Shown here one piece after another: positions 1 to 64,000 of a stretch of 64,000 nt of DNA. The translations under genes were made by a program, and so were the position numbers. Every line of letters begins with the position of its first letter. Positions within the stretch are counted from its first letter, which is position 1. This stretch comes from Candidatus Omnitrophota bacterium (GTDB taxonomy: Bacteria; Omnitrophota; Gorgyraeia; Velamenicoccales; JABMQK01). The notes under the pieces were generated by a model. The model did no database searches and was not told the origin of the DNA. It worked only from the letters and a program-made list of their open reading frames with translations. Location of the stretch: assembly GCA_028711115.1 (NCBI GenBank), contig JAQTSV010000001.1, forward strand, positions 1,496,928 to 1,560,927, written 5' to 3'.

Positions 1-455
1 GCAACAACTTTTCCTTTATGAATTTTGAATATTCCTTTCTGCCATTCTTCTAAAATGCCACGGGATATGCCGTTACCTTGGTCTTTTATGGAAATTATAA
101 ATTTTCCGCCAGATACGGTAACGCTAACGCGTATTTCAAATTGAGATTCAACCGACTCCATCCTTCCCTGTTTTATTTCTTCATTAAAATATGCGTATAC
201 GGCGTCAATCGAATTAGGAATAATGTGCTGTATCATATCTACAATGACAAAATCTAGGTAAAAATTATTCTTTTGTTCTATTATGCGCATGCAGTATTTA
301 TATAATAGTTCTATTATTTTGCTGTAAGCATAAATATAGGAAGTAACTCTTAATTTACCTTTTATCAAACGATCTATCATCTCGGTTTTGCTGATTGACG
401 GGATAAAATAATAAAATATGGAAAAATCCATAACGAGGTTTTCATCCAAGTCGTT
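1..455 (-). other. Module: GHKL (histidine-kinase/HSP90-type) ATPase-like; its C-terminal end runs off the window
   Basis: Peptide IIPNSIDAVYAYFNEEIKQGRMES...ISIKDQGNGISRGILEEW has an N-box-like NSIDA and a DxGxG motif. It is a clear paralogue of 1494-2111. Upstream junction is SASSPM at 456-473. Confidence 0.5.
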
Positions 456-3400
456 CATCGGCGAGCTGGCGGATTGACTATGTCCATAACTATTTCTAAG
501 CGAACTATTTCGTGCAGCCCTTCTTGCATGCTGCCACTTATGCTCTGCTCCCTCTTGTAATTCTCTAATCCATGCACGTCTGCGGGACTCATATAGATCT
601 CTGCGTATACTATGAACATCTCCTTTAGCGCCTCCAAACACGAATGTTGCATGATCTGTGTAATATTCTTGCATATATTCATATACTTCCTCATCATCGG
701 GAAGACTAACGGCAAAATCTGGATGTAATCTCAATAATGCGTCTACTTCAGCTTTTACCCTTCTTAATTCATTAGCTCCCTCTGCTAAGTCTTCCATAGA
801 TACAGCATGATTCGTAAAACATTCTTCAGTAAAATCAAAATAATTTTCTCTATCCCTTATCATAGAATCCAGAGCCGATTCAACTTCTCTTTCATCTTCT
901 AGGAGGAGTGCAAAAAATAACTCATGTTTCCTGACAAGCAAATGCGTGTGAGCAAAGATTATCGCATGACTTATGCTTGTCAAATGAGCGCGCGCTAAAG
1001 CCTGCTCAAAAACCTCATGAGCAAAACTCGCTTTGCCGAAATATATCCCTTCTTGCGCCTCTCGCCGTGACATCTTCTCTCTGCAATAACAAATTATATC
1101 TGCATTGTCATCATAATAAAGCGCATCACTAGCTTCATCTGGTTTTCTTTCTATAGCGCCTATATGCTGTGCAAATACAAACTTATCTATTGCTCTTAAA
1201 TGCCTTATAGAACCTAATCTAACTATGTTTTCCCAACCAATATCCAATGCCTTCTCCCTTGCCTCTAAACTAAATATTTCAAGCGGTGAGCTGGAAGATT
1301 CAACCCCAGGCCCTTCTGGGAAAGTCCGGAGTTCGAGGGGCGAACTCACGGGCTCAAAGCCTGTATTAATTCGGCTTTGGGTTCCCAAAAGGACCTGGTT
1401 TTTCGCAAAAAGATTCCAGAACCTGCCACGGTAGGTGGAATCTTGCGAAATAAATCTATTTTTTGACATATTGAAATTAATGGGGCTGGAAGAAACATCC
1501 TTTCCTAAATTAATTATTAATCTGACTTCTGTTCCATGCGCGTCTTTGGCAGCATCGGATACATGCAAACTTTTCACTCCTTTTTCATCCTGAGTGAATA
1601 CAGAGCGTTTTCCTTTATGGTAAGTTTCATAGACAACTCTTATCTTGTCTCTATATGCTGGCCATAAGACGTGATCTTTAACCCCTATTCCTGCGCGACC
1701 CAAAGAAACACATCCTTCTTTATGACTTTTGAATTCTCCTCTAACCCAACCTTCGAGAATATCGCAAGATATACCAATGCCTTGGTCTTTTATGGAAATT
1801 ATTACTTGTTCGCCGGAGAGTTCGATGTTTATATCTATTATGAATGTGGTTTCTTCCGATTTCATCCTTCCTTGTTTTATTTCTTCATTAAAATATGCGT
1901 ATGTGGCATCAATCGAATTAGGAAGAATACTGCCTATTATATGTGTTATAACTGATGGCAATTCGTTATAAAGTTGACGCATTCTCAATAACATTTCCAT
2001 TTCTGTTAATACAAGAAAATTTAAATACAATTCGCCGTATTTCAAAGAAGAAACCAATTCTTCTGTGCTTATTAACGGGATATAACGCACGGCTAAGGAG
2101 AAATCATAACGCAGAGGGCTGGAGGAGATAGCGTGTAGCGGATAGCGGATAGCGGATAATTCAGAATCCTGACGGCTCATCCCTGTAGAGACGCCGCCTG
2201 AAATCGGCCAGTCCGAAAGCCCGCTGTTTAATCTTGACGCGGTTAATTGATCTAATATCGGCGAAGATGCGAGTGTCTTTGCAACCTGCGCCACAACCGC
2301 CATATCTTTGACATATACTTTTTTGATTCCGAAGAATCTGGATAGCGAATAGAAATTAATATTGCAACCCCACAATTGTCTTGTATCTGTTAAATGCCTA
2401 AATCCCCACTCTATATATTTTCGTTCATGGTCTTGATTAAAAGGAGTAATTACAAAACGACCTGAAGGACGGAATTTATTGTGTATGGAACAATTTTCCA
2501 ACAGCCTTTGAAAAACCATATTTATACTAAGATCTGTATTAATCATCACAAGATCATTAATAGAATGCTCGGGAAGAAACCACATAAATATTCCTATGTC
2601 GGCCTTAATAAGGCATACGTTTTCTCTGGGATTGGTTTGCGCTTGTAATAGACCGAGATCCCATTGCCGTGCTACGTATTGATATATCGGTCTAAAGCTT
2701 TCCGAAACTTCATCATACAAATCAATTCCGATTACGCCGAACTTTGGTTTCTGCCTGCCTATTTCATAAGCGACTTTGCCTTGGCCGGTCCCTGCTTCGA
2801 TAATAATAAGTTCTTTGGTTTGCAATATACGCATTGCTTTTTTGACATCGCTTTCCTTACCCCTATTCATCTTCATTAAATAATCTTCGAGCTTTTGCCA
2901 GGCTTCCTGCGGCGACTGTGTCTTCGAATCGGAAACCGGCGAGGAGGCTAACCCAGAATGTCTCTTGGTAACTAACACGCTCATATAATTACTTGCATTA
3001 AAGAATGCATCGAGAACTTTCTCAACATCGACATTTCCCAAAACATATGCCAAATCTTTCATGTGGCCCATAATCGCGGAATCACTTCTTATTTGATCCT
3101 CATGGACAAACTGACCGCCGAAATAATGACCGCCATTCAACCATGCTCCCTTGAGATCATTTCTCAGCCAGCCATGTTCGAGCGTACAATCCAGTCCTTT
3201 CCTTATCTCTTGCATCTGTGCTTCATCCTGAGCAACAGCTAAAGCCAAAAGCGCATTTTTTGTTTTTCTGCTTATATCTGAGCAATACACGAATCTTCCT
3301 CCTCCAAATGCCCGCTGGAAAAATTCCTCATGAGAAGTAATCGTAGCTCTCCAGCCTAACGCCCGAGCCACTGACTTTAATAACAAGGCGTTTACAGAAC

Positions 3401-6400
3401 CAGTCACATCTAATGCGATAGGCGCATGCGGTAAGCGATGAACAAAAGAATTCCTAAAATAGTCATATTTGCAAAAACAATCAATAATATAGTAATCAAA
3501 GAAATGCATACAGCCGTAAGGCGAAAGTAAACGCAAAGAATTCTCTAAATGCTTTAGTGCAACTAAATTGACAGGAATATAACATTTACTGACGCCGGAT
3601 AATTTTACATACCTCTTAATTAACCTGCCAAAAGGAAGGAGAGATATATTCGGTATCCGCCTATACTTGAATTCGTATTGAACATTCGCAAATGAAAAAC
3701 GTAAATCAAGTTTCTCAAGCTCTCCGAAATCTTTTTTTCGAAGTGCCTCCACAAAATGCTCTACAGGGACAACTCCACCATCCTTAGTTCTTACATCGCA
3801 GTTCTCTTTGATATATGCCCGCCACCATGCTTCATAGAATTCGCCATCATAGTAAAATAATTCCTGCGCTGGCAAATCATCGTAAAACTCATTAAAACGG
3901 ATAAGCATAGCCGTCCCTTCTTCTATTTCGGGTAGCTGCTCAAGCGCATCTCTCTGTAAAAATACAAGTTGCCCTAAATGTTCTTCGAGGCTGTAATTAG
4001 CACGTGCATCGTCTAACATTTTCTGAGAGAAATCACAAAGGAAATAGCGGATTCGCCTGTAATGCTCGGGATTTAATTCTTTGATTTTGTCCAGAAAATC
4101 ATGCGCAAAATCTCCTTTGCCAATGCCCCATTCGACAACGATGACCTGTTCAGGTAAAAGCCCTTCTATTTCGAGGTACTTTAGATGTTTATCAAATTCG
4201 ATGGCACAGGCTATTGCTGTATGCGGACTTCTGCTTGCCAATGTTATAAAATCACTATTAATCTCGCCACCGCGCAGGCGATAATAAAATCCATTGTTAA
4301 AACTAAATATGCTCTCGTGGTGCGCCGAGCCTTGCATCGGCACAAAATGTTCATCAAGATATACACGTTTTGGCCATCCAGAGACATCGTAACCAGCATG
4401 TTGAAATTCTGGCAATGAAGCATCACTACAATGATCATCTACTCCGCCATTTGGGCCGCTAAACCAATCGGGGTCAATTTGGTATCCCCATAAAAGGTTG
4501 TTTTGCACGTTGTCTATATCTGCATCTTCTTCATCCTGAGCAATAACATTCACCGGCGAGGAGGAGATTCCTGGCTTGTCATCTCCGCCTTCCATAAACA
4601 AAGGCAGCTGCCCAGGTAAAACTAATTGCTGGGTCGGTTGCTCCGGCTCTTTAATATAAGACTTTAGTACCCCGTCATATAATAATTCCGCCCCACTTCT
4701 TCTGATCACCAAGAAAAGACGCCTGTCGCTTTCATCGGTCTCAGGCTCTAAGACCCGTTCCAAAAGAGGATATCTAAGCTTAGCAAACCCAATTTTATAA
4801 AAGAAATCTCTTGCCTGCTTTCCTTCCTGCGCATAATCGCTGTCTTCCGCCGGATGGACTGCAACAATTCCCTTAAGGCCTTCTTTCATCTCGGGATCAT
4901 CTATACTTCTTTCGATTACTCTGGCAACAATGACTTTACCCAAACCGCGGCCTCTGTATATTTCTGAAATCTCCATATAATCTATCATATAAATTTCCAC
5001 CGGAGATTCATCGGCAAACATAAACAGGCCTTTATGATAATATGCAATTCCTAAAATCTGCCCGTCTTCTGAAACCAACTCCACAAGAAATCCCGAGAGA
5101 TAGTTCTCAATTGCACCTTTCCATTTGCTTCTTCTAAAATAATGCTCCCTGCCGGAGCCAAACCATTCGTCCAATATTTCCTGCATCTTTCTTTTGCCGG
5201 TTACTTCCTCCAAATGATAGATAATCTCGCCTGCCTGAAGTAGGCTGTGTTTTATAGTGTTTTTTACCGGCGAGGAGGCGGATGTCGGACTTCTCGGCGC
5301 GGCCGGCAATCTCATATAGAAACGGTATGTAAATCCACCGTTCCCCATATATTCTTGAATGGTTATCTCTTCTGGTATGATGCTCCATTTAAGAGGATCT
5401 AATGAAATACTTGGTTGCGCTGAATCATCAGTCATCTCATCAAATATGAGCCACTTATAATCTTCTAGCCCAAAACCAATTGCCAAAATTTCTAAGAAAT
5501 CCGCAGATTGAACCATCCTGTAAAAATCATCTTCGGTTTCATATGTAGATTCAAGAACTTGCATTAAGTGTCCAATTATTTGCAGGCACCGCCTGGCATC
5601 TGAATCACCCATATCCTTAAATTTGCCTATCTTGATAATTAATATAGGCTCATTGATAACCAATCCATGCTCGGATAACGAACCAATTTGTAATGTTGCT
5701 ATATAGTATCTGCCTTGAGCAAGCTGACTGCCAAAGAGCACATCTAAAAGCTTACTGTTGTGTTCATCGAGCGGTGAAAAATCATAACCATTACGCTGTA
5801 GCAATGGACTAAGGACAACAGCTGTTCTTTTTTCCGGGCGAAAATATAATATATTTTCATGTTCTTCTGGTGATAGCGAATAGAAAAATTCGAATTCCCT
5901 GCCGTAAAGTTCTTCTAATTTTGTTATCGGCGAGGAGGAAGTTTCTTCGGGCGAATTAGAACTACCAGAAGGAATAACCTGCCAGTACTGTGGATTATTA
6001 TTTGAAAGATCCACATAATAATCAACCGGATATTGCTGTGCATACTGGGCGAAACTAGGTACTAACGCCAGTTTATAAAACTTGCCTATACCCTCTGCTA
6101 CATCTGGAGACAATCTACCAATCCTTTGTTCAAACAGGAATGGCGACCGTTCATTTATTATACGATAGCGTAAATCAGAAATAGTACCGCGATTGGCATA
6201 ATTACCTTCAATAACAACTATCATTCTCTTGGTTAAACGGAAAGTACGAGTAGCATAAGTCTTCTGTCTATTATTAAAAGCATTTTCTACGGTAATCATT
6301 ACTTCATCCTCATTAGAACGTTTGAATCTCTCGATTGCTTTGTAAAACTTCAAAATGGCATCCCAATCGAAGAAATCCATATGATCGCAATATGGTTGTC

Positions 6401-9400
6401 CGCTTTCTATTATTTGTGCAGTCATCCTTTTACGCCATTCTCTATCTCTCAAAAACATATCCAGGCCAGGAAGATTACCTTGGTCATCTGACATAATTTC
6501 GTAACCCAAATCACCAAGTCGTTCACATAAAACGCCGCTTACTGCTGTCTTACCTGAACCTGAGATTCCACAAATAGTAACGACAAATGGCTTATGTGTT
6601 TCGGTGGATTTTGATAATTCAATAATCTGCTTACCCATAATCTTCGCAATTGACCCAAAAACAGACCTCTTAAGAGCAGAATATATCGCCAAACATTTTT
6701 TATCCAAAACTCCATCACTCTCAAATGAGAAATGAGAAGTCTTTACATCATTATCTATAAACAACCATTCTGCTTTGCCGCCTATGCCTAATTCAACAAT
6801 AGCATCTGCCGCAAGTTCATCAGATAGTCTCACGGTTTCACTTGAATACATCGGAATATTAACTGTGGCAAGTATCGCATCAATAACATCTTGGCGACTC
6901 GTAAGATACCCCGCATTGTTATTCGATACAATAAGAACTTCGGGATCTCTTACTTGAACATTTCTCTTAATAAAATCACTCACTGCTAATCGGACCTTAG
7001 TCATCCTTCTTGTATGTGAGCTAAATTTATTGTGTGCCTGCAATAAGGTAAACTTAACTTCTGTTTCCTGAAAGCTCTTGGATAGAAAGTCTTGAAAATC
7101 TTGAAATATAGTATTAGCCACAAAAACCTTGCATTGATGATGTGGACTCCCAGAATAATATTTAAATACTTCCACATCTTCAGCAAATCTTTTTCCTAAA
7201 AGACGCAGGGCATCAGAAACGCGAAGCCCTTCCAAAACAAAAACATGATTCTCTTCTTGTTTCAATGATTCCCTCGCAATCTCAGAAAAGATATAGCCTG
7301 CGAGCCTTACTCCATCTGCGACTGATATAGCCCCAGCGGCAACAGCAGAAGTGGTTATGCCAAAACTTTCTCCCGTATAGGCTTTGAATATTAAGGGTAT
7401 GTCTGCTTTTTGTGCTTTTACCTTGAAGTAAATTTCTAATGCCAAATTATGTACCATGAAAGCAGCTGCCAGGAATCCTTTTGCTTCCACTCTATCTCTT
7501 GGAATGTTTTTAGCAGAAAAAAACAGCTTCGTCGGGTCAGGGCGCCCCTCGCTGTCAGTAAGTTTTAATGCTTCGGCTGCTAACGTATAAAGCGATTGTA
7601 TTTGTGGTATGCCTGTATCATATAAAGAACTCCCTGATTCTCTATAATAATCTATACTGCCAAAACTTGGGAAAAGTCCGATAAATTGAAGTTGGATATC
7701 GCCACTTCTTATACTCTGTGATTTTGCCACCGGAGAAGAGGAGCGGTTGCGCGGCGCGGCCGGCAATCTCATATAAAAACGATGCATAAGTCCGCCGTTA
7801 GCTACACATTTTTGGATATCTACCTCTTGGGGTACAATATTCCATTTAAGAGGATTTAAGAAAATATTTATTTCCAGTGAATCATCCATCATTCCGTCAA
7901 ATATAAGCCACTTTTCGACTTCCAGCGCAGAATCAATCGCCAAAACTTCTAAGAAATCTGCAGATTGAACAATTCTGTCAAAATCATCTTCGGATGCATA
8001 TCCAAGGGTTTGCCTCAAGTGTTCAATTACGTCCGGACCAACGTCTGAATAAAACAGTTCCTCGAGATTGCTTATCTTGATAATTAATATGGGCTCATTG
8101 ATGATTAATCTACGTCCGAGCAAGGAACCGCGCTGTAACGTTGCTATATAATATCTGCCCTGGGCGAGCCGGCTTCCGAAAAGGACGTCTAAAAGCTGGC
8201 TGTTTTGCTCATCGAGCGGCAAGAAACCATGGTAATTGAGTTGTAATAATGTGCTAAATACGACCGCTGTTCTTTGCGCCCGGCTAAAATATAATGTATT
8301 TTCATACGCTGTTGGCTCCATAGAATAGAAAAATTCGAATTCCCTGCCGTAAAGGTCTTCTAATTTTGTTATCGGCGAGGAGGATGCTGAGGAAATAATG
8401 CTCTCGCATTCTTGTGATGTAGATAACAACAAATCCCTAACTTCGGCAACTATGCCGGTATTTTTAGAACGCCAGTTAATTACTCTGTTTCTGAAAGAAT
8501 GCGCCATACTTAATCTTATGTCTTCATATTCAGCCAGAATTGAATTGTCCAAAATCATTTTTAAATCTCTTCTTCCTCTTTCTTCCCATAACTTGGCTAA
8601 CCGGGACTCTGTTTCAGAAACTTTCGCTCCTGCCTTTACGCGATAATAGCTTAAAATAGCAGAATGCAGATACTGGATAACTCTGGCGATTTGCTCAATC
8701 TCATATATATCTACAAAAGCGTACTCCAGACGCACATAATCAATGCCTCTCAAAGGAATAACGGTTCCTTTTTTGCTTCTGATTAAAACAACTTTTTCTG
8801 TCTTTTTTATCTGCGCCCTGTTATCGCTCACAAACGCTATAACTATGGCAAACATCAACAAACGCGCATATTTGATAAATCCCTGGGCTGATAACTTATC
8901 CCAAACTCGTTTAGGAACTCCAATATTTATTTGAACAGAAACCATATCTTCATCCGAAATTTTCATTGCTTTCCTTAATTGCTCCAATATATATAACTGC
9001 GTCCTAAAGCTCCAAGACGGCCTGAATTTAAACTCCGGCAAACTATAATCATCCCCCTCATATGAATAATCATCGAATTCAAAAGGTATTGATTTGATAG
9101 CTTTGCGACTTCTTGCATCCAATTTGCCGTCTCCAATGATTGATAAATATATATCTTCGTAGTAATCCCATAATAATTCCACCTCAAACCCGACCGGCGC
9201 ACCTAATACTGACTCGCAGGACTCAAAGCCGCGTATAATCCTTGGTTCTCCGAAACGTACCGCGTCCTGCGCACCCGGCAACAAATCGCTCACTGGCGAG
9301 CTGGAGGCTTTAGTCGGAGAAACAGGACTGTCTGAATCAGAAATAACTCCGGAGGGCAGGCTAAAGAATTTCTGCTTCATCTTCTCGATTGTCGCTGAAC

Positions 9401-12400
9401 CAATTCCATCAACTCTTTTCTGTAAATCTTCCCAGGATTTAAATGCGCCATTGCTTCTTCTTTCTATTATTATTTTCTTTGCTAAAAATAAAACATCTCT
9501 TATCCTTAAAAGAAACAGACAACCGCAAATTTCCTTGCAATCCATTTCATTAAGATTTTTGGGCTTCTGAAACACCAAACTTTCTGCTTTCTCAGCGCAA
9601 TATTCAGCTATTGCCCTGCTTCTGCCTTTCCTATAGAAGAATTTTCTCGGAATCTCGACAAGCGCCAAAACTTTGAGCAGCCCCCTCTTGGCATTTATTT
9701 TCTGCAGCAAATCAAATTCCGCCTGCTCGTAGCTATTCCAACTACCGCTGTTAAAATGCCTTGCGATTTGTCCCTCTGAAACATAACCCACCACTCCTAA
9801 TGCGTAGTAATATCTTCCTGTGGAGGGATTTTGTATAACTTCTAAAATATAAGAAGGAATGTCGTATTCTTGTTTTACCCTAAGGGACATCTTTAAATCT
9901 GCTTCATTAACTCTAAGGTAAGTGTCTCTTCGCCCATAACTCTTACCATTAAACAAGGGATGAGTAAGCAAGGGATGGATATGCCCTCTGCCGAGTATAA
10001 ACTCCTGCTCGCCCCTTAAAAAGAATGCCACAAGATGTATAAGACTACATGCACAAGTATTGGAGCCTCTTTTTTCTGAAGGGGCTACATACAACTTAAA
10101 TGTTTTATCTGACTTAGAATAGGTAAGCACAAAACCGTATTCTTTTACGGGATCTCCTAAAATTTCTATTGCCTCTAATAAAACTGACGCCATATCTTTA
10201 TATTGCGGTTTAGCCGTGCCTGATAAGAAAGACGCATGCAGCGAGCCCGGTATCAGGCCTCCGGCGTCTATAATACTTAACACCGGCAATTCTAAATCCG
10301 GGATACTCTTTGATGTAACCAAAACCAAATCTATCCCTTTCGTCTCGATATATCGGGCCTTTATTTCGCCTTCGCCTATCGGTATCCTGACGAATCCGTG
10401 GTTATTGCCTTTGTTGTTATTATTTATACATCTGACCGGCGAGCTGGAGATAATCTGCGCTAATGGCACCAATTTCTGTTCTATCACCATTTGGTTTAAT
10501 GAGGACTCTAATTTCTGGAAAATAAGGTCTTGTGGTTTTGCTGTGTAACTTGATGTCGGGGAAAGAGATTTTTGTGGCTTAGCGACAAAACTTAACCTCG
10601 CCTCCTGGCCGATGAGATCATTGCCTCTTAAAACCGGCTGGCGTACATACATAACCTCAACCTCGTGCTCCGCTGCTCGCTCGACATTTAGAAGGCCTAT
10701 ATGGCTGCAAGTCCATGATTCATATCTTGAGCTAAGGCGCTGGATAATATCTTCTCTGGTAATCGGTTTACCGTCGACTCCTTCGTCATACACAGAAACT
10801 AATCCTTTATCAAAATTCCATGCCACCGCTATCATTCTATTGTTTCGCAGCCGATTACCGTGAATAATAGCATTTGTTATCATCTCATGGGTAATTCTCT
10901 GTACATAGATTAGCATTCCTCCTTCAGGGCGCCTTAGTTGTGCAAGCATACTGGCAATTTTTTTGGAAATTCTAATTGGATCGTATGGTTGTACAGCCCT
11001 TAAGAATTTTACACAATCAGGAATATATACGGCGCCGCGGTTCCTTAACTGCGCGGAATTAACGAAACTATAGAAATCTTCCGCGCTTCGCAAAGTAAAA
11101 ATATTTCCCGCGAAATTGCGTTCTATTTCTCTGCGCAATTCCACTCCTCTGTTTAGGCCTTTTTCAACTCTTGAGCGCGGATATACCTGGCGCTTAGGCA
11201 GTATTTCAGGACCCATCATAACCAAAGCAGATTGAGAAGAAACTTTTCTGCCGTTTCTGTAGCCTGCACGCGGATGCCCTGCCACCGGCGAGGAGGAGCG
11301 AAGCGGACTACTCATCGTGCCAAAAGAGGTAAATTCCTTTAACCTTAAAATCGCTGCTTCAAATTTTCCTTTCACACCGCTAGTGAGGACTTGCTTATCC
11401 TCTTGAAAACTCATTTCTATTTCCTGAACCAACCCCGACAGACCCTGCTTTACAGAATCCAATTTCCCTAAATCAACCTCGCCTGTTTTCACGCGGTTAA
11501 TCCTTATTTCCCGAATTTCTCTTATTCTATCCCTAAGCCTATATTCAAATTGACTTATCAATTCGTGCTTAGAGTAAAATTGACGATTGTTAATTATTGC
11601 AATTAATAGCATGACGTCTGCTTCTGCTGTGATTAAGATTCTCAACTCAGGAAAATCATGGAAAATCTGTTCGGCTGTCTTTCTTTCTTCTACGCTTTTC
11701 TTAATTTCATTTGTAGTAAAACCAAATCTGCCGATTATGGTGCAAAGAGTACATGGCTCTCTAGTTATAAATACATTTCTACTTTTTATTCCTGCTATCC
11801 CACCGAGAATTTCTTCTGTTAAGCCTAAATACGGGTAAATCTCATGAAGCTTAGACTGAATACCAGGCATGTCTTCGTCTTCTATTAATTCCATCTGCAT
11901 CGCTCTTTCTTGCGCCATCCCCAGGGCTCCCCATATACTATTTAATTCTTCCGGTGCAAATGCTGTTTCTCCGGATAATTTTCTGTACAAACAGTCCTCG
12001 CTCATTCCTAATCTGCTGCAAAATTCTTTTATAGAAAATCCTGCCAATGCGGTAACCTGGCGTAATCTTGTTTTGTCTATCGGCGAGGAGGATGTTTTGC
12101 GGCTTAAAGCAACCGCTTTCCCGGAGCTAAAAAATAAAATGCCCGGTGTAGCAAGGGGCGATGAGGCAGAAGCCGCTGCCAAACGCTCAACCTCAACAAA
12201 GATACTCTGAAGCGGCTCTTCCTCGTCATAATGAATCGCCCTAAATCTCTCTGTTGAGGATGGAATCCAATCCAAAGAAGATTCTGTAGTAATAACTACT
12301 GAAGGAATATTCAAAAGATAACCAATATGGGCGATAGAGGTGTCCATAGTAACTATACAATTTATCTTTCGTAAGAGCTCAATGGTTGCTGCCCTATTCT

Positions 12401-15400
12401 TCCAGTTTTCTTTTAACTCTGTTCTCCAGAATAATACCTGCGAAGATATCTCTGAGGACATTCTATATTGTATTGATTTGATATAGCTCCTCTCCCACGA
12501 ATATCCATTATCATTGACTATTACTGTATAACCTTTTTTCGCCAAGCCTTCTATAATTCCGACCCAATCTATTTTATCAATATAATGCTTATTAATATTT
12601 CCTAAAGGATTGAGGAATACACATTTTTTATTTTCTGCACCATGATCAGACAACCAAGTGTGCGCTTCTATTGATGGTGTATCATCTAGGCTAGGCGTTA
12701 ATAAAACAACTTCTTCATTAGGTACTATAAATCCTTTTCTGCGCAACGCCTCTCTGGCTGCCTGGCGATATACATAGCCTTGCGATAATAAATGTTTTAT
12801 ATCTGACCTAAGATCTAAAATATTTTTACCTATTAGGCATCTTGCAGATAGATTTATTACTAAATCGTAACTATCGGAAGAAGGATCTATATCCTCTGCC
12901 TTTTCTTCTAGAAAAACAACTCTTTCATCAACGCGCAACTCTTGATAAGAATCGAGATTAACTGGCTTAATCCTGTTATTAACTGTTCGTACGTTTGAAA
13001 GGGGACAAAGAGCATGCACTGCTAATTTGCCTTCCTCTCTTGAAGCCAGGCGAGGAAAACTATCCAAGCAGGCCCTGATGGTCACGGGGACAAGGCATAG
13101 CGCCATGCCCCAGGAAGCATTTCCCATATGAATAAGAACTTTTCTGGTGTTAGAAAAATCTATCTCCACCGGTGATGATGCGGCGCTCATTGTCGTTATA
13201 ATTAATTTTTCGCGCCTTATTTTCTTCGATTTTCCTGAATGCGGCAAATCTTGCGGCCTGGCTATGGTAAACGTTTCGTTCTTTGACCTTACTAAAACAA
13301 ATTCCTCATAGCTTGCGGTTTTTAACCCGGAACCTTCCATCGCAAACAGCATTGGCCTTTCCTGGCTTTCTGTTATGTAAACAGCGCAGAGCGCTTTAGG
13401 ATTATCTTGCCTTAGAAATGCTGCCGCTTCTTTTATAAATCTGGTTAAAGTCCTGTAATCCGGATCATAAAATGCGTAATCCAATTGGGAAACACCGAAA
13501 TGTTCCTGCGGTTTATTAAACCATGGTGGTGCGAATATAATTTTATCGAATAAATTCCTGTTATCCCTCAACGGATCAAATAAATCTCCTTCCAAAAGGT
13601 TTGACGGAAACCCAAAGCGCCTGAAATTTATCCTGGCAAGCGTTAGCGCCTCGGAATTTATATCCGTGCTTACAACATCACCCGCGCCTAATTGATACGA
13701 CCTTATGCCTAAGATTCCGGTGCCTGTGCCCATATCCAAAACCCTGTCGCCGGGCTCGATTATATTTTCCAGCTTCCAGGCGAATAATTCTCCCATTTCA
13801 GCGCAGTAGTGGTGCGGATCCAAAGCGTGCGGGCCAACCTGAATTTTCCCTCCCAGAACAGGAATATATTTTTTCTGCCAAGAGTGGGAAACAATTAAAG
13901 GAGAGGAAGTTTTCAAAATTAGGCTCTCCCCTGTCATTTCTTTGGGCTGCTGTTCGTTTATAACGCCCATAATATTCAACATATGAATCATTGTGGGCGC
14001 GACATCGCTTAAACCGCCGCCTTGGCGTAAGGAAATCTTTCCTAAACGAGCTGCCGGATCAACGACAAAACACGGAACCGGCGCAGTGCTATGGGATGTA
14101 TCTTCTTTACTGACTTTTTCTGCGTTGCCGTGGTCAGCAATACCCAATATAACGCCGCCGATTTCTTTATTGGCGTCCTTTAATATTCCAAAACATTTAT
14201 CTACCGCGGCAATGGCCTTTATGGTAGCCGGAATACTTCCGGTATGACCTACCATATCGAGATTTGATATATTAAGGATAATAACATCATACTCTCCGGA
14301 GAGCATCCGCTCTTTAATCTGTTCGGTAAGTTCGTACACGGACATTTCGGGTTTCAAATCAAAGGTTGCCACATTAGGCAAATCAACACATATAGTATCT
14401 TCACCCGGGAATTGTATATTTCTTCCGCCGTCAAAGAAAAAGTGCACATGAGGATATTTGGTAGTATCAGAACCGCGCAACTGCTTAAGCCCTAATTTAG
14501 AAATAAATTCACCGAATGTATTGGTCAATATTTGTCCCACAAATGCCACCGATAAATTTTTAAAGGCATCGAACTTTTCATCATACACTGTCATCGTAAC
14601 CCATTTGACCTTTGGTCTTACCTTACGCTCAAAACCTATAAAATTATCATCCATAAATGCCTCTGTTAACTGTATACCTCGTTCATTGCGATGGTTGACA
14701 AAAATCACCACATCATCATCGTGAATTACACATTCTTCGCCGATGAGCGTAGTAGGTATGATAAATTCATCCGTATCTTTATTTGTTTCCTTATCGTAAA
14801 AATATTCCAATACCTCTACAGGATCGTCTGTTTGTGCTCTATTTCCTTTTGCCTGAGTGAGCAAGTCATACATTACCTGTGTCCTATCCTTCCAGAATTT
14901 ATCTCTATCCATAGTATAGTATCTACCGCTGAGTGTCGCAATTATACCAATTAATATTTGCCGTATCTTTTCCTTTAATAAACGCATCCTCTTTGCTCCA
15001 TCTGTAGGCGGCGAATCACGCCCGTCGGTAATAGCGTGAATCAACACTTTGTCTTTATCAATGCCTTCTTTCTTGGCTAATTCCAAAAGGGCATAGAGAT
15101 GCTCATCGGATCCATGCACGACTGCGCGGCTGACAAGGCTTATGAGATGAACTTTGCTGCCTTTTTCTTTTGCAAAACGCATTGCTTCTACTAATGCCGG
15201 ATTTTTAAAGAATGACCCATCTTCGATTGCCCTATTTATCAACACCAAATTTTGCAGCGGTTTTGTGCCTGTGCCGATTGTCTTATGCCCGTCATTAGAA
15301 TTACCCATCGCGCCCTTGGGAAGCCCGACTGCTTCGCCCGATGCCTGCAGTGTAGTAAAAGGCTGACCTTTCATTACGCTGTCGAGATTGGGTGTGAGGC

Positions 15401-18400
15401 CTTGCTTGCTCGCTAAGTAAATAGGATTATCTTCGGCTTCTGGCCCTATTCCCATACCGTCGAATATGGCTAAAAGAAGTGTCGGCTTTCTAGATTTTGT
15501 TACTGGTGAAGAAGCTACTCCGTTGGCATCGGCTCGCTCAATCTTTCCTTTTGCCACAATAAGCGAGCCTTCGCGCAAACCACTTTCAATAACACTATTA
15601 AAATATAATTCAATATCATCCTGGCCGGCTACTGCATCGACAGGTAACATCTCTAATCCCAGGCGCTTCAGTTCAGAATTCAAAACTTTCGATATTGCCT
15701 GATACATATTACGCATAAATATTTCTGCTACTTGCAATTTACCGTGATCAAGAAGAACCGTACAATAACGAAGAGGCGTGTAGCCTGTCCCTGATTTAAG
15801 AATTCTTTGTATCTGGCGGCCAACAGCATACTCAGATAGCTCTTTGTCGGTAAAATATTCATCGAGATTTTTAAGATAGGTTAGCATTTGTAAGACGCGC
15901 GTTGCTTTATGTATCACCTCACGATTAGTGATAGAACCTTTTTTGGTATTTTTATCGAGCCTTACGTGGGCAGTTAGACCTGTTTTTTCTACTTCTACTT
16001 CAGTTATAAGCTCTAAGAGTTTAATGACAAAATCTAATCGACCTTGATGCACAGAGACAACTCCTTTATCAGTTACTTCAGTAGCACCCTCAAATTCCGC
16101 GAAATCGACCTCGACCTTTCGGTCGGCGGGAGTTATGTCGACAAAAACTTTGGCTGTATGAACCCCTAAGTCAACAAAGAACCACGCTTTTGTCCCGGCA
16201 AATATAGTGTACATATTTGTGCCTCTAAGTTTAGGTTGAATAAGGGCCACTTTAGAAGCAATCTCTCTTCCCACTGAAAATTCGCGACTAATGGTATCTT
16301 CTAAATCGATAACACGCACGTGCTCTGCATATGGAATTTCCGTCTTATCTTCATCGACTATAATACTTAAAAGACGGCCGGATATATGCCCAAGTTCCTG
16401 GCGCATCTTCAACCAATCACCTCCTATGGCCTGACGGAACACCCCAAAAATACCTTCCAAGATTTCCCTGTGTATGGAATTAACGAAGTGATTTAATCTG
16501 TCGCGACTTACATCGGACTGAATTTTTTGTAATTCTTCAAATTCTTTTGCATACTTACTCTCAATGCCCGCCATCTTTTCATGCTGAGCAAGCATTTCTC
16601 TAATAATATCAAAGATATTATTATAATTTAATGTATCTGCTCCGATAAGCCGAAGCACTTGAGAATTTAATTCACAGAATGCAATAAAATTAGCCACCCA
16701 ACCTTTTATTTTTGCTAAAGTTTCAACGGATGAATCTTCGACTACAACAGGTTGATAGGCCGTAAGGCAGCGTGTTAGTCTCGTAGTGCATCTTAGACTT
16801 TGTAACTCTGAAGAAATATCGTCTATAAGATAAGCCGGAAGATGAACAGGAGAAATATCTTCGGGGTCAGTAATAATATCCGTATATCGTAAAGTAGAAA
16901 TTATATCATTTGGCTTAACTGAAACAGTTTTGCCTCCCACATACAAAAACGTACCTAATTTAGAAAGTTGGATTAATATACTAACTTCTTTTTTAATCCT
17001 CTCTGCCAATTCCTGGGCGCGGGCGATAGTTTCTGCATTGAGTTTTTTATTTGCGGCAATTTCAGCCTTGCATTTCTCGGTATTATCGCTAAGTGCCTGG
17101 AGGTATGCAAAATCCCCCTCATTGGCAGCGCCTTCTAATATATCTTTTGTGGCGTCGCTTAATATATCATTGATTGTTTCATAAGAATTGTATGTTGATT
17201 CGGCTAAGACTGCTTCAGTGTGGGTTAATCCTTCAATGTGTTCGAGGAGTTCATGAATAATAAGCTGGGCAATAATATGCGGATATTTTTTGCCTGCTCT
17301 ATCGTAGTAAGCCTGCGTAATATTTATATGCAAAATAAGTTCGTTATTTTCTATAGTATATGTTGTGATTACGGGTATCGGCCTTCCGGACGATTTTGTA
17401 ATAAATCCTTGCGGCGTACCATAAGGAATGAGATTAACGCGGAACTGTTTAATGCGGGGGTTTTCTATTTCTTGTTTATCGATAATGACGTTTCTTTTTA
17501 CATCTACTTCCTCTGCGGCAAACAACCTTAAGATATTTGCAGGCGGGCCCTGAGGAATAATAATAGAGCCGACTAAATAGCTGATGATTTCGCTGTTTAA
17601 GGCAACTTCGCGTCCTTGGGCGCGGATAATCTGATTGATGTCAGCTACCAGTATATCTATTTCTCCCCGGACAATATCTCTGCCAATGGGTTTCTTGGCA
17701 TCAATTCCATATTGCCTGTTTGGTGTAATCGGCGAAGAGGATTTCTTGGGAAAAGCAGAAACCACTGACGATTTTAATGTAGGATCAAACCCTCTCACAT
17801 CCATCATTCCTATTCTAACTAATTCATCATCAGAGTAAGCCCTGTTAGTTGTTGAATTTCTTAAGAAATCCTTTATGGTAAAAGATTTATCAAGTTTACC
17901 TCTTAACCCACAGCCATATATATTAGCAAGGTCATCGGTAAGCAGGACATAGCCGTATTTTAATAGATGTATAATTGCCTGCCACTGGCTACCTGTCTGT
18001 CCTGTTATAGTCTTAATAATATGGCCAGGATATCCTATTTCATTCTTACCTTGTTTTTCTTTATTAAAAAACTGTATGAATGTCGGATCAACCAGATAAT
18101 GCTGTTTTCCATCGCTTACTACGACAAATGCATGTTGTTCTCCCTTAAATATTTCTTTGGCCTGGTGTGTTCTAATCTTTATATTCATACCCGATAAGCA
18201 GGTAATGCTAATTAAAAACTCTAGGCTTCTGACAATGTATGACTGTGCCTCACCGCAATAATCCTCAAGACTTTCAGCAGAAAAGATAGAATGTTTTCCA
18301 AGATTAGCATTTAAAGAAGCATCTTGTTTTGCTAGAGAATCTCGAAAAGCCGTTCTAAAATCTGCTACTGCTTGTTTAATAATATCCTCAAGGCTAACTA

Positions 18401-21400
18401 CCTTTTCAACACGAATCTTAGAAGTTGTGACTAAGAATGGTATTGTGTAGCCTTTTCTTTTAACTAATTCCTCAGTGTAAATATTAGGAGAATTCCTTAT
18501 GGCGCTCGGCAACCGCATTAATATAGTATCCCAACTGGTTTCCTCTCTAAATTTTTCGACTATCCAGTCCATCCAGCGCTGGTTGGCTTCCACGCCAAAA
18601 CCACCGGATAGAGCGCCAAGGTCTTCTCTTTCGCCTACGGATAAGAGCGTTATACCTTTTATGTTACGCAGCATATTATCATTGCCGCCTTCAAAGAGTT
18701 CGTTTCCGCAGAAGAGTATTGATTCTGGATTAAGGTTGTAGGTTTTGATGAAGTGCCTGGCTGAGCGTTCCTTGTCATTGCCGATTAAGACGAACTTTAT
18801 GCCTCTGGCACCCGGGAATGGTATGTTTATGCCGGCCTTGCCAAGATCTGAGAGGCTGTTGTTTTCCAAGAGGCGTTTCTTGGCGTATTCGATAAGGGCT
18901 TTGCGTACTCTCTTTGCCTTGTCTGTCTTGTAGGGTTCTGCCGAGGTATCTCCTAACATCATCCAGCTGGTTGAGCCGCCTCTAAAGTAGGTCTCGGAGA
19001 TGTCTTCGAATCCTTCTTGAACTAAGATCTTCTTCATCTCACCAAGGATACCTTGTTCTATATTGATAGGATTAATGCCTTGAGGTAAGGAAGAGTTATG
19101 TCTTTCCAGGAATTCTGTGCCTTCTTGTATGCGTTTAGCGATACGCTCATCTTCTAAGTTGTCTGTCTTGTATATGGCTGCCAGGGACTTTGCGTATTCG
19201 ATGCTTCCGATGACTGCAATGGCCTGGGCATCACTGAACAAACAGGCAAATTCCTTATCATAAGTCCACTTGCCTTCCTGGAAGTCATAGTAGTAGCGGT
19301 GGCTGCCGTCTCCGCCATAGAACATGACGTGAGTTAGGACATCTTTGGGCAACCTGTAGAGTATGCGTTTACCGAGTTTTTCAATGGCAACACCGCTCAT
19401 GGGTATCCAGGCAAGGTTATAACCCTTTAATATACGGATAAATTTGGCTAAACCTTTAATCCATTCATCGGTCGGAGAATAACCTGATTCAAGTACAGTA
19501 TCATCTATGTCAGTAAGTATGGCGCCGGTAAAGGCTGGATGGGTTATGGGGGAGGAAGAAATTGTAATATTCTTCCCCCAGGCAAACTGAACTCTGTATG
19601 GATCTCTGGTTAAATCCGGAGCAAATTCTATCCATGCTAAATCTAAAATAGCCTTATTAAGAATAAAATCTGAAATTCCGCTTAAACGATAACCTAAACG
19701 CCACGGCGCAACAGCATACACAGAAAATGCGTGGCCCGGATTAAAATGCTGCCATAATCTTAGTTGGGTTACTGCCGGTGTAATTAAAATAGTTTTTATT
19801 CCTTGCTGGCGCGCGTAATCTTCCAAAACCAAAAGCAACATTCTAACCCAATCTTTATATCGCTCTCGTAGATTAGGACCTAATCTTCTAAAGATATCCG
19901 ATTGGATATTGGTCGCGACAATCATATCGCCAATAATGCGAAATTCGACATACCCGAATGCGCCAGGCTTATGCCCCGAATACAAATCTTTGTAATGATC
20001 TTTCTTGCGTATAATCTTCAAATCCTCGTCAAGCGGAGATAAAACCAGTGCCAGGCGTTCATCGCGAGAGCCGCGTTCTTCAGGCAAAACGCTAAAACAG
20101 CCGCCAAAGAAATTTACATCGCCTTGCTTTTGTGCGCTTATTGTTTCCTGATAAAAACGGCTCCTAAACCAATCCTCATTTTTCATAAATGCCTCGGCAA
20201 CAGAACCGACATATCCCGACGCAATATCCCACTGCGTGAGTAACTTACGAACAATATTTTGATTGGTTCTTTGAACTGCAAACGCTACATCTCTAATATA
20301 CTCACTGGGAATACCCCACTCAAATATCAATTTTTCAACCATTTCTTTACCAACTGCTTGCACAGCTAAAGCGACACGCACCAGGCGCGATTCAGGTATT
20401 TTATATTTACTTTGCAATTCTTGGATAACATCTGCCCCTGCGATCTTACTTGCTTGGGCGGTTTCGGACTCCGAAGAAGATTTTCCTCCAACAAGAGGCC
20501 CTTTTCTTTCTTCGGACGGATATAATGCACAGGCAGCTTCAGCAATGCTAATTTTATTACTAATAATATAATCAACTGCTTCATCATTAAGGCCGGCAAG
20601 AGCAATAATTAACTCGCTTTCTTGTTCGGTATAGCCCGCCTGTATCAATCTGGCGCGCAGTTTAACAATATGTTCTATCGGACTGGAGGATAATTCATCT
20701 GCTTTTCCCGGCATCATCTTTAATATGTCATTCCACTTGGTTCCCTGTTGCAATTGTTCAATTATCCAATCCATCCAGCGCTGGTTGGCTTCTACGCCAA
20801 AACCTCCGTGTATGGCGCCCGGGTCTTCTCTTTCACCAACGGATAAGAGCGTAACGCCAGGAATATTTCTTAACATATTGTCATTTCCGCCTTCAAAGAG
20901 TTCGTTGCCGGCAAACAGCACTGACTCAGGTTTAATACCAAAATGTTTAAGCAGGTGGCGCGCAGAGCGTTCTTTATCATTTCCGATTAAGACGAATTTA
21001 ATTCCTCTGGCGCCAAAGAACGGTAGGCTAATACCTACTTTACCTAAATCTGAGAGGTCATTATGTTCTTTCAGGCGTTTGCCGGCATAATCAAAGAGTT
21101 CTTTTCTGGTATCTACTGCGTGAGGCTTCTGGTATGGTTCTGCAGCAATATCACCAAGCATCATCCAGCTCACTGAACCGCCTCTGAAATAAGTCTTGGC
21201 ATCTTCAGGTTTAAAACCGCGCAACTTTAAAATTTCCTTCATCTCACCTAATATGCCAATTTCAGGATTAATAAGTTTAATACCTTCAGCCAATCCAGCA
21301 TTATGTTTTTCGATAATAGTAAGGGCTTCTTGTATAGCTTCGGTGACACGAGAGTCATTTACATCTTCTATTTTTAATATCTTGGCAAGTGCCTTGGCAT

Positions 21401-24400
21401 ATGCCTTTACGCCGATAACAGCAATGCCCTGTGCATGGCTGAAAATACTGGCAAATGATGGATCAGAAACCCACTGCTTGGTCTTAAAGTCATAGTAGTA
21501 GCGGTGGCTGCCGTCTCCGCCGTAGAACATTACATGAGTTAAAACATCTTCAGCTAATTCGGCTAACCTATATAAAATACGTGGGCCAAGTTTCTCAATG
21601 GCAACACCGCTGACCGGTATCCAGGCGATTTTGTGTTTCTTTAAAATGCGGATAAATTTGGCCAATCCTTCAATCCATTCATCGCTGGGCGTGACTCCTG
21701 ATTCAACTGCTGTATCATCGATGTCGGTAAGCCAGACGCCATCCAACTTTACCACACCAAGCTCTCTTATTCTTCTCTTAAAATCAGCCTGTACACTATC
21801 CCTGACAGGGTCTTCCACGGGGAGGCCGCGGTCTGCGTAAGGGTCATTGATGCGCGCCAGGGCAGTATTAATGGATTCTTCCAGGCTACGTATATTATCA
21901 ATAACTAAAGTTTCAGTGAGACCTGCCATCTCAACCAACCGGTCGTGACTCTGCCTTATGGTTACAAATTTAGCCTGGTAACGGCCTGCTCCGCCTCGGG
22001 CTTCTCTTCCGGCATAGCGTAAGAAATGTTCCTCCTCATTACTGATGCTGGAGATAATCCAGACGATGTTCGCCTTTTCAAAATACTCCTCAGGCAACAG
22101 CCCTGGGATAAGCGGCACACCTTCGATAACTGCGGATGTTCCTTCCTTGATAAGCCTGTCTAAGGCAGCCATGACATTAACCATGGTCATAATGGAATGT
22201 TCATAGTACCACTCCAATTCAGGCTTATTAAAAGAAGAACCGAATACTTCAGGGAAGGCTTTTTTGGCGCGGTCTTTGCCCAAAAGCCAAATTGACGTCT
22301 TTCTAAAACCTTCTCTGGCACCCACGTCAGTGGAGAAACATGTTGGAATAGATAATCTCTTGGCAATGTGAGAAGCTATTTTAGACTTGCCTGCGCCAGA
22401 AGCTCCAGCAACAAGTATAATGGTGGGACGGGTAAGGCTTTTTACTTTTTTAACAGGATAAAGTTTCAAAAATAGCAAGCGCACGAAATAATAAAACTCG
22501 TCCTGTGAAATCTGGCTGAGCACTTTACCGGGTATATCAGGATATTCATAGAAAGATTTTTTAGCCCATTCTTCTGTACTCCACCATTTCTCCAGAAAAC
22601 CGTAGTAATCCTTTATCAATTTATCAACGCTATCCTCCCATGTTGATAAAGTCCGGCGCACATCTTGCACTTCATAAGACTTAAGCACATCTTCAGGCGG
22701 AAGCTTAACAATGAGACGTTCTAATGAGGCCTTTAAATCATCCAGAGTTTTATCATCGGCAAAAGCCTTCTCAACCAATGTAGATGCTATGCCATAGCGC
22801 TTCACTAAAACATCGCACAATTTCTCACGTGCCTCAGAAAAGAGAGTGCGTTTTAAATCTTGCCTTAATATTTCTAAATCGCGGACCTTAGCCCTATCCA
22901 TAGTCCTGATAGCTTTATACGCCTGACGACGTGCCGTATCATAATTAGAGCCCCTAAGGACAGCGAGCCTTCCCAAGAGCTCACAGTGCATACGCCTTAT
23001 CTGGCTAAGATACAAACTTATTTTCCCCAAGGTATTACTGTTATCCTGTAAAATCGCATGAATAACATCGCTGGGTATATCTCTGGCGGCAGCAATAAAT
23101 CTTTGCACTTGTTCTTGCAGAAATTGTTCTCTCTGGGTTTTGTCGGTTAATTCCTCGGGTGGTTCTATGCGTAACAATGCAGCGAGGCTTTTTGTATCTT
23201 TTGCAAGGAACCTATTAATTTCTTCCTGAACCCGTTCTACGCCTGGATGTTTACCATTGGTAACTGGGCTGCTGGAACCATTTTTGCCTTCTTCTTCATC
23301 CTGAATATAAATCACCAATTCTTCCCGTCTGCGGTCCAAATCAGCATTTACACTATCCCTGACAGGGTCTTTCACAGGGAGGCCGCGGTCTGCAAAAGCA
23401 TCGCTAACGCGCTCCAAGGCAGTGTTAATGGATTCTTCCTTGCTACGTATATTATCAATAACTAAAGTTTCAGTGAGGCCTGCCATTTCAACCAACCGGT
23501 CGTGACTCTGCCTTATGGTTACAAATTTAGCCTGGTAACGGCCTGCTCCGCCGCGGGCTTCCCTTCCGGCATAGCGCTCATAGTGTTTATCCGGATCGCT
23601 GACGCTGGAGACAATCCAGACGATGTTTGCCTTTTCAAAATACTCCTCAGGCAACAGCCCTGGGATAAGCGGCACACCTTCGATAACTGCAGAGGTTCCT
23701 TCTTGGATAAGCCTATCGATAGCGGCCATGACATTAATCATGGTCAGAATGGAGTGGCCGTAGTACCATTCCATGTCTGGCCTGTCGAATGAAGAACCGA
23801 ATACTTCAGGGAAGGTTTTTTTGGCGTGGTCTTCGCCGAGAAATAAAGAGAAAACCTTGCGGACTGCTTCGCGGGCACCAGCATCAGTAGAAAAACGGGT
23901 AGAGATGGATAACCTGCTTGAAACAAGTACCGATATGGTACTTTTGCCTGTGCCTGAAGCACCAGCAATTAAAACTACAGTGGGACGACTAAGATCCTTA
24001 AGGCGCGGGACATGATGAAAGCGCGGGAACAACCACTTAATAAGATCATGTAATTCTTCTATTGTAACTTGCTGGCGTATTTCTTCAGAAACAGAAGAAT
24101 CATTATAGAGCAATTCCATTTCATCTTTTCTGAAATCATCCCAAGCAGTAAGCAAAGAGGCATATCTTTCTATCAATTCATTAATTCCATCCTCCCAGCC
24201 ACGGATGATAACATCGCACCTAAGCTGCTCTATTTTTCTTTCTCCTTTCTTTACCGCTTTATTGATAATTCTTTGGGTAGCTTCTTTAAGTTTTACCAGC
24301 GTATCGGCATCTTTAAGCTGGCTTACTACAAATAGCTCGGAAACATTGCAATCCTCAACAAAGAATTTGCTGAGTACCGCTTTTAATTCCGGCAATAAAA

Positions 24401-27400
24401 TATTTTCGATATCCCTCAGCTCAGCTATGGTTCTCTCTACATCAACGGCCAATCCATTCTTTTCTTCTTTTTCGTCTTCTCCGTATTCTTCTTTATCTTT
24501 TTCCTCATGTTTTCCTTTTTTCTTTTCTAATACTTCTTTGGCAATCTTGCGCGCTTCATCATAATTATATTCTCTGAGCATTGCCAGACGCCTTACAATT
24601 TCATACTGAATAGCTCTAATCTTGATAAGGCTGTTTCTGGTATTTCGCAAATCGCCAATATGATTATTGAATAATTCCGCTATACATGTATCTGGTATAA
24701 GGCTGGCGATAGCGGCTTTTCTTTCTGACAATGCAGCAAAGCGGGCCTTTTCTTCCCTAATTCTACTTAGCGGCGGCGCCAAAATTCCGGCACCAGCCAT
24801 TGTCTTGACATCCAATACGCCTTCTGTAAGAACAAGCGGCCTGACCTGCACAACATACAACACGCCGTTTCTCTTGACTGCCTCCAGTTCGACAGGTATG
24901 CCGTATAAACGGTGGTAGCCGCGTGCCACTTTTGCCATATGCACCTGTTCTTTGTCTGTCAACACTGGCTTGTTTTGTTCTCTGCCGGCAACAGGAACTC
25001 TCGTTACGCCAAAACCATTTTCAGTATTGAATACAAATCTTTCTCTCTTTTGCGGTGCGGATCGAGTATAAGCTGTCTCTGTCATCAAATTAACTACATA
25101 TAAATCGCTGTCAACTTCTCCGGAGACTAATCCTATTCCGGCGCCGTATGCCGCGCTGATAACTGCTTCTTTCCAGTTTAATTCCATCGCGTTGATGGAC
25201 GAAACAACCATACTGGCATCAGCCTCGACCTGATGATGGATAAGAACTGGCTGCGTAGCGTCAACTCTGCCCATCTCAACCCAATAATAAGCTGAACACT
25301 TAAGGATGTGTCCTAATAGCAATTTACTTCCACGTATATAGGGATACGATATAAAACGGCCTGCCATGGCAGCTTCTGGTCTGTCTTCATATAGCGAAGA
25401 AGACCTAACCACCACAAATACGCCGCCTTCCCTTAAATAAGCATCGTGCAGCGCCTTCTTAAGATCCTTTTTAACATTCAGCGCCTGAATGATTTCTCCT
25501 AATGTGGCTGGCTGAGCTTCGCCTTTTTTATGTTTATCTATGATGGCACTAATGACTAAATCGCGTTCCTTGCCTGGCTCGAATGCAATATCAATAAGCC
25601 TTCTGATTTCTTCTATCTTATCCTCTAACGGAATAAGGCGTTCTAATTCATGGTATTTTACGGCAATTTCTTCTTCTGAGGGGTTAACCATTCTTAAGCA
25701 CAACTGCGTAATCCTAACAAGCTTTGCATTATGCGGAATGCTCTCTCTAAGAATTTTCTGTATCTCTTCCACAATCTTGGCATTCGTATCAAGAAGCTGC
25801 TGAATACCTAATCGCGTCATCACAAAACCATCAGGTATCTCTACGCCAAACTGAGTGGTATTGCGGATTTCCCCTATCTCAGCAGCTTTATTGCCAAGCA
25901 AGCCCGCCAAATAACTGCCTGCCTGCGCCAGACCTAATACGTTTCGGGATTCCGAAAGTTCAATCCGTGCGATTTCTTCTCTGATACAGGAGTCAACCCG
26001 CTCAGCCAACTGCCTTACTCCTTGGCCGCGATAAGTAATATAGGTATGTAAAGACTCCGACTGGCGGATAGCCCGTACTGCCCATCCAAAATCGCGCGGC
26101 TTAAGCTCGCCCCTGTCTAATTTTTGCTCAATGATTTTTAAATCTTCTATGGACTGCTCACGGAATATTTCTATCCTGTCTCTATAAAGATTTTGCACTG
26201 TTTCAATCTCGTCTGTGAAATCTCTGGGCGTAAACCCTAAGCGCTCTTTTAATAATCTGACCATTTTGTTAAAATCCCTTAAGTTGTTGCCTAACTGATA
26301 ATAAGTAAACACAACCTCGGTAAGATATTCTGTTTTGGGAATGCGCATTTGTGCTAATCTTATCCACTCCTGGACGCGTTGTTCATAGATACTTAGGGCC
26401 TGTACAATGTAATCCTTAATTTGCTCTGCAAGTTGCGGCACTGGATGGGAAATAAGCCGTTCGATAATGGCAGCTTTATACTCATCATTGGTCAGTATAT
26501 TCTCTATTAAAATCTGCTGAACAATAAACTTCATCAGTTCTATATTTCTTGTGGTAATGATAGCCAAAAGCAGTTGCTTCAAAAAGAAATTATGCTTTGT
26601 CTGTTCAAGGCGCACTAAGGCATTGTATATAGTTTGAACTCTGACCCTGAAATCCTGGGCGACATCAAAAGAGGCGCCAACCGCAGTCACTGACTTCTGG
26701 TAGGTGTTAATAGTAATTATGTCTCCTTCGTAAATAAACACTTTTACCTCGGCACCCGTATCATCCGTAGTAACAATCTCAAGGGCATATTCTTCGCCAA
26801 CTTTTACCCATTGTGCCGAAGGAACAATGACGCTGGGCCTGCCAGCTGACTTCAGGGTTAATTGTGCGTGGTCTAATGGCGCTCCACCGCGGGTTAATGA
26901 ACCTTTTGCCTCCATGGCCTTGCGCACATCGCCAGGAACTAATGTATCATCAAAGAATATAGCATCTCTAAAATCCTTAGGAAGTTTTTGACTGCTATTT
27001 CGCATAAGCCGACCAGTAGCAATTCCCCTAGATGATATAGTAACCTCGTGTATGGCTACACCTTTAGGCATTGACAGGCTGGCAAACGGTGAAACAAATT
27101 CTTTCCCAACCACAAAAGACGTATCGGATAAATAGCCGAATCCTTTCAATTTATTTTCTAAACGCGCGGCGTCATCGATAACATTTGACTTTCCGAAAGG
27201 CATTTCTAAATGCATGCCTTCCACAACAAAAGCAAATTCAATATCCCCCGATTCATAATCTCTTAAAACGTAAAATGTTGTTGTGATTGGTAAAGTTTCT
27301 AAAGAAACTGTCTCCAGGCGGCCTTCCGGTAATTCTCTTATAATCTTAAACTGATTTATGGATGGATCAATGCGGCGGGCGATTGCAGCACAAGATATAA

Positions 27401-30400
27401 GATGCTGTGTCATTGCTGCAGTGCCTAATAACTTTCTAAAATATTTAACCAGTTCATCTAACGACACCTGGCTTATCGGGCTGGAGGATTGCAAATTGCC
27501 TTTTAAAGCTTTAGGCCCTGTTACAGCAATAAAACCGCCATCTATATAGGTATCTTCCGGTATAGCCAAATCCTTGAATATTTCCAGGCCTTTCTTTTCG
27601 CTAAATTCCCATTTCGGCCTAAAGCCCAATGCGCAGCTAGCCAATAAAATATTGGCAATGGCTGCTCCTGTATCCAAGTAAACAAATAAATTCTCGCCGC
27701 GTTCCTTGGTTGTGGTGGAGTGTTGCGAAAGATCACCAACTCTCCCTGCTCTTTTTACGTTTCCGATTACATAAACACCAAAAGGAATCATCTTGGCATC
27801 CAAATCAAGAACACTGCATACACTTTTTGTCCTTTTTTCAGTAAGGATAAATTCCGAAGTCTGAAGATTTTTGGCAGTGGGCGCCCATCGCGCAGCTTCC
27901 AAAAGAAATAAAATATTCTTTTCAGATTCACGAGGATTGGAGTTGGCAAAAGCAGCGCAATGATTCATGAACAGACTGGAAACAAGCGCGTATCCGTCGC
28001 CCGTGTCAAAAGTATCAATACCATCCTGAAGGACCTTTCCAGTATGGCCATTCTTATACTCAAGCTGATTAACTTTTCTGGCTTCGGTTTCTACTGCGGA
28101 TAAATCAATTACGGTATTTTCCTGCCAGGTTTCATGATGCGTTCTTTCCGCAATGTCTCTTCTCTTGGCTACGCGCATAGGCTCAGCAGGATAACCTAAC
28201 GGTATAATCGCTATCGGAGTTAAATCCGGGTTCGTTTTTAAAATTCCTCTGACTCTCTCTTCATCAAAACTACTAATCCAGAGAGAACTCAGGCCGAACG
28301 ATGTGGCCATAAGCAAAATATTCTCTATGTAAAGCCCTGCAGAAAGCAAGGTTCTTTGCTTATCCCTGGCCAATGCTCGTTTCTCGGCAAGGAATACCAA
28401 AGAAACCGGCGCCTGCGCTGGTTGCGGCTGTTTACCTTTCTTTATATCTTTGCCTAATTTTTCCCTGCTTCGTTTATTTTCAACAATAGCTATCTCAAAA
28501 TCGCTAGGATAAATAAAATATGCTGACCATTGCCGCGCATATTCCAATATCCTTTTAACTACTTCCTCATCTACTCCTTTATCAGGATCAAATTTTCTCA
28601 CGCTTCTTCGCGAGAGAATAACCTTGCCGATTCTATCTTTCAGCTGAGCCGGCGTAAATACATCTCCCGTTGTCTGCGTAAATGCCGGCATAGCCCAGCG
28701 GAATATACTCGACAGTACTTCTGATTCTTCTTCCAGTGCGCGCTTGAGAGATTTTCTATCCATGCCAAGTATGCAATCAACCCAGACGCCGAAATTACTT
28801 AGTGTTTTTAATGTAACTTCGGGAGTAACCCTAATAACATCAAAAAGTGAAATTCCTGAATCTATTATTCTTCCAATTTGATTAAATACAAAATCGCGAT
28901 GGCTCTGTTTTATTTTCTTATCGTAGAAAATGTCATGGCAGAAATATCCGAAATAAGCTATATGGAAGCGGTAGTCTATGCCGCGCTTTGCATACGCCAG
29001 TGACCACTCCAATGACTTTAATAATACTTCCGGCCCCATATCCGAAAGTACATACCTATATATATTAAAATGAAGGAATGTATTGGAATCTCCAGTGCGC
29101 GATGTAACAATTTTCATATTCTTTCTTTGCAAAGTAAGTGCTATCTCCTGAACTAAATCCAATGCCCTAAAGAACTCTTCAAGAGTAAACCAACGGATAT
29201 GTTTATGATATGGCTTTCTGATTGGCAGAAAATCATAGAGCAGAAGATAGGGGTCAAATCCTGCGCGGCTTAATAAAGTTGCGTTTTCGGCTATTCTGTT
29301 CCAAACCAGCGGCTGTTCGCTTTCGCTAAACTGACTTACCATTTCTTCGTAACCTTCTTCTGTATAATTACCGAACCGATCTCCGAGAAGTTTGCGTATC
29401 TGCTCTTTTCCATAAACGATATAATCCAGCGATACAAATCCATCAAAATGCGCGTGCTTAAGGAAGTGTTGTTTTATTTCGTCTCTTCCCATTGGTTTGT
29501 AGTTATTGTTGTAACCGGTACGCCTTCTTTCCTCTTCGGTCAATAAATTCAGGCATTCGTCATGGCTATAAAGCGACATTACGACTGGCGCCCTGGCAAA
29601 AATATCCATAAAATGTTCATCGCGCAGGAAGGGCGCGGTTCCTAATAAAAGCGAATTATGTCGGCCCATTAAGCGCGCGGCAATAAAACGTCCGTAGAGC
29701 GTATAAGCAAAAACCATGATGCGTGGATCATTATATTTAAACAAAGGCGTCTCTTCCACGCGGAAATAATCACTGATCATCTTAATGCTATAACTCAGGC
29801 GAGCTTCAGCAAACACTGTCATAAACACATTGGTATAAGCGCTGCCTGTTGAAGGATAATTCAACAATTCCTGCGCAGCGGCAACCGCGCTGAGTTCATA
29901 TTTGGCAAATTCTTTTAATTGGCCTTCTGCGTCGCGGAAACCGGCTAATTCAAGTATTGACAAAAATCTCCTAAACTCATCGGCATAAATATGCAGGAAT
30001 TCTTTTGTATTGGCATTGTAAGCAAAGAAACCGGGGACTTTTTTCATAAGTTGTAAAAATTCTTTGCTTTCTTTAGTATGCCCGCTTTTTTTCAATTCTC
30101 CTGCCACGTGATTAATTAATCCCTGGTTAATGCGGCTAATATGAGAAACTTTCCAGTGATAGCGGCTTACTTCGTCATAGTGTATTAAATCTTTGGCCAG
30201 CCCTCCCATTTTAATCTCTCTGGAAGAATCATTTATCGGCGAGCTGGAGATCCACTCTTTTATCCGCAAATCAATTGGTTGCTGCAATACTCTAATGGCT
30301 TGGGCATTATCATCAAAAGCTATTACATTCTTTCTGGTCTGTCCACACTCCTGGCATCTATAAACAATCATCCAGCGTTTCTTATCACTATTATATTCGA

Positions 30401-33400
30401 CGCCAATCGGCTCCAATAATCCTTTGCATTCTGACGCGCGGTCTCCCGGCTTTAAATCATCAAGGTGCTTTGACCATAAACAAATCGTGCAATGATCCCT
30501 ATGGAGCCCTCTTTTGAAGGAAGGAACTTCTCTGCCGCAATGCTCACAAATAAATGCCGTATTATTCTTTATCGGCGAGCTTGCGGCTAAATCTTTCACC
30601 ACGCGCGTGCAGAGGCCGCCTTGGTCTATCTTTGATAAATTCTCAGGATTAGTGATTACGACTTCTTCAGCCGCTCCCAAATCAACCAATTCAATAGCCG
30701 CTTCTATTTTAGGCAGCATTGAGCCGGCGGCGAATTGATTTTGTTCGATATATTGTTTTAATTGGGCAGTTGTTACTACGAGGATTGGATCTTTGGTTGT
30801 CTTAAAATTAATGTAGGCGCAGGGGACTTCTGTGGAGATAATCAAACGCCTTACAGGCGGCCCGCGCTCAGCTAATTCTCTTACCAGGCGCGCGGTAGCC
30901 AAATCTTTATCAATGACTGCGGCAAGCCAGCTATTTACATTATTTATATCAACAGGGATTCCGCCGCCTCCGACGCAGATTACAATTTTTTCTTCCGACA
31001 ACAACTTGCATATTGAATCAATTGCGACAGTGCGTAAAGGTTTGGGGCTGGCAACTCTAGGCCTTTCTATCTTCTTTCCGGCTATATCAAACCTCTGCAA
31101 ACCAATTGGCTTTGTGGGATTGGTAAAACCTTTATCTTGGCTATCCACAGCTACGCGGGTAATTACTATACGTATTTTTTGCCTATCGATTCCTAAATTA
31201 ACCAGCGCCTCCAAAATATCGCGGCCAATCCAGATTTGCGTCTTCATTACAACATCGGCCAAATTGTTATTAATAAATTCCTGGTCTTTTGCCAAATCAA
31301 TCGGCCTTTCCAGCATTTTCTCAAGCAGCGCTCCTGCTTCTGGGCCGTTACCGTGAGTTACTATGCCACCGTTTCTTAATCCCCCGGCCATCTGTTTCAC
31401 TGTTTCCAAAACTCTTTCTCTTTGCAGGCGTTTAATTTCAACCCAATGGCTATCCAACCAAGGATATAGTTTACTTACGTCTTCCGCCAATAACAGCGAA
31501 TTCCCGCCCACAGTGTAAATTGTATCTACCTGCTTTAGCGGGCTGGAGTTTCTTGTCCCGCTATAACGTAATGTCTGTTCAACTATCTGATTAATATCGT
31601 CTGAATCCGCCATTACTAGATGAGTTATGTTGCCTTTTCTTATTATCCGATTAGCGGCTATCAATGAATTTATTTCCATTGCGTCTGAATAAGGATAAAG
31701 ATCTAATAAGTCCGATTCTTTTTTTGTTATTGGCTTACCTTTTGCAATACGATAAAGAAGGTCGTGATGTACGGGGCTGGTCTTTTCTTTAATATGACGC
31801 ATAATAGAATCATTCGTTGCTTCCCACAAGCCAAACTCCTGTAAGGCTTCTTTATATGGCATAACCACAATTAATCCTTCTTTTTCCAAAGGATAGAACT
31901 GCTGAAGCGTTGCATCAATAAATAAAACCTCCTGGCTATCCAAAATGAGCACTATCCAACAATGTTTAGTAATCCTTTCTATTCCGTGTTCATCAGGTTC
32001 CAAATACTTGAATCCTAATACCACTTCTAATCTATCTGGCTTATTCTTGCTTATTGGCAAACCAAATTTCTCCGAAATTATCCTGGCAAGGGCAAATGAC
32101 GAATGCATGCAAACAAAGGGATACTCTAACTGAGGCGAGTTAAATGTTGTCCTTAAGGTCCAATGATATCGGGAAGCTATGGAAGCAAGAAATTCCTCTA
32201 TTTGTTCAGAATAACCGTATTCGTGGACTTTGAGCGGTGAGGAGGATGAAGTTTTAATCCTTTTGCACACATCATCATGCAATTTCGCAAACTCTGCTAC
32301 ATAATGAGATAATGAATATTCCGTGCTTTGAATAATACGCATGGCTTCTTCACAGAGCGCTTTTAACCCGAATAATACTTCAACACTGGAATTTCCAGGT
32401 ACCGCATCTAATCTCTCCTTTATATTTGTAAACAAAGAAACAAGTGTATCGAATTCCTCGATTTTACCGATTTGTATGTCATGGCATATATCCAAAAGCA
32501 TATATGCAAATAAATCTATGCATAACAAGACGTTCAATTGATCTTTATCAAATTGAGCTGTCTTTTGGTATACAACATTTCCACACTTCAAGAATGGTAA
32601 CCCGGCCAAGCCTGCTTTCTCTAGAATAATCTTGGGTTCTTGTTCAGCAGAAAAAGCACAGAAAAACTCCAAACCTAATATTGAAGGCCTGAAAAACACA
32701 GTTGGATGTTTGACATATCTAATTAGGAATAAATCTCCTAAACTGGCTTCAGCGATAAATTTCTTATAAAAAGCCGGTAAACAAAGTTGTTGGAGATGAA
32801 GATGGCCTACAGGACAATCCAGGATATAAAGAGTTGGCTGATTAAATAACGTAGCGTTATTCACGTCGTAATAATTTTCGGTTATGGCTTCAAATTCTAA
32901 TTGCCTGCCTTTGGAACTAAAGAATATTCTGCCGTCTACAAGCGTAAAATCAGAACCCACAGCCTTGCCGAGATTATCTTGTAAAGCAGAAAGCGCACCA
33001 GAATCCACATCGTTAACAACAACCTTTTTAAGATTTGGCAATCTATCCAACAGCCTAACCAATGCTTGCGCGTCATCGCCAGACCCAGGATAATAAAGAA
33101 TCTCTATGCTGTTTAACATAACACCTGTATTTATTTTCTTATTTGCATAATCAATGACTTCTGAAACCGGTGGAACAGAGGAAGGCATTCCTGTTTCCAC
33201 AGGCAATATGCCAGAGGATTCTTCCGTAACAATCTGGGTTGGTAAGGGTCCTGTGATTTCTCTAGAAGAAGAAATTCCTAATGCCTCGTCTATTGAGGGT
33301 TGGTCTAAGGAAAATATCCCTACAGCTTTAACAGTTATTGGGCTTGAAGTAGAGTGTTCGGAGAAGAATTTTGATAAGTTATTATCCATTTCGCTTTTCT

Positions 33401-36400
33401 CCACCGGTGAGCTGGAGCGCGGCTGAGGATTGAGTTCCATCTTCATAAATATCAACGCGCCGCCTAAACCTGCGATTCTTTCATCGTTAACAACAGGCTC
33501 TTCTTTTGACCAGCGATAACCTTTTGTATAAATTACGAATTTATCAACACCTTCCATGGCTCTTAGGATTCCCATTCCATATCCCTGCCAACGCGTACCC
33601 GGTATAGTCGGCCTTACGACAAATCTGCCATTTTCTGCGATGCGCAAGACAGGTACGCCACTATTATCAGCATAAAAACCATCGCCTCTGTCCATAGCTG
33701 CCAGATATATCCAGCCATTTTCCCTGTCTATTCTGACGAATAATATGCCATCGTCACCGGCATACTTCCTAATATTCTCTGTTAAGCACATAATCTTAAA
33801 CATTATGTTTTCTAGTTTTGTTGCATCTTTATAAAACCAGAGACGGAATAAGGCGTGTCTTACCACCTCATCCAATTCGTGCTTTTTACCTCTTAAAACA
33901 ATATCCCCTTCTTGTCCTTCTGTTTTTATGGATTCGAGATTGCCATTAAATAATCTCCAGAGCTCCATTGCGTCGGAAATGAATCGGCCTTCATCTATGG
34001 GCGAAGAGGATTGTTCAACCCTAAACCTTTGAACCAATTTCTTAGTCCATTCAATGGCCTGTTCCTGAGGAGCAAAAAGCGGAGCAGTGGCAATTACAAA
34101 TGCTCCGAATGATACGCCAAGGCCGGCCAAAAATTCTGTGAGGCTGTCTGCTTTCTTATCAAATTCTGAATCCCTGCGCTCACTGCCTCTGGTGGCATAA
34201 TCCCATTCCAGGCTTCCGATGAGCTGGCTTCTTTCGAATCCGCGGGATTCCAAGAATGCCTTTAATTGACTTTCCGCTATTGTTATAACTGAAAATTCTC
34301 CTACTATTCTCATTGTGGGCTTAAGCGCCTCTTCTAAATAATTAACAGCTATGGATTGGTATTTATGCCACCTTGAATTATGTATTATCTTATAACGAGA
34401 ACCTGATGATTCTCCTGCATTAAACTCTTCAGGATTTTCATAATCATCCGGCTTAACATCGATAATCAATGTGATAAAACCTGTCAGTAGAGAAGGTGTA
34501 ATAAACCGCGATATGCCCAACAAAGCATTGTTATCTAGTTTCACAACCAATCTTACAATTTGATCCAAGTCCATTTGTGGAGAAATTATTTTGTCATCAT
34601 CTAGCCAATTCATATCTTGGTGATGATCAAAGCGCACCAAGACATTGCCCTTAGACCTTAGATTTCCTAAAAGCATGGAAAGATTTACGCACAAAAGCTC
34701 TTCATAGTGGTGATCAATTAAATATGTATTCCCTAATCGGCCGACTTGCGGAATGAATACGCTTGCCACTAATCCTTTTGCAAAAGCGGCTGCCATAGGA
34801 CAGGTAAGCCCGCCGCTCTCAAGGCCAAAGAACTTAAGCGAATCAGAGAGTTTTAAGTTTCCTTCGGTTCCTAAAATTAACCGTGGATAATTGCCTGCGA
34901 AATGCCATTTCTCATCTGCGCCGAGCCTGAAAAGCTGTTCAATTCCCAGCGGCGAAGAGGAATTTTCAGAAACACCGCGCGTATAAATTGAATAAGGTAT
35001 CAATACCGGATATGTGCCTATTTCGATTTCTTCATATGAAAGTTCTGAATCATCAGAGATTATTTCATATTCGGCGAATACAATAAACCTTGCGCCTGGT
35101 TTTAAGCCTGTCGGACTTATCATTTTTTCTCTTAAAACTCTGTTGAATTCCCTGTTTGTTCCGTAAATAGAGGGGACTGTATGATAGAAATACAAAACAT
35201 CGAATCTGCGAAGGTCTGCCTTTAAGAAATCGCAATGAACAAATTTGATATTGGCTACGCCTGGAATCTTACTTGTCAGCTGGGCTTGATTTTCTAAAGC
35301 AGCTTGGTGCAGAGAATTCTTCCATTCCATAGAAACAACACGGTCAAAATATCTTGCCGCCAAGAAAGCCCACTTGCCATTTCCGCCGCCAAGATCCGCT
35401 ACATTTGCATCAGGATTAAGGGTTCTTATATAATGCAAAATATACAATGCCCATAATGTGGGGGTCAGCTTGAATATACCGTATTTCTTATCGCCGTGAT
35501 TATCCACACACAACCATCTTGCCTGCTTTTCACATAACCGCTCTATAGTCCAAACCAAATAATGTGCGCTTTCACTACGCGCTTGCTTCACTATGGTGTC
35601 GTTATTTTCAACAACAGGCGAAGAAGAAATCTTTCCGAAATTGAATATACCATAGCCCCAGCCAGGGAGCTGAACCAGCAATTTCGGAGATTTGTCTTTC
35701 TCCGCAATGCCATATTTAACATTGGAAGAATGAAGCGCATCCAAAAGTTTTCCGGAAATTTGCCTTGGTGCTTTAGAGTCGTCTTTATAATAATCGAAAA
35801 CCGTATCTAACCCAACCATTACGATTTCTTCGCGCGGAGAATAATTTACAAAAACCAAAGAATCCCTATCGGCCGTATGCCTTACAAAAGAAACTATTCC
35901 GTCTCCTGATTCATGCCTCGCCCAAAGATCACCTCTCATAACAATTTGTAAAACAGATCCTTCAAATCCATACGGATTGTCTTTCGGTATAATACTCTGA
36001 ACATCTTCAAACCTTGTGCTATAGAGTTCTCCTTGCCTGAATACCGGCTGGGACAATAAAGGCAACAATTGTTCAAGCTCCGGTATAAATCTCTCATCTC
36101 CGGTTAATACATCCGGATATTTGAATGCATAAATGCCGGAATCAGGAGATTTGTCTTCCATTATCGCGCCTTCCGGAGTGCCCATACCCAACAACTGCCT
36201 CAAAGTCAAAAGCGGATAGCCTTCTATGGCAAACGAAATGACCGTTGCCGCCAATGCACGCTGTTTATTTCCAAATGCCTCGATAAACGGCTGCTCATCG
36301 TGATTTTCAGTAAAGTGGACGCACCTTGCCACAAATGCCCTTGGCGCATTTATAAACAAATACCCTCTTAAATCTCCGACATTTCCGCCTCGCAGAATAT

Positions 36401-39400
36401 CATAAACTTGCTTATGGTATGGAACCATGCCGAAACTCTGGAATGCGCCAGACCTACCCTGCCATGGGCTTTGCGTACTTTCCTTACCGTATTCATATGT
36501 TTCCGTAATCAACAACGTCTCGGGATTACTCTGTCTTGCTTTTTCGCTCATTTCCAGCCAAGGCTCACAAGGCATATACTTCTGAATAAACTCCTCCCAG
36601 CTTATTCCTAATGGCTTTGCCCATAAATCATAGATATGATACCTGAAAGCGGTATGTGCTAAATCTGCGCGCAGACCGCCGTTCAGCGTTAACTTTGCAA
36701 TCTTAGCCAACACTACATTAGCCATATATTGCCGCGCCACCGGGTCCATGTAATTTATCTGGGCCAAATTGCGCATATGATAATCGTTTACGCCTAAACG
36801 GGCATGGTGGATGACAAATCCGGGATTCATCCTCAAAATTTTTCTGCCGAACCTATAGAAAGGACAATTGCCTCGCCGCAACCAACTGGCTAATGACTTG
36901 TCTGAAAAACCCTGGATTCCAGGATATAATTTCCGCGCGACTTTGCAGAATTCATCAAAATCATAACTTAACACTAACCTTGGAACTCTGGAAATCTCCG
37001 GAGAATCAGCGGCAATATGATTGGTCACAAAATCAAATATAACGCTAATTCCTAATTCTTTCAGGTATTCGCAAACCTTCATAAATTCTTCATCGCTGTT
37101 TGCGAATACTCTGTCTAATTCATACCTGCGCACATCATATGCGGATGCCCAACGCTTAACCACCTGCTCATTGTGGCGCCTGCTGTAAACCTGCATAAAC
37201 CAGTTGGACAACTGGCTCTTCTCCCATACTCCCTTAAACCAAATCACACCCACTCCCAAATCAGCGATCCTCTTCCAGAATTCCTGCGGCACATTACCGA
37301 TTGTGCCGTAAGTTGCGGAAAGTGCGCGCGCATCAATTTCCAAAATTATTTTTGTGGAATTTGTTACGGGCGAACTGGCTCTCCCAGCATCTTCTAACTC
37401 TGAAGCCATTTTCTTAAACCAGCCCTTTTCTAATTTCTGGGCTGCACCACGAAGCATTAAATAATAAATCTGCGGCAGGAAAGATCTATGTTCATCTATG
37501 GCTCTGGCGATACTTTTAAAGAAGTTTCTGAATGGACGCGGGGTTGAAAACATCTGCGCTGAAATATTTCCGGTTTCCTGCGGCCTGTCCCATAAAGTGC
37601 GTAAATAGTCAACGGATTCTCTGCCTAATTTTTCTCCTATAAAAATATACAGGTCATAAAACGCGGTTGCCTGGAAAATCAGCCTCTCCCAGAAAAATGG
37701 CCTGCCGCTGGAAAGTAAATTAAGGTATAAAATATTTGCCAGATTATCCTGTCCGCTCACAACTGTAGGCAGGTCATCGCTATAAAGAAACAGTTCGCTG
37801 AAAAGTTTGCGCGGGACCGAATAATCCATAATGATTGTTACCTTGCTGTGTTTTGAAGCATTGAAAACCTTTAATTTCCTTGTCTTCTCGCTATAGATAA
37901 CCAGATTATAGCCATTGCTTTGTGCGATTTCTTTGATTCTCTGTTGTAAATCAGTGTTGCCTCTTCCGCACATGACAAAGAATGTCTTGTCTCCTTTTGC
38001 AAAATCAGGATCTTGTCGTCTGGCTATCTCAAATACCTCAAAATAGCTATTAACAGTAAAGGTTTCATGCGTATAAATAAAACCCCATTCTGAATTTACT
38101 GCTCTTTCAAGGCCGCCTCGCCCTAACAATGATTCCAAAACTTCCCACCCTTCAAATTTCTGAAGGATACGCCTGCGTTCGCCACGGATTCTCTCGTCAA
38201 CCCTCGGATACTTTTGGGAATACAATTTAGCACTCTGGGGTGACACGGGAGCCATACCAACGCAGTCATCTCCCAGCCCAATATGCGCATGGCCGGATTC
38301 CAAAGGATTCTGAAAAACATTCGTAAACCCTAATTCATGGACATAAATCTTTGTCTTGGCCCTGCCGCCCAATATGCTGTAATCAGTCCTGAATACTTCT
38401 CTTTCATTGCTTCCCAGCGCATAAATTATAGAAACGTCGTCTTTTCCAATAATCTTATTCTGGGCGATATACCATGGTTGACTCTCTAAATCTGTGTAGC
38501 CGTCTAATTCCGCTTCTTTTTCTCTAAATCCAAGGCTATATTTTTCTAAATTGATAATTTCTACGCCTTGAATATTTTGCCTTATTAAATCAGGATTGAC
38601 CTGAGGCAACAGTTTTGTTGTACAAAAAAGCCTGAAATCTCCATCTTTGTGGAAAATCACTCTCACTTTTTTGTTGGGGAAAGCGTTATGTAACGCTTGT
38701 GCTGCGTTCACTACGAAAACTATATCTCCCAATCCGGCATATCGTTCATAAAGCACAACATTAATTGCCCCGAAATGATCTGAATTCAAAAACAGATATG
38801 GAGAATCATACTGTATCCTCTGGACCGCCCTAGAGAAATCCCATCCCAAATCTCTTTTGAATATCCTTAAAAGTTTGGCAGCCTGCATCTGTTCAGCATG
38901 TTGTAAGTGTATATGCAATTCTTTTTCTTTTATGCTGACAAAATCTTTCTCTGCGTCAAAATGAATAACAAGTTTATTAAAATTAGCTATATTTTCGTGC
39001 CTTAATAAAATATTAATTGCTGTGAGGATATTTTCGTAAGCTGGCAGTAAAGCCCTTGCGCTCCTGTCAATCCTTTCTTCGTATTTATCGGAGAGATTAA
39101 ATTCTATAATCGGCGAAGAGCCAGATTCATGGGCGCTTTTATGTCCGCTATCATATTGTCTTTCGGACATTATCACAGGCGAGCTGGAGGACTTGATATA
39201 TAAAGATAAGGGCAGCGGTTTTCTTATAAGCGGCAAAGTAGTTAAATCTCCTAAAGCCACTCTTTGGCCTAACTCATGTGGGAATTTCCACCACCAATCT
39301 AAACCTCTTGCCTCTGGCGACTGCTCAGAAGTAAATATCTCTTCATAGGTTAATATTTCTGTTCCTTTAGAAAAACCTAAAGGATGTACAAAAAATGCTG

Positions 39401-42400
39401 CCAATCGTATCAAATCATTTCCTAATAATAAATACCTATCCACTAAGGATAAATTCTTTATTTCTTTATCAGAAAAACCCTTAGCATATAAATATGAGTT
39501 TTCATAAAGCAAGCTTGTTCTCGCAACTAGGAGCATACTTTCTAAATCAGTCAAACCCCCGAAAGAATATCCAGCCCCTGATAAATTTTTATGAATATTA
39601 TCTTGAGCGGGCCTTATTTCCGGGCAGCAATCAAATAATGAGGCATCTCCATAATCTCCCACAAAAATATTAAATACCACTCTTTTTTCTGGCGATATTT
39701 CCACACAGTGCCTGAGTTTTGCCATAATATCTGTAATATCCAACCCAACCACTCTGGGATATAAGAAGGAATATCTTATATGGGACTCATAACTCTTCAT
39801 CGGCGAGCTGGAGGAAGAACTGCCGCTGATTATCTCGCCTGCTTGGCGAACCACGTCATACGGCTGTCGGCTGGTTGTATCTATGAAAGTAATTGTTAAT
39901 CCCTCATATACGCGCTGGGCAAGATCAGCCATTCCTGTTTTATCGTCTAACTTGCTGACAGCCTCTGGCTTCATTTTTCTTCTGCTTGCCCTGACTTCGG
40001 GGCTGGCGGTTAACATTATATTTAAGTCCGCTTCTTCCCAGGGCTTTGTGCTCTTTATAATTACACCGTTAAACGCGCCGCTTGTTTTTACCTTCTCGGC
40101 TAATTCTATTACCAGGCTTTTTACCACAGTTGCAACGCTGGCGAGATTGGCAAACTTATAAAAGAGTAAAGTCATTCCTTCATTTTCGGCAATTTCCCTC
40201 TTTATCTTCATGCTCAATGAGCTTCCGCTTTCGTCAACCACTGCGGTATCATTGCCGTCTATAGTCAAAGGCTCAGAGCTCAAATCAAGCCTCCTGTCAA
40301 CCAAAAGGAATTTCTCTACATATCTGGCTATCCCTGTTTCAATTTCAGGATCATTTATGTTATCGGTATTTATTTTCTTAAATAATTCTGATTCCTTGGC
40401 AAAATAGTAAAATAACACCCTGGCAATAAAACCAAAATTAAGATACCGCAGGCCGTATTCGGCAGCCAAAGCCTTTGCGGCTATCCTTCTGCCTGACGCC
40501 ATAAGCCCGCAGGCGACAAATAACCTGCCTTTTTCAAAACCCTGCGGCAATGTTACGCCTGTTTTGGTGGGAATGCCATTGACCGGTAAACTCAACCTCA
40601 TAGTAAATCTTTTTGCCTTATCGCATGTTGCCTCTACTGTGCCTGCCACGTCTTCAAAATCCTGTTTTAACGCAGCCAGGCCGTAGTGGTAAGATTTTAT
40701 TCCGCGCGCATCTTTGCCTTGCTTTGCAGGAATAAATATTTCGTCTAATTCGCCTTTGCTCATAAATTCTTCGGCTAAATTGCTTACGCTTATCCATATC
40801 CTTCCGAATTTAATTCTTGCATTTATGGTTATTATTTTCTTGCCAGATTTATTTTCTGCGCAATGTTTCATAGCATTTAAAATTACCTCTTCGAGTTTTA
40901 TGGATAATATATCTACGTATGTGAATAAATTCTCATCCAATACGCTGGGTTCAATGCGGACATTAAATTCTATATTGTAGTCTTTGACAAGTTGGTGTTG
41001 TTTGAATTTGTTTATTATGCCTTTTATAAGCCCTCTTATGTTTACAGTTCTAGTTGTGAACCCAAGCCAAACAAAAGAAATCTCTTTAATCATAGTTATA
41101 GTTCTTTCAGTTTCTTCCCTGAATATATCCAGCATTCTTTCTTTTATATTGGCTCTTTCTTTGTTTGCCTCGATCCACTTCAACAATTCCATCTGCGCAA
41201 CAGAAAATACTTGAAGATTATTTTGTAAATAAGCCAATGCGGCCTCGGGGTGTATTGCGCCACCTAAAGCGTCCAACACTTGATCTTCTATCGCCTTATA
41301 GACATCGATAAATTCTTTCAATACGGATTCTTCTTCCGGAATTGCTCTGCTGAATGCGCCTAATGTAATCATGCCAACTGCCTGAAGCGGCTGCTTTATG
41401 TCGTGCAATAAATCTCTTAGCCTCTGTTCTTCCTTTATGGGGCTGGAAGCATTGTGTAATAATTCTATCCATTCCTCGTCCATCCAATCAAACGGCTCCT
41501 TAATTCCTAATTTAGCGATTAACTCTTTCTTGCTCTCTGTGGTTAACATATTGAGATGGCCATCTATAAGCCCTTCGTGAGAAATCATTACTTCACCGAC
41601 CTTGGCAACAGTTCTCGCATGCGAAACAAGCCCTGCTTTTTCTAACTTATCGTAATCAAAACTTATTATTATAGGCTGACTGCAACGGATTAAATCAAAA
41701 CCCTTACTAAAATTATCCGGAGAAAGGTAGTCGGCAACTTCTATTCTATCAAAACCGCCGCTCCCTTCTTCCACATAAGGCATGACTAAATCTCTTGCGT
41801 GCATTGCGGCAAAATCTTTGTTGGTACTGATTGGAATGCGGCCTTTATAAATCTTTCCATCTAAGAGAAGCGATCTCTGTAAAATAGGCGCTATCGTTCC
41901 ATGGTAGTATATCGGCGAGGAGGAATTGTCGCCATCCTGGCGCTCGACTTTCATTCTGAACCTATAATCCATGGCTCTCTTCTCTACTTTTAATGCTGCA
42001 ATTACATTCTCAATACCGCGATTAATTCGGGAAAGCAGATTTTCTAATCTTTCATTGATTACAGCATCATTAATTTCATTCTGCCTTACCAAACTAATGG
42101 CTTTGCTATGTAATCCGAGCGCCTGTTCGTATAAACTTAAAGCCCTTTCGTATTCAGCGCTGTCTAATTCCTGTTTAATGGCATCCTCGAGGATACTTTC
42201 TATTTCTTCTATCAACTTTTCAGTAGCTGCTAAAGGAGCTATAACGGCAAGGCCGCTGGCAATCCTTTGCTCTAACAATAAAACGCCTGTGGCATCCTCG
42301 CCCAAAACGCTAATCCTTGCCTGCGCCCTTTTATATAAAGTCTCCGCTTGCCTGTATTTTTTATCTTTCTGCAATTTTTCTGCCCTGACAGTATCGGCCA

Positions 42401-45400
42401 TTATTCTTCCTAAAACCAAACGGCGCCTATCGCGGCCGGGGTATTTTCTGAAATTTAATATTCTTTGCTGTATTAACGGATGCGAAATAAGATGCCTTAA
42501 GACAATAACTGTATCCTCTCTCGTAAATTCAGATTGATCCTTTAAAGCTTCATATCTTAAATCACCAACCTCGACTATATATAACAGAGCCGCTAATCTT
42601 TCTCTGATTTTTACACCGTTTTCGCCATCAACAGTCCTCCACCAATCCTTAAATAATCCCTCCTGGATATCCGGTAGGTGAGAATAATCTTCTACAATGG
42701 CATTCCATAAAACTCTATCTGACGAATAGCTCTCCATTAATATGCCCCTTACTGCGGAATCTGTTAATCTAGCCTGCTTAGCCATAAGCCCTTGAGCCTT
42801 CTGTCTGTTGGTTCTATATTCAATAACCTTGGCTGCGATATAGGGAATTTCGGCAAAATTTCTAAGATAAAGCAGTGTTTCACGCCTATGAGTCGACATA
42901 TCAGCACTACCTGCTACTTCCTGTCTTTCTAAGGCAATGTCGTTAATAAATTCGCCTTCGGCAATCCTTCTGAGTACTATACTTGCATCCGAAATTAATT
43001 TTAGTTGATCGTGGTAACGGCTGGGATTTATAGCTGCGGGAAATAGATTAATCCAACGCACAAGTTTTTCTCTTTCCGCCTCATCTTTATTCATCCAATA
43101 CAAAACCCAGGCTATATTAGTCCAATCGCCATCCTGCAGCTGTTCTACATATTGCGTTTCTCCTTCAAACAAAGAGACAGCTTCCTGGTATAAGCCAAGA
43201 ACTTCTTTATTTTCGGATAAAATACAATTTATCATTTCATCTAATGCCTTGTTAAATCGCGGCTTGCTTGTTTTAATTTCATAAGGCAATATGCTAAAAC
43301 TTATATCGCGTAAATTAACGATTCCTGAAATAATCCTATATTTATATTCATCCGCAGTAAATAAGGCTTCTGCTGCTTTGAATAACTCAGGGTAGCGCTC
43401 AGACAATATCCTTAAAAGCCACATCATGCGGTATCTCTTAAGTTTTTCATCTGTAACTTTCAAAGGCGAGGAGCAAGATAATCTGAAATCCGAAGGTAAA
43501 TTTTCGTAAAGCTTATAAGGCGCGGTGCGGCGCACAAAGCCATCAGTATCCAGTGCATACCCATGACGCTCAAAAAGTCTTTTATGCTTTTCTGTCGGTT
43601 TAACCTGTGCTGCATGAAAACCTGCCAGATACATCCAAATCTCTACGATATTTTCAATTCCTCTTAAGTCAACGCCGCGCAGATTAACCCGCTCTAAAAC
43701 AATGCTATAAAATACCTGAATTTCTTTTAATATGGCTGCTATCTCCCCAGGCTCTTTTAACAACCCAACAATCCCTGCGTCGCCTATCCCGTATATTCTT
43801 AAAAAGGCGCTGAGCACGTCTACAAAATTTGAGTAGCGTTTTGATAAGAAAATCCTGCTGCTTGGGTCATCTGCGTGATGCAGCTTTAAAACCATCCCCT
43901 TAATATTTCCATCATCAATAAATACATCATTAATAATAATAAAATTCGTAAGACCAAACCTGCCCAAATCTCCACGGAACCCTTTTCCTATTGCATAGAC
44001 AAGGCCCGGAATAGGCTCATTATTTCCGAAACAAATTAGATTATCCTTAAAGATTGTGGTTGATATACCCTGGGGATGTGACCATTTTAAATGTCCGTCT
44101 TCATAACATAAGACATATGAAGAATTGCCCAATAAAGACTCTATATGGCGGTCTTCGCAATCCTGGCAAGTACCTTCTCCCGGCCGCAATAAACTACTTT
44201 CAATTTTGCCTTCTGGGCCTAAGTAAATTCTCCGCGGATACTCATTTTCTGCCCGTTCATCCAAAAGCCCTAATACCAGCCTTGTCATTTCTTTAGCATG
44301 TTCTGAAACTTCCACCGGCGAGCTGGAGCATGGCAAGAATTCGCTTACAGATCTGAGGTCTTTCGGCATTAGCGACTCGGTGACATAAAGACCTTCTTCT
44401 TTTAATTTAACAGGCAATCTAACGGTAACTACAACACCTTTATTTTCATCACGACGATTGCCGATTTTAACACTGCCGCCTAATTCTTTTACAAAAATAC
44501 GATAAACAAAAATAAGACCGAGCCCTGTGCTTGGATATTCTCTTACGCTAAGTCCGGGCAGGAAAAGCAATGAGGGAACCTCTTCTTCGCTTAAACTTCT
44601 AATTTGCTCTTCAGGTATAAGCCTTTCTTCTATAGCAGCTTTAATGACTTTTTCATTATCAATCTGTTTGCCGTCATCTTTAAACGTTAATTCAATTTGC
44701 AAATTATCTTTGTCATCAATCAGATTCAAGTCGATTTCAAGGCAAGTAGTATTTTTATCCCCCCAGAATGCGTTCGCTACCAATTCCGCTATGACATCTC
44801 TAATCGTAGCTTCGCCTATGCCAACCTGGAAACCCGATATGCGTTCATCAATAAACAATTTTATTCCATTATAATGTTGTTCTACGGCTTTTAAGAAATC
44901 GTCTAAATATGCTGTATTTAAATATTCATAAAAACCTTCTGCTATTATCCTTCTGGTTTTAGCTTCAGATGGTCCTATTTTTATCTTTATTATAAGAGCG
45001 GTAATGACTAACAAAATATTTAGCGACAACGCTGCGGTTAAGAAATAAGTAGCCGGCAATGAAATCGAAAGCACATCGGCAATATGCGAAAATACGCTGG
45101 TTAGCGGCGAGCTGGAAAATTTAATACCAGGCCCTTCTGAGATAATCTGGCGCTCGAGGGGCGAGCTGACAGACTCAAGGCTATGTTTAATTCTGCCTAG
45201 GGTTCCCAAAAGGACCTGGCTTTTCGCAAAAAGATTCCAGAACCTGCCACGGTAGGTGGAATCTTGCGAAACAAATCTATTATTTAAGGTAATTGATTTA
45301 TTAAGATTTGATATTTGACTAATTGGGCTGGAGGAATTTGAATTGATTTCCTGACGGCTTGCCTCAATTGCGGAGGAGACGAGGCGGCCGCCTGGAATCA

Positions 45401-48400
45401 CGCCTTCGCTTCTGGGGCTCAATCCTGTTTCTGCCAGATAATCAATTATAGGATTATGGCTTAGCGGCGAGGAAGAAACGGTAACTCTTACATCATCATA
45501 ACCATAATCGCGCATCCAGTGATAAATTTCCAAATCCTGATCAATCTCTTTCATGCCAACCACGGATGCCCTTGCGGTGAGGCCGTATTGATTTTCTCCT
45601 GACAGAGGCGCGGGTAACTCCACTGTTGCAGTATAAACTCTCTGATTACCCTTTGCCGCGGATAAATACATATCTTTTATATCCCATGGCGAGCCGTAAA
45701 TACCATAGTGCAGTTCTACTTTCAGCCTTTCCGGCTCCAAATCTGAATCGACACAGATACGGACTTTATACATAGACTGCGTTTCTGCGATTTTAACACG
45801 GGTTAATCTGTGCATGCCGAAAATCCTGGCATCCTGCCTTATAAAATCGAAAACCCTGTCATAGTCTCTTACCATGCGCGTAATTGTCACTCTTTCATTC
45901 GCCATTAAATAGGACTGGAGCATCATCTCAAGTAGCCTGGGATTACCTGTCTCTCTATGCGCGTAATAAATTTCGGAGGCCTCCTGTAAATATTCGGCCA
46001 ACAGCTCCTGCGCTTTCTTTCTGAAAAATTCCACAATTTCTTCTTTCTGCGGAAATCCATCTTTTAGCTGCATTAATTTTACAATATCTTCAAACAAATA
46101 TTTGCTTCCTGCGAATACATCCATAAGCCAGCCATTGACGCGGTGTATTATATATTCCAACGGACCTGCTGTGAATGTGGCAATATTGAGTCCGCCGCCA
46201 AATGCCGGTCTTTGATCACTGGTACCAGCGGCTTCTCTGGTTGTACGCGGCATACTTACCCACACATTGCTTGCCTGCGTAGCAAGTTTCATTATTTCAG
46301 TTCCTGAGCCGGCAATAAAAATGAACTTTCCTCTGAGCGTTTCATCTTGCGCTATTTCTTTAAATTTCGCAACCCATTCCCTGCCGACCTTATCTCTTCC
46401 CACGCCGCCTACTAAAAGATTCATCCCCAGACCATTTTTCATTCCCCACGGCGTTTCATATTCTCTGTCTCTGTCTCCGGTAATCCAATGTATAAGTCCA
46501 AAAAGAATCCTCTGCTCCTTATAGGCCACGAACCTTCTTACAAGGCCGACTAACGGCCTTCCTAAATCAGAAAAACCATAGCCTACTGCTCGCTCAAGGT
46601 ATTCGTTTAATACCGGTTTTGCAGCTTCCCTTATAATAAATAAATCTTCGCCGGTTATATTTTCACCGCGGGACTTGCGCTCTCTTTCTTTTTCCTGTAA
46701 TTGCCTGCTCTTCCAGATTTTGGGGTCAGAACCGTTAAGTATGCCAATAATCTTTCTGGCAAATTCCGGCAATATCGCTAACTTAGTCACTTTCTTGTGT
46801 TCCTGCGATACACAATTTATAATAACAGCGCGCTCTGCCAGTCTTCTTGCCATATCAACTCTGTTATCGCGCACAATCCAATCAGGAACCATATCTTTTC
46901 CGATATATTCTTTAAGCCAAGCGATATTATCATATACAGGCAAGGCAGCTGCTTCCGGCGTATGCGAAGTTAATTCGACCTTTGTATTTATGTAAATACT
47001 TTTTTCTCCTTTGCCCTTAAAGTAATCGATGTCATTCTGCATAGCCACCAACGCAAATAACAGCTGCGGTTCATTTAGCCTTAAAATATCGGGAGCAACG
47101 CCAAAATATTTGAATAATTCCACATAAACCCTGCCTATAAATGCGAACTGAATAGCCCTATCCGGCTCTTCAGGATACATTACTTTGAATATGAAAGGTT
47201 CATAGGCCAATAATACAGGAGCTCCGTCTCTTTCCCCGATATAGAAATATACAGTATAATTGCAGCCGTTAAATGCCACGTTTATTTTTAACTGTTGGTC
47301 TCTGTCTTTTACTCTGACCATTAAAGGATTAACGCCTTCCTGCTTATTCCAATCAATTAAGTGCAAATTTCCATCGGGGTCTTTATAATGGGCATAACAA
47401 ATCATAAGCCCTAAGGCATTAACGCCTATCTGGCCATACCCGCCGAAAGTCTCTCCTGCCAGAAAACCTAATCCGCCGCTGGCCAAGGCCTGCTGCGCTA
47501 TGGGATTGGTGATTTCAGGCAGGAACGCCTCAAGTGTTACATCCGCCACAAATCTGCCGCTTTCTAATATTCTGGTTAAATTTTCATTTGTTAATACAAT
47601 TTTTTCTGATATCGGACTGGAGGATTGCACCTTTTCCACATATACCATTCTTAGGATTCTTTCTCCGCCAACAGAAACAATCTTAAGGCGGCGGGCTGAA
47701 CCCAGCTTCTGCCAATCCCTGTTTGCTTCTTTAGCCAATTTTATTAGTTCTTTCAAAGTCAAACCAGGAATATTAACCAGTTCTCTTAATCTATCTAATG
47801 AGAAATCCAATAATTCTATCTCCAGCGAACCAGAAGGAAGTTCAATATCTGAAGTATTCAGTTCTATCATTGTCTCTAACGCCAGTATTCTATTGGAAAG
47901 CTCATCCGGCCTGAAAATTCTTGCTATTTGCGCCAGTCGCTTTGCACCAATCCATTTCTGCGCCATAACCATATTTACAGTGAGGCGTTGTTTCTTTGAC
48001 TGCGAAATTATCAGTGAACGCAATGCCTTCTTTGCTCCGGGAGTCAGGGGCAATGAATCTATTTCTTCAACGGTTATGAGATTTATGTCCAATGGATACT
48101 TTTTAAAATATCTTATCTTAATACAATCGTTTATCTTCTGCAGCGCCTTTTCTTCAGTTTGGCTTACTGCTTCTCTTGTCATTTCATAACCTTTTTGCTG
48201 CCCAATCTCTTCTAAAGTATGAATAATACCATCCCTTGTGCCGTTTCTTAACTCCAGCACTTCTATTTCGCGCTGGCTTAATTCTGTAAGTTCGGTGGCC
48301 ATTTCAATGAGTTTACGATAATCTTCAGGATAATTTTCAGATAATAGTTTTAACGTAAGCGAATCAACTGTGGCAAGGGCGCTTATGCGTATCGCCTTTA

Positions 48401-51400
48401 CAATAGAAGCTATTTTTTGTGCATCTGTATCTGATTCTATCGGCGAGGAAGAATCCTGTTGCACAGCTGGGAATGTCCTGTAAGGAATAGCGTATCTTCT
48501 CTGTCCTTCGTCAAAAGGTATTTCTGTGACAGGGAACTGATATCTAAAGGTTTCTTTGTTGGCTGTGGCCCTTATTCCTGCCTTCAAATATAAAGGCATA
48601 TCTTTTATCGCCTCGTACACTTCTTCTAATAATTGTTCTGACGCTAATGCTTCTCTATTAGACAGGCGCAGCAGTAAATCTGTACTCAAAAATGCTGTTA
48701 AAATAGTTTTGGCTCTTTCAAGGCCGGGGAATTCTATAATTCCTCTGGCATTAATATCTAATGCTATGCCTATATTATTCAATAATTCTATCTGCCGGGG
48801 AGTTAGTCCTTTTATATCGTAGTTATATGGCTGGCCTCCATATAACAATTTTACAATCGGCTTGTGGCAATCTTCTGTCAATGCCAATATCAGATAATTG
48901 ACAAAAGCCCTGAATTCTTTCGATTGAGCACCTTTTCCAAACACCTTGTTTACACTCTGCCACAGAGATAAATCCCTCACGGAAAATTCTATACTGCCGT
49001 CTGCCTGGAATATAAATTCTACAGCATCGGGGCATTCATAATGTGGTATATCAATACCTTTTTCTAGTAAAAACTTCCTTGCCCTGCCTTCTTTCCAGAC
49101 AATTGCAAAATCTGAACACGACAACTCTACTCCGCTTTTTCTAAACATCTCCTGAATTTCTGACCAAAGCTCAGCCGTAGCCGTGTGGAGATGAGCAAAA
49201 TATCCGGCGGCGAAAACACGGATTCTTATATCTTTACGGATTAACGTTCTAATCACATTTACATATTGCTCTTTATAAATGGCTTTTGCTTTCTCTACGT
49301 CCCTTAGCGTTATTGGATAATAAAGATGAAAACTTAATTCTATGTTCATATCATAAGGCAAATTGGCTATGCGTTCTGCTGCGCGCTGGCTTATGAGAAA
49401 ATTCTTTCTCCACCCCTGCGTAATAATATTTATTTTAAAGTTGGCTCGATGAAGACTTTCTACCACATCCGCTAAGTCCGCATCCAATACTTCATCATAA
49501 TAATCAAAAGCGTCATTTGCATCATGAAGCAAAATATCGTAACAACGTCTTTCTTTCATTTTCTCTATCATCTTCAAAACAAAAGGATAAGGCATGCTAA
49601 TAGCCTTACCTTTAGCATCTACAAAACAAAATAAACATCCCCTGGGGCATCCCTTTGTTATTGCTAATACAGTATACCTATTACCACCTAATGACACGAC
49701 TTTAAAGAATGCCTCTTGTACGGCATCTGGTATAGAAGCCATAACATCCACAAAAAGCTCTAAATCCAAATCTGTCTTTGAGACGACTGAAACAATCAGT
49801 TTTTGTCTTTCATCTGTTATGTCTTGAGCGCTTAAGCCTTCTGTCTGCCACTTTATAAATTGCGCTAATAAGTCCTTTCCTCTCTGGCTTAATATATTCT
49901 TCTTATCGTATGCGCTTAAAATACGGATTCCTTCGCTGAGTTGTTTCAAAGAAGAATCTTCCAGCGGCGAGGAGGAACGAAGCGACGACGAAGCCTCGCC
50001 AATTTCTGTGGCGGGCGATGAGGAAGAGGGGTCAGAAAGATTTAAAAATGAAGAAGCATCATCATAAAGCTTATAAGGTGCGGCGCGCTGCACAAAACCA
50101 TTTGCGTCTACTGCATACCCATAGCGCTCAAAAAGCTGCCTATGCTCATCTGTGGCTTTAATCTGCGCTGCGTGAAAACCTACCAAGTACATCCATATCT
50201 CTACGATACTTTCAATTTCTCTTAAATCCACACCTCTCAAACTAACCCTCTCCAGGACGCTCTGATAAAATATCTGGATATCTCTTAGTACTTCTGCAAT
50301 ATCCTCGGGGTGTCGTAGCAATTCCACAAGCCCTGCCACATCTTTATCATTTATACCATGTATTTCTAAAAATGCGCTAAGCACATCTACAAAATTTGAG
50401 TGGCGTTTTGCTATGAAAACGGTGCGCTCGGCGGGATATTCTGGCTTATGCAATCTAAAAATCATTCCTTTAATATTTCTGCCGTCAACAAATACATCAT
50501 TAATAATGATTAAATTAATAAGGCCGTGTTTCTCTACGTCTCTATAAACGCCTTTTCCTATTGCATAGACCAATCCGGGGATTGGGTCGTTGTTCCTAAA
50601 ACTAATCAGGCGATGTTCAAAATTTGCGACACCCATAACATCGCGCTGCGACCACTTTAAACGCCCGTCTTCATAACACAAAACAAATGACGAATCGTCT
50701 ATAAGCGATTGGGCATGGCGATTTTCGCAATCTGGACACACATTTACTCCTGGTTCCAAAAAGCTCTTGTCAACTTTACCGGTTGGGCCTAAGTAAATTC
50801 TTCTTGGAAATGCTTGTTCTGCCCGGCTATCTAAAATCTGCAATGCCTCCATTATCCTTTTATCAACTGACTCTTCCAGCGGCGAGCTGGAAACAAATAA
50901 ATAACTACCAGGCCCTTTTGAGCGCTTATCTTTGAGGGGCAAAGATAAGCCATCATCTTGGGTTCCCAAAAGGACCTGGTTTGCAAAGTCTCCATTACCT
51001 GCCACGGTAGGATGGAAACTTCGCGAAAATCTATCTGTATTGCTGACCGGCGAGCTGCCAGTTGTTTTTCCTGATTTTATTATTTGGGCGGGAGATTGTA
51101 ATCTATATGACTTATGTTTTAAACTATCCACTTCTGTTACTAAAGCCAAGCACTCTTTTTCTAATCTTTGAATATCTCTTTTAAAATCGACCACTTCAGG
51201 GGCTCTTTCAATATCATCAATGATTCGCTGTTTGCACACTTCTATTTCTTGTTCTAATTGTTCTATGCGTTCCCTGGCATATGCACTATTGTTCTTTGAT
51301 GTTTTTAATTGATTTAATCTTTGCCTTATCTTTGGTAATTCACGTTGATATTTTTTATTGCTTTCTCTTATGTTAGCTCTTGCGCCTTCTAAGCCAGCCC

Positions 51401-54400
51401 TTGCTTGTCTTAACAGCTTCCTCGTCCGATCCAATTGACCTTGTTTCTGTAAAAGTAAAATTCCCGTGCTAAAAATTGAGCCGGAGATTTCGGCATTGTG
51501 CTCATCCGTTGATTCGGTGATCGGCGAAGAAACAATTATGTCATCTTTGTACTGTTCGTAAAATCTGACAAAATTTAATACGCGTTTTCTCAGAAATTCT
51601 GCGCTTCTGCCTCTGGTAGCAGCAGCATCCAAGAAAGCACAGGTAATCAAGAAGGCAATTACTTCCTGGGCTCTGCCTGGTAATTCAATCCCTCTTACAA
51701 AATTCTGGACTATTCTGAAAGGTATCTCTCCTTGCGGCATTGCGTAGAGCGCGCCGTGGATCCTTATGACTTCCAATAATAAATCTCTATTTGGTAAATT
51801 GCTGGCTAATTCCTCGTGTTCCTCCAGCATCATTACTGACTCGGCTTCGTGTCCCGGATAAGTTATTAGCTTTACGCCAATCTCATTAGTGACTTCTGTG
51901 GGTTTAGTTCTTATCTTTCCTATATCATGTAAAACAATAAATGATTCGTAGAATATTCTGTTCTCCCGAGCAGCCAACATTAGCCTATATCTTAAAGGAA
52001 GTTCTTTGTATTTATCCTGGTTATTGAAAATATCAAGCATGGCCTGGAGATGGTCTCTGAGCAAACGCCCTTCTGCATGATAATTTAAAGGATGATTGGG
52101 TATATTAAAATCAAAATACCGCCTTAATATTGCCGGGATATGTAAATCTATTAATTCTGAAATATCGGTTACCGGCGAGCTCGACTGCGCATCCTGTTTT
52201 AATGCCGCCTCAATGGTAGGTATTAAGCTGGCAGTGCCTTTGAGTTCATAAATCTGTATGTCTCTTTCCATATGGATTATTGGATAGCCTGCGCTCTGCA
52301 ATGTAGTCAGGATGATGTCGCCGCCGACTAATTCAGTGAACAGTGTTTTTGAGCCTTTTTCTGCTTCCCTGACATATACAGGTACGTTGTAAGTCGAAAC
52401 ATTCTGTAAGGCATCCAGCACAAAGGCATGGTTAAATGTGGCTATGGGCTGAGTTTCAAATTTAATGTCCTTGAGGATTCTCTGCAAAGCCAGGCTTTCC
52501 ACAAAGACAACTTCTTTTGTATCCCTGTTGTAGAGTATTGTGCCGCCTTTTTGTATGTGTTTGGGATTTTGTTTGACGTATTCGCCTGCAGCATATAACT
52601 GGCCGTTGGCAAACTGGGGATGGACCATAGCCAAAAAGCCTTCGTTCCAGGGATCCTGACCCCAAGGCCTTAAGTCGCCGATGGTGCACTGGCTGACAAA
52701 TTTAACTCCTCTTTTTCTGGCGTATTCAAGAGAGGAGATGTTGAGCTGATGCAGCCTTCCATCTTTAGGCATAATGATATAGCCTTTGCCAACCAGGGTT
52801 GTTTCAAGCAGAGGTACGCCGTTACCGCCTGCCTTAAATATGCCCGGGGCAATGCTTACTGCCTGGCGTGTGGCAAGCGTGGGCAAGAAGACGGGATTTT
52901 TGCCCTGGGGCTGGATGATAAAACAAGCCCTGTTATAGCCAACGTATTCGTTTTGGATTAGTTCTTGGGCGATCTTTTCTTCATCGCCTTCTGTGCAGCA
53001 GAGGATGAATGTCTGTCTGGCGCGGGCTGCTGCTGTATCAAAATAGCGGGACTTCTGCTCCAATATCCTGGCTAAGATGGAAATATTACGCAAATCATTT
53101 CTTCTGTCTTTTAATCCTCTTATAATATCTACCTCTTCGGGTTTGATTTCTCCCTTGGCTAAAGCTCTTTGGAAGGCTTTTTCCAAAGCCTCATCTGATT
53201 CAGGGCTTAAGAGATGCCTTATGTCTAACAATATCTTGGGTACGCCCAATCCTAACCTGGTGGCGTCTCCGCCTGCAGGAATAAGTACTGCCCATTCGCC
53301 ACCGTAGAGGGATCTTCTGAAGGCAATCCTTGCTGCTTCATCGACCTGGCCTCTCAATACTGCGTCATTGCCGGGTGTACCTGCTAAGCTGACCAGGTTA
53401 GACAGCTGGGGATGTTCATTGAGTTCATCCAGATGATCAAAGATACCTTCGCCGTATTGTGATACCAAAGACACCAGGAGCGCCTGGGTGGCTATAAGCC
53501 ATGATTTATCATTAGTGTAGGAGCTGGCTGAGATGACCAGGGGCGAGGAGGAGCGACGCGTATCGGGCATATTTGGCTGCAAATCTGATATTTTTTCACG
53601 AAGACGTATCTCGCTTTCTCTTAAATTATTTGCGACTAAGGCAGAAACCTCTTCACGTCTAAAATCTTTTAGTCCATCTTGACCTAAGACTGCTATTATC
53701 CTATCCCTATAAAACCAATCTAACCAATTTGTTTCTATGTTATTAACCACTGCGTCCAATAACCCTAAGTGTTCATTGTATCTGTCTCCGTAAAATCCGG
53801 TTAATTGCGGTTTGCCTGCCAGCTTCTTCTTTTCCAGCCCTAATTGCCTGAATACTGCAGTATATATAGGTACCAATCTACCTATCGTAGGATTTCCATA
53901 GTCCAATTCTATTTCTTCTGTCAGACTTAAAAAGTAATAACCGTGTGCATACTTGGTATTGAATTGCAACCACTGGCTTATCTGATAAGCCCTCAAATAA
54001 ATCCTGGCTACAAATTCTGTAAGTAATTTTCCTCCTGTTAAATAGGACTCAAGCCAGCAAGTATGTATGCTGGCAGCTGCCCTATCTAAATTCAGATTGC
54101 CTTTGCCAATCAGTATAGCGCCTGAGAAAAATTCAACCGTTGCCTCAAATTCATCTTCTGATATTTTTGAGATATTCCACTGCTCATCTATAGTATGACT
54201 AAGAATTAACGGACGAACCTGTTCTGATGACTTATCGTCGCTCACCGGCGAACTGGACTGTCTTGCCTTTGCATCCTGTTTTAATGCCGCCTCAATGGTA
54301 GGTATTAAGCTGGCAGTGCCTTTGAGTTCGTGAATTGTAATCGGCCTTTCCATATGGGCAATCGGGTATCCGGCATTCTGGAGCACTGTAAGTATTATGT

Positions 54401-57400
54401 CGCCGCCGACTAATTCAGTAAACAACGTCCTTCTTCCTTGCGAATCCCTGTTTCCTTCCCTGATATATACAGGTATGTTGTAAGTCGAAACATTCTGTAA
54501 GGCATCCAGCACAAAGGCATGGTTAAATGTGGCTAAGGGTTGATTTTCAAATTTAACGGTTGCAAGAATTCTTTTCATAGCCAGACTTTCCACGAATACG
54601 ACTTTTCCTGTAAAAGGATTGTAAAGTACTGTGCCGCCTTTTTGTATGTGTTCGGGATTTTGTTTGACGTATTCGCCTGCGGCATATAACTGGCCGTTGG
54701 CAAACTGAGGATAAACCATAGCCAGGAAATCTTCGTTCCAGGGATCCTGTCCCCAAGGCCTTAGGTCACCTATGGTGCACTGGCTGACGAATTTAACTCC
54801 TCTTTTTCTGGCGTATTCAAGAGAGGAGATATCAAGCTGACGCAATGTCCTGTCTTTTGCAATAATATAACCCTTACCGATCAAGGTTGTTTCAAGTAAA
54901 GGCACGCCGTTACCGCCTGCCTTAAATATGCCCGGGGCAATGCTTACTGCCTGGCGTGTGGCAAGCGTGGGCAAGAAGACGGGATTTTTGCCCTGGGGCT
55001 GGATGATAAAACAAGCCCTGTTAAAGCCAAAGTATTCGTTTTGGATTAGTTCTTGGGCGATCTTTTCTTCATCGCCTTCTGTGCAGCAGAGGATGAATGT
55101 CTGTCTGGCGCGGGCTGCTGCTGTATCAAAATAGCGGGACTTCTGCTCCAATATCCTGGCTAAGATGGAAATATTACGCAAATCATTTCTTCTGTCTTTT
55201 AATCCTCTTATAATATCTACCTCTTCGGGTTTGATTTCTCCCTTGGCTAAAGCTCTTTGGAAGGCTTTTTCCAAAGCCTCATCTGATTCAGGGCTTAAGA
55301 GATGCCTTATGTCTAACAATATCTTGGGTACGCCCAATCCTAACCTGGTGGCGTCTCCGCCTGCAGGAATAAGTACTGCCCATTCGCCACCGTAGAGGGA
55401 TCTTCTGAAGGCAATCCTTGCTGCTTCATCGACCTGGCCTCTCAATACTGCGTCATTGCCGGGTGTACCTGCTAAGCTGACCAGGTTAGACAGCTGGGGA
55501 TGTTCATTGAGTTCATCCAGATGATCAAAGATACCTTCGCCGTATTGTGATACCAAAGACACCAGGAGCGCCTGGGTGGCTATAAGCCATGATTTATCAT
55601 TAGTGTAGGAGCTGGCTGAGATGACCAGGGGCGAGGAGGAAATGACGCTTGTTTTTTCAAAATCCAGAGAGCTGCTTGCCGTTCTATTCAAACGACTGGC
55701 GGGGGTGGTGCCAATGGCAGCCTCCGGATTATTGTTTATTGCTTTGAAATCTTCCGCCACGGTGGAATTCAAAACAACTGGTAAAAATCTATTTGTTAAA
55801 TTATTATTGGTTATAGGTGAGGATGATGACGAGATGAATTCATTTGCGTAATCTGCGGTTATAATTCTGCGTTCTCTGTGGTTCTGACGGCCAGCCTCGA
55901 TGGGTGAAGAGGCGCCGCCTGTAATCGGCCAGCCACGGGCTGAATTGCGTTCCGAAACCAAACCTTTATCAAATGGACTGGAGGATTGCACTTCCTGCTT
56001 CAGCACCCGATAGGCTTCTTCCACTTGCTGTGGAATATTAACGTACACGAGAAATCCCCTGCCTTGTGGGCCATATACATCAGGATGCAAACGATAAACT
56101 TCGCCGATAGCCATAGCAAGCATATATCTGAATTCTTTCTCCTCCATTGCTGCAATATTAGATATTTGCGGAGTAAAGCTGATAAGCGTTAATTTCTGCC
56201 ATTTTCTATTCTCTGCTTCATTAATAATTTTATCAAACGTTGCCATTGCCCTTCTCTGGAGAGCCGGATGCTGCAAGACGACAATGCTTCTAACGGCCTC
56301 ATTGCTGCCTTCCAGGAGCGCTAATGTATTGCGGATATTTTCTTCGCTGTTAGTTGAAGTGGTGTCAATGGCTACAAAATCTTCTTCCGGAATTCCATAC
56401 AGATACAAAATATCCCGATAAATTTCTGCTTCTGATTTTTCTTGTAAGCCTGCTATTTTATCTGCATACTGAGAGCGCTGGATATTCTCTCTTAATAATT
56501 CGGTCTCTCTGCCAATGCCTCCAGCGATTAAAATCCTTCTCGTCAATCCTTGTTTGTGAATGCGCGCTGCTTCTTCGATAACTTCAAGACGGCTACTGCC
56601 CAAAATTAAAAGAATATCAGCGCTTTGTATGCCAAACCTTTCAAATAAAGCTTTTGCGCTCATCTGTGCAACATCCCGCTGCGTAAGAAAATCAAGTAAC
56701 ACCTGTGTCTTGACCCTTAAGTCCACTGTCGGGCTTGAGCTTGTGAAATTATTTCTATCATTTGCTCTGATCGGGCTGGAATTGGTAGAATCATTTCTGT
56801 TTTCTTTACTCTGATTTGTGAGCGGACTGGAGCTTTTCTTCTTTTCTTTATCTAGTAACTCCCGTTTCTTTGCTTTGGCTGCTCGCTTTACTGTTCGATC
56901 TGAATCGTTTAGCATAGCATCTGTGATTTCAATAGATTGGGTAGCAGCTTTGATCTCAACTATATCCAATATCTTCTTTACTTCTTGTAAAGCTTGTTTC
57001 AACTCAGCGTGTTTGCCGGCATTAAAGTAAATAAGCGCTTTGTGCATAAAAGAGTTAAACCTGACTCTATCGCGATCACTCATTTTATCTTTATTTTTCT
57101 CGTATTTGTTAATGAAATCTAGATTTAAGGCTGTTGTATATCTAAGAATATATACCGCTGCAGCATCTAAAGACTGCCTTGCATATTCATAAGACCCATC
57201 GCCAAACCTTATCAGTATATTATGGAAAAATGCCTGGAGAGTGTTTCTATCGGGATTATCCTTAACAGGCATATCATTTTCTTTGCTGGCGTAGTCTTTG
57301 ATAAGCGCTATATATTCTTCTTTCAATTTATTGGCTGTCTTAAGCTCTATAATTTTACCTATCGCAATAAACACTACTATTAAACCTCCGACCACTAATC

Positions 57401-60400
57401 CTATATTGCCCAGCGCGTTCATAGATATTTCTTCTACTATGCCTGGAGCAGGAATAAATACAAATAAATCAGGCGTAGGAACTATAACAAAGATTAAAAA
57501 GGCAAACATGGTTATTATAAAAAACCTAAAGAATATCCAAGTTATTCTTGATAAAACTTTATCTTTTATTTTGGAAACAACAAATAACATAATTATTGCA
57601 GCTATTGCAACAGGCCCCAAGAATATTGCAAAGTTAGCAATTAATACGCTTAATAGTTTTGTAGAAATTCCTGTGATAATAGCTCCTCTCAGAATATAGA
57701 GTAAAACTCCGCCTAAAAACATGCCAGCTACCCCTACAACTGCATCTCCCCAACCCTTCCATATTCTCTTACCAGGTTTTGCTCCGACTAAGAATGGGCC
57801 GATAACCATAGAAATGCCGAAGAAGTAAGAAATAAATAAGCAGATGGCATTGGTGAAATCCAAGCCTACTGCGAAAGCAAATATGGTAATAGAGCTGATA
57901 AAAACACCGAGTATAACCTCGCCTCTGAGAATATTAAGGTATCCGCCTTTCATAAACTTACCAATAAAAGGAATTCTGCCGGGAATAGAACTGCTCCCAA
58001 TAAGCAGACCTAAGGTTAAACAAATGGGGATCATAATAGAAACGATTGGCGCAACCGCACCGAATTTCATTGTAATAGCTATACCCGCGGCGAGACCAAA
58101 AATTGCGCCTACTATTGGCAGTATAATACTGCGCATCCAATCCGCCTTAGTTGGTTCTCCCATACTAGTATCTTTCTTGACTACCCAGTATTCCTTCAAT
58201 ACGTTGCAATTATCATAGCCTGCAATAGCTCCAGACGTTACAAATATCCAAGGCACTCCTTTATAGCTTCGTATTTGAGCCAAGGTTTCAATGGCAAAAC
58301 GATGAGCGAAAAGTAATATATCTCCGGGCCGCTCACTAAACCAGCGGGCAGTAGCCATCCAAGAATTCGTAAGCACAAGACCAAAGAATGCGAAAATAAT
58401 GATAGTGGGCCAGCTCGCTCCAACCACAAAAGCTAATAAGGCTGCTACAGTCATACCAACAAATGCTTTCCAGGTCTTTATGCCGGACATAGCTTTTGCA
58501 GTAGCGCCCAATCCGTTCAAAGCTGCTATCTGGTTAAATAATGTTCCGATGATAAGAAAGATAAATGAAATTCCTACGAATGGCAGTATATCTAAAATTA
58601 TACCCACAGGTATAAAAATGATATTCAATAATGCCAATGGCATAATCGCATAGAAATCTTGCACATTGCGCCTTGCCTCTTTTTCAAACCACGACTCAGG
58701 CCCTAATTCGCCTATATTCTGCAGAATAAAATCGCTTAACATATTGGTTAAGCCTTCTGACCAGCGCACTGTAGCACTGCCTTCTTCGCCAGGGCTAAGC
58801 CATTCCCTTAATTTAGACCATATAGCTTCTGATAACGCGAATTCCGGCCTCTGGCCTAAACCAATGGCATTATGTGTTTGTGCCCAGATATCAGCGGTAT
58901 CTTCGCTGGGATGCGGTAAGTGCGGGCCAAGGCCTATAATTCCGTAACGATACCAATCGGCATATTCAGAGAAATTATATATCGTTTGTGCATCTATTGT
59001 AATAGGCATAACAGGAAACATATAATTGAGCATTGCCGTTAAATATCCTTCCGGACCCTGATCCATCATTCTCTCGAAGTTACCCCAACCAGAGCACAAC
59101 TTATCGTTTAAAGACCACATAGAATATCCGTGCCCGCCTTCGACTAACCACGACATCCTGCCCATATGCATAAGCCTGTTAGAGGTATTACGGGAACTTG
59201 TCGTTAGAATAAGATTGTCGTTGCTCATCATCCTCTTTAAATCCCGGATAAATGCGGGTAAATCCAGGCAGTTACTATTACGGTCCATAATGGCTAAAAT
59301 CTTAAAATTCTTAACTATCTTGTGTGGCAATGTTTCCATGCTGACCATTGCTCCGGATTTAGCAGCAAATACAGTGAATGTATGTATAAAATAGCTGCTG
59401 CTATTATCATTGCCTAACAAATAATCCACCAGCTTCATCATCTTCATATAATTAGCAAACTGGGGTGGTACTTCTTTGCCTTTTTTAAACAATTTTTGCC
59501 AGTTTGAAGTAGGTATAAAACAGAAATTATTTCCCCAGCCTTGTGCCCTTATCTCTTTTAGCATTGCCATAATATTAACAAGCACATCGAATGAGCCCGC
59601 GCCTCCGCCTAACGGCTTTACACCGCCAACTTTGATAAAGAAAAATGTCTTTACAAAGAAGGCTATTTTAAGTTTCTCTTTTTGTGCTTTTTTAGTCTCT
59701 TCGTCGAATTCTTCGTCTAATTTGATTTTGCAATTCTCTGGAATTTTATCATCTTCTATCTGGTCTAAAATACAAAGATCAATCCCGGATGCTTTTTCTC
59801 TCTCGGCTAATAACTTAAGGCATTCTTCTATTAGCTTCCAGAAATCTTCATCTTTCATATTTGCCTGTAGGCCAAGCTTTATGGCTGCCCATTCTCTTAA
59901 TTGTTTTAGCGCAACTTCGGCGCCCAAATCGTCGTTTTCTAATAACCAGTTTAAAGCCCTGATTATAGATTCTGTATCTGTGCCGGCTCCATCGTTGGCG
60001 AGGAAATGACCGACGTAATTTAATAAAATCTTTTTACCATCGCGTAAAAAGCCCTTGATTTTATCTTCATCAATCTTTACTCTTTTCATTGGGCCAAAGA
60101 TTATACCGGTCAGATACTGTATCAATGACCATATACCATAATGCATAGTAGTCAAAATGAGCAGCGTAGTAAGGTTGGCGCCGATTAGCCTTGTAATCAA
60201 GCCGCTTGCGACGTGGTCTATAAACCAAGGCATACCCACCCAGAACATCAATAAACCCAATGCATTAAATATAACATTATGGGCGATAATCATGCCTATT
60301 GTCCTGTTTCTGCCCGGCCCGATTGTCGGTCTCCAATCACGATAGATAGAAAGGGCGATGACAGAATGTTTCCAGAATAAGTAACCATACGCTTCCAATG

Positions 60401-63400
60401 CGAATATCGTAAATAATATAGTTTTAAATAAGAACGCGCCTGTAGTTATCGCTGCCGGCAAATTAACGACTACAAGATAAGCAAATAACGCAAAAGTCAA
60501 TCCTAAGGCTATCCTTAATAGTCTTAAGAATGCATTTTTACCCATACCTAAATATCTGAACCGGGAAAGCTGGTTCCACTCTACTATTGAGGTAATTACT
60601 ATTAATACAAGCGCCAGAATTATAAACGGCTGGGAGATAAAACTTAAACCCATGGTATGAGTTAATCCCAAAAGAACGCTGCTGGTTAAACCAAGCATTA
60701 AGAAACGCAGGTATTTTGAAGCTATGAATAATGCGAAAGCATGGATGGACTTAGTGCCCAAGCCCAACATCCTCCTTATTGAACCAAATCTTAAATTTCC
60801 TAATTTCTTGAAACCATGCAAAGTAAAGAAGTTATTCATGTGCTCTTGGTTTACAGCGCCGTTAATAATACCCATTTCTGCAAGAACTTTTCCAAATAAG
60901 CCATTATCTTTTCTTCTTAAAGCATCTCTTAAAACTATGAAGGCATTGTCAAAATACGCTGTTAATTTAGCATAAATTTCGGGATCAGATGTGCCTTTAG
61001 CTTCATACACGCTATCTTTGGATCCACGCGAGAACTCAGCGCCTGCAATTCTTGATGCCTCTCGCAAATATTCATCAAAACCGGAAAGTATGCGTTCTTT
61101 CTCACTAGCGTCTTTTGTCTTAAGCCACTGTATGATTAACTTTAATACCTGTTCTGCGTGAGTAAAAAATTGGATGGTCGGATCGTTACAAACCACTGAC
61201 TTCTTGCCAACCGGCGTAGATAAAGGCGACGATGACTCTGTCTTTACGTCAAGAATCTTTCTTATTCTCTCATGGGCTTCTTCTACGACATCAGGGTCTA
61301 TGTCAGGTTTTCCTTTGTTGGGCTTGATTTGCGTCTCAACAAACTTCTCCCATCTTTTCTTATCTCTGAAGTGTTCTTTCAATAATATCAATATAGGTAT
61401 AAGGACTGAAATTACTAACAAAATGATAAAGAATGCACCTGTTGTTATGGACTTTACGGAAGGAACAAGGGCAGGCACGGATTTGCCGTATTCGTTAATA
61501 TGGACCATGCCGTTTTCCCAATAGTCACTGCCGAACCAAATATTAGCAGCTGACCAGTACTGATCCTCTCTGCCAGTTTGAGCATCATATTTTACCTTTA
61601 ATAAATGAGCGATTGGCTTTCCGTATTCATTGTATGCATCCGAAGGTTTCAGATATGGCACGCTTAAATCATAAATAACTCTTTTCTGATAAGGCAAGAA
61701 ATACCTTATTGGATGAGCAATCTTTTGTTCATATGTCTCGCCATATAAACGATTATATATAGTCACAAATTCCTGTATTTTTAAATTTCCGTTTTTAACT
61801 GAATAGAAGAACCCTTCTTCATTGCCTTCTCTGCCATATTTTTCGAAAGTTTTTTCTGTGCCTGGCTCAACCGATAACCAATTCAGATGGAATAATCTAT
61901 TGCGATTTAACCAATAGTCTTTAATTTTGAAACTTTTGATTCCAGGCAATATTCCGAAAGGAGCTCTATTGACGGAATCTTTCTCAAGCCACCACTGATT
62001 AAATGTAAGTTTCTTTTCGCTTTCGCTTACTATCCTGTTAGTCATAACCGACCTGCCCAGCGGATCGCCTGGGATAAGATATTCAGAGGTGGGTTTTCCA
62101 TGATAAATATCGGAGAAATATGTTTCGCCTGTAACTTCATCCGTTCCTTTGAAGAATGGCGTATCTCTGACTATTCTTAATTGCGAATTGCTTGTAATGC
62201 CTATCAGCGCTAAATCGCTCCAGATATCGCGGTTATATTCTTCAGAATAACTATTTACAACGCCAGAGGGTATTGCCTCTTGCATTCTTTCCATAGGCAT
62301 TGCATCGTAAACATTGGATATCTGGTCACCCAAGACTACTCTATAACTACGCAATGAACTCCTGATATCCCAGTTTACCGTTACAGATTTGTAGAGCTCA
62401 TGTTCTGAGCGGTCGGAAACCAATATCCTGCCGAACGGGTCGCCTGAAACTCTGTAATCAACCCAGTTGTTTGTTAATACGCCTTCCGGAAAATCTTGGC
62501 TATAGAAATATTGTGTGACTTCTTCGCGCTGCAATCTTGTCTGGTCGCCTATGGCCATACCTCTGTCTGTGGCCCAATCACTTCTAATGCGATAAGGCAA
62601 GTTAGCAACTGAACCCAGCACGCCTTCAACACTTGTTTCATTGGGATATTTTATTTCTAAGATAAGATTCCCTTCATAAGATACAGAAGCAGAATTTGGC
62701 AGTGTGGGATTATATCCAAAATGATTTTCTATAACCCATTCCCTAAAGCTACGCGTGAGCCTTAACCCCAAGAGATTATAGATATCTGTGCGTTTAATGT
62801 TCTCGATTAAATCTGTCGTCTCCCAAGTTGTCCTTCCGCCAACCATACCGCTGGTTCGTTTTGCTTTCTCAAATGGCACTAATTTTGGCGCCGGAATATT
62901 CGGGATATTGACGAAAACATCCAGGTCAAGGTATTTAGACTCGCTTGACCAGGCCATATTCAAGAATAAGGCAAATACTCTACCGTCATAATCATAAGTG
63001 GTACTACCGATAAGCCTGAAGTCTCCGGTTGCCGGGTTCCTCTGATAAGATTCTTCGCTAAGAACTGCACCTGTAGCCACATCAGTTATGCGCGCGAAGT
63101 TAAACATCTCATCGCTTGCGAGCTTTTTGACATTCCACTTTGTCTCGCCCATGTAAATTAGGTCTTCTCTGTTGCCTTCTTCATAAAGCTGCCAGTCGCC
63201 TGAAAATGCATCGGCAGAAGTCAATCCCTTGCCTTGGGCGCCTTGTTTATCGTAATAGTTCCATGACTTACTTGCGCGCCTCATATATTTCTGTAACATT
63301 ATCTTTTCATAATCAAGTTCGCCGCTGGCGTCATAACAAGTATAATCATAAACGCTCTTTATGCGCATATTGCCTTGCTGGGTGATTTCCCACAAAGTCG

Positions 63401-64000
63401 CGCCTGTCGAGAATTCCGTTACTCTTAAGAATTCCTTGGCTAATTTTGCTGGCTCACCGGAAATTTCCGGCATCTCAAACTGCTGCACGCGCCATACAGT
63501 AACTTCGCCGAATTGAGCATCATTCATAATGCCGCTTATCTTTGTGGCTTTCTCAGCCACATACTTTTTGTCGCCCACAACAAAGAATGTCCAGGATTCT
63601 CGGGATAAATTAAATGCCCTGTCAGAGAAATCTCCTCTGGAGCTCATAGTCCTCTGAGAAACTCTATCGAATACATCTACACTTGCTCCCTCTGTTGGAT
63701 TTACGCCGCTGTCGCCAAATGTATTTACTACCAGCCTGTGCATAAAAGGATGATTGGAATCGTCTAAGGCTTGTGGCTCAGGCAATTCAATTGCCTTGAG
63801 CTCATCAGGAATGTCTGTGTCGCGCTTATCAGGATGCCACTCTAAATACTGCCAGACTAAAGTCTGTTTGGGTATGGCGAACTTCGTATAAGTGCCGTCT
63901 GCATTTTCGCGCACCTGCATTCTGAAGTAACCATAGTTTTCTTCTCTGTCTGCGTCATGCTCGTAGTAGCTTCCGGCTTTATACCATTCGTCAATTGCCT
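1..64000 (-). CDS. Internal fragment of a single giant ORF (about 21,333 codons in the window, truncated at both edges); modular polyprotein-like chain
   Basis: The minus-strand frame with codons on plus triplets starting at 3k showed no TAA/TAG/TGA wherever I hand-translated it (both window edges and more than 40 internal stretches). The supplied ORF track has no entry in this frame. All 62 S-S-P-[VIL] junction motifs and more than 30 recognisable enzyme motifs share this one frame. Confidence 0.85.
474..1280 (-). other. Module of unknown function (269 codons)
   Basis: Bounded by junction motifs SSSSPL (1281-1298) and SASSPM (456-473). No family motif recognised. Confidence 0.5.
1306..1460. 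repeat. Structured in-frame nucleotide element, copy 1 (candidate RNA motif or in-frame palindromic insertion)
   Basis: A 155-nt core (CCAGGCCC...AAATCTATT) is shared with 45127-45281 and, as 128 nt, with 50908-51035. Helices are supported by compensatory changes between copies. The hairpin with the invariant AGGGG loop has stem GAGTTCG/CGAACTC at 1329-1347, GCTCG/CGAGC in copy 2 and GCTTATCTTTG/CAAAGATAAGC in copy 3. A second hairpin is AAAGCC/GGCTTT (1356-1378) here and AGGC/GCCT in copy 2. A long hairpin is capped by the invariant CCTGCCACGGTAGG (1422-1435). The element is bracketed by junction motifs at 1281-1298 and 1479-1493. Confidence 0.7.
1494..2111 (-). other. Module: GHKL ATPase-like (paralogue of 1-455)
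   Basis: ILPNSIDATYAYFNEEIKQGRMKS...ISIKDQGIGISCDILEGW...LGRAGIGV gives N-box-like, DxGxG and G-rich motifs. Bounded by SSSPL (2112-2126) and SSSPI (1479-1493). Confidence 0.5.
2127..2255 (-). repeat. Mini-spacer family W-P-I-[ST]-G-G...S-R-Q, copy A
   Basis: Peptide LDQLTASRLNSGLSDWPISGGVSTGMSRQDSELSAIRYPLHAI. The nucleotide blocks CTGACGGC and GCCGCCTGnAATC are shared with 45336-45461 and 55833-55970. It lies between junction motifs at 2112 and 2256. Confidence 0.55.
2271..2933 (-). other. Module: class I SAM-dependent methyltransferase-like
   Basis: Glycine-rich motif I, LIIIEAGTGQGKVAYEIG, followed by VIGIDLY (acidic motif II). Bounded by ASSPV (2934) and ASSPI (2256). Confidence 0.5.
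2949..4550 (-). other. Module: large Rossmann methyltransferase-like protein (possibly MidA/NDUFAF7-type)
   Basis: VVEWGIGKGDFAHDFLDKIKE...YFLCDFSQKML resembles the SAM-binding motif of DUF185/MidA-type methyltransferases. The family assignment is tentative. Confidence 0.3.
4566..5264 (-). other. Module: GNAT N-acetyltransferase
   Basis: EIYRGRGLGKVIVARVIE matches the acetyl-CoA-binding motif (R/Q-x-x-G-x-G/A). Verified from nt 4921-4965. Confidence 0.6.
5280..5924 (-). other. Module of unknown function, family X copy 1
   Basis: ITKLEELYGREFEFFYS...QGRYYIATLQ...INEPILIIKI...RFYMRLPAAPR is a paralogue of 7743-8369, with the same start and end peptides. Confidence 0.5.
5940..7727 (-). other. 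Module: FabD-like acyltransferase domain (about 6760-7727) fused to a uridine-kinase/PRK-like P-loop kinase domain (about 5990-6620)
   Basis: YTGESFGITTSAVAAGAIS resembles the GHSxG nucleophile elbow of malonyl-CoA:ACP transacylases (nt 7321-7380). PFVVTICGISGSGKTAV is a Walker A motif (nt 6541-6590). There is no junction motif between the two domains. Confidence 0.5.
7743..8369 (-). other. Module of unknown function, family X copy 2
   Basis: ITKLEDLYGREFEFFYSMEP...QGRYYIATLQRGS...INEPILIIKI...RFYMRLPAAPRN is a paralogue of 5280-5924. Confidence 0.5.
8385..9290 (-). other. Module of unknown function (302 codons)
   Basis: Bounded by SSSPV (9291) and SSSPI (8370). No motif recognised. Confidence 0.45.
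9306..10433 (-). other. Module: unknown N-terminal domain plus a C-terminal ComEA-like helix-hairpin-helix
   Basis: IIERRSNGAFKSWEDLQKRVDGIGSATIEKMKQ (about nt 9340-9480) matches the ComEA/HhH pattern. The N-terminal part is unassigned. Confidence 0.35.
10449..11282 (-). other. Module: GHKL serine-kinase/anti-sigma-factor-like ATPase
   Basis: ITHEMITNAIIHGN (N-box) and VSVYDEGVDGKPI (DxG-type) resemble the RsbW/SpoIIAB class. Confidence 0.4.
11298..12077 (-). other. Module: N-terminal XRE-type helix-turn-helix plus an unknown domain
   Basis: LRQVTALAGFSIKEFCSRLGMSEDCLYRKLSGETAFAPEEL fits the Cro/C1 HTH pattern. The module ends with a doubled junction, MSSPL-R-SSSPV. Confidence 0.45.
12171..13166 (-). 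other. Module: GT-B glycosyltransferase, family 9 (heptosyltransferase)-like
   Basis: CIVTMDTSIAHIGYLLNIPSVVITT (nt 12301-12360) resembles the GT9 C-terminal DSGxxHLAAAxGxPxVxLFG block. Confidence 0.45.
13182..13895 (-). other. Module: SAM-dependent methyltransferase of the (D/N/A)PP(Y/W/F) class (HemK/N6-adenine type)
   Basis: VLDMGTGTGILGIRS is motif I. KIIFAPPWFNKP is motif IV, verified at nt 13501-13560. Confidence 0.65.
13911..15500 (-). other. Module: 2,3-bisphosphoglycerate-independent phosphoglycerate mutase (iPGM), apparently full length
   Basis: LAIFDGMGIG, GAMGNSNDGHKTIGTG (verified nt 15281-15315) and GIADHGNAE (verified nt 14121-14145), with overall collinearity to GpmI. Bounded by ASSPV (15501) and TSSPL (13896). 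Confidence 0.8.
15516..17726 (-). other. Module of unknown function (737 codons)
   Basis: Bounded by SSSPI (17727) and ASSPV (15501). It has a coiled-coil-like middle. The HELLEH string is not a true HExxH motif. Confidence 0.4.
17742..19544 (-). other. Module: HAD-superfamily (type IIB-like) phosphatase domain (about 18500-19544) plus an unknown C-terminal domain (17742-18480)
   Basis: LTDIDDTVLESG is the DxDxT motif I, verified at nt 19491-19530. LFCGNELFEGGNDNML is motif IV. A possible degenerate junction, RNSPNI, lies at 18483-18497. Confidence 0.55.
19560..20675 (-). other. Module of unknown function (372 codons)
   Basis: Bounded by SSSPI (20676) and SSSPI (19545). No motif recognised. 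Confidence 0.4.
20691..23261 (-). other. Module: 2-phosphoglycerate-kinase-like P-loop domain (about 21800-23261) fused to a HAD phosphatase domain (20691-21760)
   Basis: RPTIILVAGASGAGKSKIASHIAKRLSIPTCFSTDVGAREGFRK (nt 22381-22440) resembles archaeal 2PGK (GGxSGxGKST...STDxxRE). WLTDIDDTAVESG and GGNDNML are HAD motifs. There is no junction motif between the domains. Confidence 0.5.
23277..27473 (-). other. Module (1,399 codons): PEP-utilising swivel-like domain, PPDK/PEP-synthase N-terminal ATP-grasp domain and a second 2PGK-like P-loop domain
   Basis: LTRGGAPLDHAQLTLKSAGRPSVIV is swivel-like (about nt 26830-26910). GGVFVVVRSSSLYEDRPEAAMAGRF is the PPDK_N signature, verified at nt 25381-25440. 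RPTVVLIAGASGTGKSTIS...STDAGAREAVRK lies at about nt 23900-24000. An acidic/lysine-rich linker sits at about 24440-24540. Confidence 0.55.
27489..30233 (-). other. Module: unknown N-terminal region plus tandem nitroreductase-fold halves (about 27489-28700)
   Basis: LSRRSVRKFDPDKGV (verified nt 28561-28620) and EAARWAPTAKNLQ are classic nitroreductase-family motifs. Confidence 0.55.
30249..30569 (-). other. Module: RNHCP-type zinc-ribbon domain (107 codons)
   Basis: FICEHCG...[28 protein letters not shown]...YRCQECG, verified at nt 30440-30500. Confidence 0.55.
30585..31535 (-). other. Module: carbamate kinase, apparently full length
   Basis: GGIVTHGNGPEAG (verified nt 31340-31375), VICVGGGGIPV (verified nt 30950-30985) and AAVIDKDLATA. 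Confidence 0.8.
31551..32231 (-). other. Module: transglutaminase-like / papain-like Cys-His-Asp fold (candidate peptidase)
   Basis: Codon-by-codon translation gives YPFVCMHSSFALARIISEKFGLP...(about 60 aa)...KHCWIVLILDSQEVLFIDATLQQF. This is the C...HxW...D arrangement typical of transglutaminase-core cysteine peptidases. Confidence 0.35.
32250..33335 (-). other. Module of unknown function (362 codons), possibly Rossmann-like
   Basis: ILYYPGSGDDAQALVRLL...VVVNDVD is weakly methyltransferase-like. A 17-codon spacer between junctions 33336 and 33402 precedes it. Confidence 0.25.
33417..33995 (-). other. Module: GHKL ATPase-like
   Basis: LAAMDRGDGF (DxGxG) and WQGYGMGILRAMEG (G2 box-like). Confidence 0.35.
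34011..34946 (-). other. Module of unknown function (312 codons)
   Basis: Bounded by SSSPL (34947) and SSSPI (33996). It contains RFDHHQDMNW. No confident assignment. Confidence 0.35.
34962..35612 (-). other. Module: class I SAM-dependent methyltransferase
   Basis: VADLGGGNGKWAFLAARYF is motif I, followed by VVSMEW. Confidence 0.5.
35628..37364 (-). other. Module: glycoside hydrolase family 13 (alpha-amylase superfamily) enzyme
   Basis: All four GH13 conserved regions are present in order: VIFDFVTNHIA (nt 37021-37056), NGGLRADLAH (nt 36651-36686), LITETYE and VHFTENHDE (nt 36291-36322). Three of these were verified at nucleotide level. Confidence 0.75.
37380..39107 (-). other. Module of unknown function (576 codons), possibly GT-B-like
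   Basis: [33 protein letters not shown] weakly resembles N-termini of GT-B enzymes. Not secure. Confidence 0.2.
39192..39797 (-). other. Module of unknown function (202 codons)
   Basis: Bounded by SSSSSPM (39798-39818) and SSSSPV (39174-39191). Confidence 0.4.
39819..41435 (-). other. Module: histidine kinase core (HisKA + HATPase) fused to a cytidylate-kinase-like domain with an altered P-loop
   Basis: The H-box is LRDLLHDIKQPLQAV (verified nt 41380-41430) and the N-box is ILNAMKHC. The kinase-like part is LFVACGLMASGRRIAAKALAAEYGLRYLNFGF (nt 40481-40525), where Walker A reads GxxxxGRR instead of GK[ST]. Confidence 0.5.
41451..41909 (-). other. Module of unknown function (153 codons)
   Basis: Bounded by SSSPI (41910) and ASSPI (41436). 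Confidence 0.4.
41925..43460 (-). other. Module: alpha-helical repeat protein of unknown function (512 codons)
   Basis: Helix-rich, Leu/Glu/Arg-rich composition with no catalytic motif. The plus-strand ORF 41971-42537 is its antisense shadow. Confidence 0.35.
43479..44312 (-). other. Module of unknown function, family Y copy 1
   Basis: RRIYLGPEGKIE...CQDCEDRH...LVYAIGKGFRGD...INDVFIDDGNIKGM...IWMYLAGFHAAQ is a paralogue of 50028-50876. Confidence 0.5.
44328..45101 (-). other. Module: N-terminal transmembrane helix plus GHKL ATPase-like domain
   Basis: The hydrophobic stretch is LPATYFLTAALSLNILLVITALIIKI (about nt 44960-45060). ELVANAFWG (N-box-like) and TGLGLIFVYRIFVKELGGSVKIGN (G2 box) follow. 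Confidence 0.45.
45127..45281. repeat. Structured in-frame nucleotide element, copy 2
   Basis: Same 155-nt architecture as 1306-1460: AGGGG-loop hairpin GCTCG/CGAGC at 45152-45166 and the invariant 14-mer CCTGCCACGGTAGG at 45243-45256. Bracketed by junction motifs at 45102 and 45321. Confidence 0.7.
45336..45461 (-). repeat. Mini-spacer family, copy B
   Basis: SHNPIIDYLAETGLSPRSEGVIPGGRLVSSAIEASRQEINSN shares CTGACGGC and GCCGCCTGGAATC with the other copies. It lies immediately upstream (in ORF sense) of element copy 2. Confidence 0.5.
45477..47609 (-). other. Module: GT35 alpha-glucan (glycogen/maltodextrin) phosphorylase-like, with the PLP lysine replaced
   Basis: ALASGGLGFLAGETF is the GGLG motif, verified at nt 47461-47500. 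TREAAGTSDQRPAFGGGLNIAT aligns with EASGTSNMK-LALNGA, but the Lys position is Arg (AGA at 46209-46211, verified). Confidence 0.6.
47625..48437 (-). other. Module: sigma-70 region 4-like HTH followed by helix-hairpin-helix (RpoA-CTD-like) repeats
   Basis: LSQREIEVLELRNGTRDGIIHTLEEIGQQKGYEMTREAVSQTEEKALQKI, verified at nt 48181-48240. Downstream are LPLTPGAKKALRS and similar HhH-like segments. Confidence 0.5.
48453..49961 (-). other. Module: radical SAM enzyme
   Basis: TKGCPRGCLFCFVD contains the CxxxCxxC cluster motif, verified at nt 49615-49660. Confidence 0.6.
50028..50876 (-). other. Module of unknown function, family Y copy 2
   Basis: Collinear with 43479-44312 (PRRIYLGPTGKVD...CPDCENRH...LVYAIGKGVYRD...IWMYLVGFHAAQ). 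Confidence 0.5.
50908..51035. repeat. Structured in-frame nucleotide element, copy 3 (shorter; lacks one hairpin)
   Basis: The AGGGG-loop hairpin has an 11-bp stem, GCTTATCTTTG/CAAAGATAAGC, at 50924-50950. The invariant 14-mer lies at 50998-51011 in a different codon phase from copies 1 and 2. Bracketed by junction motifs at 50877 and 51045. Confidence 0.7.
51060..51518 (-). other. Module: coiled-coil segment (153 codons)
   Basis: Heptad-like, charged sequence LRQARAGLEGARANIRESNKKYQRELPKIRQRLNQLK...EQLEQEIEVCKQRI. Confidence 0.4.
51534..52169 (-). other. Module: HD-domain phosphohydrolase
   Basis: FIVLHDIGKIRTKP contains the HD dyad, verified at nt 51901-51960, with an upstream His (NYHAEGR). 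Confidence 0.55.
52185..53537 (-). other. Module: UDP-sugar pyrophosphorylase (UDPGP-family nucleotidyltransferase)-like, copy 1
   Basis: WAVLIPAGGDATRLGLGVPK (verified nt 53250-53300) matches the L-x2-GG-x-G-T-R-L-G signature class. This is a tandem paralogue of 54258-55625. Confidence 0.55.
53553..54242 (-). other. Module of unknown function (230 codons)
   Basis: Bounded by SSSPV (54243) and SSSPL (53538). It sits between the two UDPGP-like copies. Confidence 0.4.
54258..55625 (-). other. Module: UDP-sugar pyrophosphorylase-like, copy 2
   Basis: 54904-55640 is almost identical to 52816-53552 (offset 2,088 nt). The C-terminal half is more diverged and contains a 2-codon indel. Confidence 0.55.
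55641..55811. repeat. Possible degenerate fourth copy of the structured element
   Basis: CTTCCGCCACGGTGGAATTC and AAAAATCTATTTGTTAAATTATT resemble CCTGCCACGGTAGGTGGAATC and ACAAATCTATTATTTAAGGTAATT of copy 2, and the peptide has (L)TNRF versus LNNRF. The 5' half is not recognisably conserved. Confidence 0.3.
55833..55970 (-). repeat. Mini-spacer family, copy C
   Basis: DKGLVSERNSARGWPITGGASSPIEAGRQNHRERRIITADYANEFI contains an internal ASSPI junction at 55899. It lies just upstream (ORF sense) of the degenerate element copy, the same order as at 45.1-45.5 kb. Confidence 0.5.
55986..56726 (-). other. Module: DUF218 / YdcF-SanA-like domain
   Basis: ADILLILGSSRLEVIEEAARIHKQGLTRRILIAGGIGRET...EAEIYRDILYLYGIPEEDFVAIDTTSTNSEENI fits the DUF218 pattern. 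Confidence 0.45.
56835..61220 (-). other. Module (1,462 codons): polytopic membrane protein with a large soluble loop resembling glucan-synthase (GT48/FKS-like) catalytic regions
   Basis: There are roughly 20 hydrophobic helices at about 57300-58700 and 60150-60800. The loop LPHPSEDTADIWAQTHNAIGLGQRPEFALSEAIWSKLREWLSPGEEGSATVRWSEGLTNMLSD (nt 58780-58960; SEDTADIW verified) resembles the FKS block SEDIFAG...GKGRD...GEQxLSRD. The family call is tentative. Confidence 0.35.
61236..64000 (-). other. Module (more than 920 codons; N-terminus beyond the window): beta-rich, aromatic/Gly/Asn-rich probable extracytoplasmic domain ending in a single TM helix
   Basis: The TM helix is ITTGAFFIILLVISVLIPILILL (about nt 61390-61460). 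The remainder lacks recognisable catalytic motifs. The downstream junction is SSSPL at 61221-61235. Confidence 0.35.

Follow-up and report, generated by a model that had tools for sequence, protein, structure and literature searches.

Results

A single open frame fills the window

The window, by which the whole 64-kb stretch of analysed DNA is meant, is occupied by one open reading frame on the minus strand (Table 1). The codons of this frame lie at plus positions 3-5, 6-8 ... 63996-63998, and residue i of its product (counted from 0) corresponds to plus coordinates 63996-3i to 63998-3i. A six-frame stop count that allows edge-truncated ORFs finds 0 stops in its 21,332 codons, compared with 706, 1,362, 1,129, 1,594 and 1,707 stops in the other five frames, whose longest open runs are 86-263 codons. 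Taking the lowest stop frequency among the other frames (3.3%), the chance of such an open run is approximately e^-700. The open length of at least 63,996 nt exceeds the 20-30 kb ORF criterion for Omnitrophota giant genes (West-Roberts 2023; Seymour 2023; Nielsen & Lui 2026). An earlier, sequence-only reading had described the window as one ORF with neither start nor stop, and the count of 0 against 706-1,707 bears this out. It had also supposed that an ORF caller needing a stop inside the window would miss such a frame, and the giant ORF is indeed missing from the listed ORFs because it runs off both window edges. The plus-strand ORFs at 30832-31356, 41971-42537, 47500-48189 and 59476-60009 that it took for antisense shadows are present, and their Ser/Leu/Ile/Phe-rich, low-complexity products are what such shadows would give.

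Table 1. Features of the 64-kb window (plus-strand coordinates; residues of the giant ORF counted from 0)
Feature	Coordinates	Strand	Details
Giant ORF	3..63998	-	21,332 codons; open at both window edges
Motif-free region before membrane anchor	61467..63998	-	residues 0-843; 51% identity to P0121
Transmembrane-like cluster	57336..61466	-	residues 844-2220; ~17-19 hydrophobic segments
Module string	3..56831	-	residues 2389-21331; 61 inter-motif segments
UDP-sugar (UDP-GlcNAc) pyrophosphorylase-like copy 1	54258..55640	-	residues 2786-3246
UDP-sugar pyrophosphorylase-like copy 2	52185..53552	-	residues 3482-3937; 91% identical to copy 1
Radical SAM domain	49221..49712	-	PF04055 38.1 bits
Composite mini-element, second copy	45099-45332	-	from paralogue comparison
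Carbamate-kinase-like module	30582..31547	-	residues 10817-11138; bracketed by NSSPL and ASSPI
RNHCP module, 112 aa	30246..30581	-	between two junctions; PF12647
Nitroreductase domain	28134..28637	-	PF00881 89.7 bits, profile positions 1-167/167
PEP-utilising enzyme N-terminal (PPDK_N) domain	24825..25898	-	PF01326 118.9 bits
2-phosphoglycerate-kinase-like P-loop modules	21840..24086	-	residues 13304-13537 and 13856-14052
Junction ASSPV	15501..15515	-	7 residues ahead of the residue aligned to stand-alone iPGM residue 2
iPGM module	13908..15512	-	residues 16162-16696; complete, apparently intact
Junction TSSPL	13896..13910	-	immediately after final iPGM residue
HemK2/PrmC-like SAM methyltransferase module	13179..13907	-	directly after iPGM; NF011529 64.2 bits, PF06325 39 bits
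Composite mini-element	1278..1490	-	SSSPI-[NRFxSQDSTYRGRFWNLFAKxQVLLGT...]-VSSPLE-[..EGPG...]-SSSPL

The coding status of the frame is supported by 24 Pfam/NCBIfam domain envelopes, every one of them in this frame, and these profile searches show that the enzyme signatures read earlier from the letters are real and share a single frame. Paralogous modules within the ORF have dN/dS values of 0.19-0.61, which indicates that the frame is under purifying selection. Searches of the window for tRNA and tmRNA genes return none, no Rfam family reaches its gathering score, and the window holds no marker gene and no other gene.

Assembly of giant genes that are rich in repeats is difficult (West-Roberts 2023, doi 10.1101/2023.11.21.568195), and one duplicated 2-kb block of the window reaches 96% identity over 300 nt, both of which would fit a long frame produced by a chimeric or collapsed assembly or lying in untranslated sequence. 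However, a random join preserves strand and frame only 1/6 of the time, and no join could remove the ~700-1,700 stops expected. The boundary motif and its codon signature described below are constant across the whole window, the modules show purifying selection, and the same architecture occurs in independent assemblies from other samples. An artefact is thus highly improbable, and the window is very probably an internal 64-kb slice of a real giant gene of the Omnitrophota type. The sequence-only reading had proposed a slice of such a gene longer than 64 kb, and it agrees with the purifying selection, with the Omnitrophota homologues that fill their contigs and with the upstream extension of one of them, the protein P0121.

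Regions ahead of the module string

The first part of the product encoded in the window lacks the boundary motif, and its residues 1-696 match residues 1481-2173 of P0121 at 51% identity. P0121 has at least 1,480 additional residues upstream of its match to the first codon of the window, with a weak PF26410 GH5_mannosidase match upstream of the aligned region. By this alignment, residues 0-843 are a continuation of the GH5-like, beta-rich region of this relative. They probably lie outside the cytoplasm, since the residues that come after the first hydrophobic helix are KEHFRDKKRWEK, which by the positive-inside rule would place the N-terminal side outside.

Numerous transmembrane helices are a trait of Omnitrophota giant genes, and a simple hydropathy scan (Kyte-Doolittle, 19-residue window, threshold 1.7), which is not a topology predictor, finds 25 hydrophobic segments in the ORF, 19 of which lie between residues 844 and 2198. 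The cluster contains a soluble insert of ~300 residues and only one copy of the boundary motif (residue 921). It has weak homology to the membrane region of the related protein P0275 and no match in a Pfam search (E <= 5). A 'SEDI' motif was followed up as a lead to an FKS/GT48-like glucan synthase in this region, and the assignment is unsupported, with no Pfam match at this threshold and no PDB sequence match.

A pentapeptide at the module boundaries

The module string spans ~19,000 residues after the helix cluster and is divided by a pentapeptide, (S/A)SSP(I/L/V), that the sequence-only reading had passed over. Counted as SSP[ILVMF] it occurs 63 times in the ORF against ~1 expected from composition, and SSSP occurs 43 times against ~0.26. 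The DNA consensus is TCC-(TCC/AGC)-TCG-CCG-(ATA/GTG/CTG), with the information limited to 15 nt and the flanks unconserved. The 61 segments between motifs have a mean length of 308 aa and a median of 259 aa; 46 are protein-sized (112-1,404 aa) and the remaining 15 are mini-segments of 6-62 aa. None of 62 junctions falls inside a recognised domain, compared with 13.1 expected (P ~4e-7, for 4,004 domain-covered residues), and the motif brackets whole enzymes, namely iPGM, carbamate kinase, the UDP-sugar pyrophosphorylase-like module and RNHCP. Paralogous modules align from module residue 1, so that the motif is the start of the duplication unit, and they carry the same codon variant of it. Nearly all of the module boundaries carry the motif, and a few are free of it, e.g., PPDK_N/2PGK inside module 12171-13575. 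Taken together, the data make it very likely that SSP[ILV] marks the boundaries of modules, and the motif delimits the unit of duplication within the gene and the unit of homology between genomes.

Complete enzymes within the module string

Several modules are complete enzymes from end to end, namely iPGM, carbamate kinase, the UDP-sugar pyrophosphorylase-like protein and RNHCP. The module for 2,3-bisphosphoglycerate-independent phosphoglycerate mutase (iPGM) scores 501.7 bits with TIGR01307 (cut-off 330.65) over profile positions 3-504 of 504, aligns with residues 2-511 of the 511 in PDB 1ejj (E 1.7e-120) and retains the catalytic motifs GNSxxGH, DMVGH and ADHGNA. The carbamate-kinase-like module covers positions 24-309 of the 309 in TIGR00746 (151 bits), and RNHCP covers positions 2-88 of the 90 in PF12647 (95.5 bits). 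For the first UDP-sugar pyrophosphorylase-like copy, profile A2 matches PDB 4bqh (E 1e-7) and an AlphaFold2 model (pLDDT 79, pTM 0.84) is matched by Foldseek to UAP structures over ~470 columns with probability 1.0, a full-length fold match. Its homology to six MAG proteins begins at module residue 1, and it is separated from the second copy by a dN/dS of 0.21.

The 2-phosphoglycerate-kinase-like modules score 211.5 bits with NF003259 and 118.5 bits with NF008995, and their paralogous block is repeated again further downstream. The PPDK_N region scores 84-92 bits with the NCBIfam models of PEP synthase, which is under their cut-offs. More than 20 distinct domain families occur in the ORF, most of which is free of Pfam annotation; HATPase_c (3-4 copies) and methyltransferases recur most often. 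No single family dominates by copy number, a feature of the class 1 'multi-enzyme metabolic clusters' considered below.

Related proteins and the spread of the motif

The best homologues (P0121, P0270-P0272, P0275, P0004, P0129 and P0132) are all Candidatus Omnitrophota/Omnitrophica MAG proteins, and their ORFs mostly fill their contigs. For four separate regions of the ORF the nearest homologues are Omnitrophota/Omnitrophica MAG proteins with 44-58% identity. One related MAG (L007) is labelled 'uncultured Planctomycetia'.

At least six further MAGs have multi-module ORFs that carry this motif with identical synonymous codons (TCC-TCG-CCG). Orthologues of the UDPGP-like module in P0270, P0272, P0273, P0274 and P0275 can be aligned starting at residue 1, and their alignments stop before the next motif, with adjoining modules that differ between genomes, and the carbamate-kinase orthologue in L007 has the motif at both ends. 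Large ORFs at the loci L086 and L087 contain 21 motifs in 7,884 aa compared with 2 in 9,193 aa of ordinary neighbour genes, and the nucleotide 8-mer of the junction is likewise restricted to large ORFs. Omnitrophota giant genes are characterised by a neighbourhood of type II secretion/type IV pilus and glycoside hydrolase genes, and at L086 the motif-bearing ORF has secretin and pilin-like genes 5-9 kb on its downstream side.

A different motif, R[SA]ExR, takes this place in two Omnitrophota ORFs, with 24 copies in P0132 and 7 in P0004 and none in 2,741 aa of genes flanking these ORFs. The RSExR codons are variable in P0004, and no codon preference is common to P0004 and P0132. A scan of other large relatives (P0122-P0130, P0181, P0215, L006, L009 and L019) for enriched 4-mers returned none, and the junction motif is therefore not universal. 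It characterises the multi-module ORFs of related MAGs throughout the lineage, with RSExR used in other Omnitrophota ORFs.

Synonymous codons conserved in the motif

The codons TCC, TCG and CCG are preferred in the window motifs (p = 2e-30, 5e-37 and 1e-6, respectively). TCG is the rarest serine codon of the ORF (10.7%) yet encodes 34 of 56 third serines. The preference is repeated in the L007 motifs (p = 8e-12 and 8e-7), in L086 (10/14, 10/14 and 8/14) and in L087 (6/7, 6/7 and 6/7), and is thereby kept in four genomes with a GC range of 39-52%. The motif serines are drawn from both the TCN and AGY codon families and the motif word is found in one frame only (13/13, 16/16 and 10/10 for three longer patterns), which indicates that selection acts on the peptide.

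Several nucleic-acid explanations of the signature were considered and rejected. A genome-wide DNA signal such as Chi or an uptake sequence is contradicted by the restriction of the 8-mer to large ORFs and one frame. Antisense genes served by GGAGGA opposite TCCTCC would have downstream plus-strand ORFs of just 1-82 codons. Relic start codons at motif position 5 do not agree with the rarity of methionine there (2-4 of 63), and the inverse junction word GGCGAGG, which could make palindromes with junctions, is a single case at residue 4666. Hairpins are likewise lacking at the junctions, where the minimum free energy of motif-centred windows of 60 and 100 nt equals that of controls (p = 0.65 and 0.77) and the motif has a paired fraction of 0.58 compared with 0.55.

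Another route to separate proteins, in place of proteolysis, would be recoding, in which a frameshift at each junction leads to immediate termination and possibly to re-initiation on the I/V/L/M codon. A +1-frame stop (TAA/TAG/TGA) overlaps codons 5-6 at 28 of 62 window junctions (45%) compared with 28% of control I/L/V/M codons (p = 0.0065), and the favoured fifth codons are ATA, GTG and CTG. However, the enrichment in the window is not repeated in five other loci, namely L007 (37% vs 34%), L086 (0/14), L087, L088 and L089, and +1 frameshift-termination was thus rejected as a conserved feature. Slippery sequences, upstream Shine-Dalgarno-like sequences and RNA structure are absent from the junctions, and methionine is rare at the fifth position. 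The recoding explanation is largely refuted and retains a very small probability.

Discussion

A member of a described class of giant genes

The gene shares with Omnitrophota giant genes its ORF of tens of kb, its transmembrane helix cluster and nearest homologues in Omnitrophota MAGs, as well as many enzyme domains (methyltransferases, HATPase_c, GNAT, radical SAM, sugar/glycolytic), some of them repeated by old duplications. Domains listed for the 'Archaeovorins' (West-Roberts et al. 2023, doi 10.1101/2023.11.21.568195) include glycosyltransferase, methyltransferase, hydrolase and NUDIX, and the class 1 'multi-enzyme metabolic clusters' of Nielsen & Lui 2026 (doi 10.64898/2026.06.07.730766) reach 147,155 aa and combine HATPase_c, GNAT, methyltransferase, radical SAM and sugar-metabolism domains, the repertoire also found in the window. 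In Velamenicoccus archaeovorus LiM the giant ORF has 39,678 aa. The gene is a further example of the multi-enzyme class already described for Omnitrophota and its kind is not new, and the 2023 and 2026 preprints have overtaken the sequence-only remark that published accounts do not usually describe chains of whole housekeeping-type enzymes. Unlike these systems, the 21,332 residues contain no SecA_DEAD, C39, S8, dockerin or TSP3 domain, in a slice whose N-terminus lies outside the window; SecA_DEAD (PF07517) in particular has no match at E <= 0.01 and could be encoded beyond the window. The C39 or S8 peptidase of the Archaeovorin type is N-terminal, close to a signal peptide, and its place would be upstream of the window, where P0121 has its additional residues.

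Taken alone, the gene is one more example of a phenomenon published since 2022-2023, and its value lies in the grammar of its junctions. Cleavage has been proposed for these giant proteins, with the cleavage points stated to be unknown (2023 preprint, doi 10.1101/2023.11.21.568195), and the two preprints and a 2024 survey of huge proteins state that whether and where they are cleaved is not known. Neither the 2023 nor the 2026 preprint mentions the junction pentapeptide or its codon signature, and the text of the latter nowhere uses 'SSSP', 'linker', 'polyprotein' or 'junction'. The junction grammar of Omnitrophota giant proteins thus appears to be previously unreported. It supplies a rule for dividing giant proteins into foldable, annotatable units and exact peptide termini to seek in existing proteomic data.

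Reading of the junctions

Several complete proteins in one frame (iPGM, UDPGP-like, carbamate kinase and RNHCP) with a short conserved motif at their boundaries (63 copies, none inside a recognised domain) are the features expected of a polyprotein. On balance, the product is likely to be a membrane-anchored polyprotein whose junctions are read by another factor, most likely for cleavage. Each junction would be a site recognised by a common trans-acting factor, most likely an endopeptidase, and the giant protein would be a precursor cut into individual enzymes in the manner of viral polyproteins or MARTX toxins. The motif itself may be the cleavage site, for which it is a reasonable candidate at somewhat less than even likelihood. 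Many endopeptidases act poorly when P1' is a proline, as it would be right after these serines. Domain searches of the 21,332 residues find no peptidase family, and the protease signatures HExxH, GDSGG and G.S[MA]A are absent from them; a cognate protease may be encoded elsewhere.

It is not obvious why a protease site would need its synonymous codons conserved position by position, and their conservation indicates an added or alternative constraint at the level of RNA, DNA or translation. The rare-codon pair UCG-CCG could cause a translational pause at each joint. As RSExR has no codon preference common to its two genomes, a pure codon-pause role does not generalise. Conservation of the codons across genomes of differing GC may reflect a mechanism peculiar to very long genes, acting in translation or on the nucleic acid.

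One way to accommodate the codons is an uncut, membrane-anchored multi-enzyme scaffold, in which the motif would be a Ser/Pro hinge combined with a UCG-CCG folding pause, or a site of modification or chaperone binding. The retention of TCC-TCG-CCG in four genomes of differing GC fits a translation-level signal, as does the favouring of the rarest serine codon at the third serine, and the lack of a protease in the window is in keeping with a protein that stays whole. Nearly half of such proteins are read as membrane-anchored with cytoplasmic domains (doi 10.64898/2026.06.07.730766). However, linkers of 10 residues or fewer would be awkward between complete enzymes, some of which are normally dimeric (nitroreductase, carbamate kinase), and the RSExR junctions lack the shared codon preference. 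Nor are the flexible linkers of other giant multidomain proteins known to keep one constant pentapeptide. An uncut scaffold is rather unlikely, but it is the most credible of the competing explanations.

The motif could instead be primarily a DNA-level adapter, with in-frame recombination at 12-15-nt junctions, by a site-specific enzyme or by microhomology, shuffling cassettes and the peptide merely tolerated. Duplicated modules start exactly at the motif, paralogues share its codon variant, and the same module stands beside different neighbours across genomes, always cut at the motif. Synonymous positions are conserved, the nucleotide word is restricted to multi-module ORFs, and the mini-segments of 6-62 aa between adjacent junctions resemble deletion remnants. 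On the other hand, the mixture of TCN and AGY codons in a single frame speaks for selection on the peptide, the RSExR codons vary in P0004, and a stretch of 12-15 nt offers little length for homologous recombination. The window shows neither an integrase nor an attC-like inverted repeat or other recombination structure, with one weak inverted pair in 64 kb, and no RNA or DNA hairpin signal surrounds the junctions. A primary role as DNA adapter is improbable.

A polyprotein whose junctions are read in trans is accordingly the preferred reading, and a fuller version of it can be advanced tentatively. Both SSP[I/L/V] and RSExR would be processing sites, and dozens of housekeeping-type enzymes, including glycolytic ones, would be made as a cellular polyprotein cut by a lineage-specific protease, with UCC-UCG-CCG pausing the ribosome for folding or cleavage and the motif keeping module shuffling in frame.

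Comparison with other modular systems

The PKS/NRPS megasynthases are also very long bacterial ORFs with recurring enzymatic modules. The giant ORF differs from them in that a Pfam search finds no KS, AT, ACP, C, A or T domains and in that its modules are unrelated stand-alone enzymes rather than one assembly line, and PKS/NRPS linkers have no fixed pentapeptide. Integron cassette arrays resemble the module string in their gene-sized units of unrelated function, short recurring delimiter and an order that varies by genome. Unlike integron cassettes, the modules are fused in frame without stops and the delimiter is selected as a peptide, and the junctions have no attC-type imperfect inverted repeats, no integrase and no excess folding energy.

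The MARTX toxins of Vibrio and its relatives are bacterial giant proteins in which unrelated effector or enzyme modules are released by cleavage in short linkers, and they are membrane-associated and used to attack other cells. Unlike these toxins, the giant ORF has neither RTX (HemolysinCabind) repeats nor a C80 cysteine protease domain in a Pfam search, its modules are housekeeping-type metabolic enzymes rather than toxins, and it is more than four times their size.

The viral polyproteins of picornaviruses, flaviviruses and potyviruses likewise encode many complete proteins in one ORF, with a boundary motif of about five residues and unconserved flanks. In contrast to these, the gene is cellular and one to two orders of magnitude longer, its processing is putative, with no protease module found in the window, and synonymous codons are conserved inside the motif, a trait that viral cleavage sites are not known to have. 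Co-evolution of motif and reader by lineage, as in viral polyproteins, would parallel the use of SSP[ILV] in some ORFs and RSExR in others, and the type of motif is a marker to correlate with protease families across complete genomes.

An open frame of enzyme modules

Six-frame translation bears out the sequence-only reading that the window is a single stopless frame, with no stop among 21,332 minus-strand codons (plus positions 3-5 to 63996-63998). The other five frames contain 706, 1,362, 1,129, 1,594 and 1,707 stops with longest open runs of 86-263 codons, and at 3.3% stops, the lowest frequency among them, an open run of 21,332 codons would arise by chance with a probability of about e^-700. 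G+C makes up 41.4% of the window, and its coding strand is G-rich nearly end to end, as plus-strand GC skew is negative almost everywhere (cumulative -3.96). The four plus-strand ORFs noted earlier, each 150 aa or longer, are present, and their translations are of low complexity and rich in Ser, Leu, Ile and Phe, as antisense shadows should be. No tRNA, tmRNA or Rfam family was found in the window. Between 52000 and 56000, G+C rises to 0.445-0.459 and GC skew is about zero over a tandem duplicated block of two UDP-sugar pyrophosphorylase-like modules (78-96% nucleotide identity, spacing 2.09 kb), the only place with a conceivable assembly collapse.

The enzyme signatures had been placed in one and the same frame, and the domain matches from Pfam and NCBIfam profile scans of five overlapping chunks of its translation all come from it (see table). 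The 2,3-bisphosphoglycerate-independent phosphoglycerate mutase (iPGM) module aligns with residues 2-511 of 511 of the Geobacillus enzyme (PDB 1ejj, E 1.7e-120) and retains the serine motif GNSxxGH and the metal-ligand motifs DMVGH and ADHGNA. Since dN/dS is 0.19-0.61 in seven paralogous module pairs, whose dS reaches 1.4, the frame has long been under purifying selection as a protein. At 18500-24100 (residues ~13300-15170), two 2-phosphoglycerate-kinase-like P-loop modules follow a PEP-synthase-like N-domain and lie a few modules upstream of the complete iPGM, and a third copy of a block associated with them is found further downstream. 2-Phosphoglycerate kinase is known chiefly from archaea; its combination here with iPGM and the PEP-synthase-like domain suggests a phosphoglycerate-centred set of activities.

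An identical protein is absent from a database of 5.8 billion proteins. The nearest relatives of four separate regions (P0121, P0270, P0271, P0272, P0275, P0004, P0129 and P0132) are large ORFs, in most cases as long as the contig they lie on, all named by NCBI as Candidatus Omnitrophota or Omnitrophica MAG proteins, with identities of 51% for P0121 (3,602 aa, the entire 10.8-kb contig, GCA_042570265.1) and 44-58% for P0270, P0271, P0272 and P0275. Residues 1481-2173 of P0121 align with window residues 1-696, and the gene would extend at least ~1,480 codons further upstream if this architecture is shared; the upstream region of P0121 has a weak GH5 match. Most Velamenicoccia genomes carry ORFs >20 kb (Seymour et al. 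2023, PMC10066038), and ORFs of up to 85,804 aa (West-Roberts et al. 2023, doi 10.1101/2023.11.21.568195) and 147,155 aa (Nielsen & Lui 2026, doi 10.64898/2026.06.07.730766) have been reported, the latter alongside a named class, 'multi-enzyme metabolic clusters'. As giant multi-enzyme ORFs are thus a known trait of Omnitrophota, the window gene, assigned to the phylum through its homologues, is a further example, and its families match the commonest of that class (methyltransferase, HATPase_c, GNAT, radical SAM and sugar metabolism); the earlier view that such enzyme chains go undescribed is outdated.

A pentapeptide at module boundaries

The frame is punctuated by a junction motif, (S/A)SSP(I/L/V). 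By k-mer counting, SSSP occurs 43 times, where composition predicts ~0.26, and the core, SSP[ILVMF], 63 times, where ~1 is expected; all 65 SSP tripeptides stand in this context or a near variant. The preceding residue is S in 43 copies, A in 11, and otherwise T, N, V, G, C or M. Four lines of evidence support its role as a marker of module boundaries. The 24 domain envelopes (4,004 residues) contain none of the 62 copies that follow the membrane region, against an expected 13.1 (P ~4e-7). Complete enzymes are exactly bracketed, with the motif 3-10 residues from their natural termini, as in ASSPV-TK-[iPGM residues 2..511]-TSSPL and in NSSPL-[carbamate kinase, 322 aa]-ASSPI-[RNHCP, 112 aa]-SSSPI. 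Inter-motif segments have the size of ordinary bacterial proteins (mean 308 aa, median 259, counting in 15 mini-segments of 6-62 aa), and alignments between paralogous modules start at module residue 1, where the motif stands. Some internal module boundaries lack it.

Residues 2786-3246 form a 461-aa module, which aligns from its residue 1 to 456-458 with segments of the relatives P0270, P0272, P0273 and P0274, from residue 6 with P0271, and over residues 1-126 with the truncated P0275. Its homologues adjoin different neighbours (PGI, PGK, ROK/HAD, radical SAM or a membrane region), and in the six relatives the preceding element is SSSP[ILV] four times and SSSAV once; the remaining relative has no recognisable one. 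The module represents a full-length UDP-GlcNAc/UDP-sugar pyrophosphorylase-like enzyme: its profile matches PDB 4bqh (E 1e-7), its AlphaFold2 model (pLDDT 79, pTM 0.84) shows SSSPL (residues 1-5) as a coil ahead of the first strand, and Foldseek matches the model to UAP structures with probability 1.0 over ~470 columns.

Features of the window frame and of related loci (motif positions in plus-strand coordinates)
Feature	Location	Detail
Junction motifs 1-8 of 63	61221-61235, 56820-56834, 56769-56783, 55971-55985, 55899-55913, 55812-55826, 55626-55640, 54243-54257	
Junction motifs 9-16	53538-53552, 52170-52184, 51519-51533, 51045-51059, 50877-50891, 49962-49976, 48438-48452, 47610-47624	
Junction motifs 17-24	45462-45476, 45321-45335, 45156-45170, 45102-45116, 44313-44327, 43461-43475, 41910-41924, 41436-41450	
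Junction motifs 25-32	39798-39812, 39174-39188, 39108-39122, 37365-37379, 35613-35627, 34947-34961, 33996-34010, 33402-33416	
Junction motifs 33-40	33336-33350, 32232-32246, 31536-31550, 30570-30584, 30234-30248, 27474-27488, 23262-23276, 20676-20690	
Junction motifs 41-48	19545-19559, 17727-17741, 15501-15515, 13896-13910, 13167-13181, 12153-12167, 12078-12092, 11301-11315	
Junction motifs 49-56	11283-11297, 10434-10448, 9291-9305, 8370-8384, 7728-7742, 5925-5939, 5265-5279, 4551-4565	
Junction motifs 57-63	2934-2948, 2256-2270, 2112-2126, 1479-1493, 1335-1349, 1281-1295, 456-470	
DUF218, radical SAM, sigma-70 region 4, alpha-glucan-phosphorylase C-terminal part	in frame	Pfam/NCBIfam
HATPase_c (3-4 copies), cytidylate kinase, alpha-amylase-like segment	in frame	Pfam/NCBIfam
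Several SAM methyltransferases	in frame	Pfam/NCBIfam
Carbamate kinase; RNHCP; nitroreductase	in frame	Pfam/NCBIfam; 151; 95; 90 bits
PPDK_N / PEP-synthase N-terminal domain	in frame	119 bits
2-Phosphoglycerate-kinase-like P-loop modules	in frame	211 and 118 bits
Full iPGM	in frame	501.7 bits (cut-off 330.65)
HemK2-like methyltransferase, HHH, GNAT, Methyltransf_28	in frame	Pfam/NCBIfam
First motif Ser		TCC 33/43, p = 2e-30
Second motif Ser		TCC 26/56, AGC 14/56, p = 5e-11
Third motif Ser		TCG 34/56, p = 5e-37
Motif Pro		CCG 34/56, p = 1e-6
Fifth motif residue		preferred codons ATA, GTG, CTG
Locus L086	GCA_040960315.1	14 motifs in 5,054 aa of large ORFs (expected 0.29)
Locus L087	GCA_016214285.1	7 motifs in 2,830 aa of large ORFs (expected 0.11)
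Locus L088	GCA_018812325.1	7 motifs in 4,611 aa of large ORFs (expected 0.17)
Locus L089	GCA_041645095.1	4 motifs in 3,809 aa of large ORFs (expected 0.13)

The motif in related genomes

The motif is a property of the lineage and is specific to multi-module ORFs. Scanning GTDB representatives with the carbamate-kinase module identified locus L007 (CAZFPS010000008.1), where a frame open over at least 4,971 aa and a following 1,689-aa ORF together hold 27 SSP[ILVM]; its kinase module is 57% identical to the window's orthologue and has the motif at both ends, and nearly all its other modules differ from the window's. Four further loci are enriched (see table), and the ordinary genes adjoining the large ORFs of L086 and L087 hold two motifs in 9,193 aa. 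Another delimiter, R[SA]ExR, occurs 24 times in P0132 (7,560 aa, GCA_041674705.1, spacing ~35-660 aa) and seven times in P0004 (1,806 aa, GCA_016206995.1) and has no copy in the flanking genes (2,741 aa). As an enriched motif was not found in several other large relatives examined, the junction motif is widespread and not universal.

The complete 2-2.8-kaa proteins P0274 (L086, 10001-15967) and P0272 (L087, 10001-18490) are small versions of the window's architecture, with an N-terminal signal or anchor, a common ~400-aa N-domain, a common ~60-aa C-terminal tail (..IEGFIPxIINITPVTxLPLLLG..) and, in the interior, glycolytic modules (PGI, PGK, PGM, UDPGP-like) separated by SSSP[VI]; this topology would place glycolytic enzymes outside the cytoplasm. 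In P0132 (L005, 1-22702), a twin-arginine-like SRRAFLTGLG follows the called GTG start, and 17 residues separate the last RSExR-type motif (RAELR) from the stop codon; the protein's true N-terminus is probably missing, since no stop closes the frame before the contig end. Among carbamate-kinase modules the closest (60% identity), in P0001 (2,604 aa; L006, CAZZAL010000003.1), is flanked by AASSSEKY and VVSSSKKV instead of SSP[ILV], and all three SSS tripeptides of this protein have the form SSS[EK][RKY], which may be a diverged variant of the motif. At locus L003 (1-15028, GCA_964493115.1, CAZBNF010000014.1; also P0215), consecutive large ORFs of 856, 1,432, 1,800 and 708 aa have similar signal-like N-termini, and three of the four are joined by overlapping stop/start codons. 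One of them, P0017, carries an in-frame ~116-nt repeat in 3-4 copies, encoding DAPKPxxDSGxSIxGPAQDTxESSxxSPxLL, apparently a third type of repeated element between modules, longer than the other two.

Peptide, codons and the role of the junctions

The junction signal is present at both peptide and nucleotide levels. Selection on the peptide is indicated by motif serines encoded by both TCN and AGY codons and by a nucleotide word limited to one frame (13/13, 16/16 and 10/10 for three longer patterns, with 0, 4 and 0 antisense copies). In the window, codon choice depends strongly on motif position (see table), which points to a constraint beneath the level of the peptide; over the whole ORF, TCG is used least of all Ser codons (10.7%). 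The TCC-TCG-CCG preference is repeated in L007 (38.6% GC; p = 8e-12 and 8e-7), L086 (52% GC; 10/14, 10/14, 8/14) and L087 (52% GC; 6/7 at each codon), and L088 and L089 are more variable. This recurrence does not stem from shared junction ancestry, as the modules are only ~45-57% identical in protein. The 8-mer TCYTCGCC has 15 forward copies in the large ORFs, and one forward and two reverse elsewhere (30.6 kb). Motif information is limited to 15 nt, with none in the flanks. A role of the motif as an adapter at the DNA level, for shuffling cassettes in frame, is improbable. For the codon signature, the leading guess is a programmed translational pause on UCG-CCG-(Pro). Local RNA structure, antisense ORFs and palindromic partners were tested and rejected as its source. 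Stops in the +1 frame overlap motif codons 5-6 more often at window junctions (45%) than at control I/L/V/M codons (28%; p = 0.0065); this explanation was rejected, not being reproduced in five related loci.

That one pentapeptide stays identical across dozens of unrelated enzymes, and is swapped for another in a different lineage, would be explained most simply by a single trans-acting factor that recognises it and co-evolves with it. Because of this and of the cleavage-site-like position near enzyme termini, which is where viral polyproteins and MARTX toxins have their sites, we tentatively favour a polyprotein that would be processed into individual enzymes. Against cleavage stand the boundaries without a motif, the codon signature, which it leaves unexplained, and the failure of profile scans and a signature search to find a protease within the window's 21,332 residues. 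That the giant protein is instead an uncut scaffold, with the motif as a hinge or pause site, seems rather unlikely. The cleavage, scaffold and DNA-adapter readings are not mutually exclusive. The searched literature, including work on these giant genes, mentions no such motif, and two of the papers state that cleavage points or recognition motifs are unknown. At L086 (23072-24052), ~7 kb downstream of one motif-bearing ORF and adjoining pilin-like and secretin genes, lies a gene for an Rce1-like (CPBP family) intramembrane protease, a possible candidate for a processing enzyme.

Membrane region and composite junctions

Hydrophobic segments and junction motifs are both absent from residues 0-843. 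The first helix (844-866) is followed by KEHFRDKKRWEK, and by the positive-inside rule the part preceding it would lie outside the cytoplasm. A hydropathy scan gives ~17-19 hydrophobic segments within residues 844-2220, and the ~19,000 residues from 2389 to the window edge, nearly free of such segments, hold all enzyme domains. The membrane cluster (57336-60700, residues ~1100-2220) surrounds a soluble stretch of ~300 residues (~1480-1790) with homology to part of P0275 (domain E 3.8e-11). A likeness of this region to the 'SEDI' regions of FKS/callose synthases was considered, and is unsupported by Pfam (E <= 5) and by PDB sequence search.

Between junctions, the composite mini-element SSSPI-[..NRFxSQDSTYRGRFWNLFAKxQVLLGT..]-VSSPLE-[..EGPGxxx]-SSSPL occurs at 45099-45332 and 1278-1490 (residues 6222-6299 and 20836-20906; 64-70% identity, dN/dS 0.61) and partly at residues 4314-4370, and may be a small adapter domain or composite spacer. 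The double junction SSSPATEIGEASSSLRSSSPLE at ~49962-50024 (residues 4659-4678) recurs in the L007 ORF at residues ~3660-3720, as ESSSPAVNGEASSSL...SSSPVE and SSSPATKLGGASSAL, and its DNA holds the sole case of the inverse junction word (GGCGAGG) within 21 nt after a junction.

Follow-up and report, generated by a model that had tools for sequence, protein, structure and literature searches.

A folded, in-frame repeat occupies linkers of a giant gene from Candidatus Omnitrophota

Results

A giant gene and the repeats within it

The window, by which we mean the whole stretch of 64,000 nucleotides analysed here, is a single stop-free frame on the minus strand. The segment at 1281-1493 is one of four copies (e1 to e4) of a folded repeat of about 160-200 nt; all four lie inside the giant gene to which this frame belongs, the only gene that the window covers. 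Coordinates are those of the window, and J1 and J3 denote the junctions upstream and downstream of a copy.

3-63998, minus strand: host open reading frame, 21,332 codons, open at both window ends
1281-1493, minus strand: e1 from J1 to J3, 213 bases, the segment flagged in the preliminary description
1479-1493, minus strand: e1 J1, upstream junction, TCT TCC AGC CCC ATT, read S-S-S-P-I
1452-1460, minus strand: e1 5' single-stranded motif AAUAGAUUU
1401-1450, minus strand: e1 hairpin A, with 6-, 9- and 3-bp stems and, on its 3' side, two bulges of 3 nt
1425-1432, minus strand: apical 8-nt loop of e1 hairpin A, ACCGUGGC
1306-1398, minus strand: e1 domain B, a 17-bp helix (CCAGGUCCUUUUGGGAA / UUUCCCAGAAGGGCCUGG) closing a three-way junction
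1356-1378, minus strand: e1 hairpin B1, loop GAAUUAAUACA, missing from e3
1326-1351, minus strand: e1 hairpin B2, invariant loop CCCCU at 1336-1340, read V-S-S-P-L-E
1281-1295, minus strand: e1 J3, downstream junction, TCC AGC TCA CCG CTT, read S-S-S-P-L, nucleotides kept in e1 to e3
45102-45335, minus strand: e2, with J1 at 45321-45335 and J3 at 45102-45116
50877-51059, minus strand: e3, with J1 at 51045-51059 and J3 at 50877-50891, without hairpin B1
55626-55826, minus strand: e4, divergent, with J1 at 55812-55826 and J3 at 55626-55640

The 21,332 codons are a lower bound for the length of the host gene and contain no stop, against 706 to 1,707 stops in the other frames over the whole window. 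They encode enzyme-like modules of unrelated families with SSSP[I/L/V] junctions between them; more than 20 Pfam families are found at or above the curated cut-off, and the modules include HATPase_c, methyltransferases, GNAT and radical SAM. An iPGM module is full length, has junctions at both ends and is at best 50% identical to stand-alone proteins of 503 amino acids. A protein search with the HATPase + X module returned no match.

The host is probably one of the 'multi-enzyme' giant genes of Candidatus Omnitrophota. The multi-enzyme metabolic giant proteins described for this phylum (bioRxiv 10.64898/2026.06.07.730766; West-Roberts et al., bioRxiv 10.1101/2023.11.21.568195) likewise line up numerous unrelated Pfam families along a single polypeptide, and the host resembles them in both its length and its tiling of distinct enzyme families. 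The sections of these two preprints covered here report no junction motif and no embedded structured repeats, the words 'linker', 'junction', 'motif' and 'polyprotein' did not turn up in a term search of the two papers, and cleavage of the giant proteins into smaller products appears there only as a hypothesis. The nearest public fragment, MDD5618454.1, is annotated as Candidatus Omnitrophota, and a spacer repeat of 55 amino acids (about 110 nt) within it is the sole close public match to the window, which itself contains no marker gene. A second conserved repeat family fills other short junction-to-junction slots and has about 90% nucleotide identity in an Omnitrophota MAG.

Module boundaries carry a nucleotide-level motif

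The window holds 65 SSP motifs, mostly SSSP[I/L/V], which lie between modules and follow the nucleotide consensus TCC-TCC/AGC-TCG-CCG. Synonymous codon choice at these junctions is biased (TCC 77% versus 13% and TCG 62% versus 9%; p = 1e-8 to 1e-26), positional information is limited to nucleotides -3 to +10, and the same consensus recurs at 21 junctions of a distantly related giant gene, L005. The junction is a motif at the nucleotide level and not only a peptide. This conservation of synonymous sites within and between genomes points to a process acting on nucleic acid at the module boundaries, which could be recombination, RNA processing or codon-specific translation control and not just a linker peptide or protease site. 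A general enrichment of RNA structure at the junctions was rejected, as the trend is the opposite: ordinary junctions are, if anything, less structured on the sense strand than the rest of the gene.

Each copy fills its own junction-to-junction slot

The junctions that the preliminary description had placed around three of the copies (1281/1479, 45102/45321 and 50877/51045) proved to be exact. All four copies occupy a junction-to-junction slot of their own, as the protein modules do; the SSSP[I/L/V] motifs that bracket them are therefore ordinary module delimiters and not element-specific sequences. This placement fits the earlier suggestion that the element sits where linkers tolerate insertion. 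The modules flanking the copies are non-homologous, with the exception of one pair near e2 and e3.

The alignment of e1 to e3, three close copies of roughly 180 nt, contains long invariant nucleotide blocks, with GGGTTCCCAAAAGGACCTGG and ACCTGCCACGGTAGG each occurring exactly three times (0.00 and 0.05 expected). The signature ACCGTGGC is found exactly four times in the window, once in each copy and always on the sense strand, against an expectation of 0.54, and AUAGAUUU is invariant in all four copies. The divergent e4 is bracketed like the others and comprises AAUAGAUUU, a hairpin with a ACCGUGGC cap (55756-55763) and a three-way junction that bears a C-rich loop. This copy lacks the GPG as well as the internal SSPL, in whose position it reads G-T-T-P-A.

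The downstream junction is encoded by the exact TCCAGCTCGCCG consensus in e1 to e3 and reads SSSPL in every copy, where leucine is found at 19 of the 65 junctions overall; a junction-like sequence, CAGCTCGCCCCT, also lies within hairpin B2 of e2 and matches the consensus at 11 of 12 positions. The nucleotides shared by J1 and J3 (9 in e1, 6 in e2 and 10 in e3) are those of the generic junction consensus, and because end repeats of 6-10 nt cannot be told apart from it, any target-site duplication is ambiguous.

The preliminary description had suggested a possible mechanistic link between the junction peptide and the nucleic-acid element, for example if the element were the joint in its ancestral or still active state, in which case ordinary junctions should retain its vestiges. 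In the test that the description itself had proposed, a profile of the element core was compared with 55 ordinary junctions and their flanks (±100 nt), with the 15 nt of each junction masked. One of the 55 junctions gave a hit, at 0.3 bits; among 600 controls there were 7, scoring up to 2.3 bits (Mann-Whitney p = 0.34). Searches of the window with nhmmer --max and with a covariance model run with filters off matched ordinary junctions through the 15-20-nt junction tail only, at no more than 12 bits and E ≥ 0.1. The predicted vestiges are thereby refuted, and the internal S-S-P-L is not maintained either (S-L-P-L in e3, G-T-T-P-A in e4). What stands of the proposed link is that the junction is conserved in its nucleotides, as seen in its synonymous bias and in the exact consensus at J3.

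The conserved feature is a fold of the sense strand

In a GC-regressed scan of minimum free energy across the 64 kb, the 120-nt segments with the strongest structure are those of the elements, whose stability lies well above the expectation from composition. The sense strand folds better in all four copies, the antisense fold being weaker by 2-10 kcal/mol; z-scores are -6.55 (sense) and -4.67 (antisense) for e1, and -3.4 versus +0.2 for e4. The G·U pairs sit on the sense strand and turn into A·C mismatches on the plus strand, which assigns the fold to the sense, mRNA-like strand. What is conserved is this fold: the 5' AUAGAUUU, a bulged hairpin with the ACCGUGGC loop, and a long helix-closed junction with a C-rich-loop hairpin.

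In an alignment of only three to four sequences that was itself fitted to the model, 94.4% of pair cells hold standard pairs and 11 of 51 pairs show two-sided changes. None of 500 shuffles matches the covariation of the element, and slid registers yield 0-4 double-change pairs. Both e4 and a hairpin in the distant relative (L005 10899-10996; 26 bits, z = -4.1) retain the bulged architecture with different stem sequences. An alternative pairing of J3 with a strand of hairpin A, proposed by RNAalifold, rests on invariant columns only and competes with the covarying hairpin A, and pairing of the hairpin-A apex with junction sequences gives a duplex that beats composition-matched shuffles by no more than about 0.5 SD; both were set aside.

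Rfam 15 gave no match at the gathering score over the window and nothing but noise around e1 and e4 (E ≥ 0.2, far below the gathering score), and ARAGORN found no tRNA or tmRNA. No hammerhead-like or other ribozyme core is recognisable, in agreement with the Rfam result. An intrinsic terminator or promoter was also rejected, because terminator-like and promoter-like sites in the element region do not rise above the expectation from shuffled sequence. In e1, the sequence A_AAA_AAU is followed by a 7-nt spacer and hairpin A, and the -1 frame contains a UAG. Because e2, e3 and e4 lack the slippery heptamer, programmed -1 frameshifting was discarded as an explanation of the family.

The element is translated without selection on its peptide

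The host frame runs stop-free through all copies (257 codons in total), where about 7.5% of off-frame codons are stops; as in Rickettsia palindromic elements, the insertions are in frame and leave the host unbroken in every case. In e3, hairpin A lies in another reading frame and indels restore the frame, such that CCTACCGTGGCAGGT is read T-Y-R-G-R in e1 and e2 and P-T-V-A-G in e3. An invariant block read in two frames means that the peptide is not conserved. The 26 differences between e1 and e2 fall 11, 7 and 8 times at codon positions 1, 2 and 3, and are unevenly spread (Fisher p = 2e-5), the first 80 nt holding 2 of them and the last 98 nt the other 24; hairpin A is near-identical in the two copies, synonymous sites included. 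The element is translated, but its peptide is not under selection.

The recurring peptides in the preliminary description are explained by the fold. It had reported an S-S-P-L in the AGGGG loop (sense CCCCU) of all three copies that it considered; the loop is indeed present in e1 to e3, yet the readings VSSPLE, VSSPLE and LSLPLK give S-L-P-L in the third. In e3 the serine codon UCG has become UUG as part of a compensated replacement of a C-G pair by U-A, hence S-L-P-L, and S-S-P-L itself is the translation of UCG plus CCC-CUC, the end of the stem and its loop. The common phase of these readings in e1 to e3 is as described, and is forced by the single stop-free sense frame that the copies share, all antisense frames containing stops. 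The G-P-G noted in the conserved block was likewise confirmed: it is the translation of the helix strand GGGCCUGG, the 3' strand of the 17-bp domain B helix of e1 encoding E-G-P-G, and three of its four occurrences in the 21,332 codons fall within elements. The fold yields both S-S-P-L and G-P-G as by-products.

A profile of the element peptide found no match among 5.8 billion proteins. When GTDB genomes, JGI metagenomes and IMG/VR were scanned for exact 20-mers, chance matches alone came up, with no other features of the element, and a combined-signature scan of IMG/VR gave none. Template and variable repeats of a diversity-generating retroelement were rejected, as the substitutions are not adenine-specific.

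Discussion

Bacterial genes that span tens to hundreds of kilobases were discovered only recently, and their assembly, expression and processing are poorly understood. Our study shows that such a gene can hold structured repeats in its linkers that are translated and yet are not protein features, which calls for caution when conserved stretches are annotated as protein. We favour, giving it an even chance of being right, the explanation that the element is a selfish or near-neutral, cassette-like RNA-structural repeat that resides in frame, similar in kind to the Rickettsia palindromic elements. It would have been copied from linker to linker by recombination from junction to junction, as in the duplication of protein modules, and its copies may be tolerated there because they lie between domains with junction motifs insulating them on both sides. 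In favour of such cassette behaviour, a recent module duplication within the gene starts exactly at a junction motif, leaving e4 behind, and a second conserved repeat family fills other short slots. Ribosomes have to pass through the element, which is kept in frame and stop-free, and any activity would presumably be exerted as RNA structure within the giant mRNA. Against a selfish repeat stand the lack of terminal inverted repeats common to the copies, the ambiguity over target-site duplication and the absence of further copies in public data, whether sought by exact patterns or by peptide profile. The lasting retention of the fold, seen in the compensatory changes, in e4 and in the near-identical hairpin A, favours function over neutral junk.

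Rickettsia palindromic elements are selfish palindromic repeats that protein-coding genes carry as in-frame insertions (Ogata et al. 2000, reviewed in PMC10969869). The likeness lies in their being dispersed families of about 100-200 nt with stable secondary structure, translated in frame at tolerant sites of proteins, and the four copies described here similarly form a family in unrelated contexts. The differences are the lineage, probably Omnitrophota here, with a sequence relationship improbable; the confinement of all copies here to one giant gene, each between two conserved junction motifs; and the conserved peptide that the Rickettsia elements are described as encoding, where the present element is read in two frames. 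Homology to the families RPE-1 to RPE-10 is unlikely given the different phylum and the lack of an Rfam match, and the resemblance is therefore one of kind, not of family membership. Correia/NEMIS, ERIC and REP/BIME sequences are short structured repeats co-transcribed with genes, with RNase III cleavage and effects on mRNA stability (PMC10969869). The element shares with bacterial MITEs and REP/BIME its short, structured and multi-copy nature, but it is intragenic and translated where MITEs are intergenic, and comprises a hairpin plus a three-way junction where they form one long hairpin; an inverted-repeat scan of the four copies shows internal hairpins only, with none of the terminal inverted repeats that define MITEs.

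A tentative alternative is that the element is a host-selected, cis-acting RNA of the giant mRNA, such as a processing site, an exonuclease barrier, an aid to processivity or a pause in translation between modules, which has been copied to the linkers where it is useful. The location of the fold on the sense strand, its compensatory changes and uneven constraint, the invariant ACCGUGGC and CCCCU loops, the maintenance of the architecture in the divergent e4 and in the like hairpin of L005, and the rank of the elements as the strongest folds in 64 kb all argue for it. Set against this, no more than 4 of some 45 linkers hold the element, ordinary junctions tend if at all towards less structure on the sense strand than the remainder of the gene, terminator-like and promoter-like signals do not exceed chance, and no Rfam family matches. 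The distance from the structure to J1 ranges from 24 to 53 nt and that to J3 also varies, which leaves pausing without a fixed geometry, and cutting an mRNA that lacks stops and starts would yield non-stop fragments. The significant fold of the plus strand (z = -4.67) and the likeness of its AGGGG loop to a Shine-Dalgarno-like sequence might suggest that the plus strand is the functional one, either as the gene of an antisense small RNA or as a site in the DNA, with AGGGG as the active loop. We regard this as very improbable, given that the antisense fold is the weaker by 2-10 kcal/mol in all copies and no better than shuffled sequence in e4 (z = +0.2), that A·C mismatches replace the G·U pairs when the plus strand is folded, and that promoter-like and terminator-like sites are no more frequent than in shuffled sequence.

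That the element is the ancestral or active junction, with the ordinary SSSP[I/L/V] motifs as scars left by its loss or with the element supplying the junction sequence, would account for the conservation of synonymous sites here and in another genome, for the exact TCCAGCTCGCCG and uniform SSSPL at J3, and for CAGCTCGCCCCT inside hairpin B2 of e2 with its 11 of 12 consensus positions. It is nonetheless unlikely: no vestige is seen at the 55 ordinary junctions or elsewhere in the window, nucleotide information stops at -3 and +10, the junction-like motif inside the element reads S-L-P-L in e3 and is gone in e4, and L005 has 21 consensus junctions with a single hairpin of the element family. 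The stretch ...NQVLLGT... and the junction motifs common to e1 to e3 could instead be taken as a conserved linker peptide, a protein-level module whose nucleotide identity reflects recent duplication only. The change of frame in e3 effectively refutes this, as it puts the best-conserved nucleotide block into two reading frames; substitutions also show no third-position excess, pairs are compensated, e4 retains the fold and not the peptide, and the peptide profile is matchless in 5.8 billion proteins.

The junction itself might be more than a delimiter. We consider it a long shot, though somewhat less so than an ancestral role for the element, that the junction is a site of about 13 nt (UCC-UCC/AGC-UCG-CCG) for DNA recombination or RNA processing, that the gene is an in-frame array of cassettes, and that the elements are non-protein cassettes or folded partners acting in cis, with junction cores in hairpin B2 as well as at the 3' end. 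Were this so, it would amount to a novel route for building giant multi-enzyme genes and would explain their growth. Integron cassette arrays (attC) offer a parallel in their unrelated cargo units, short recurring core and folded element between units, and in the duplication and movement of units as discrete cassettes. Here, by contrast, the units are fused in one frame, the delimiter of about 13 nt is translated and a structured element is found at only 4 of about 45 boundaries; the element ends are direct junction repeats and not the inverse R''/R' cores of a single imperfect attC hairpin, and no integrase is seen in the window. The likeness to integrons is a resemblance only.

Results

The minus-strand frame at window positions 3-63998 runs for 21,332 codons without a stop and stays open at both ends; stops number 706 to 1,707 in each of the other five frames. 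The product of this giant gene is a mosaic of unrelated enzyme-like modules, whose Pfam families include iPGM, PPDK_N, nitroreductase, amino-acid kinase, RNHCP, radical SAM, HATPase_c (three times), sigma-70 region 4, several methyltransferases, zeta toxin and GNAT. The modules are parted by 65 S-S-P motifs (junctions), nearly all of the form [S/A]-S-S-P-[I/L/V]. The iPGM module (aa 16165-16700) is full length and runs exactly from junction to junction; its identity to stand-alone proteins (~505 aa) is at most 50%, and no iPGM module was found in other giant proteins. This architecture corresponds to the 'multi-enzyme metabolic' class of giant proteins described for Omnitrophota (bioRxiv 10.64898/2026.06.07.730766). 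The sole close public match is the partial protein MDD5618454.1 from a Candidatus Omnitrophota MAG.

The three copies of a structured element (e1-e3) in the preliminary description are each bracketed, at the coordinates stated there, by an upstream (J1) and a downstream (J3) junction, and a divergent fourth copy (e4) is bracketed likewise.

1281-1493, minus strand: e1, with J3 at 1281-1295 and J1 at 1479-1493
45102-45335, minus strand: e2, with J3 at 45102-45116 and J1 at 45321-45335
50877-51059, minus strand: e3, with J3 at 50877-50891 and J1 at 51045-51059
55626-55826, minus strand: e4, divergent copy

Long invariant nucleotide blocks are common to e1-e3, each occurring exactly three times against an expectation of about zero, and the strongest-folding 120-nt windows of the entire 64 kb are the elements. 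The fourth copy has AAUAGAUUU and the octamer ACCGUGGC in common with the others; the window has exactly four occurrences of this octamer (0.54 expected), one per element and all on the sense strand. A covariance model of e1 and e2 recovers e4 with a borderline score of 13.3 bits. The element is a member of no Rfam family, and because no copy was found in public collections, we can only infer its mobility and function.

The folding strand of the element is the sense strand. The sense fold is more stable than the antisense fold in every copy (z = -3.4 and +0.2, respectively, for e4), and its helices contain G·U pairs that would become A·C mismatches on the plus strand; the relevant hairpin loop is thus the CCCCU of the mRNA-like strand, not AGGGG. 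Every copy is free of stops in the host frame (257 codons altogether), while stops occupy ~7.5% of codons in the off-frames of the giant gene and occur in all three antisense frames of every copy. The hairpin with the plus-strand AGGGG loop is, as had been described, translated in the same phase in e1, e2 and e3 (VSSPLE, VSSPLE and LSLPLK), but this agreement is forced, because the reading frame had to survive. Three of the four G-P-G tripeptides in the whole frame lie inside elements. Both S-S-P-L and G-P-G are by-products of the fold: P-L is the translated loop CCC-CUC and the serine before it the last stem codon, while G-P-G translates the 3' strand (GGGCCUGG) of a 17-bp helix closing a three-way junction. 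In e3 the stem codon is UUG (Leu), a change matched on the opposite strand so that a C-G pair becomes U-A; what is kept is thus pairing and not serine. The loop of e4 is a different C-rich sequence, read T-T-P-A, and this copy has no G-P-G.

It is the nucleic-acid fold of the element that is conserved, and not the peptide. The best-conserved block, CCTACCGTGGCAGGT, encodes T-Y-R-G-R in e1 and e2 and P-T-V-A-G in e3, where the frame is shifted and then restored by a one-base insertion and a five-base deletion. Differences between e1 and e2 (26 of 178 positions) show no third-position excess, falling 11, 7 and 8 times on codon positions 1, 2 and 3; they are unevenly spread, since the first 80 nt hold two and the last 98 nt the other 24 (Fisher p = 2e-5). 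When e1-e3 are aligned by structure, 94.4% of pair cells are standard and 11 of 51 pairs have changes on both sides, a number reached by none of 500 shuffles and compared with 0-4 in slid registers, with the caveat that this covariation comes from three sequences whose alignment was fitted to the model. In e4 the architecture is kept with quite different stem sequences. The 5' bulged hairpin (hairpin A) has in all copies an 8-nt apical loop, an apical stem of 3-4 bp, a 2-3-nt bulge on the 3' side and a lower stem of 7-13 bp.

The three-stem, two-bulge layout of hairpin A is found again in P0148 (locus L005), a distantly related giant gene that comes from another metagenome, within coding sequence about 110 nt upstream of a junction (L005 10899-10996; 26 bits by covariance model, E about 4e-6; z = -4.1). 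Its middle stem is similar (GGAAUUCCU), and its loop, AUUAA, is unlike that of hairpin A. Separately, the alpha-amylase-like module of the window contains a perfect 12-bp hairpin (37060-37110, minus strand; GUAUUCGCAAAC / GUUUGCGAAUAC; z = -3.6), with a stem similar to hairpin A's outer one (UUUCGCAA / UUGCGAAA); either a solo remnant or chance could account for it.

Duplicated modules of the gene are discrete junction-bounded units. The latest duplication, of one whole module (window 52180-53560 and 54262-55640; 90% amino acid and up to 96% nucleotide identity) has its 5' boundary exactly at TCCTCCTCGCCCCTG, the J3 of e4, and leaves e4 out; older duplicates (aa 4373-4662 / 6561-6845 and 18542-18756 / 19357-19577) are junction-bounded and non-adjacent. 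Module X comes directly after e3; after e2, a HATPase module comes first and then X', 60% identical to X, an order that looks like the insertion of a module at the junction. The element thus behaves as a further, cassette-like module of the array, its cargo being a folded nucleic acid in place of a protein domain. A second, conserved family of repeats, encoding ...WPI[T/S]GG... / ...TASRLNSGLSDWPI[S/T]GG..., occupies other short junction-to-junction slots.

2123-2267, window: second repeat family
55823-55982, window: second repeat family
3110-3290, Omnitrophota MAG contig L004: second repeat family

The L004 stretch is about 90% identical in nucleotides to this family, and the flanking modules have no detectable similarity; the folds of the family are not significant (z -1.1 to +0.6). 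It ends in a tandem in-frame heptamer of 3-4 units (window 2127-2156; plus strand TAGCGGA three times, sense TATCCGC), with a diverged form at about 3230-3265 of L004.

The junction itself is conserved at synonymous sites, with the consensus TCC-TCC/AGC-TCG-CCG-[A/G/C]T over 65 junctions.

5925-5944, window, minus strand: example junction
39796-39815, window, minus strand: example junction
44311-44330, window, minus strand: example junction

The first serine is TCC at 33 of 43 Ser codons (13% elsewhere), the second TCC or AGC and the third TCG at 40 of 65 (9%), followed by CCG for proline at 40 of 65 (28%) (p values from 1e-8 to 1e-26); the next codon is preferentially ATA, GTG or CTN. At the gene's other SS and SP dipeptides, codon use is ordinary. 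The independent gene P0148, with modules only about 25% identical to those of the window, has the same nucleotide consensus at its junctions (L005 1751-15164): TCCAGCTCGCC is present at 13 of 21, and TCG is used at 16 of 21, compared with a global 10%. Every occurrence of the motif is in frame 0 of the sense strand; the other frames, the antisense strand and neighbouring ordinary genes lack it. J3 of e1-e3 is an exact copy of the consensus, and hairpin B2 of e2, which carries the CCCCU loop, holds an 11/12 match to it.

As the preliminary description had proposed, an element-core profile was compared with 55 ordinary junctions ±100 nt, after masking of the 15 nt of the junction itself. It matched one (0.3 bits), compared with seven of 600 non-junction controls (maximum 2.3 bits; p = 0.34). 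In searches of the whole window with nhmmer --max and the unfiltered covariance model, ordinary junctions were matched solely through the junction tail, and positional information at junctions is limited to -3..+10 nt. On the sense strand the surroundings of ordinary junctions (within 100 nt, the four elements left out) have slightly less structure, and on the antisense strand more, than the remainder of the gene (p about 1e-5), perhaps owing to the composition of the pyrimidine-rich motif. By the proposed test, the idea that ordinary junctions are vestiges of the element is therefore refuted. Of the mechanistic link suggested in the preliminary description, what survives is that the junction is itself a nucleotide-level motif, one copied exactly in J3 of e1-e3.

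Discussion

The best-supported reading, to which we give roughly even chances, places the element beside the Rickettsia palindromic elements (PMC10969869) as a structured, in-frame repeat of their kind, cassette-like in behaviour. It would have spread among linkers by junction-to-junction recombination under the constraint of staying open for ribosomes, and would be tolerated because it sits between domains and between two junction motifs. The likeness lies in the in-frame repeat; unlike the Rickettsia type, the element has so far been seen in junction-delimited slots of one giant modular gene only, encodes a peptide shown not to be under selection, and bears the delimiter's nucleotide consensus. 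MITE-type terminal inverted repeats are missing, and the cores at the two ends are direct, whereas those of attC are inverse.

The main rival, possible but less probable, is an RNA structure in the giant mRNA selected by the host for processing, stability, processivity or pausing; long-term maintenance of the fold and its invariant loops favour this, whereas the small share of linkers with an element (four of about 45) and the variable spacing to junctions argue against it. The proposal that the element is ancestral to the junctions, these being its scars, is unlikely given the profile comparison at 55 ordinary junctions. The strand asymmetry of the fold makes a functional plus strand more unlikely still, and the frame change in e3 leaves selection for the peptide as the most improbable reading of all.

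The more surprising, collateral result is the synonymous-site conservation of a module delimiter within and between genomes. In the two papers on these giant genes, term searches for linker, junction and motif came back empty. Other public giant proteins, retrieved alongside P0148, have different recurring delimiters between modules: K-[A/S]-S-S-A-G in P0168 and D-K-A-M-[L/M] in P0136, P0159 and P0121. This suggests that such genes generally carry short junction delimiters specific to their lineage. The hydrophobic residue after S-S-S-P (junction +3) takes the place of the initiator Met in the stand-alone homologue, as in the iPGM module (aa 16165, window about 15503), where the junction is followed by V-TKSR-KPTLLLAIFDGMG; of the 65 codons here, 41 are either ATG itself or a single substitution away from it (ATA, GTG, CTG, ATT, ATC, TTG).

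Follow-up and report, generated by a model that had tools for sequence, protein, structure and literature searches.

A recurrent serine-proline peptide separates protein-sized blocks in an enormous Omnitrophota-type bacterial gene

What do the short serine-proline peptides mark that punctuate one very long bacterial reading frame: the ends of former proteins or the edges of domains? We addressed this question in a window of 64,000 nt, with a focus on the interval 20691-27473, for which a preliminary description had proposed end-to-end fusion of whole genes, the peptide taking the place of start and stop codons. Frame -2 of the minus strand has no stop codon over the entire window, whereas the other five frames contain 706-1,707 stops each. 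Since the open reading frame (ORF) extends past the window at either end, its 21,332 codons are a lower bound. About 47 protein-sized blocks (107-1,462 aa, median ~300) and 17 short hydrophilic spacers follow one another in frame along it. In other words, the window covers part of a single huge Omnitrophota-type bacterial gene in which some 47 protein-sized enzymes are set apart by a motif (Table 1). Genes of this class are already known, and we assign the ORF to the Omnitrophota giants described as "Archaeovorins" (West-Roberts et al., bioRxiv 10.1101/2023.11.21.568195) and as "multi-enzyme metabolic cluster" proteins (bioRxiv 10.64898/2026.06.07.730766). A Ca. Omnitrophota MAG contains an ortholog fragment (P0011/L001) with 72% identity. 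Perfect 750-nt repeats can confuse assemblers, and one might suspect that the contig is mis-assembled or chimeric, or that separate genes were read with a wrong genetic code. However, such an artefact is extremely improbable given the contrast between the frames, the same architecture and junctions in an independent MAG contig, and the lack of any codon fixed at the junctions that might be a reassigned stop.

Table 1. Features of the 64,000-nt window, with positions counted from its first letter
Feature	Position	Strand	Evidence
Omnitrophota-type multi-enzyme giant gene, single ORF	3..63998	-	21,332 codons without a stop, running past both window ends
m45, complete cofactor-independent phosphoglycerate mutase (iPGM)	13908..15500	-	TIGR01307, 508 bits (cutoff 330)
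m44, 738 aa, no Pfam family	15513..17726	-	free-standing 727-aa gene P0013
m43, 601 aa, HAD + unknown C-terminal domain; cassette without counterpart in ortholog	17742..19544	-	
SSSPI junction m41/m42	20676..20690	-	TSSPI in P0011; coincides with C-terminus of P0001
m41, 857 aa: helical region, 2PGK-like kinase copy 2, HAD phosphatase-like domain	20691..23261	-	
HAD-like domain, m41 residues 508-851	20709..21740	-	assigned by homology
2PGK-like P-loop, copy 2, m41 residues 271-474	21840..22451	-	NF003259, 108.9 bits
Focal junction SSSPV, m40/m41	23262..23276	-	
m40, 1,399 aa: N-terminal domain, putative swivel, PPDK_N ATP-grasp, helical region, 2PGK-like P-loop kinase	23277..27473	-	
2-phosphoglycerate-kinase-like (2PGK-like) P-loop, copy 1, m40 residues 1129-1361	23391..24089	-	NCBIfam NF003259, 109 bits (below equivalog cutoff)
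PPDK_N (PEP-synthase-type nucleotide-binding), m40 residues 525-882	24828..25901	-	Pfam PF01326, E = 7.6e-35
SSSPI junction m39/m40	27474..27488	-	aligns with Met1 of free-standing P0017 and junction SSSSPV in P0014
m37, complete carbamate-kinase-like protein, 318 aa	30582..31535	-	PDB carbamate kinases, TIGR00746
HATPase_c + cytidylate-kinase-like domain	39822..41435	-	domain search
m8-m9-m10 cassette duplication	52185..55625	-	m8/m10 91% identical (protein), boundaries at junction codons
m4, complete YdcF/DUF218-like protein, 247 aa	55986..56726	-	PDB 3ca8
m1, polytopic membrane module, 1,462 aa	56835..61220	-	~14 hydrophobic helices (Kyte-Doolittle scan)

The ORF contains 65 junctions of the pattern [S/A]SSP[I/L/V]. 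The string SSSP occurs 43 times against 0.26 expected and is followed by I, L or V in 39 cases; the 22 additional sites match xSSP[ILVMF] and are mostly ASSP. For the strict form SSP[ILV] the count is 60 against 0.93 expected (Poisson P ~1e-85), and in an unbiased 4-mer scan SSSP, SSPV, SSPI, SSPL and ASSP occupy ranks 1-3, 5 and 6 for over-representation. Written in full, the peptide that delimits the blocks is [S/A]-S-S-P-[I/L/V]-[T/E/S], with sequence information confined to positions -3 to +2 and none beyond.

It is conceivable that the motif acts mainly at the DNA level, as a micro-homology or recombination scar for in-frame cassette shuffling, the peptide being a by-product. Junction codons are indeed strongly biased (consensus TCC-TCC/AGC-TCG-CCG): Ser(-1) is TCG in 40/65 junctions compared with 11% in the background, CCG is used in 40/65 (background 31%) and TCC in 29/65 (background 16%). 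Rearrangements respect these codons as well. The m8/m10 duplication is 100% identical for ~750 nt beginning exactly at junction codons, and m43 is absent from the 72%-identical ortholog exactly from junction to junction. Yet 12 nt of homology is short for homologous recombination. In the ortholog, all five shared junctions are kept although their codons differ synonymously, in part by TCN/AGY switches, each of which takes at least two substitutions, and the distant relatives L011 and L002 retain the peptide without the codon bias. Enrichment of the motif extends to P0014 (6 observed, 0.12 expected) and to the L002 ORF (3 observed, 0.09 expected), both of which are more distant and use other codons. 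Because junctions persist in the ortholog through synonymous codons and distant relatives are enriched while using different ones, the comparison of sequences points to selection on the motif at the peptide level, and we regard the DNA-level explanation as improbable.

Blocks have been gained, lost and duplicated exactly from junction to junction, and paralogous module pairs align over their full length. The hand-counted distances between junctions, which had been likened to protein lengths of a bacterial proteome, agree with our recomputed values (107, 193, 217, 233, 318, 334, 451, 531, 579, 711 and 1399 codons) to within two codons. That list nevertheless omitted 17 intervals shorter than 60 aa, and the complete distribution is bimodal, with a single interval between 60 and 150 aa and 46 of at least 150 aa (median 302 aa for intervals of 60 aa or more). 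The range of 60-150 aa is avoided, whereas random placement would yield many intervals there.

The interval 20691-27473 consists of two neighbouring modules, m40 and m41, within the one minus-strand ORF. Their boundaries had been placed exactly: 23277-27473 (1,399 codons) and 20691-23261 (857 codons) are both flanked by junctions. Neither these two modules nor the other two described as multi-domain (5940-7727 and 39819-41435) contain even a relaxed form of the motif. The domains named for them were recovered in part. P-loop kinase and HAD, PPDK_N and HATPase_c were found; the swivel of m40 is a sequence motif only, which Pfam does not recover, and 5940-7727 gave just weak FabD-like and uridine-kinase-like matches (E ~1e-4). 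The claim that single-domain enzymes are bracketed individually does not hold throughout: a nitroreductase of ~170 aa lies buried at residues 537-705 of m39 (27489-30233, 915 aa). Module m39 is thus not evidently a whole protein, and neither is m17 (47625-48437), in which sigma-70 region 4 alone was detected.

Module m40 is homologous over its full length to residues 1-1389 of P0017, its N-terminus corresponding to Met1 of that protein. Its C-terminus, at the focal junction, and the stop codon of a separate m40-like gene on L012 are no more than 5 aa apart; on L012, this gene overlaps a separate m44-like gene. The helical region and kinase of m40 (residues 888-1386) recur in m41 (22-501) at 47% identity. 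Module m41 as a whole is a circular permutation of free-standing 813-833-aa proteins (P0002-P0008), and its C-terminus matches that of P0001. Its HAD domain is 47% identical to the N-terminal HAD of P0002 and 66% identical to the start of m43, whose own N-terminus coincides with that of the P0002-type HAD-kinase proteins. The same HAD domain is missing from P0011, with one breakpoint falling inside the module. The focal junction reads SSSPI in P0011, with different codons. In an AF2 model it falls in a coil of low confidence (pLDDT ~37), the only one between two confidently modelled domains, and the motif is accordingly predicted to sit in an exposed loop there.

Correspondence with whole proteins extends to other modules. 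Residues 8-528 of the 531 in m45 match positions 3-504 of the 504-position TIGR01307 model; m37 matches PDB carbamate kinase chains (310-317 aa) almost end to end and covers positions 24-309 of 309 in TIGR00746. Residues 35-245 of m4 align to 36-253 of E. coli YdcF (266 aa), and residues 4-92 of m38 (107 aa) to positions 2-89 of the 90-position RNHCP model. Module m44 matches P0013 over 1-694, and an m44-like block is also C-terminal in P0017; this family is rare, with only 21 relatives among 1.84 billion representatives. For m4, m37, m38, m40, m43, m44 and m45, termini coincide with the junctions to within 14 aa, as full-length fusion had led one to expect, in a comparison with free-standing relatives that covers only about 8 of the 47 modules. 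The module at 39822-41435 has no detectable homologue, and the same holds for many others.

Not all relatives stop at the junctions. P0001, from Thermoplasmatota, aligns in a single HSP across the focal SSSPV (query 1041-2256, 37.5% identity), which contradicts the expectation that homologues would not run across junctions. P0009 and P0017 join the kinase directly to HAD, and P0017, a complete free-standing protein of 2,682 aa, spans m40-, HAD- (m41/m43) and m44-like blocks. Related punctuated sequences (L002 and P0014) have a junction immediately behind PPDK_N, a position at which m40 lacks one. All of these cases would suit a view in which junctions are ordinary domain boundaries that arose by domain accretion and internal duplication, and in which native termini agree because the domain of a single-domain enzyme extends from one end of the protein to the other. 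However, the domain boundaries within m40, m41, m26, m55 and iPGM (two Pfam domains) carry no junctions, L012 has the m40-like unit as a separate gene that ends next to the corresponding junction, and the range typical of single domains holds only one interval. We therefore consider domain accretion unlikely. The proposal of whole-gene fusion holds in so far as module ends match native termini and blocks behave as cassettes, but not as a strict rule, since a homologue crosses the focal junction and placement varies. "Protein rather than domain boundary" is a false dichotomy. Because termini and cassettes match while P0001, P0017, L002 and P0014 break the gene-boundary rule, junctions mark the edges of autonomous blocks; such a block is a gene of its own in some genomes and a fused domain elsewhere, and junction placement depends on the lineage. 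As judged from alignments, these blocks appear to correspond end to end to proteins or multi-domain proteins encoded elsewhere as free-standing genes.

How might such a gene have formed, and what might the motif do? The best overall explanation, to which we assign a probability of about 0.6, is that gene blocks were captured and that the motif serves as an endopeptidase site, the product being a polyprotein. The giant gene would have grown by capture of whole genes or gene blocks, some probably operon-like neighbours, because PPDK_N-like, 2PGK-like, HAD and m44-like units occur elsewhere as adjacent genes or fusions. Stop codon, intergenic sequence and the first handful of codons would have given way to the junction peptide. 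Junctions would not be passive relics: selection apparently maintains the amino-acid motif, and a given domain boundary can bear it in one lineage and lack it in another. The motif most likely serves as the site that a putative dedicated endopeptidase recognizes and cuts; if so, the product would be a polyprotein cut into individual enzymes. A cut after the aliphatic residue would produce N-termini no more than a few residues away from the native positions (TKSRKP... in the case of iPGM). Subtilisin/elastase-type serine proteases have a classical P4-P1 preference exemplified by the substrates AAPL, AAPV and AAPF, which the small-small-Pro-aliphatic motif seems to resemble. S8 and C39 peptidase domains have been reported in other Archaeovorins, and cleavage of such giants has been suspected, with the cleavage points unknown (bioRxiv 10.1101/2023.11.21.568195). 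A term search of both Omnitrophota giant-protein preprints, and the literature searched, revealed no punctuating motif. With the punctuation, possible cut sites of such giant proteins can for the first time be predicted concretely.

Counting against cleavage, no protease domain was detected in the 64-kb slice, the complete 3,015-aa L002 protein or L011, and the focal position can be an ordinary inter-domain linker (P0001, P0017). The motif could instead be a hinge that is not cleaved, or a site of post-translational modification (e.g. Ser phosphorylation or O-glycosylation of the SSS cluster beside Pro), between folding units of a membrane-anchored multi-enzyme scaffold. The lack of a detected protease, the short exposed coil of the AF2 model and the many kinase-like and HATPase_c modules of the giant are compatible with this, and the 14-helix module m1, together with the published reading of a "membrane-anchored cytoplasmic domain", suits a tethered scaffold. 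On the other hand, an invariant core of S-S-P plus an aliphatic residue is more than a simple linker requires, tandem sites 1-22 aa apart are hard to account for, and SSP[ILV] is absent from at least 20 free-standing homologues, including fusions with the same domain junction (P0001, P0017). We hold this possibility to be rather doubtful, and return to processing of a polyprotein as the preferred reading.

Free-standing PPDK_N/2PGK-like/HAD/m44-like proteins (P0002-P0010, P0013, P0015-P0018) contain the same blocks as m40-m44 at 27-49% identity (BLASTP HSP), encoded by separate neighbouring genes (L012) or fused in various orders. Unlike the giant ORF, they lack SSP[ILV], are 727-2,682 aa long and belong to other phyla (Desulfomonilia, a Chromatiales-labelled MAG and a Thermoplasmatota MAG). 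With Archaeovorins and multi-enzyme giants the ORF shares the phylum (via the ortholog), very large size, clusters of transmembrane helices and a repertoire of HATPase_c, methyltransferases, radical SAM, PPDK_N, GNAT, HAD, GT5/phosphorylase-like and TPR domains, although this 64-kb slice, in contrast to published Archaeovorins, has no SecA-like, C39 or S8 domain. MARTX toxins are likewise large bacterial proteins, of 3,500-5,300 aa, in which cutting within short linkers between the modules sets independent effector modules free; the cysteine protease domain that they carry, cleavage after Leu and the characteristic glycine-rich repeats are not seen in the window. Nuclear polyproteins of Euglena and dinoflagellates (LHC, RuBisCO small subunit) consist of tandem proteins joined, as here, by a short conserved peptide, which a processing protease removes, but they are eukaryotic, repeat the same or a similar protein and are tied to plastid import. 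Finally, viral polyproteins (picornavirus, flavivirus, nidovirus pp1ab) similarly combine many complete proteins in one ORF with a short boundary motif and occasional small spacer peptides, whereas the present ORF is a cellular chromosomal gene, 5-20 times longer, that encodes metabolic and regulatory enzymes and for which cleavage and a protease are putative.

Frame 2 of the minus strand is free of stop codons across all 64,000 nt, that is, for at least 21,332 codons, and the ORF ends outside the window. The remaining five frames contain 706-1,707 stops each, and all coordinates in the preliminary description proved codon-exact on the minus-strand frame. The ORF listing shows just four short ORFs because the real feature overruns both window ends. 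The GC content of the window is about 41% and the plus-strand GC skew is negative throughout. Neither Rfam nor a tandem-repeat scan returned anything in the window, which speaks against explanations by ribozymes or repeats. Opposite the giant ORF, frame 0 of the plus strand has 706 stops, far below the number in any other non-coding frame, and stays open for as many as 263 codons at a time; this is probably a codon-complement effect and does not point to genes.

The giant ORF is punctuated by a short peptide. SSSP was counted 43 times where 0.26 are expected, and I, L or V follows in 39 of these cases; with 22 additional xSSP[ILVMF] sites, mostly ASSP, there are 65 junctions and 66 intervals. 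The strict form SSP[ILV] is found 60 times against 0.93 expected (P ~1e-85). In an unbiased scan of all 4-mers, SSSP, SSPV and SSPI took ranks 1-3 and SSPL and ASSP ranks 5-6, WQKL (n=4) being the sole word that interrupts the junction 4-mers in the top six. Since only positions -3 to +2 are informative and the flanking residues show no signal, the motif can be written as [S/A]-S-S-P-[I/L/V]-[T/E/S]. Orthologs and more distant punctuated ORFs conserve it, four sequences carrying several such blocks per chain are significantly enriched for it, and the free-standing relatives examined all lack it. Other long multi-domain proteins lack the punctuation too, for example P0012, a 6,277-aa protein of an Elusimicrobia MAG with AceK, iPGM (cofactor-independent phosphoglycerate mutase), 2-hydroxyacid dehydrogenase and many transmembrane helices. 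It has a single SSP[ILV] against 0.32 expected and is thus without punctuation, so the motif does not characterize fused multi-enzyme giants in general.

The junction codons differ synonymously, TCN/AGY switches included, which means that the constraint acts on the peptide. There is nonetheless a strong, lineage-specific preference for TCC-TCG-CCG: Ser(-1) is TCG at 40 of the 65 junctions, though TCG is the rarest Ser codon (11%), and CCG (40/65), TCC (29/65) and, for Leu(+1), CTN (16/19) are also frequent. The ortholog L001, 72% identical, shares this bias; the relatives L011 and L002 lack it although they retain the peptide. A universal nucleotide-level junction signal is therefore ruled out, as distant relatives keep the peptide without the codons. 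Recombination through micro-homology, a recent shared origin or pausing in translation could account for the bias.

Among the 64 complete intervals, 17 are shorter than 60 aa, one falls at 60-150 aa, where random placement predicts about 13, and 46 have at least 150 aa; the median among intervals of at least 60 aa is 302 aa. The lengths counted by hand in the preliminary description, on which its comparison with a bacterial proteome was based, matched to within 2 codons. Those counts do not include the 17 intervals below 60 aa, which are hydrophilic and of low complexity.

Pfam and NCBIfam scans of about 50 modules (intervals between successive junctions) identified a complete iPGM, carbamate-kinase-like, RNHCP and YdcF/DUF218 modules, several methyltransferases, GNAT, radical SAM, HATPase_c, alpha-glucan-phosphorylase-like, nitroreductase, HTH and sigma region 4, while many modules matched no known family in this annotation. 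Pfam at relaxed E-values yielded nothing usable for ten no-hit modules, and no peptidase; PDB searches with the radical-SAM module and m43 were uninformative. For the HATPase_c plus cytidylate-kinase-like region, a word-indexed search of 5.8 billion proteins returned no homologue at E <=1e-5. Many modules of the ORF look like orphans. Modules m40 and m41 indeed carry no internal junction, and even the relaxed motif is absent from both. Each contains a copy related to 2-phosphoglycerate kinase (2PGK), covering positions 57-293 and 84-291 of the 306 in model NF003259. At 109 bits, both copies are below the 343-bit equivalog cutoff and are family relatives, not equivalogs. The polytopic membrane block m1 lies between soluble modules and so constrains the topology of any uncleaved product. 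A short conserved element, ...ISQDSTYRGRFWNLFAK.QVLLGT...SSPLE......EGPG...SSSPL, occurs three times on the minus strand; m20 and m62, which contribute to two of the occurrences, are 76% identical.

Features of the window and their coordinates
Feature	Position	Strand	Content
m1	56835-61220	-	1,462 aa, ~14 strongly hydrophobic helices (crude Kyte-Doolittle scan only)
m8-m10 region	52185-55625	-	duplicated modules; local GC high (0.445-0.459), GC skew near zero
ISQDSTYRGRFWNLFAK-type element	50892-51044	-	m13, partial
ISQDSTYRGRFWNLFAK-type element	45117-45320	-	m20+m21
ISQDSTYRGRFWNLFAK-type element	1299-1478	-	m62+m63
Antisense open stretch (example)	47398-48189	+	frame 0
HATPase_c + cytidylate-kinase-like	39822-41435	-	no homologue at E <=1e-5
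m40	23277-27473	-	PPDK_N (PEP-synthase-type nucleotide-binding domain) + 2PGK-like P-loop
Focal junction	23262-23276	-	SSSPV, between m40 and m41
m41	20691-23261	-	second helical region + 2PGK-like copy, plus HAD
Region around m42	17742-23261	-	possible lineage-specific insertion or duplication
m43 C-terminal ~250 aa	17742-18500	-	C...HAFVVV...YLVDPT pattern; Pfam no match

The preliminary description had proposed that junctions are former protein boundaries and that the ORF arose by end-to-end fusion of whole genes. For a number of modules, the ends do coincide with native termini. Residues 8-528 of the 531 in m45 cover positions 3-504 of the 504 in TIGR01307 with 508.2 bits (cutoff 330.65), a full-length equivalog match by which m45 is a complete cofactor-independent phosphoglycerate mutase. 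Module m37 (318 aa) matches carbamate kinases of 310-317 aa, m4 (35-245) aligns with residues 36-253 of the 266-aa YdcF, m38 (4-92 of 107) corresponds to positions 2-89 of the 90-position RNHCP model, and m43 (5-348) aligns with residues 9-345 of HAD-kinase proteins of 813-833 aa. Exhaustive searching with phmmer gave m44 only 21 relatives, including P0013, a free-standing 727-aa gene whose residues 1-694 align with m44 positions 8-713. Through these end-to-end matches (m4, m37, m38, m44 and m45), several complete, independently viable proteins are recognized in one ORF. On the contig of P0013 (L012, metagenomic, GC 33%), the preceding gene is m40-like and stops 32 aa past RGLPV, the window junction lying 37 aa past it. 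The separate m40-like and m44-like ORFs overlap by 29 nt (L012 3204-3232), and the pair is an operon-like arrangement of two blocks of the giant ORF. In alignment, Met1 of P0017, a complete 2,682-aa gene, falls at the m39|m40 junction and its C-terminus at the end of m44, and the C-terminus of m41 corresponds to that of P0001 (1,209 aa, partial, encoded by a Thermoplasmatota MAG).

Modules also behave as cassettes. A protein homology search with a 4,912-aa query gave two matches only, among them P0011, a 3,482-aa ORF that fills the 10,445-nt contig L001 of the Ca. Omnitrophota MAG GCA_028717585.1 and agrees with the window's protein at 72% of 3,467 aligned residues and in its junctions; genome-contig searches with m40 and with an alignment of m44 brought no relative to light. 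This ortholog places the giant ORF, indirectly, in an Omnitrophota genome. The five junctions shared with it are all conserved but encoded by different codons. The ortholog lacks m43 (601 aa), and the gap runs exactly from junction to junction. The HAD of m41 and that at the start of m43, on either side of m42, are 66% identical and both missing from the ortholog, which by sequence comparison suggests an insertion or duplication around m42 that is specific to the lineage. Modules m8 and m10 share 91% identity from end to end, and the similarity stops at the next junction, the upstream flanks being unrelated. At the DNA level the two are 100% identical from the junction codons TCCTCCTCGCCC onward for about 750 nt and about 80-90% thereafter, a pattern that suggests very recent duplication or gene conversion. 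Further full-length paralog pairs are m14/m23, m54/m56 and m20/m62.

However, strict equation of junctions with former gene ends meets several difficulties. P0001 aligns in one HSP across the focal junction (query 1041-2256, subject 1-1202, 37.5% identity) and has no SSP motif there. In P0009 and P0017 the kinase passes directly into HAD, and P0017 holds m40-, HAD- and m44-like blocks within one chain. Block order varies as well: in P0015, P0016 and P0018 (1,534-1,595 aa; one from Desulfomonilia) an m44-like block precedes the PPDK_N block, and P0002-P0008 are circular permutations of m41. Both L002 (three junctions) and the P0014 fragment (six strict junctions and one SSPA variant) have a junction directly after PPDK_N, where m40 has none. 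The L002 protein is encoded by a complete 3,015-aa gene (2942-11989 of L002) amid housekeeping genes (hisG-like, TPR, ispE). It is a 'mini' punctuated multi-enzyme protein that starts with a signal peptide and is apparently secreted; its 2PGK-like, PPDK_N-like and HAD blocks are separated by three SSP[IV] junctions. The absence of the m41 HAD domain from the ortholog has one breakpoint within the module. Nor is every single-domain enzyme bracketed, as had been stated, because m39 embeds a nitroreductase that elsewhere is a whole protein. Thus, while the junction observation itself is confirmed, its former-gene interpretation stands in part: coincident termini (m4, m37, m38, m40, m41, m43, m44 and m45) and cassettes speak for it, crossing homologues, such as P0001 at the focal junction, and shifted junctions against it. 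On this evidence, junctions mark autonomous blocks, and it varies by lineage whether a particular one separates genes or links domains.

What might the peptide do? In an AlphaFold2 model built from 12 aligned sequences, a single coil has low confidence (residues 269-282, pLDDT ~37, flanking regions 80-88), and the focal junction (query residues 275-279) falls within it. The coil is predicted to follow the last helix of kinase 1 and to precede the next block's first helix; the HAD part of this m40/m41 model was poorly predicted. A strict short motif placed exactly at native termini and in exposed coils, and now and then repeated in tandem with short spacers, resembles polyprotein processing sites, and the small-small-Pro-aliphatic pattern recalls substrates of subtilisin and elastase. 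Ribosome skipping of the 2A type, recognized by a conserved upstream peptide of ~18 aa ending in D(V/I)ExNPG|P, is ruled out: nothing is conserved upstream of -3, and the core is SSP, not NPGP. S8 domains have been reported in other Archaeovorins (bioRxiv 10.1101/2023.11.21.568195). Within the 64-kb window, no divergent SecA DEAD-like, C39 or S8 domains were found (Pfam E <=0.01), though such domains may be encoded beyond its ends, and no peptidase families were detected in the window, the L002 ORF or L011. The C-terminal region of m43 has a C...HAFVVV...YLVDPT pattern, which we take to be reminiscent of transglutaminase-like Cys-His-Asp proteases and hence a candidate; its single-sequence AlphaFold2 model (pLDDT 34.6) was unusable.

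Taken together, we consider it fairly probable (roughly 60%) that the ORF consists of fused gene blocks with a selected peptide punctuation, most likely a putative processing site. Cleavage at the motif, taken by itself, is plausible, with the odds leaning slightly against it. It is tempting to go further and view the giant ORF as a cellular polyprotein, an 'operon in one reading frame'. Translation of dozens of once-independent genes would yield a single chain, which a dedicated, possibly subtilisin-like, protease would cut at [S/A]SSP[I/L/V]. Release might come only after export or delivery to a prey or host cell, providing a stoichiometric enzyme cocktail, and the motif DNA would double as in-frame micro-homology for cassette swapping. 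This joint proposal of cuts, release and swapping is less likely than not.

Papers on Omnitrophota giants and huge proteins ask whether such products remain one chain or are cut, and state that cleavage points and protease motifs are unknown; a huge-protein review, in which cleavage motifs are likewise stated to be unknown, puts stop-codon loss and fusion first among the hypotheses. Text searches of West-Roberts et al. and the 2026 multi-enzyme preprint turned up no punctuating motif, and punctuation with its fit to native termini was not found in the literature searched. With a five-residue motif repeated 65 times, matching native termini of free-standing enzymes, kept as a peptide in different lineages and lying in an exposed loop, the cleavage question can be tested directly. 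The motif also gives a principled way of splitting giant proteins for structure prediction and annotation, and it represents direct comparative evidence for a gene-fusion origin of giant ORFs, the fused units being evolutionary blocks rather than strictly 'genes'.

The gene class itself is already known (Omnitrophota Archaeovorin/multi-enzyme giants). Giant ORFs of >20 kb were described in many Omnitrophota by Seymour et al., and Archaeovorins reach 30,000 aa or more (West-Roberts et al., bioRxiv 10.1101/2023.11.21.568195). Set against published domain lists, the enzyme repertoire found by the Pfam and NCBIfam scans of about 50 modules matches these giants in methyltransferases, HATPase_c, radical SAM, PPDK_N, GNAT, HAD, glycosyl-transferase-like and TPR domains. 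Both the membrane clusters and the domain list are shared with Archaeovorins and with the 'multi-enzyme metabolic cluster' giants (bioRxiv 10.64898/2026.06.07.730766).

Follow-up and report, generated by a model that had tools for sequence, protein, structure and literature searches.

Results

Host gene and distribution of the element

The window (the whole stretch of DNA analysed, 64 kb in length) lies within a single minus-strand gene, the frame of which contains no stop codon, compared to between 706 and 1707 in the other five frames, and which exceeds the window at both ends. The gene is similar to giant genes of Omnitrophota and not to Rickettsia genes. It is made up of approximately 65 protein-sized modules linked by xSSP[ILVM] motifs (62 occurrences in the gene against approximately one expected), in which the rarest serine codon, TCG, is preferred; Pfam domains were identified in the modules, including one complete iPGM enzyme module. 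Homology between paralogous modules begins and stops exactly at the xSSP[ILVM] motifs, which identifies the SSP-to-SSP cassette as the unit of duplication.

The initial annotation had reported a hairpin-rich nucleotide element in three copies inside the ORF (plus-strand positions 1306-1460, 45127-45281 and 50908-51035), and all three are present there, within the one stop-free frame. Two further copies were found, a fourth in the window and a fifth on L124, a contig from another metagenome (Table 1). Each of the four window copies fills a short linker cassette between two xSSP[ILVM] motifs, and these copies are single, dispersed and 4.7-44 kb apart. The SSSP codons that flank them vary in sequence, and no constant neighbour module was found for the window copies among the Pfam domains. 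The junction motif itself was rejected as a hairpin, as junctions were not more strongly folded than random windows (p = 0.81) and their codons are variable, and the other short linker cassettes were rejected as structured elements (z +0.5 to -0.9).

Table 1. Positions of the host gene, the five copies of the element and their parts (window coordinates unless a contig is named)
Feature	Position	Strand	Remarks
Host gene	1-64000	minus	21,332 codons in a single stop-free frame; first full codon starts at 63998
Copy 1	1300-1465	minus	covariance model R1, 197.9 bits; sense fold -75.5 kcal/mol, z -8.1
Copy 1, leader	1452-1459	minus	
Copy 1, hairpin A	1401-1450	minus	
Copy 1, domain B outer helix arms	1382-1398, 1306-1322	minus	
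Copy 1, inner hairpin H1	1356-1378	minus	
Copy 1, inner hairpin H2	1326-1351	minus	
Copy 1, flanking SSSP codons	1482-1493, 1284-1295	minus	
Copy 2 (the locus studied)	45121-45286	minus	leader through end of domain B; R1, 193.5 bits; sense fold -65.6 kcal/mol, z -5.9
Copy 2, leader motif	45273-45280	minus	AUAGAUUU; single-stranded, preceded by an A-rich stretch
Copy 2, hairpin A	45222-45271	minus	stem UUUCGCAAGAUUCCA / UGGAAUCUU(UUU)GCGAAA, cap CCU[ACCGUGGC]AGG
Copy 2, hairpin A 14-mer	45243-45256	minus	loop core 45246-45253
Copy 2, domain B	45127-45219	minus	outer helix arms 45204-45219 (5') and 45127-45142 (3'); 16 bp, 3 G·U
Copy 2, hairpin H1	45178-45198	minus	inside the outer helix of domain B
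Copy 2, hairpin H2	45146-45173	minus	inside the outer helix of domain B; CCCCU loop
Copy 2, upstream SSSP codons	45324-45335	minus	upstream in the sense direction
Copy 2, downstream SSSP codons	45105-45116	minus	TCC AGC TCG CCG
Copy 3	50902-51040	minus	shorter, H1 deleted; R1, 116.7 bits; z -8.16 sense, -4.99 plus
Copy 3, leader	51027-51034	minus	
Copy 3, hairpin A	50983-51024	minus	
Copy 3, domain B outer helix arms	50965-50979, 50908-50922	minus	
Copy 3, hairpin H2	50924-50950	minus	
Copy 4	55652-55798	minus	very divergent, newly found; apex UCC[ACCGUGGC]GGA; leader as in the other copies
Copy 4, outer helix	55717-55728 with 55663-55675	minus	
Copy 4, inner hairpins	55698-55712, 55678-55696	minus	
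Copy 4, flanking SSSP codons	55815-55826, 55629-55640	minus	
Copy 5	L124:652-817		1.2-kb contig of another metagenome, unrelated ORF; 100.7 bits

Anatomy and conserved blocks

The element is 126-166 nt long and consists of two adjacent imperfect palindromes which, on the coding strand, are arranged as an A-rich leader ending in AUAGAUUU, followed by hairpin A and then by domain B. Hairpin A has an 11-15-bp stem and a 3-bp apex helix that closes an invariant 8-nt loop (ACCGUGGC), while domain B is a G·U-rich helix of 12-17 bp around one or two variable hairpins, one of which has a C-rich loop; in copy 3, domain B and H2 form a near-continuous duplex of approximately 27 bp. The stems previously quoted for the hairpin with the AGGGG loop, the second hairpin (lost in copy 3) and the long hairpin around the 14-mer are as had been described, and the outer blocks CCAGGCC and GGACCTGG do pair. 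The stem AGTCTCCAT/ATGGAAACT attributed to copy 3 is also present, but on the plus strand it contains a C·A mismatch, which is a G·U pair on the coding strand. A closing helix between leader and tail and loop-loop pseudoknots were dropped, as their complementarity is not kept among the copies.

Exactly three occurrences in the window were counted for each of the shared 20-mer/14-mer blocks, GGGTTCCCAAAAGGACCTGG and CCTGCCACGGTAGG, compared to no 20-mer match in shuffled sequences and no exact 14-mer match expected by chance. A looser pattern (ATAGATTT..ACCGTGGC) occurs four times against none expected, once in each of copies 1-4, and its core ACCGTGGC is exclusive to these four window copies. 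The covariance-model scores of copy 4 are marginal (14.3 bits, E ~0.075, and 11.5 bits in a second search), and its sense strand folds with a z score of -5.62 (0/200 shuffles) compared to -2.07 for the plus strand, which is hardly more stable than shuffles. The remaining covariance-model matches and stable windows were rejected as further degenerate copies, falling within ordinary enzyme modules.

All five copies lie in the orientation of their ORF, in frame and with no stop codon. Their flanks are mutually unrelated in sequence, while the conserved blocks are exact between the two organisms. Copy 5 is preceded directly by a hydrophobic segment, with neither a junction motif nor an A-rich leader upstream. 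Terminal inverted repeats of the whole element are absent; in every copy domain B alone is bounded by a 15-17-bp inverted repeat, with hairpin A and the leader outside it. None of the copies is bordered by a direct repeat indicative of target-site duplication, and neither the 64-kb window nor the 1.2-kb contig shows a transposase, which makes mobility of the element putative. Classification as a miniature inverted-repeat transposable element (MITE) was rejected on the first two of these grounds.

Folding and covariation

On the coding strand the element folds with z scores of -5.6 to -8.2 and energies of -49 to -75 kcal/mol, and when all 160-nt segments of this strand of the window are ranked by structure, copies 1-3 take the first three places. 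The compensatory base changes that had been claimed are real: nine pairs were changed on both sides in the three-copy set, compared to 4.0 +/- 1.5 in shuffled (0/500) and 1-3 in slid controls. In a four-copy alignment, to which the fourth, independent copy was added and which was fitted to a covariance model, there were 11 double-changed pairs and 16 double-changed cells, compared to 4.9 and 5.6 in shuffled (at most 1/500) and at most five in slid controls, with 90.7% of cells paired; these statistics are weak on independence, there being only five copies in all, of which copies 1 and 2 are close relatives. The model-based alignment (A8) was used; MAFFT alignments (A6 and A7) put the helices of copies 3, 4 and 5 out of register. 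The apex helix CCU/AGG is replaced by UCC/GGA in copy 4, and some stems are swapped between copies for unrelated but complementary sequences.

Nucleotide and peptide constraint

Conservation of the element is that of a nucleotide-level fold and not of the encoded peptide. The loop ACCGUGGC is read as TYRGR in copies 1, 2 and 5 but as (P/S)TVA(G/E) in copies 3 and 4, and thus in two reading frames. Every copy keeps the ORF frame open, with 1-6 stops in the other frames, and indels of 1, 5, 18 and 3 nt in copy 3 return the reading frame. The pN/pS ratio is 0.68 between copies 1 and 2, with zero synonymous changes across the first 27 codons, and 0.76 between copies 1 and 5 (1.1 in the conserved half), while paralogous real modules taken for comparison gave 0.23-0.54. 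The strings NQVLLGT, GPG and SSPLE recur in the peptides of copies 1, 2, 3 and 5; the peptide of copy 4 has only NRF in common with the others. The element peptide had no match in Pfam, and a word search found no homologue among 5.8 billion proteins. The two-frame core, the pN/pS ratios and the helix covariation bear out the earlier designation as a hairpin-rich nucleotide element rather than a peptide motif, and the peptide alone does not account for the conservation, since synonymous sites are equally conserved.

Searches for relatives and known classes

By covariance-model search, the element matches no described RNA family: Rfam gave no match at gathering thresholds across the whole window, and at E <= 10 copies 1 and 3 returned only noise (at most 15.6 bits, compared to cut-offs of 50-92). 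The exact 20-mer was found neither in 596 Gb of reference genomes nor in the JGI metagenome collection as part of the element; in GTDB genomes, JGI metagenomes and IMG/VR the only matches were three chance ones, all without the rest of the element. This absence indicates that the family is rare or restricted to a lineage, in which it differs from typical repeats of high copy number. In IMG/VR more than 120 chance matches were obtained with the looser pattern ATAGATTT..ACCGTGGC, and the covariance model was negative across 735 kb of these, which served as its negative control. No match was obtained in a word-indexed protein search with the 800-amino-acid flank or by blastn against plasmids and phages.

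An exhaustive profile search returned 20 matches, of which one (P0136) was real. A further 18 were translated CRISPR-like arrays reading CNSTYRLRYWN and the last was a PAS-repeat kinase, the scores of all 19 being inflated by the summing of many short stretches.

Several known signals were also considered and rejected. A stimulator of -1 programmed frameshifting, which would call for a conserved heptamer X XXY YYZ placed 5-9 nt before the structure, is not indicated, as the sequence A AAA AAU precedes the leader in copy 1 only and copies 2, 3 and 4 are without a slippery site. No intrinsic terminator was found at copy 2 on either strand, and on the coding strand there is no U tract 3' of either domain. 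An intron or translational bypass was set aside given the open frame of all copies and the frame-restoring indels of copy 3, and an RfaH ops-like site (CGGTAG) given its position on the wrong strand and its loss in copy 4.

Discussion

A proposed in-frame palindromic repeat

The explanation we favour, with middling confidence, is that the element is a previously undescribed palindromic repeat resembling repetitive extragenic palindromes (REPs) and Rickettsia palindromic elements (RPEs), which is tolerated in frame and forms strong mRNA structure at module junctions. It would be a portable nucleic-acid element of approximately 125-165 nt, retained for its fold and with an incidental peptide, that spread as linker cassettes or into them, a position in which 45-55 additional residues may be tolerated. 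Once transcribed, it would give a very stable mRNA structure at the junctions, the likely consequence of which is a local barrier, acting either as a ribosome pause or as a barrier to, or target of, RNases. The copies, block conservation, covariation, frame independence and location are observed, whereas the mode of spread and any effect on translation or decay are inferred. Ordinary duplication of cassettes within the gene could also have been the source of the copies.

RPEs are in-frame palindromic repeats through which host proteins gain an additional stretch of peptide (PMC10969869), and the Rickettsia-like alternative raised in the initial annotation remains the closest behavioural analogue. 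Both systems comprise palindromic repeats of approximately 150 bp inserted in frame without stops in unrelated coding contexts (PMC10969869), a likeness at the level of their description. RPE families, however, have a conserved peptide in one frame, whereas the core of the present element is read in two frames and its peptide is near-neutral; it also differs in copy number and lineage, in residing in giant-gene linker cassettes and in having blocks identical across organisms.

Dispersed imperfect palindromes whose transcripts form stable hairpins are likewise known as REP/BIME, Correia and ERIC elements (PMC10969869, PMC3733652). Correia hairpins are RNase III substrates and ERIC elements modulate decay by RNase E (PMC10969869), and an effect of this kind on mRNA is, by analogy, how the present element is likely to act. 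The elements named are found outside genes or between cistrons, whereas this one is intragenic, in frame and two-domained; it is four to five times longer than REPs (20-40 bp, tagged at one end by GTAG or CGTC) and lacks the terminal inverted repeats of Correia and ERIC elements. PARCELs are coding repeats with DNA-level dyad symmetry that have spread through horizontal transfer and through shuffling within genomes (PMC2996958), but they form tandem 75-nt units with a conserved 25-residue amphipathic motif, in contrast to single, dispersed copies with no conserved peptide.

A possible cis-acting signal of the giant gene

It is possible, though we hold it tentatively, that the element is instead a purpose-built cis-acting RNA signal for expression of the giant gene, the fold of which the host selects as punctuation of the transcript where modules meet. 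Such a signal could serve as a ribosome pause for module folding, membrane insertion or cleavage, as a processing or stability site for RNase III or RNase E, or as a site for an RNA-binding protein. The exactness of the blocks in two organisms despite unrelated flanks argues for such a role, as do the coding orientation of all five copies, the placement of all four window copies precisely between junction motifs and the G·U patterns, which favour the transcript strand. Copy 4 is strongly diverged yet keeps every helix, which suggests selection at the locus and is more in line with a function for the host than with the decay of a selfish copy. The duplex of copy 3 is of a size class (approximately 27 bp) that RNase III accepts, and the use of the rarest serine codon at junctions is compatible with programmed slowing. 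Against this, only four of the approximately 65 junctions bear the element, at irregular spacing, there is no fixed neighbour module, and junctions in general and the other short cassettes are unstructured. The upstream context of copy 5, without junction motif or A-rich leader and following a hydrophobic segment, also fits poorly, and cleavage of a stop-less mRNA would strand ribosomes.

Polyprotein genes of viruses offer a parallel in which strong RNA structure lies at the boundaries of independently folding units within one long ORF. A SHAPE study of the HIV-1 genome reportedly found strong mRNA structure at the domain junctions of the polyprotein ORF and proposed that ribosomes are slowed there. 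The HIV-1 structures are a statistical tendency among unrelated local folds, whereas the present element is repeated, conserved in sequence and covarying. A bolder version, which we consider rather unlikely, is that the element represents a new class of cis-acting RNAs that belong to giant multi-enzyme genes without stops and to these alone, punctuating protein units together with xSSP[ILVM].

Strand of action and possible activity as DNA

The initial annotation had left the functional strand unresolved on contradictory G·U arguments. Its apex argument stands: a conserved apex A·C on the coding strand is G·U on the plus strand in all five copies, as is favourable to the plus strand, and the closing pair of H2 in copy 5 behaves likewise; the apex can alternatively be read as a 3-bp helix and an invariant 8-nt loop. 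G·U counts and folding energies, on the other hand, moderately favour the coding strand. In the shared structure 16 G·U cells pair on the coding strand only, compared to four A·C cells, and five of five copies reach a lower folding energy on this strand than on the other. The coding strand folds better window-wide, however (mean -3.4, sd 7.3 kcal/mol), and the advantage of the element is within approximately 2 SE of this background bias, so that the strand call from minimum free energy alone is only moderate evidence. The coding strand, i.e. the mRNA, is probably the active one, presumably as RNA rather than as single-stranded DNA.

Action at the level of DNA or from the other strand appears improbable; the element would then be a single-stranded DNA hairpin or cruciform for a recombinase or transposase (as in REP/RAYT or IS200/IS605 ends), a dyad protein site or an antisense RNA. 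Since single-stranded DNA forms G·T pairs as well, the strand asymmetry is no proof of RNA, and the apex 14-mer is an imperfect dyad whose odd position is the one that pairs as G·U (G·T) on the plus strand in every copy. The plus-strand CGGTAG is reminiscent of the GTAG tag of REPs (PMC3733652), but GTAG occurs on the non-coding strand only, is located within the apex rather than at the palindrome end, as the REP tag is, and is lost in copy 4 (CGGTGG). The plus strand folds more weakly in every copy, down to the z score of -2.07 in copy 4, and the symmetric half-site change from CCU/AGG to UCC/GGA is predicted by pairing and not by a fixed protein site. An antisense transcript, which had been put forward earlier, finds no support in promoter- or terminator-like signals, none of which was above chance near copy 2.

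Readings as peptide or ribozyme

A small protein module or linker peptide, with the hairpins as a by-product of codon choice, is effectively refuted and retains very little probability: the frame is open in all five copies and peptide strings recur in four, but the two-frame core, the divergent copy 4 peptide beyond NRF, pN/pS ratios of 0.7-1.1 with synonymous sites frozen within conserved blocks, the replacement of stems by unrelated complementary sequences and the lack of any Pfam match or homologue in the word search all stand against it. Equally improbable is a self-cleaving ribozyme, as the initial annotation had entertained, or an intervening sequence, whether removed or bypassed; the fold is compact and multi-helical with invariant unpaired nucleotides, but no Rfam ribozyme family, self-cleaving classes included, was matched even at E <= 10, the junction that would form the catalytic core is not conserved, one hairpin is missing in copy 3, and compensating indels actively preserve the frame, which would be pointless if the element were skipped.

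Relevance to giant-gene expression

A preprint on bacterial giant genes states that information on cleavage points is lacking, and neither a linker motif nor a hairpin element is mentioned there or in a second such preprint. A covariation-supported element lying exactly at giant-gene module junctions and recurring in another organism offers a concrete handle on the transcription, translation and possible cutting of genes of tens of thousands of codons. Were the element to punctuate the transcript, many proteins would be made from one ORF of more than 60 kb, and the element would be the first known case of an RNA signal organising bacterial giant-gene expression, marking points of cleavage or pausing. 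If it is merely a selfish repeat, in-frame palindromic elements, which are rare, would extend beyond Rickettsia, in a variant with an unconstrained peptide.

Copies of the element in the giant reading frame

The three copies described in the initial annotation were recovered with their shared blocks exact: a 20-mer, GGGTTCCCAAAAGGACCTGG, occurs three times in the window and had no match in shuffled sequences, as does a 14-mer, CCTGCCACGGTAGG (n=3), for which no exact match is expected by chance. The minus strand is one stop-free frame over all 64 kb (21,332 codons), compared to 706-1707 stops in each of the other five frames; the element therefore lies inside the ORF, as had been claimed, and the sequence originally described is the antisense of that ORF.

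A covariance model was made from copies 1-3 and run unfiltered on the window. This search for further copies, proposed earlier, turned up copy 4, with a score that is marginal taken alone. The 8-mer ACCGTGGC is present exactly four times in the window (both strands counted), and ATAGATTT lies 26-29 nt upstream of it on the coding strand in 4/4 cases, a spaced pattern found in none of 100 shuffles. Copy 4 has a folding z-score of -5.62 on the coding strand (equalled by 0/200 shuffles) compared to -2.07 on the other strand, and its fold has the architecture of the other copies. Two extra ATAGATTT motifs, in another reading frame (IDL, IDF) and without hairpins downstream, could be leftovers of the element leader, or chance.

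Features of the element and its surroundings (scores are from the covariance model)
Feature	Position	Strand	Description
Copy 1	1306-1460		198 bits
Copy 2	45127-45281		194 bits
Copy 3	50908-51035		117 bits
Copy 4	55652-55798	minus	14.3 bits, E ~0.075
Copy 5	L124:652-817		100.7 bits, E 3.5e-25
Leader		coding	A-rich, ends in AUAGAUUU; copy 5: UUAUAUUU
Hairpin A		coding	11-15-bp stem; 3-bp helix on top closing ACCGUGGC
Domain B		coding	12-17-bp outer helix around hairpin with C-rich loop and second hairpin (missing in copy 3)
Extra ATAGATTT motifs	52144-52151; 13156-13163	minus	2-11 codons past SSP junction
Example junction codons	45105-45116; 44316-44327; 15496-15504	minus	xSSP[ILVM]
iPGM module	~13932-15490	minus	aa 16170-16689
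Paralogous modules	52180-53560 and 54262-55640		92% aa identity
Paralogous modules	43468-44327 and 50026-50891		57-60% aa identity
Structured window	28241-28400	minus	-3.7 sd, G+C-corrected; nitroreductase module
Structured window	53961-54120	minus	-3.5 sd, G+C-corrected; unknown module
Adapter sequence	L124:1-36; L124:1158-1194		Illumina

Fold and strand

Folding energies of the copies on the coding strand range from -49 to -75 kcal/mol (z -5.6 to -8.2), and the three most structured 160-nt coding-strand windows of the whole stretch are copies 1-3. The next two are within ordinary modules and unrelated to the element. The compensatory base changes previously claimed were confirmed: double-sided changes were counted at 9 pairs in the three-copy alignment (shuffles 4.0 +/- 1.5, 0/500; slid controls 1-3) and at 11 pairs (16 cells) in a model-based four-copy alignment with 90.7% of cells paired (shuffles 4.9 and 5.6, <=1/500; slid controls <=5), figures which come from few sequences, with copies 1 and 2 closely related and the alignment fitted to the model. 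In the CCCCU-loop hairpin 7/10 pairs are compensated, the apex helix is UCC/GGA in copy 4 in place of CCU/AGG, and hairpin A of copy 5 differs from that of copy 1 (reference) by two compensatory and three G·U-making changes.

The functional strand, previously left unresolved, is probably the coding strand. The shared structure contains 16 G·U cells, which pair on the coding strand only, compared to 4 A·C cells, which pair on the other strand only; the coding-strand fold is far better defined in the ensemble, and its energy is lower in 5/5 copies, by 1.5 to 17.4 kcal/mol. The energy argument is a moderate one because the whole window is biased towards the same strand (-3.4 +/- 7.3 kcal/mol). 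The earlier observation that G·U pairing at the apex favours the + strand still stands against this assignment, as a conserved A·C on the coding strand is a G·U on the + strand. The pattern suggests rather than establishes RNA, because single-stranded DNA would produce an identical one through G·T pairing.

Constraint on nucleotides

The constraint on the element acts on nucleotides, not on the peptide. Copies 1, 2 and 5 translate the invariant core as TYRGR, and copies 3 and 4 translate it as (P/S)TVA(G/E). The apex of copy 3 is flanked by indels of 1 nt and 5 nt, one on either side, such that the frame is shifted and then regained. Between copies 1 and 2 pN/pS is 0.68, with no synonymous changes over the first 27 codons and 25 differences over the other 33, and between copies 1 and 5, from different organisms, it is 0.76 for the whole and 1.1 in the conserved half, compared to 0.23-0.54 for true paralogous modules of this gene. 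The element peptides matched no Pfam family.

Host gene and cassettes

The 21,332-aa frame contains 62 occurrences of the motif xSSP[ILVM] (mostly SSSP[ILV]), compared to approximately one in shuffles; the residue after SSP is I, L, V or M in 62/65 cases. The motif splits the ORF into ~65 protein-sized modules of median 248 aa. Its codons vary (TCC, AGC, TCT and others) among 43 SSSP sites, and it is therefore selected at the amino-acid level, yet they are strongly biased to TCC..TCG CCG (first Ser TCC 35/43, third Ser TCG 27/43, Pro CCG 28/43), although no Ser codon is used less often in the ORF than TCG (11%). This bias may result from slow decoding at junctions or from gene conversion between them. 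In a polyprotein, the motif could signal cleavage or pausing or act as a linker; it is mentioned in neither of two giant-gene preprints.

Whole enzymes were found between junction motifs. A complete 2,3-bisphosphoglycerate-independent phosphoglycerate mutase (iPGM), bounded by ASSPV and TSSPL, covers 100% of stand-alone enzymes (~505 aa) end to end, at <=50% identity to any; the giant gene thus carries in-frame fusions of housekeeping-type enzymes. Among the further modules are HATPase_c, radical SAM, PPDK_N, nitroreductase, kinases and methyltransferases. Of the giant proteins described in Omnitrophota, the ORF fits the 'multi-enzyme metabolic cluster' class (bioRxiv 10.64898/2026.06.07.730766). 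Homology between paralogous modules begins and stops exactly at SSSP codons, and the SSP-to-SSP cassette therefore appears to be the unit of duplication and shuffling within the gene. Copies 1-4 each lie alone in a short cassette flanked by two junction motifs; no structure was found at junctions generally or in other short cassettes, so the element is special.

Possible nature of the element

There is about an even chance that the element is a new palindromic repeat that would enter, or become, linker cassettes and, in the mRNA, fold into strong structure at module junctions. The earlier comparison with in-frame Rickettsia palindromic elements (RPE) holds for behaviour, these and transcribed REP, Correia and ERIC repeats being the closest analogues (PMC10969869; PMC3733652). 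The element lacks the conserved peptide that defines RPE and the defining structures of MITE and REP, and so belongs to none of those families. Taken as a whole, it has neither terminal inverted repeats nor target duplications.

It is possible, although rather unlikely, that the element is instead a punctuation signal selected by the host for pausing or processing. Action at the DNA level or as antisense is doubtful: promoter or terminator signals near copy 2 were not above chance. A peptide module is very improbable given a core in two frames, pN/pS of 0.68-1.1 and no Pfam match. A ribozyme, as once suggested, or a removed sequence is equally improbable: Rfam gave no match in the window at gathering thresholds and none to the copies at E <= 10, and an intron or bypass element was rejected because the reading frame is actively kept open. 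No tRNA or tmRNA was found, and no slippery site is conserved among the copies.

A copy on another metagenome contig

Reference genomes, JGI metagenomes and viral contigs were scanned for exact words, with chance matches only, and protein searches by indexed words found nothing. A profile search with the copy 1 and copy 2 peptides, run exhaustively over 1.84 billion representative proteins, gave 20 matches, 19 of them artefacts. The real match, P0136, contains ...SQSSPYRGRLRSFAENQVLLGT...FSSPLEL...GPG... and is encoded on L124, a 1.2-kb ENA contig also found in a Logan assembly. Copy 5 on this contig carries CCTACCGTGGCAGG, CCAGGTCCTTTTGGGAACCC and AAGGGCCTGG exactly, in the same orientation and frame as its ORF, which stops ~88 codons further on; its flanks do not resemble any part of the window, and a junction motif is present downstream and absent upstream. 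Adapter occupies both contig ends, leaving a genuine insert of ~1.12 kb. The ORF is open up to the start of the insert, and the host protein therefore exceeds the recorded 331 aa.

One of the 19 artefacts is a PAS-repeat kinase. The other 18 (P0122-P0135, P0137-P0140) were rejected as homologues, their E values (down to 3e-8) arising only from many short matches summed. They are built from repeated CNSTYRLRYWN, VATVLTVYGIET and LQQYLPFTVLK, three frames of one ~36-nt repeat with unique spacers between units, and look like translated CRISPR arrays, with TGA read as Trp needed in one frame.

Follow-up and report, generated by a model that had tools for sequence, protein, structure and literature searches.

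How does a bacterium express a gene of 60-400 kb, from transcription and translation through to maturation? Inside one such gene the tip of a repeated hairpin is translated in two different codon phases, and one may ask whether it is the nucleic acid or the peptide that selection preserves there. The literature on giant genes already poses the question of cleavage, be it of the transcript or of the product (bioRxiv 10.1101/2023.11.21.568195; 10.64898/2026.06.07.730766), and one of these two works describes the cleavage points as unknown. The terms 'SSSP', 'hairpin', 'linker' and 'RNA structure' are absent from the text of both.

The host gene and its module boundaries

The window, by which we mean the whole 64-kb stretch of DNA that was analysed, is a single ORF on the minus strand (3..63998; 21,332 codons, 0 stops) that remains open past both window ends, and each of the other five frames contains hundreds of stops. 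In an independent assembly that is 99.5% identical (L003), the open frame continues 5.3 kb more upstream. The Pfam matches of this ORF include iPGM, PPDK_N, nitroreductase, radical SAM and methyltransferase domains, with much of the 21,332-aa product lying outside any Pfam match, and its homologues belong to Candidatus Omnitrophota. An open frame of tens of kb (here stop-free for >64 kb), many unrelated enzyme domains and Omnitrophota homologues are the features that it shares with the Omnitrophota giant genes of the Archaeovorin or 'multi-enzyme metabolic cluster' class (bioRxiv 10.1101/2023.11.21.568195; 10.64898/2026.06.07.730766), and the host is an Omnitrophota-type multi-enzyme giant gene of more than 64 kb.

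Between its enzyme modules the window carries 65 S-S-P-[LIVM] peptide motifs, a boundary motif that was also found in a different Omnitrophota giant gene, and S-S-P motifs bound every copy of the element described below. We considered the longer form S-S-S-P-[LIV] as an internal start site and rejected it, as the codon after the proline is mostly ATA, ATH or CTN and there is no conserved Shine-Dalgarno sequence. Scanning for promoters and terminators disclosed no enrichment, and no U-tract follows either domain of the element.

Copies of the element

The features of the locus are collected in Table 1. The element is probably a structured RNA of about 150-180 nt that lies, in frame and stop-free, in translated linkers between enzyme modules. 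The similarity between c1 and c2 was detected as a repeat family of the window (D8), and c1 scored 197.5 bits with covariance model R2. A search for further copies, which the earlier note had called for, yielded c4 within the window; this copy scored 60.2 bits with covariance model R1, carries the marker ACCGTGGC at 55756-55763 on the minus strand, and is unchanged in the independent assembly L003 (99.5% identical). A fifth copy, c5, lies on an unrelated metagenome contig from another sample (L006), in an unrelated 331-aa ORF, and is read in c1's phase.

Table 1. Positions of the element copies and associated features within the window
Feature	Position	Strand	Remarks
Copy c1	1283..1462	-	Leader AAUAGAUUU, hairpin A 1399-1452, domain B 1297-1398, then S-S-S-S-P codons
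Copy c2	45104..45283	-	85% identity to c1; flanks unrelated, flanking modules not paralogous
Copy c3	50885..51037	-	Without sub-hairpin B1; hairpin A and B2 stems rebuilt
Hairpin A of c3 (segment singled out by the earlier note)	50980..51026	-	One phase off c1 and c2; bordered by 1-nt and 5-nt deletions
Copy c4 (newly found, divergent)	55640..55795	-	Leader and two-domain architecture as in the other copies; c3's phase
Invariant 14-mer CCUACCGUGGCAGG, hairpin A apex	1422..1435	-	Also 45243-45256 and 50998-51011; 8-nt core ACCGUGGC at 55756-55763
S-S-P codons closing the c3 mini-module	50880..50888	-	Upstream S-S-P at 51048-51056
Type-2 hairpin, in frame: CAGGCGGC, variable inner stem, GCCGUCAG	2169..2200, 45351-45394, 55884-55921	-	3 matches against 0 expected

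All copies are open in the frame of their own host, and the remaining sense frames contain stops. The similarity between the loci is confined to the element itself, the flanks being unrelated in all five, and such unrelated flanks in five copies from two samples suggest that the element is a portable cassette.

Hairpin A is read in two codon phases

The claim that the core of the element is translated in two codon phases withstood verification. The 14-mer CCTGCCACGGTAGG (plus strand) has only three exact occurrences in the window, which start at 1422 and 45243 (0 mod 3) and at 50998 (1 mod 3); when up to two mismatches are allowed, 0.13 chance matches are expected, and three were reached in 0 of 100 shuffles. 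The phase of the flanks, on the other hand, is constant, as the earlier note had it. It is 2 mod 3 for each start of GGGTTCCC (1379, 45200 and 50960), and 0 mod 3 for AAATCTAT (1452 and 51027). From GGGTTCCC to the 14-mer, c1 measures 43 nt and c3 38 nt, and from the 14-mer to AAATCTAT 30 and 29 nt, respectively, which corresponds to the compensating indels of 5 nt and 1 nt (6 nt in total) that had been proposed. Because the two deletions compensate, the flanks of c3 stay in one phase. The minus-strand peptides are also as described, namely NRF-ISQDSTYRGRFWNLFAKN-QVLLGT in c1 and DRF-SRSFHPTVAGNGDFAN-QVLLGT in c3. An error that would bring all copies into the same phase was looked for as well, and every coordinate was right and the phases do differ. 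The designation of the 14-mer as the most conserved stretch holds insofar as it is identical in c1, c2 and c3, but it is not the sole invariant block, since CCAGGTCCTTTTGGGAACCC is invariant too.

The covariance-model alignment places the 1-nt gap of c3 in the single-stranded leader immediately 5' of hairpin A, and the 5-nt gap in the lower 3' arm, where c1 and c2 have five additional bases. It is thus precisely hairpin A that is shifted: the indels flank it, and the hairpin is kept despite the change of peptide. Translated in c1's phase, c3 would meet a UAA directly after the 14-mer (SYRGR*), so that this copy is open only in the alternative phase. The apex is read as Y-R-G in c1, c2 and c5 and as T-V-A in c3 and c4. 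That a conserved tip is read in two phases argues that the RNA fold, and not the encoded peptide, is what has been preserved; a compensated frameshift of this kind is a textbook separation of RNA-level from protein-level constraint in a translated region.

Architecture and folding of the sense strand

On the sense (mRNA) strand, the element consists of two domains, hairpin A and domain B, preceded by an AU-rich single-stranded leader. Hairpin A has a 13-15-bp stem, a small internal loop, a 2-4-bp apical stem (ACC/GGU) and the loop GUGGC(A), and its apex ACCGUGGC is invariant across the copies. Domain B begins 1-2 nt past hairpin A and has a stability of -34 to -54 kcal/mol; its 15-17-bp stem (CCAGGUCCUUUUGGG/CCCAGAAGGGCCUGG) closes a junction with one or two hairpins, one of which bears a C-rich CCCCU loop. 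The 15-bp stem and the CCCCU loop are invariant with the exception of c4, whose sequence conservation is limited to ACCGUGGC and the leader. Since the element ends in its own S-S-P-L codons, it is a mini-module that resembles real protein modules.

In 5 of the 5 copies the minimum free energy was lower for the sense than for the antisense strand, even if by a small margin (1.7 kcal/mol) in c1. The values were -78.5 (z -6.9) versus -76.8 kcal/mol in c1, -65.6 (z -4.6) versus -58.0 kcal/mol in c2, -65.0 (z -7.1) versus -50.9 kcal/mol (z -3.95) in c3, -49.1 (z -4.57) versus -38.8 kcal/mol (z -0.38) in c4, and -76.2 versus -58.0 kcal/mol in c5. The sense helices contain 20 G·U pairs versus one A·C mismatch. 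When the 64 kb were folded in sliding windows, the copies of the element were the strongest structure outliers. We thus discarded the idea that every junction is structured, as strong outliers were confined to the element copies and no comparable islands occur in L004 and L005.

By eye we saw no closing helix that would join the leader to the 3' tail consistently across copies, nor any consistent complementarity, of the loop-loop or pseudoknot kind, between the 14-mer, the CCCCU loop and the type-2 hairpin. A resemblance to the P4 motif of RNase P (GGAAAGUCCGG, plus strand of c1) is confined to that copy, and we regard it as a coincidence. Rfam 15 gave no match in the whole window at gathering thresholds, and for three element regions, where E up to 5-10 was admitted, there were only weak matches far below the gathering scores; ARAGORN detected no tRNA or tmRNA.

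Tests of selection on the RNA and on the peptide

In the interpretation of the earlier note, the nucleic acid is under selection and the peptide need only stay open. Several independent tests support it, on a sample of five copies of which one genome supplied four. The description of the frameshift as direct evidence was too strong: RNA-level selection is supported, but the frameshift alone is not direct, and it is the convergence of the tests that carries the case.

Between c1 and c2, dN/dS was 0.73 and the differences were distributed 11/7/8 over the codon positions; for seven duplicated protein modules of the same ORF, dN/dS ranged from 0.09 to 0.39 with a third-position excess. The 20-nt block CCAGGTCCTTTTGGGAACCC is identical in four copies from two samples (c1, c2, c3 and c5), third codon positions included. 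The B2 stem is GAGUUCG/CGAACUC in c1, GCUCG/CGAGC in c2, CUUAUCUUUG/CAAAGAUAAG in c3 and CAGCUC/GAGCUG in c5, around a constant CCCCU loop, and the stems of hairpin A differ among c1, c3, c4 and c5 with pairing kept. The comparison of c1 with c2 disclosed three double-compensated pairs (P about 0.01 by simulation). In the alignment fitted to the covariance model, 89% of the cells were paired versus at most 58% when the partners were slid, and in such a model-fitted alignment of 4-5 sequences there were five double-change pairs versus 1.9 in shuffles. No Pfam family matched the element peptides.

We believe that these results are best accounted for if a sense-strand RNA fold and a few sequence blocks are preserved by selection and the peptide is an unconstrained spacer that only must stay open, and we hold this to be probable. 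It is as an unconstrained spacer that the peptide would have allowed two compensating indels to move hairpin A to the other phase. Moreover, the conservation in sequence of the loop and of the 15-bp stem indicates that more than the fold is selected.

Distribution

Searches with nhmmer and covariance models of the window, L003, L004 and L005 brought no copies beyond c1-c4. Two other Omnitrophota giant-gene fragments (34 kb) contain neither the element nor a comparably structured island, so that giant-gene expression does not require the element in general. It is also missing after the homologous module of a 51%-identical relative (P0001), though the downstream module differs there too. Conserved-block scans of genome contigs and of metagenome contigs gave one chance match each (L001 and L002) and no element, and those of viral contigs gave none. 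A word-indexed search with the c1 peptide against 5.8 billion proteins produced no match, and an exhaustive HMMER protein search found one true copy (P0025), the other matches being translated CRISPR arrays or repeat proteins and hence spurious. A CRISPR repeat was considered on account of the translated arrays that matched (CNSTYRLRYWN), whose repeat, back-translated by hand from the three reading frames of the matches, shares an estimated 15 or so of 27 nt with the element; it was rejected, as the element copies lie 5-44 kb apart in the ORF and are not regularly spaced.

Alternative explanations

Rather unlikely, but the most serious of the rival explanations, is a purely selfish in-frame repeat similar to a Rickettsia palindromic element (RPE) or a MITE, that would spread between permissive linker sites of long ORFs, survive only where the insertion leaves the frame open, and have a fold that serves its own propagation or is a by-product, of no service to the host. 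In-frame insertion into ORFs is known for RPEs, which, like intragenic MITE-like repeats, are short (about 100-150 bp), hairpin-forming, dispersed and stop-free within coding genes, to which they add a peptide of no known function (PMC10969869); the element shares these properties. Its discrete copies with unrelated flanks in every case (four in the window, one in L006), its in-frame stop-free insertion, its occurrence in a second sample and its presence at only 4 of the 65 S-S-P sites of the window are as expected for such a repeat, and so is its absence from the two other giant-gene fragments and from the junction after the homologous module in the 51%-identical relative. In fact, a selfish repeat fits the sporadic distribution and the absence from other fragments equally well. 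The element differs from RPEs and MITE-like repeats, however, in that no terminal inverted repeats were seen, its helices forming two adjacent internal domains with conserved loops. Moreover, the S-S-P sites flanking each copy are no more alike than random S-S-P pairs, and there is thus no sign of target-site duplication. The window copies are all in S-S-P-bounded linkers of a single giant gene, and the selection detected is at the RNA level and specific to the sense strand, with the core in two codon phases. The strand-specific excess of G·U pairs and the better sense fold are not predicted by a transposition signal at the DNA level, and the compensatory changes between c1 and c2 imply continued selection for pairing, though diverged master copies could yield them. 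If the element is merely selfish, it would extend the RPE phenomenon to a new phylum and to a new niche, the linkers of giant genes.

A signal in the DNA itself, that is, a single-stranded or cruciform recombination site (attC-like or REP/RAYT-like) that shuffles the modules of the giant gene, appears very improbable. It would be in keeping with the fact that both module duplications and the element unit start and end at S-S-P boundaries, and with the conserved apical and flanking sequences of the hairpins, but the 20 G·U pairs of the sense strand become A·C mismatches on the other strand and G·T mismatches in DNA, and no recombinase, transposase or integrase domain was found in the 21,332 aa at E<1e-3, a product of which much is without Pfam match.

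There is equally little to recommend a signal for translational recoding or pausing, be it a frameshift stimulator, a SECIS-like element, a bypass site, or a pause for the folding or cleavage of modules. SECIS elements, frameshift stimulators and the cis elements of RNA viruses also conserve a fold within an ORF and show nucleotide constraint over codon patterns, and the very stable structures, their location in the translated frame just past a module boundary and an A AAA AAU heptamer nine nucleotides before the hairpin of c1 would agree with such a role. Nevertheless, that slippery heptamer is missing in c2, c3, c4 and c5, the other sense frames soon meet stops, and the 21,332-codon frame has no stop and hence no in-frame UGA or UAG; most junctions lack structure, pausing alone needs no conserved loop sequences, and the element is repeated and portable instead of a single fixed site.

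Finally, a conserved peptide or small domain kept at the protein level, or a chance match or assembly artefact, is effectively refuted: QVLLGT, GPG and SSPLE do recur in the peptides of several copies, but the core is read in two phases, dN/dS is as high as stated above, the conserved blocks do not vary even at third codon positions and Pfam gave no match, and the 14-mer is far above its expected count, c4 is identical in an independent assembly, and sequencing error does not account for a pair of indels that compensate each other and leave a 64-kb frame intact.

Possible function

REP sequences act as barriers to 3' exonucleases. Stable stem-loops of the REP/BIME, Correia (nemis) and ERIC families lie between the coding units of long transcripts, where they alter how stable a segment is or serve as sites of cleavage by RNase III or RNase E (PMC10969869). 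The element is likewise a stable stem-loop of the transcribed strand between module boundaries, in this case those marked by S-S-P; in contrast to those families, which are intergenic and untranslated, it is translated in frame, because the 'operon' is here a single ORF. By analogy, and only tentatively, we suggest that the preserved RNA fold may be a cis-acting, protein-recognised element of the giant mRNA with a REP/Correia/ERIC-like way of acting. It would work in cis, as a pair of stem-loops in the giant transcript that a protein recognises, with the conserved loop and stem sequences as recognition surface, and could affect processing, the stability of segments or ribosome transit. The sequence conservation exceeds what a simple decay barrier or ribosome pause site needs.

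A broader scheme, which we regard as speculative and doubtful as a whole, is that giant genes might be 'operons in one reading frame', punctuated at two levels: x-S-S-P-[LIVM] as candidate processing marks at every boundary, and in-frame RNA cassettes at some of them. These cassettes (type-2 hairpin, AU-rich spacer and type-1 element, the latter being the one described above) would serve a specific factor as recognition sites for segmenting, stabilising or pacing an mRNA of >64 kb, and the S-S-P-bounded cassette peptide might be excised and discarded, which would leave the sequence free to evolve as RNA. In any case, the locus offers two testable handles on giant genes, a junction RNA element under nucleotide-level selection and a pervasive S-S-P-[LIVM] motif.

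A second hairpin family

The type-2 hairpins (Table 1) form a second in-frame family, for whose peptides Pfam returned no family. They lie upstream of type-1 copies, at a distance of 68 nt from c2 and 89 nt from c4, and separated from c1 by one 211-aa module, and type-2 hairpin and type-1 element may belong to one unit.

Codon phase of hairpin A

The type-1 element is a two-domain RNA of 150-180 nt. According to the earlier note, the most conserved 14-mer of the element is translated in two codon phases. This is confirmed here, since CCTGCCACGGTAGG occurs only at 1422, 45243 and 50998, in phases 0, 0 and 1, and each site reads exactly as claimed (with two mismatches allowed there were still only three sites, 0.13 matches being expected). 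The flanks keep a constant phase (GGGTTCCC at 1379, 45200 and 50960; AAATCTAT at 1452 and 51027), and the proposed pair of compensating indels is borne out by the spacings: as these are 43 versus 38 nt and 30 versus 29 nt, copy c3 differs by one 5-nt and one 1-nt indel. Between RF and QVLLGT the peptides, too, were as described, ISQDSTYRGRFWNLFAKN in c1 and SRSFHPTVAGNGDFAN in c3. A covariance-model alignment placed one c3 indel at the 5' foot of hairpin A and the other in its lower 3' arm, so that the hairpin alone was shifted; in the phase of c1, c3 would present a UAA directly after the 14-mer. The core is read Y-R-G in c1, c2 and c5, and T-V-A in c3 and c4.

Copies and fold of the element

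A fourth occurrence of ACCGTGGC, at 55756-55763 and 30 nt past a further AATAGATTT, disclosed copy c4, with its core in the phase of c3 and a fold z-score of -4.57 on the sense strand versus -0.38 on the antisense. An exhaustive HMMER search with the c1 peptide against 1.84 billion protein representatives yielded one true match, P0025, whose contig (L006) carries c5. This copy contains the exact 15-mer CCTACCGTGGCAGGT and the 22-mer AACCAGGTCCTTTTGGGAACCC, is in the phase of c1, has flanks unrelated to any sequence of the window and adopts the same fold, with -76.2 kcal/mol (z -5.7) on the sense strand versus -58.0 kcal/mol (z -1.0) on the antisense. Illumina adapter sequence occupies both ends of L006 (1-36 and 1158-1194), which is therefore an assembly of about one fragment, contaminated with adapter; its ORF is open from the insert start, its last module follows S-S-P-L and a real stop lies 250 nt past the element. 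The remaining matches were rejected as spurious, being translated CRISPR arrays or repeat proteins. Among them, P0022-P0024, P0029 and P0030 consist of repeats of CNSTYRLRYWN, LQQYLPFTVLK and VATVLTVYGIET; they look like a single CRISPR array translated in three frames, apparently by gene calling that took TGA for Trp, and match the element peptide by chance only. No copies beyond c1-c4 were found in the window, in contig L003 or in L004 and L005, two further Omnitrophota giant-gene fragments.

Every copy lies within a short mini-module with S-S-P at both ends, and all share a common fold on the sense (minus) strand, with energies of -49 to -78 kcal/mol and z-scores of -4.6 to -7.1. They were the strongest structure outliers of the 64 kb in two sliding-window scans. 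A further sense outlier (-50.6 versus -30.6 kcal/mol antisense), unrelated in sequence to the type-1 element, lies just downstream of the S-S-S-P at 54254.

Features of the element and of the giant gene (window coordinates unless stated)
Feature	Position	Strand	Description
c1	1283-1462	-	
c2	45104-45283	-	
c3	50885-51037	-	hairpin A at 50980-51026
c4	55640-55795	-	same two-domain architecture; stem sequences entirely different
c5	L006 655-835		ENA ERZ27250208, also Logan SRR7617176
Leader			AU-rich; AAUAGAUUU or GAUAGAUUU in the four window copies
Hairpin A			13-15-bp stem, small internal loop, short ACC/GGU apical stem, GUGGC(A) cap
Domain B	1-2 nt after hairpin A		stem of 15-17 bp, CCAGGUCCUUUUGGG paired with CCCAGAAGGGCCUGG in c1-c3; sequence differs in c4
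Domain B interior			hairpin B1 (optional) and hairpin B2 with CCCCU loop
Type-2 hairpins	2169-2200, 45351-45394, 55884-55921	-	
S-S-P sites (examples)	61232, 51056, 50888, 45332, 45113, 1490, 1292		
Further structure outlier	53951-54150 (L003 15201-15350)	-	
Tandem duplication	~52180-56400	-	2,088-nt two-module unit; aa 2790-3486 and 3486-4159
Head-homologous region	61224-63998		first ~2,400 aa in the window, one S-S-P only

Evidence for selection on the RNA

The earlier note saw in the phase shift evidence of selection on the nucleic acid, and phase use, dN/dS, third positions, pairing, strand bias and the lack of Pfam, Rfam or tRNA matches together support it. The comparison of c1 with c2 (85% identity) gave a dN/dS of 0.73, with 11, 7 and 8 differences by codon position; for seven protein modules duplicated within this ORF the values were 0.09-0.39, with a third-position excess. 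Third codon positions of the conserved blocks were unchanged in four copies from two samples. The stem of hairpin B2 was rebuilt in each lineage with its loop unchanged, and the hairpin A stems differed among c1, c3, c4 and c5. In a model-fitted alignment of c1, c2, c3 and c5, pairing was kept in 89% of cells, versus at most 58% with slid partners, and double changes affected five pairs, versus 1.9 in shuffles; between c1 and c2 there were three double-compensated pairs (P about 0.01 under random placement). The sense MFE was below the antisense one in all five copies, and sense helices contained 20 G·U pairs versus one A·C mismatch, with nine A·C mismatches in the antisense folds; a site for recombination at the DNA level is an unlikely reading. 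The element peptides matched no Pfam family, and the RNA matched neither an Rfam family nor a tRNA. These results support the RNA on the mRNA strand as the object of selection and the peptide as a spacer whose sole requirement is to stay open, conservation of the peptide itself being unlikely.

The host gene and its S-S-P boundaries

The minus-strand frame of the element peptides is open over 3-63998 (21,332 codons, no stops), and each of the other five frames has hundreds of stops. Contig L003 (GCA_028714715.1, JAQTLW010000005.1), from an independent NCBI assembly of a Candidatus Omnitrophica MAG, is 99.5% identical to 53426-64000 and prolongs the frame 5.3 kb upstream, so that the gene measures at least 69 kb. 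According to Pfam, the ORF strings together many enzyme domains that are unrelated to one another (iPGM, PPDK_N, nitroreductase, radical SAM and several methyltransferases, as well as GNAT, amino-acid kinase, RNHCP, HATPase_c and alpha-amylase), and its homologues are Candidatus Omnitrophota proteins of 40-55% identity. Two preprints (bioRxiv 10.1101/2023.11.21.568195 and 10.64898/2026.06.07.730766) describe a 'multi-enzyme' class among the giant genes of Omnitrophota, to which this ORF belongs.

Almost all module boundaries in the giant protein bear the motif (S)-S-S-P-[LIVM]. The ORF has 65 S-S-P sites in the window, versus about 4 expected by chance as estimated from amino-acid composition, usually with another Ser before and almost always L, I, V or M after, and their spacing resembles gene lengths. 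Its serines are encoded by both AGY and TCN codons, so that the motif is a peptide-level one, with selection acting on the protein. It also stands at module ends in relatives (P0001, P0002 and P0019), and a different Omnitrophota giant gene (L005) has 16 sites of the form [AVS]-S-S-P-[ILVM] at similar spacing. A search of the text of the two preprints did not find 'SSSP', 'hairpin', 'linker' or 'RNA structure', and one of them states that the cleavage points are unknown. We regard S-S-P-[LIVM] as a candidate processing or cleavage site.

The tandem duplication, of up to 96% nucleotide identity, starts exactly at an S-S-S-P-L boundary, and the L003 assembly breaks within it; other paralogous module pairs exist elsewhere in the ORF. 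The head-homologous region has its homologue in the N-terminal 'head' of a second giant protein from Omnitrophota (P0019, on L004), a head that is GH5-mannosidase-like and has transmembrane segments. Hence, the S-S-P-punctuated enzyme train begins after a conserved head.

Spread and possible function

The modules flanking c1 and c2 are unrelated, and c5 sits in an unrelated gene from another sample. Similarity begins just past one S-S-P and extends to the following S-S-P-L, and S-S-P boundaries are also where module duplications in the ORF start. In all of this the element behaves like a portable cassette of the linkers. No terminal inverted repeats were found in the element and its copies gave no sign of target-site duplication. 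In a relative of 51% identity (not a strict orthologue), the homologous module is not followed by the element.

Carried in frame within giant-gene linkers, the element is a structured RNA cassette of the sense strand and as yet unclassified. Closest in kind are in-frame palindromic repeats and transcribed intercistronic repeats, from both of which it differs in architecture, strand-specific RNA constraint and niche. Its invariant parts, the loop and a 15-bp stem, would be needless for a plain decay barrier or ribosome pause and thus point to recognition by a specific partner; a recoding signal is unlikely. Our tentative preference is for a cis element of the giant transcript that a protein recognises and that might affect its processing, the stability of its segments or the transit of ribosomes. 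REP, Correia and ERIC repeats act in such a manner in operon mRNAs (PMC10969869). The main rival, which we consider somewhat less likely, is a selfish repeat like the Rickettsia palindromic element, with an RNA form useful to itself alone; in its favor, the element occupies only 4 of the 65 S-S-P sites of the window and is absent from the other giant genes (L004 and L005). The importance of the element lies mainly in that, together with the S-S-P motif, it makes the question of giant-gene processing directly testable.

A second hairpin family

A second in-frame, nucleotide-conserved hairpin family (type 2), made of CAGGCGGC, a variable inner stem and GCCGUCAG, occurs three times and encodes roughly (G/D)WPI(T/S)GG...RQ. 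The folding z-score of the whole mini-module was not significant, and the inner stems showed compensatory differences. No type-2 hairpin precedes c3. All three precede a type-1 copy, the distance being 68 nt for c2, 89 nt for c4 and one 211-aa module for c1; this association is unlikely to be due to chance and suggests that both hairpin types may form a composite unit.
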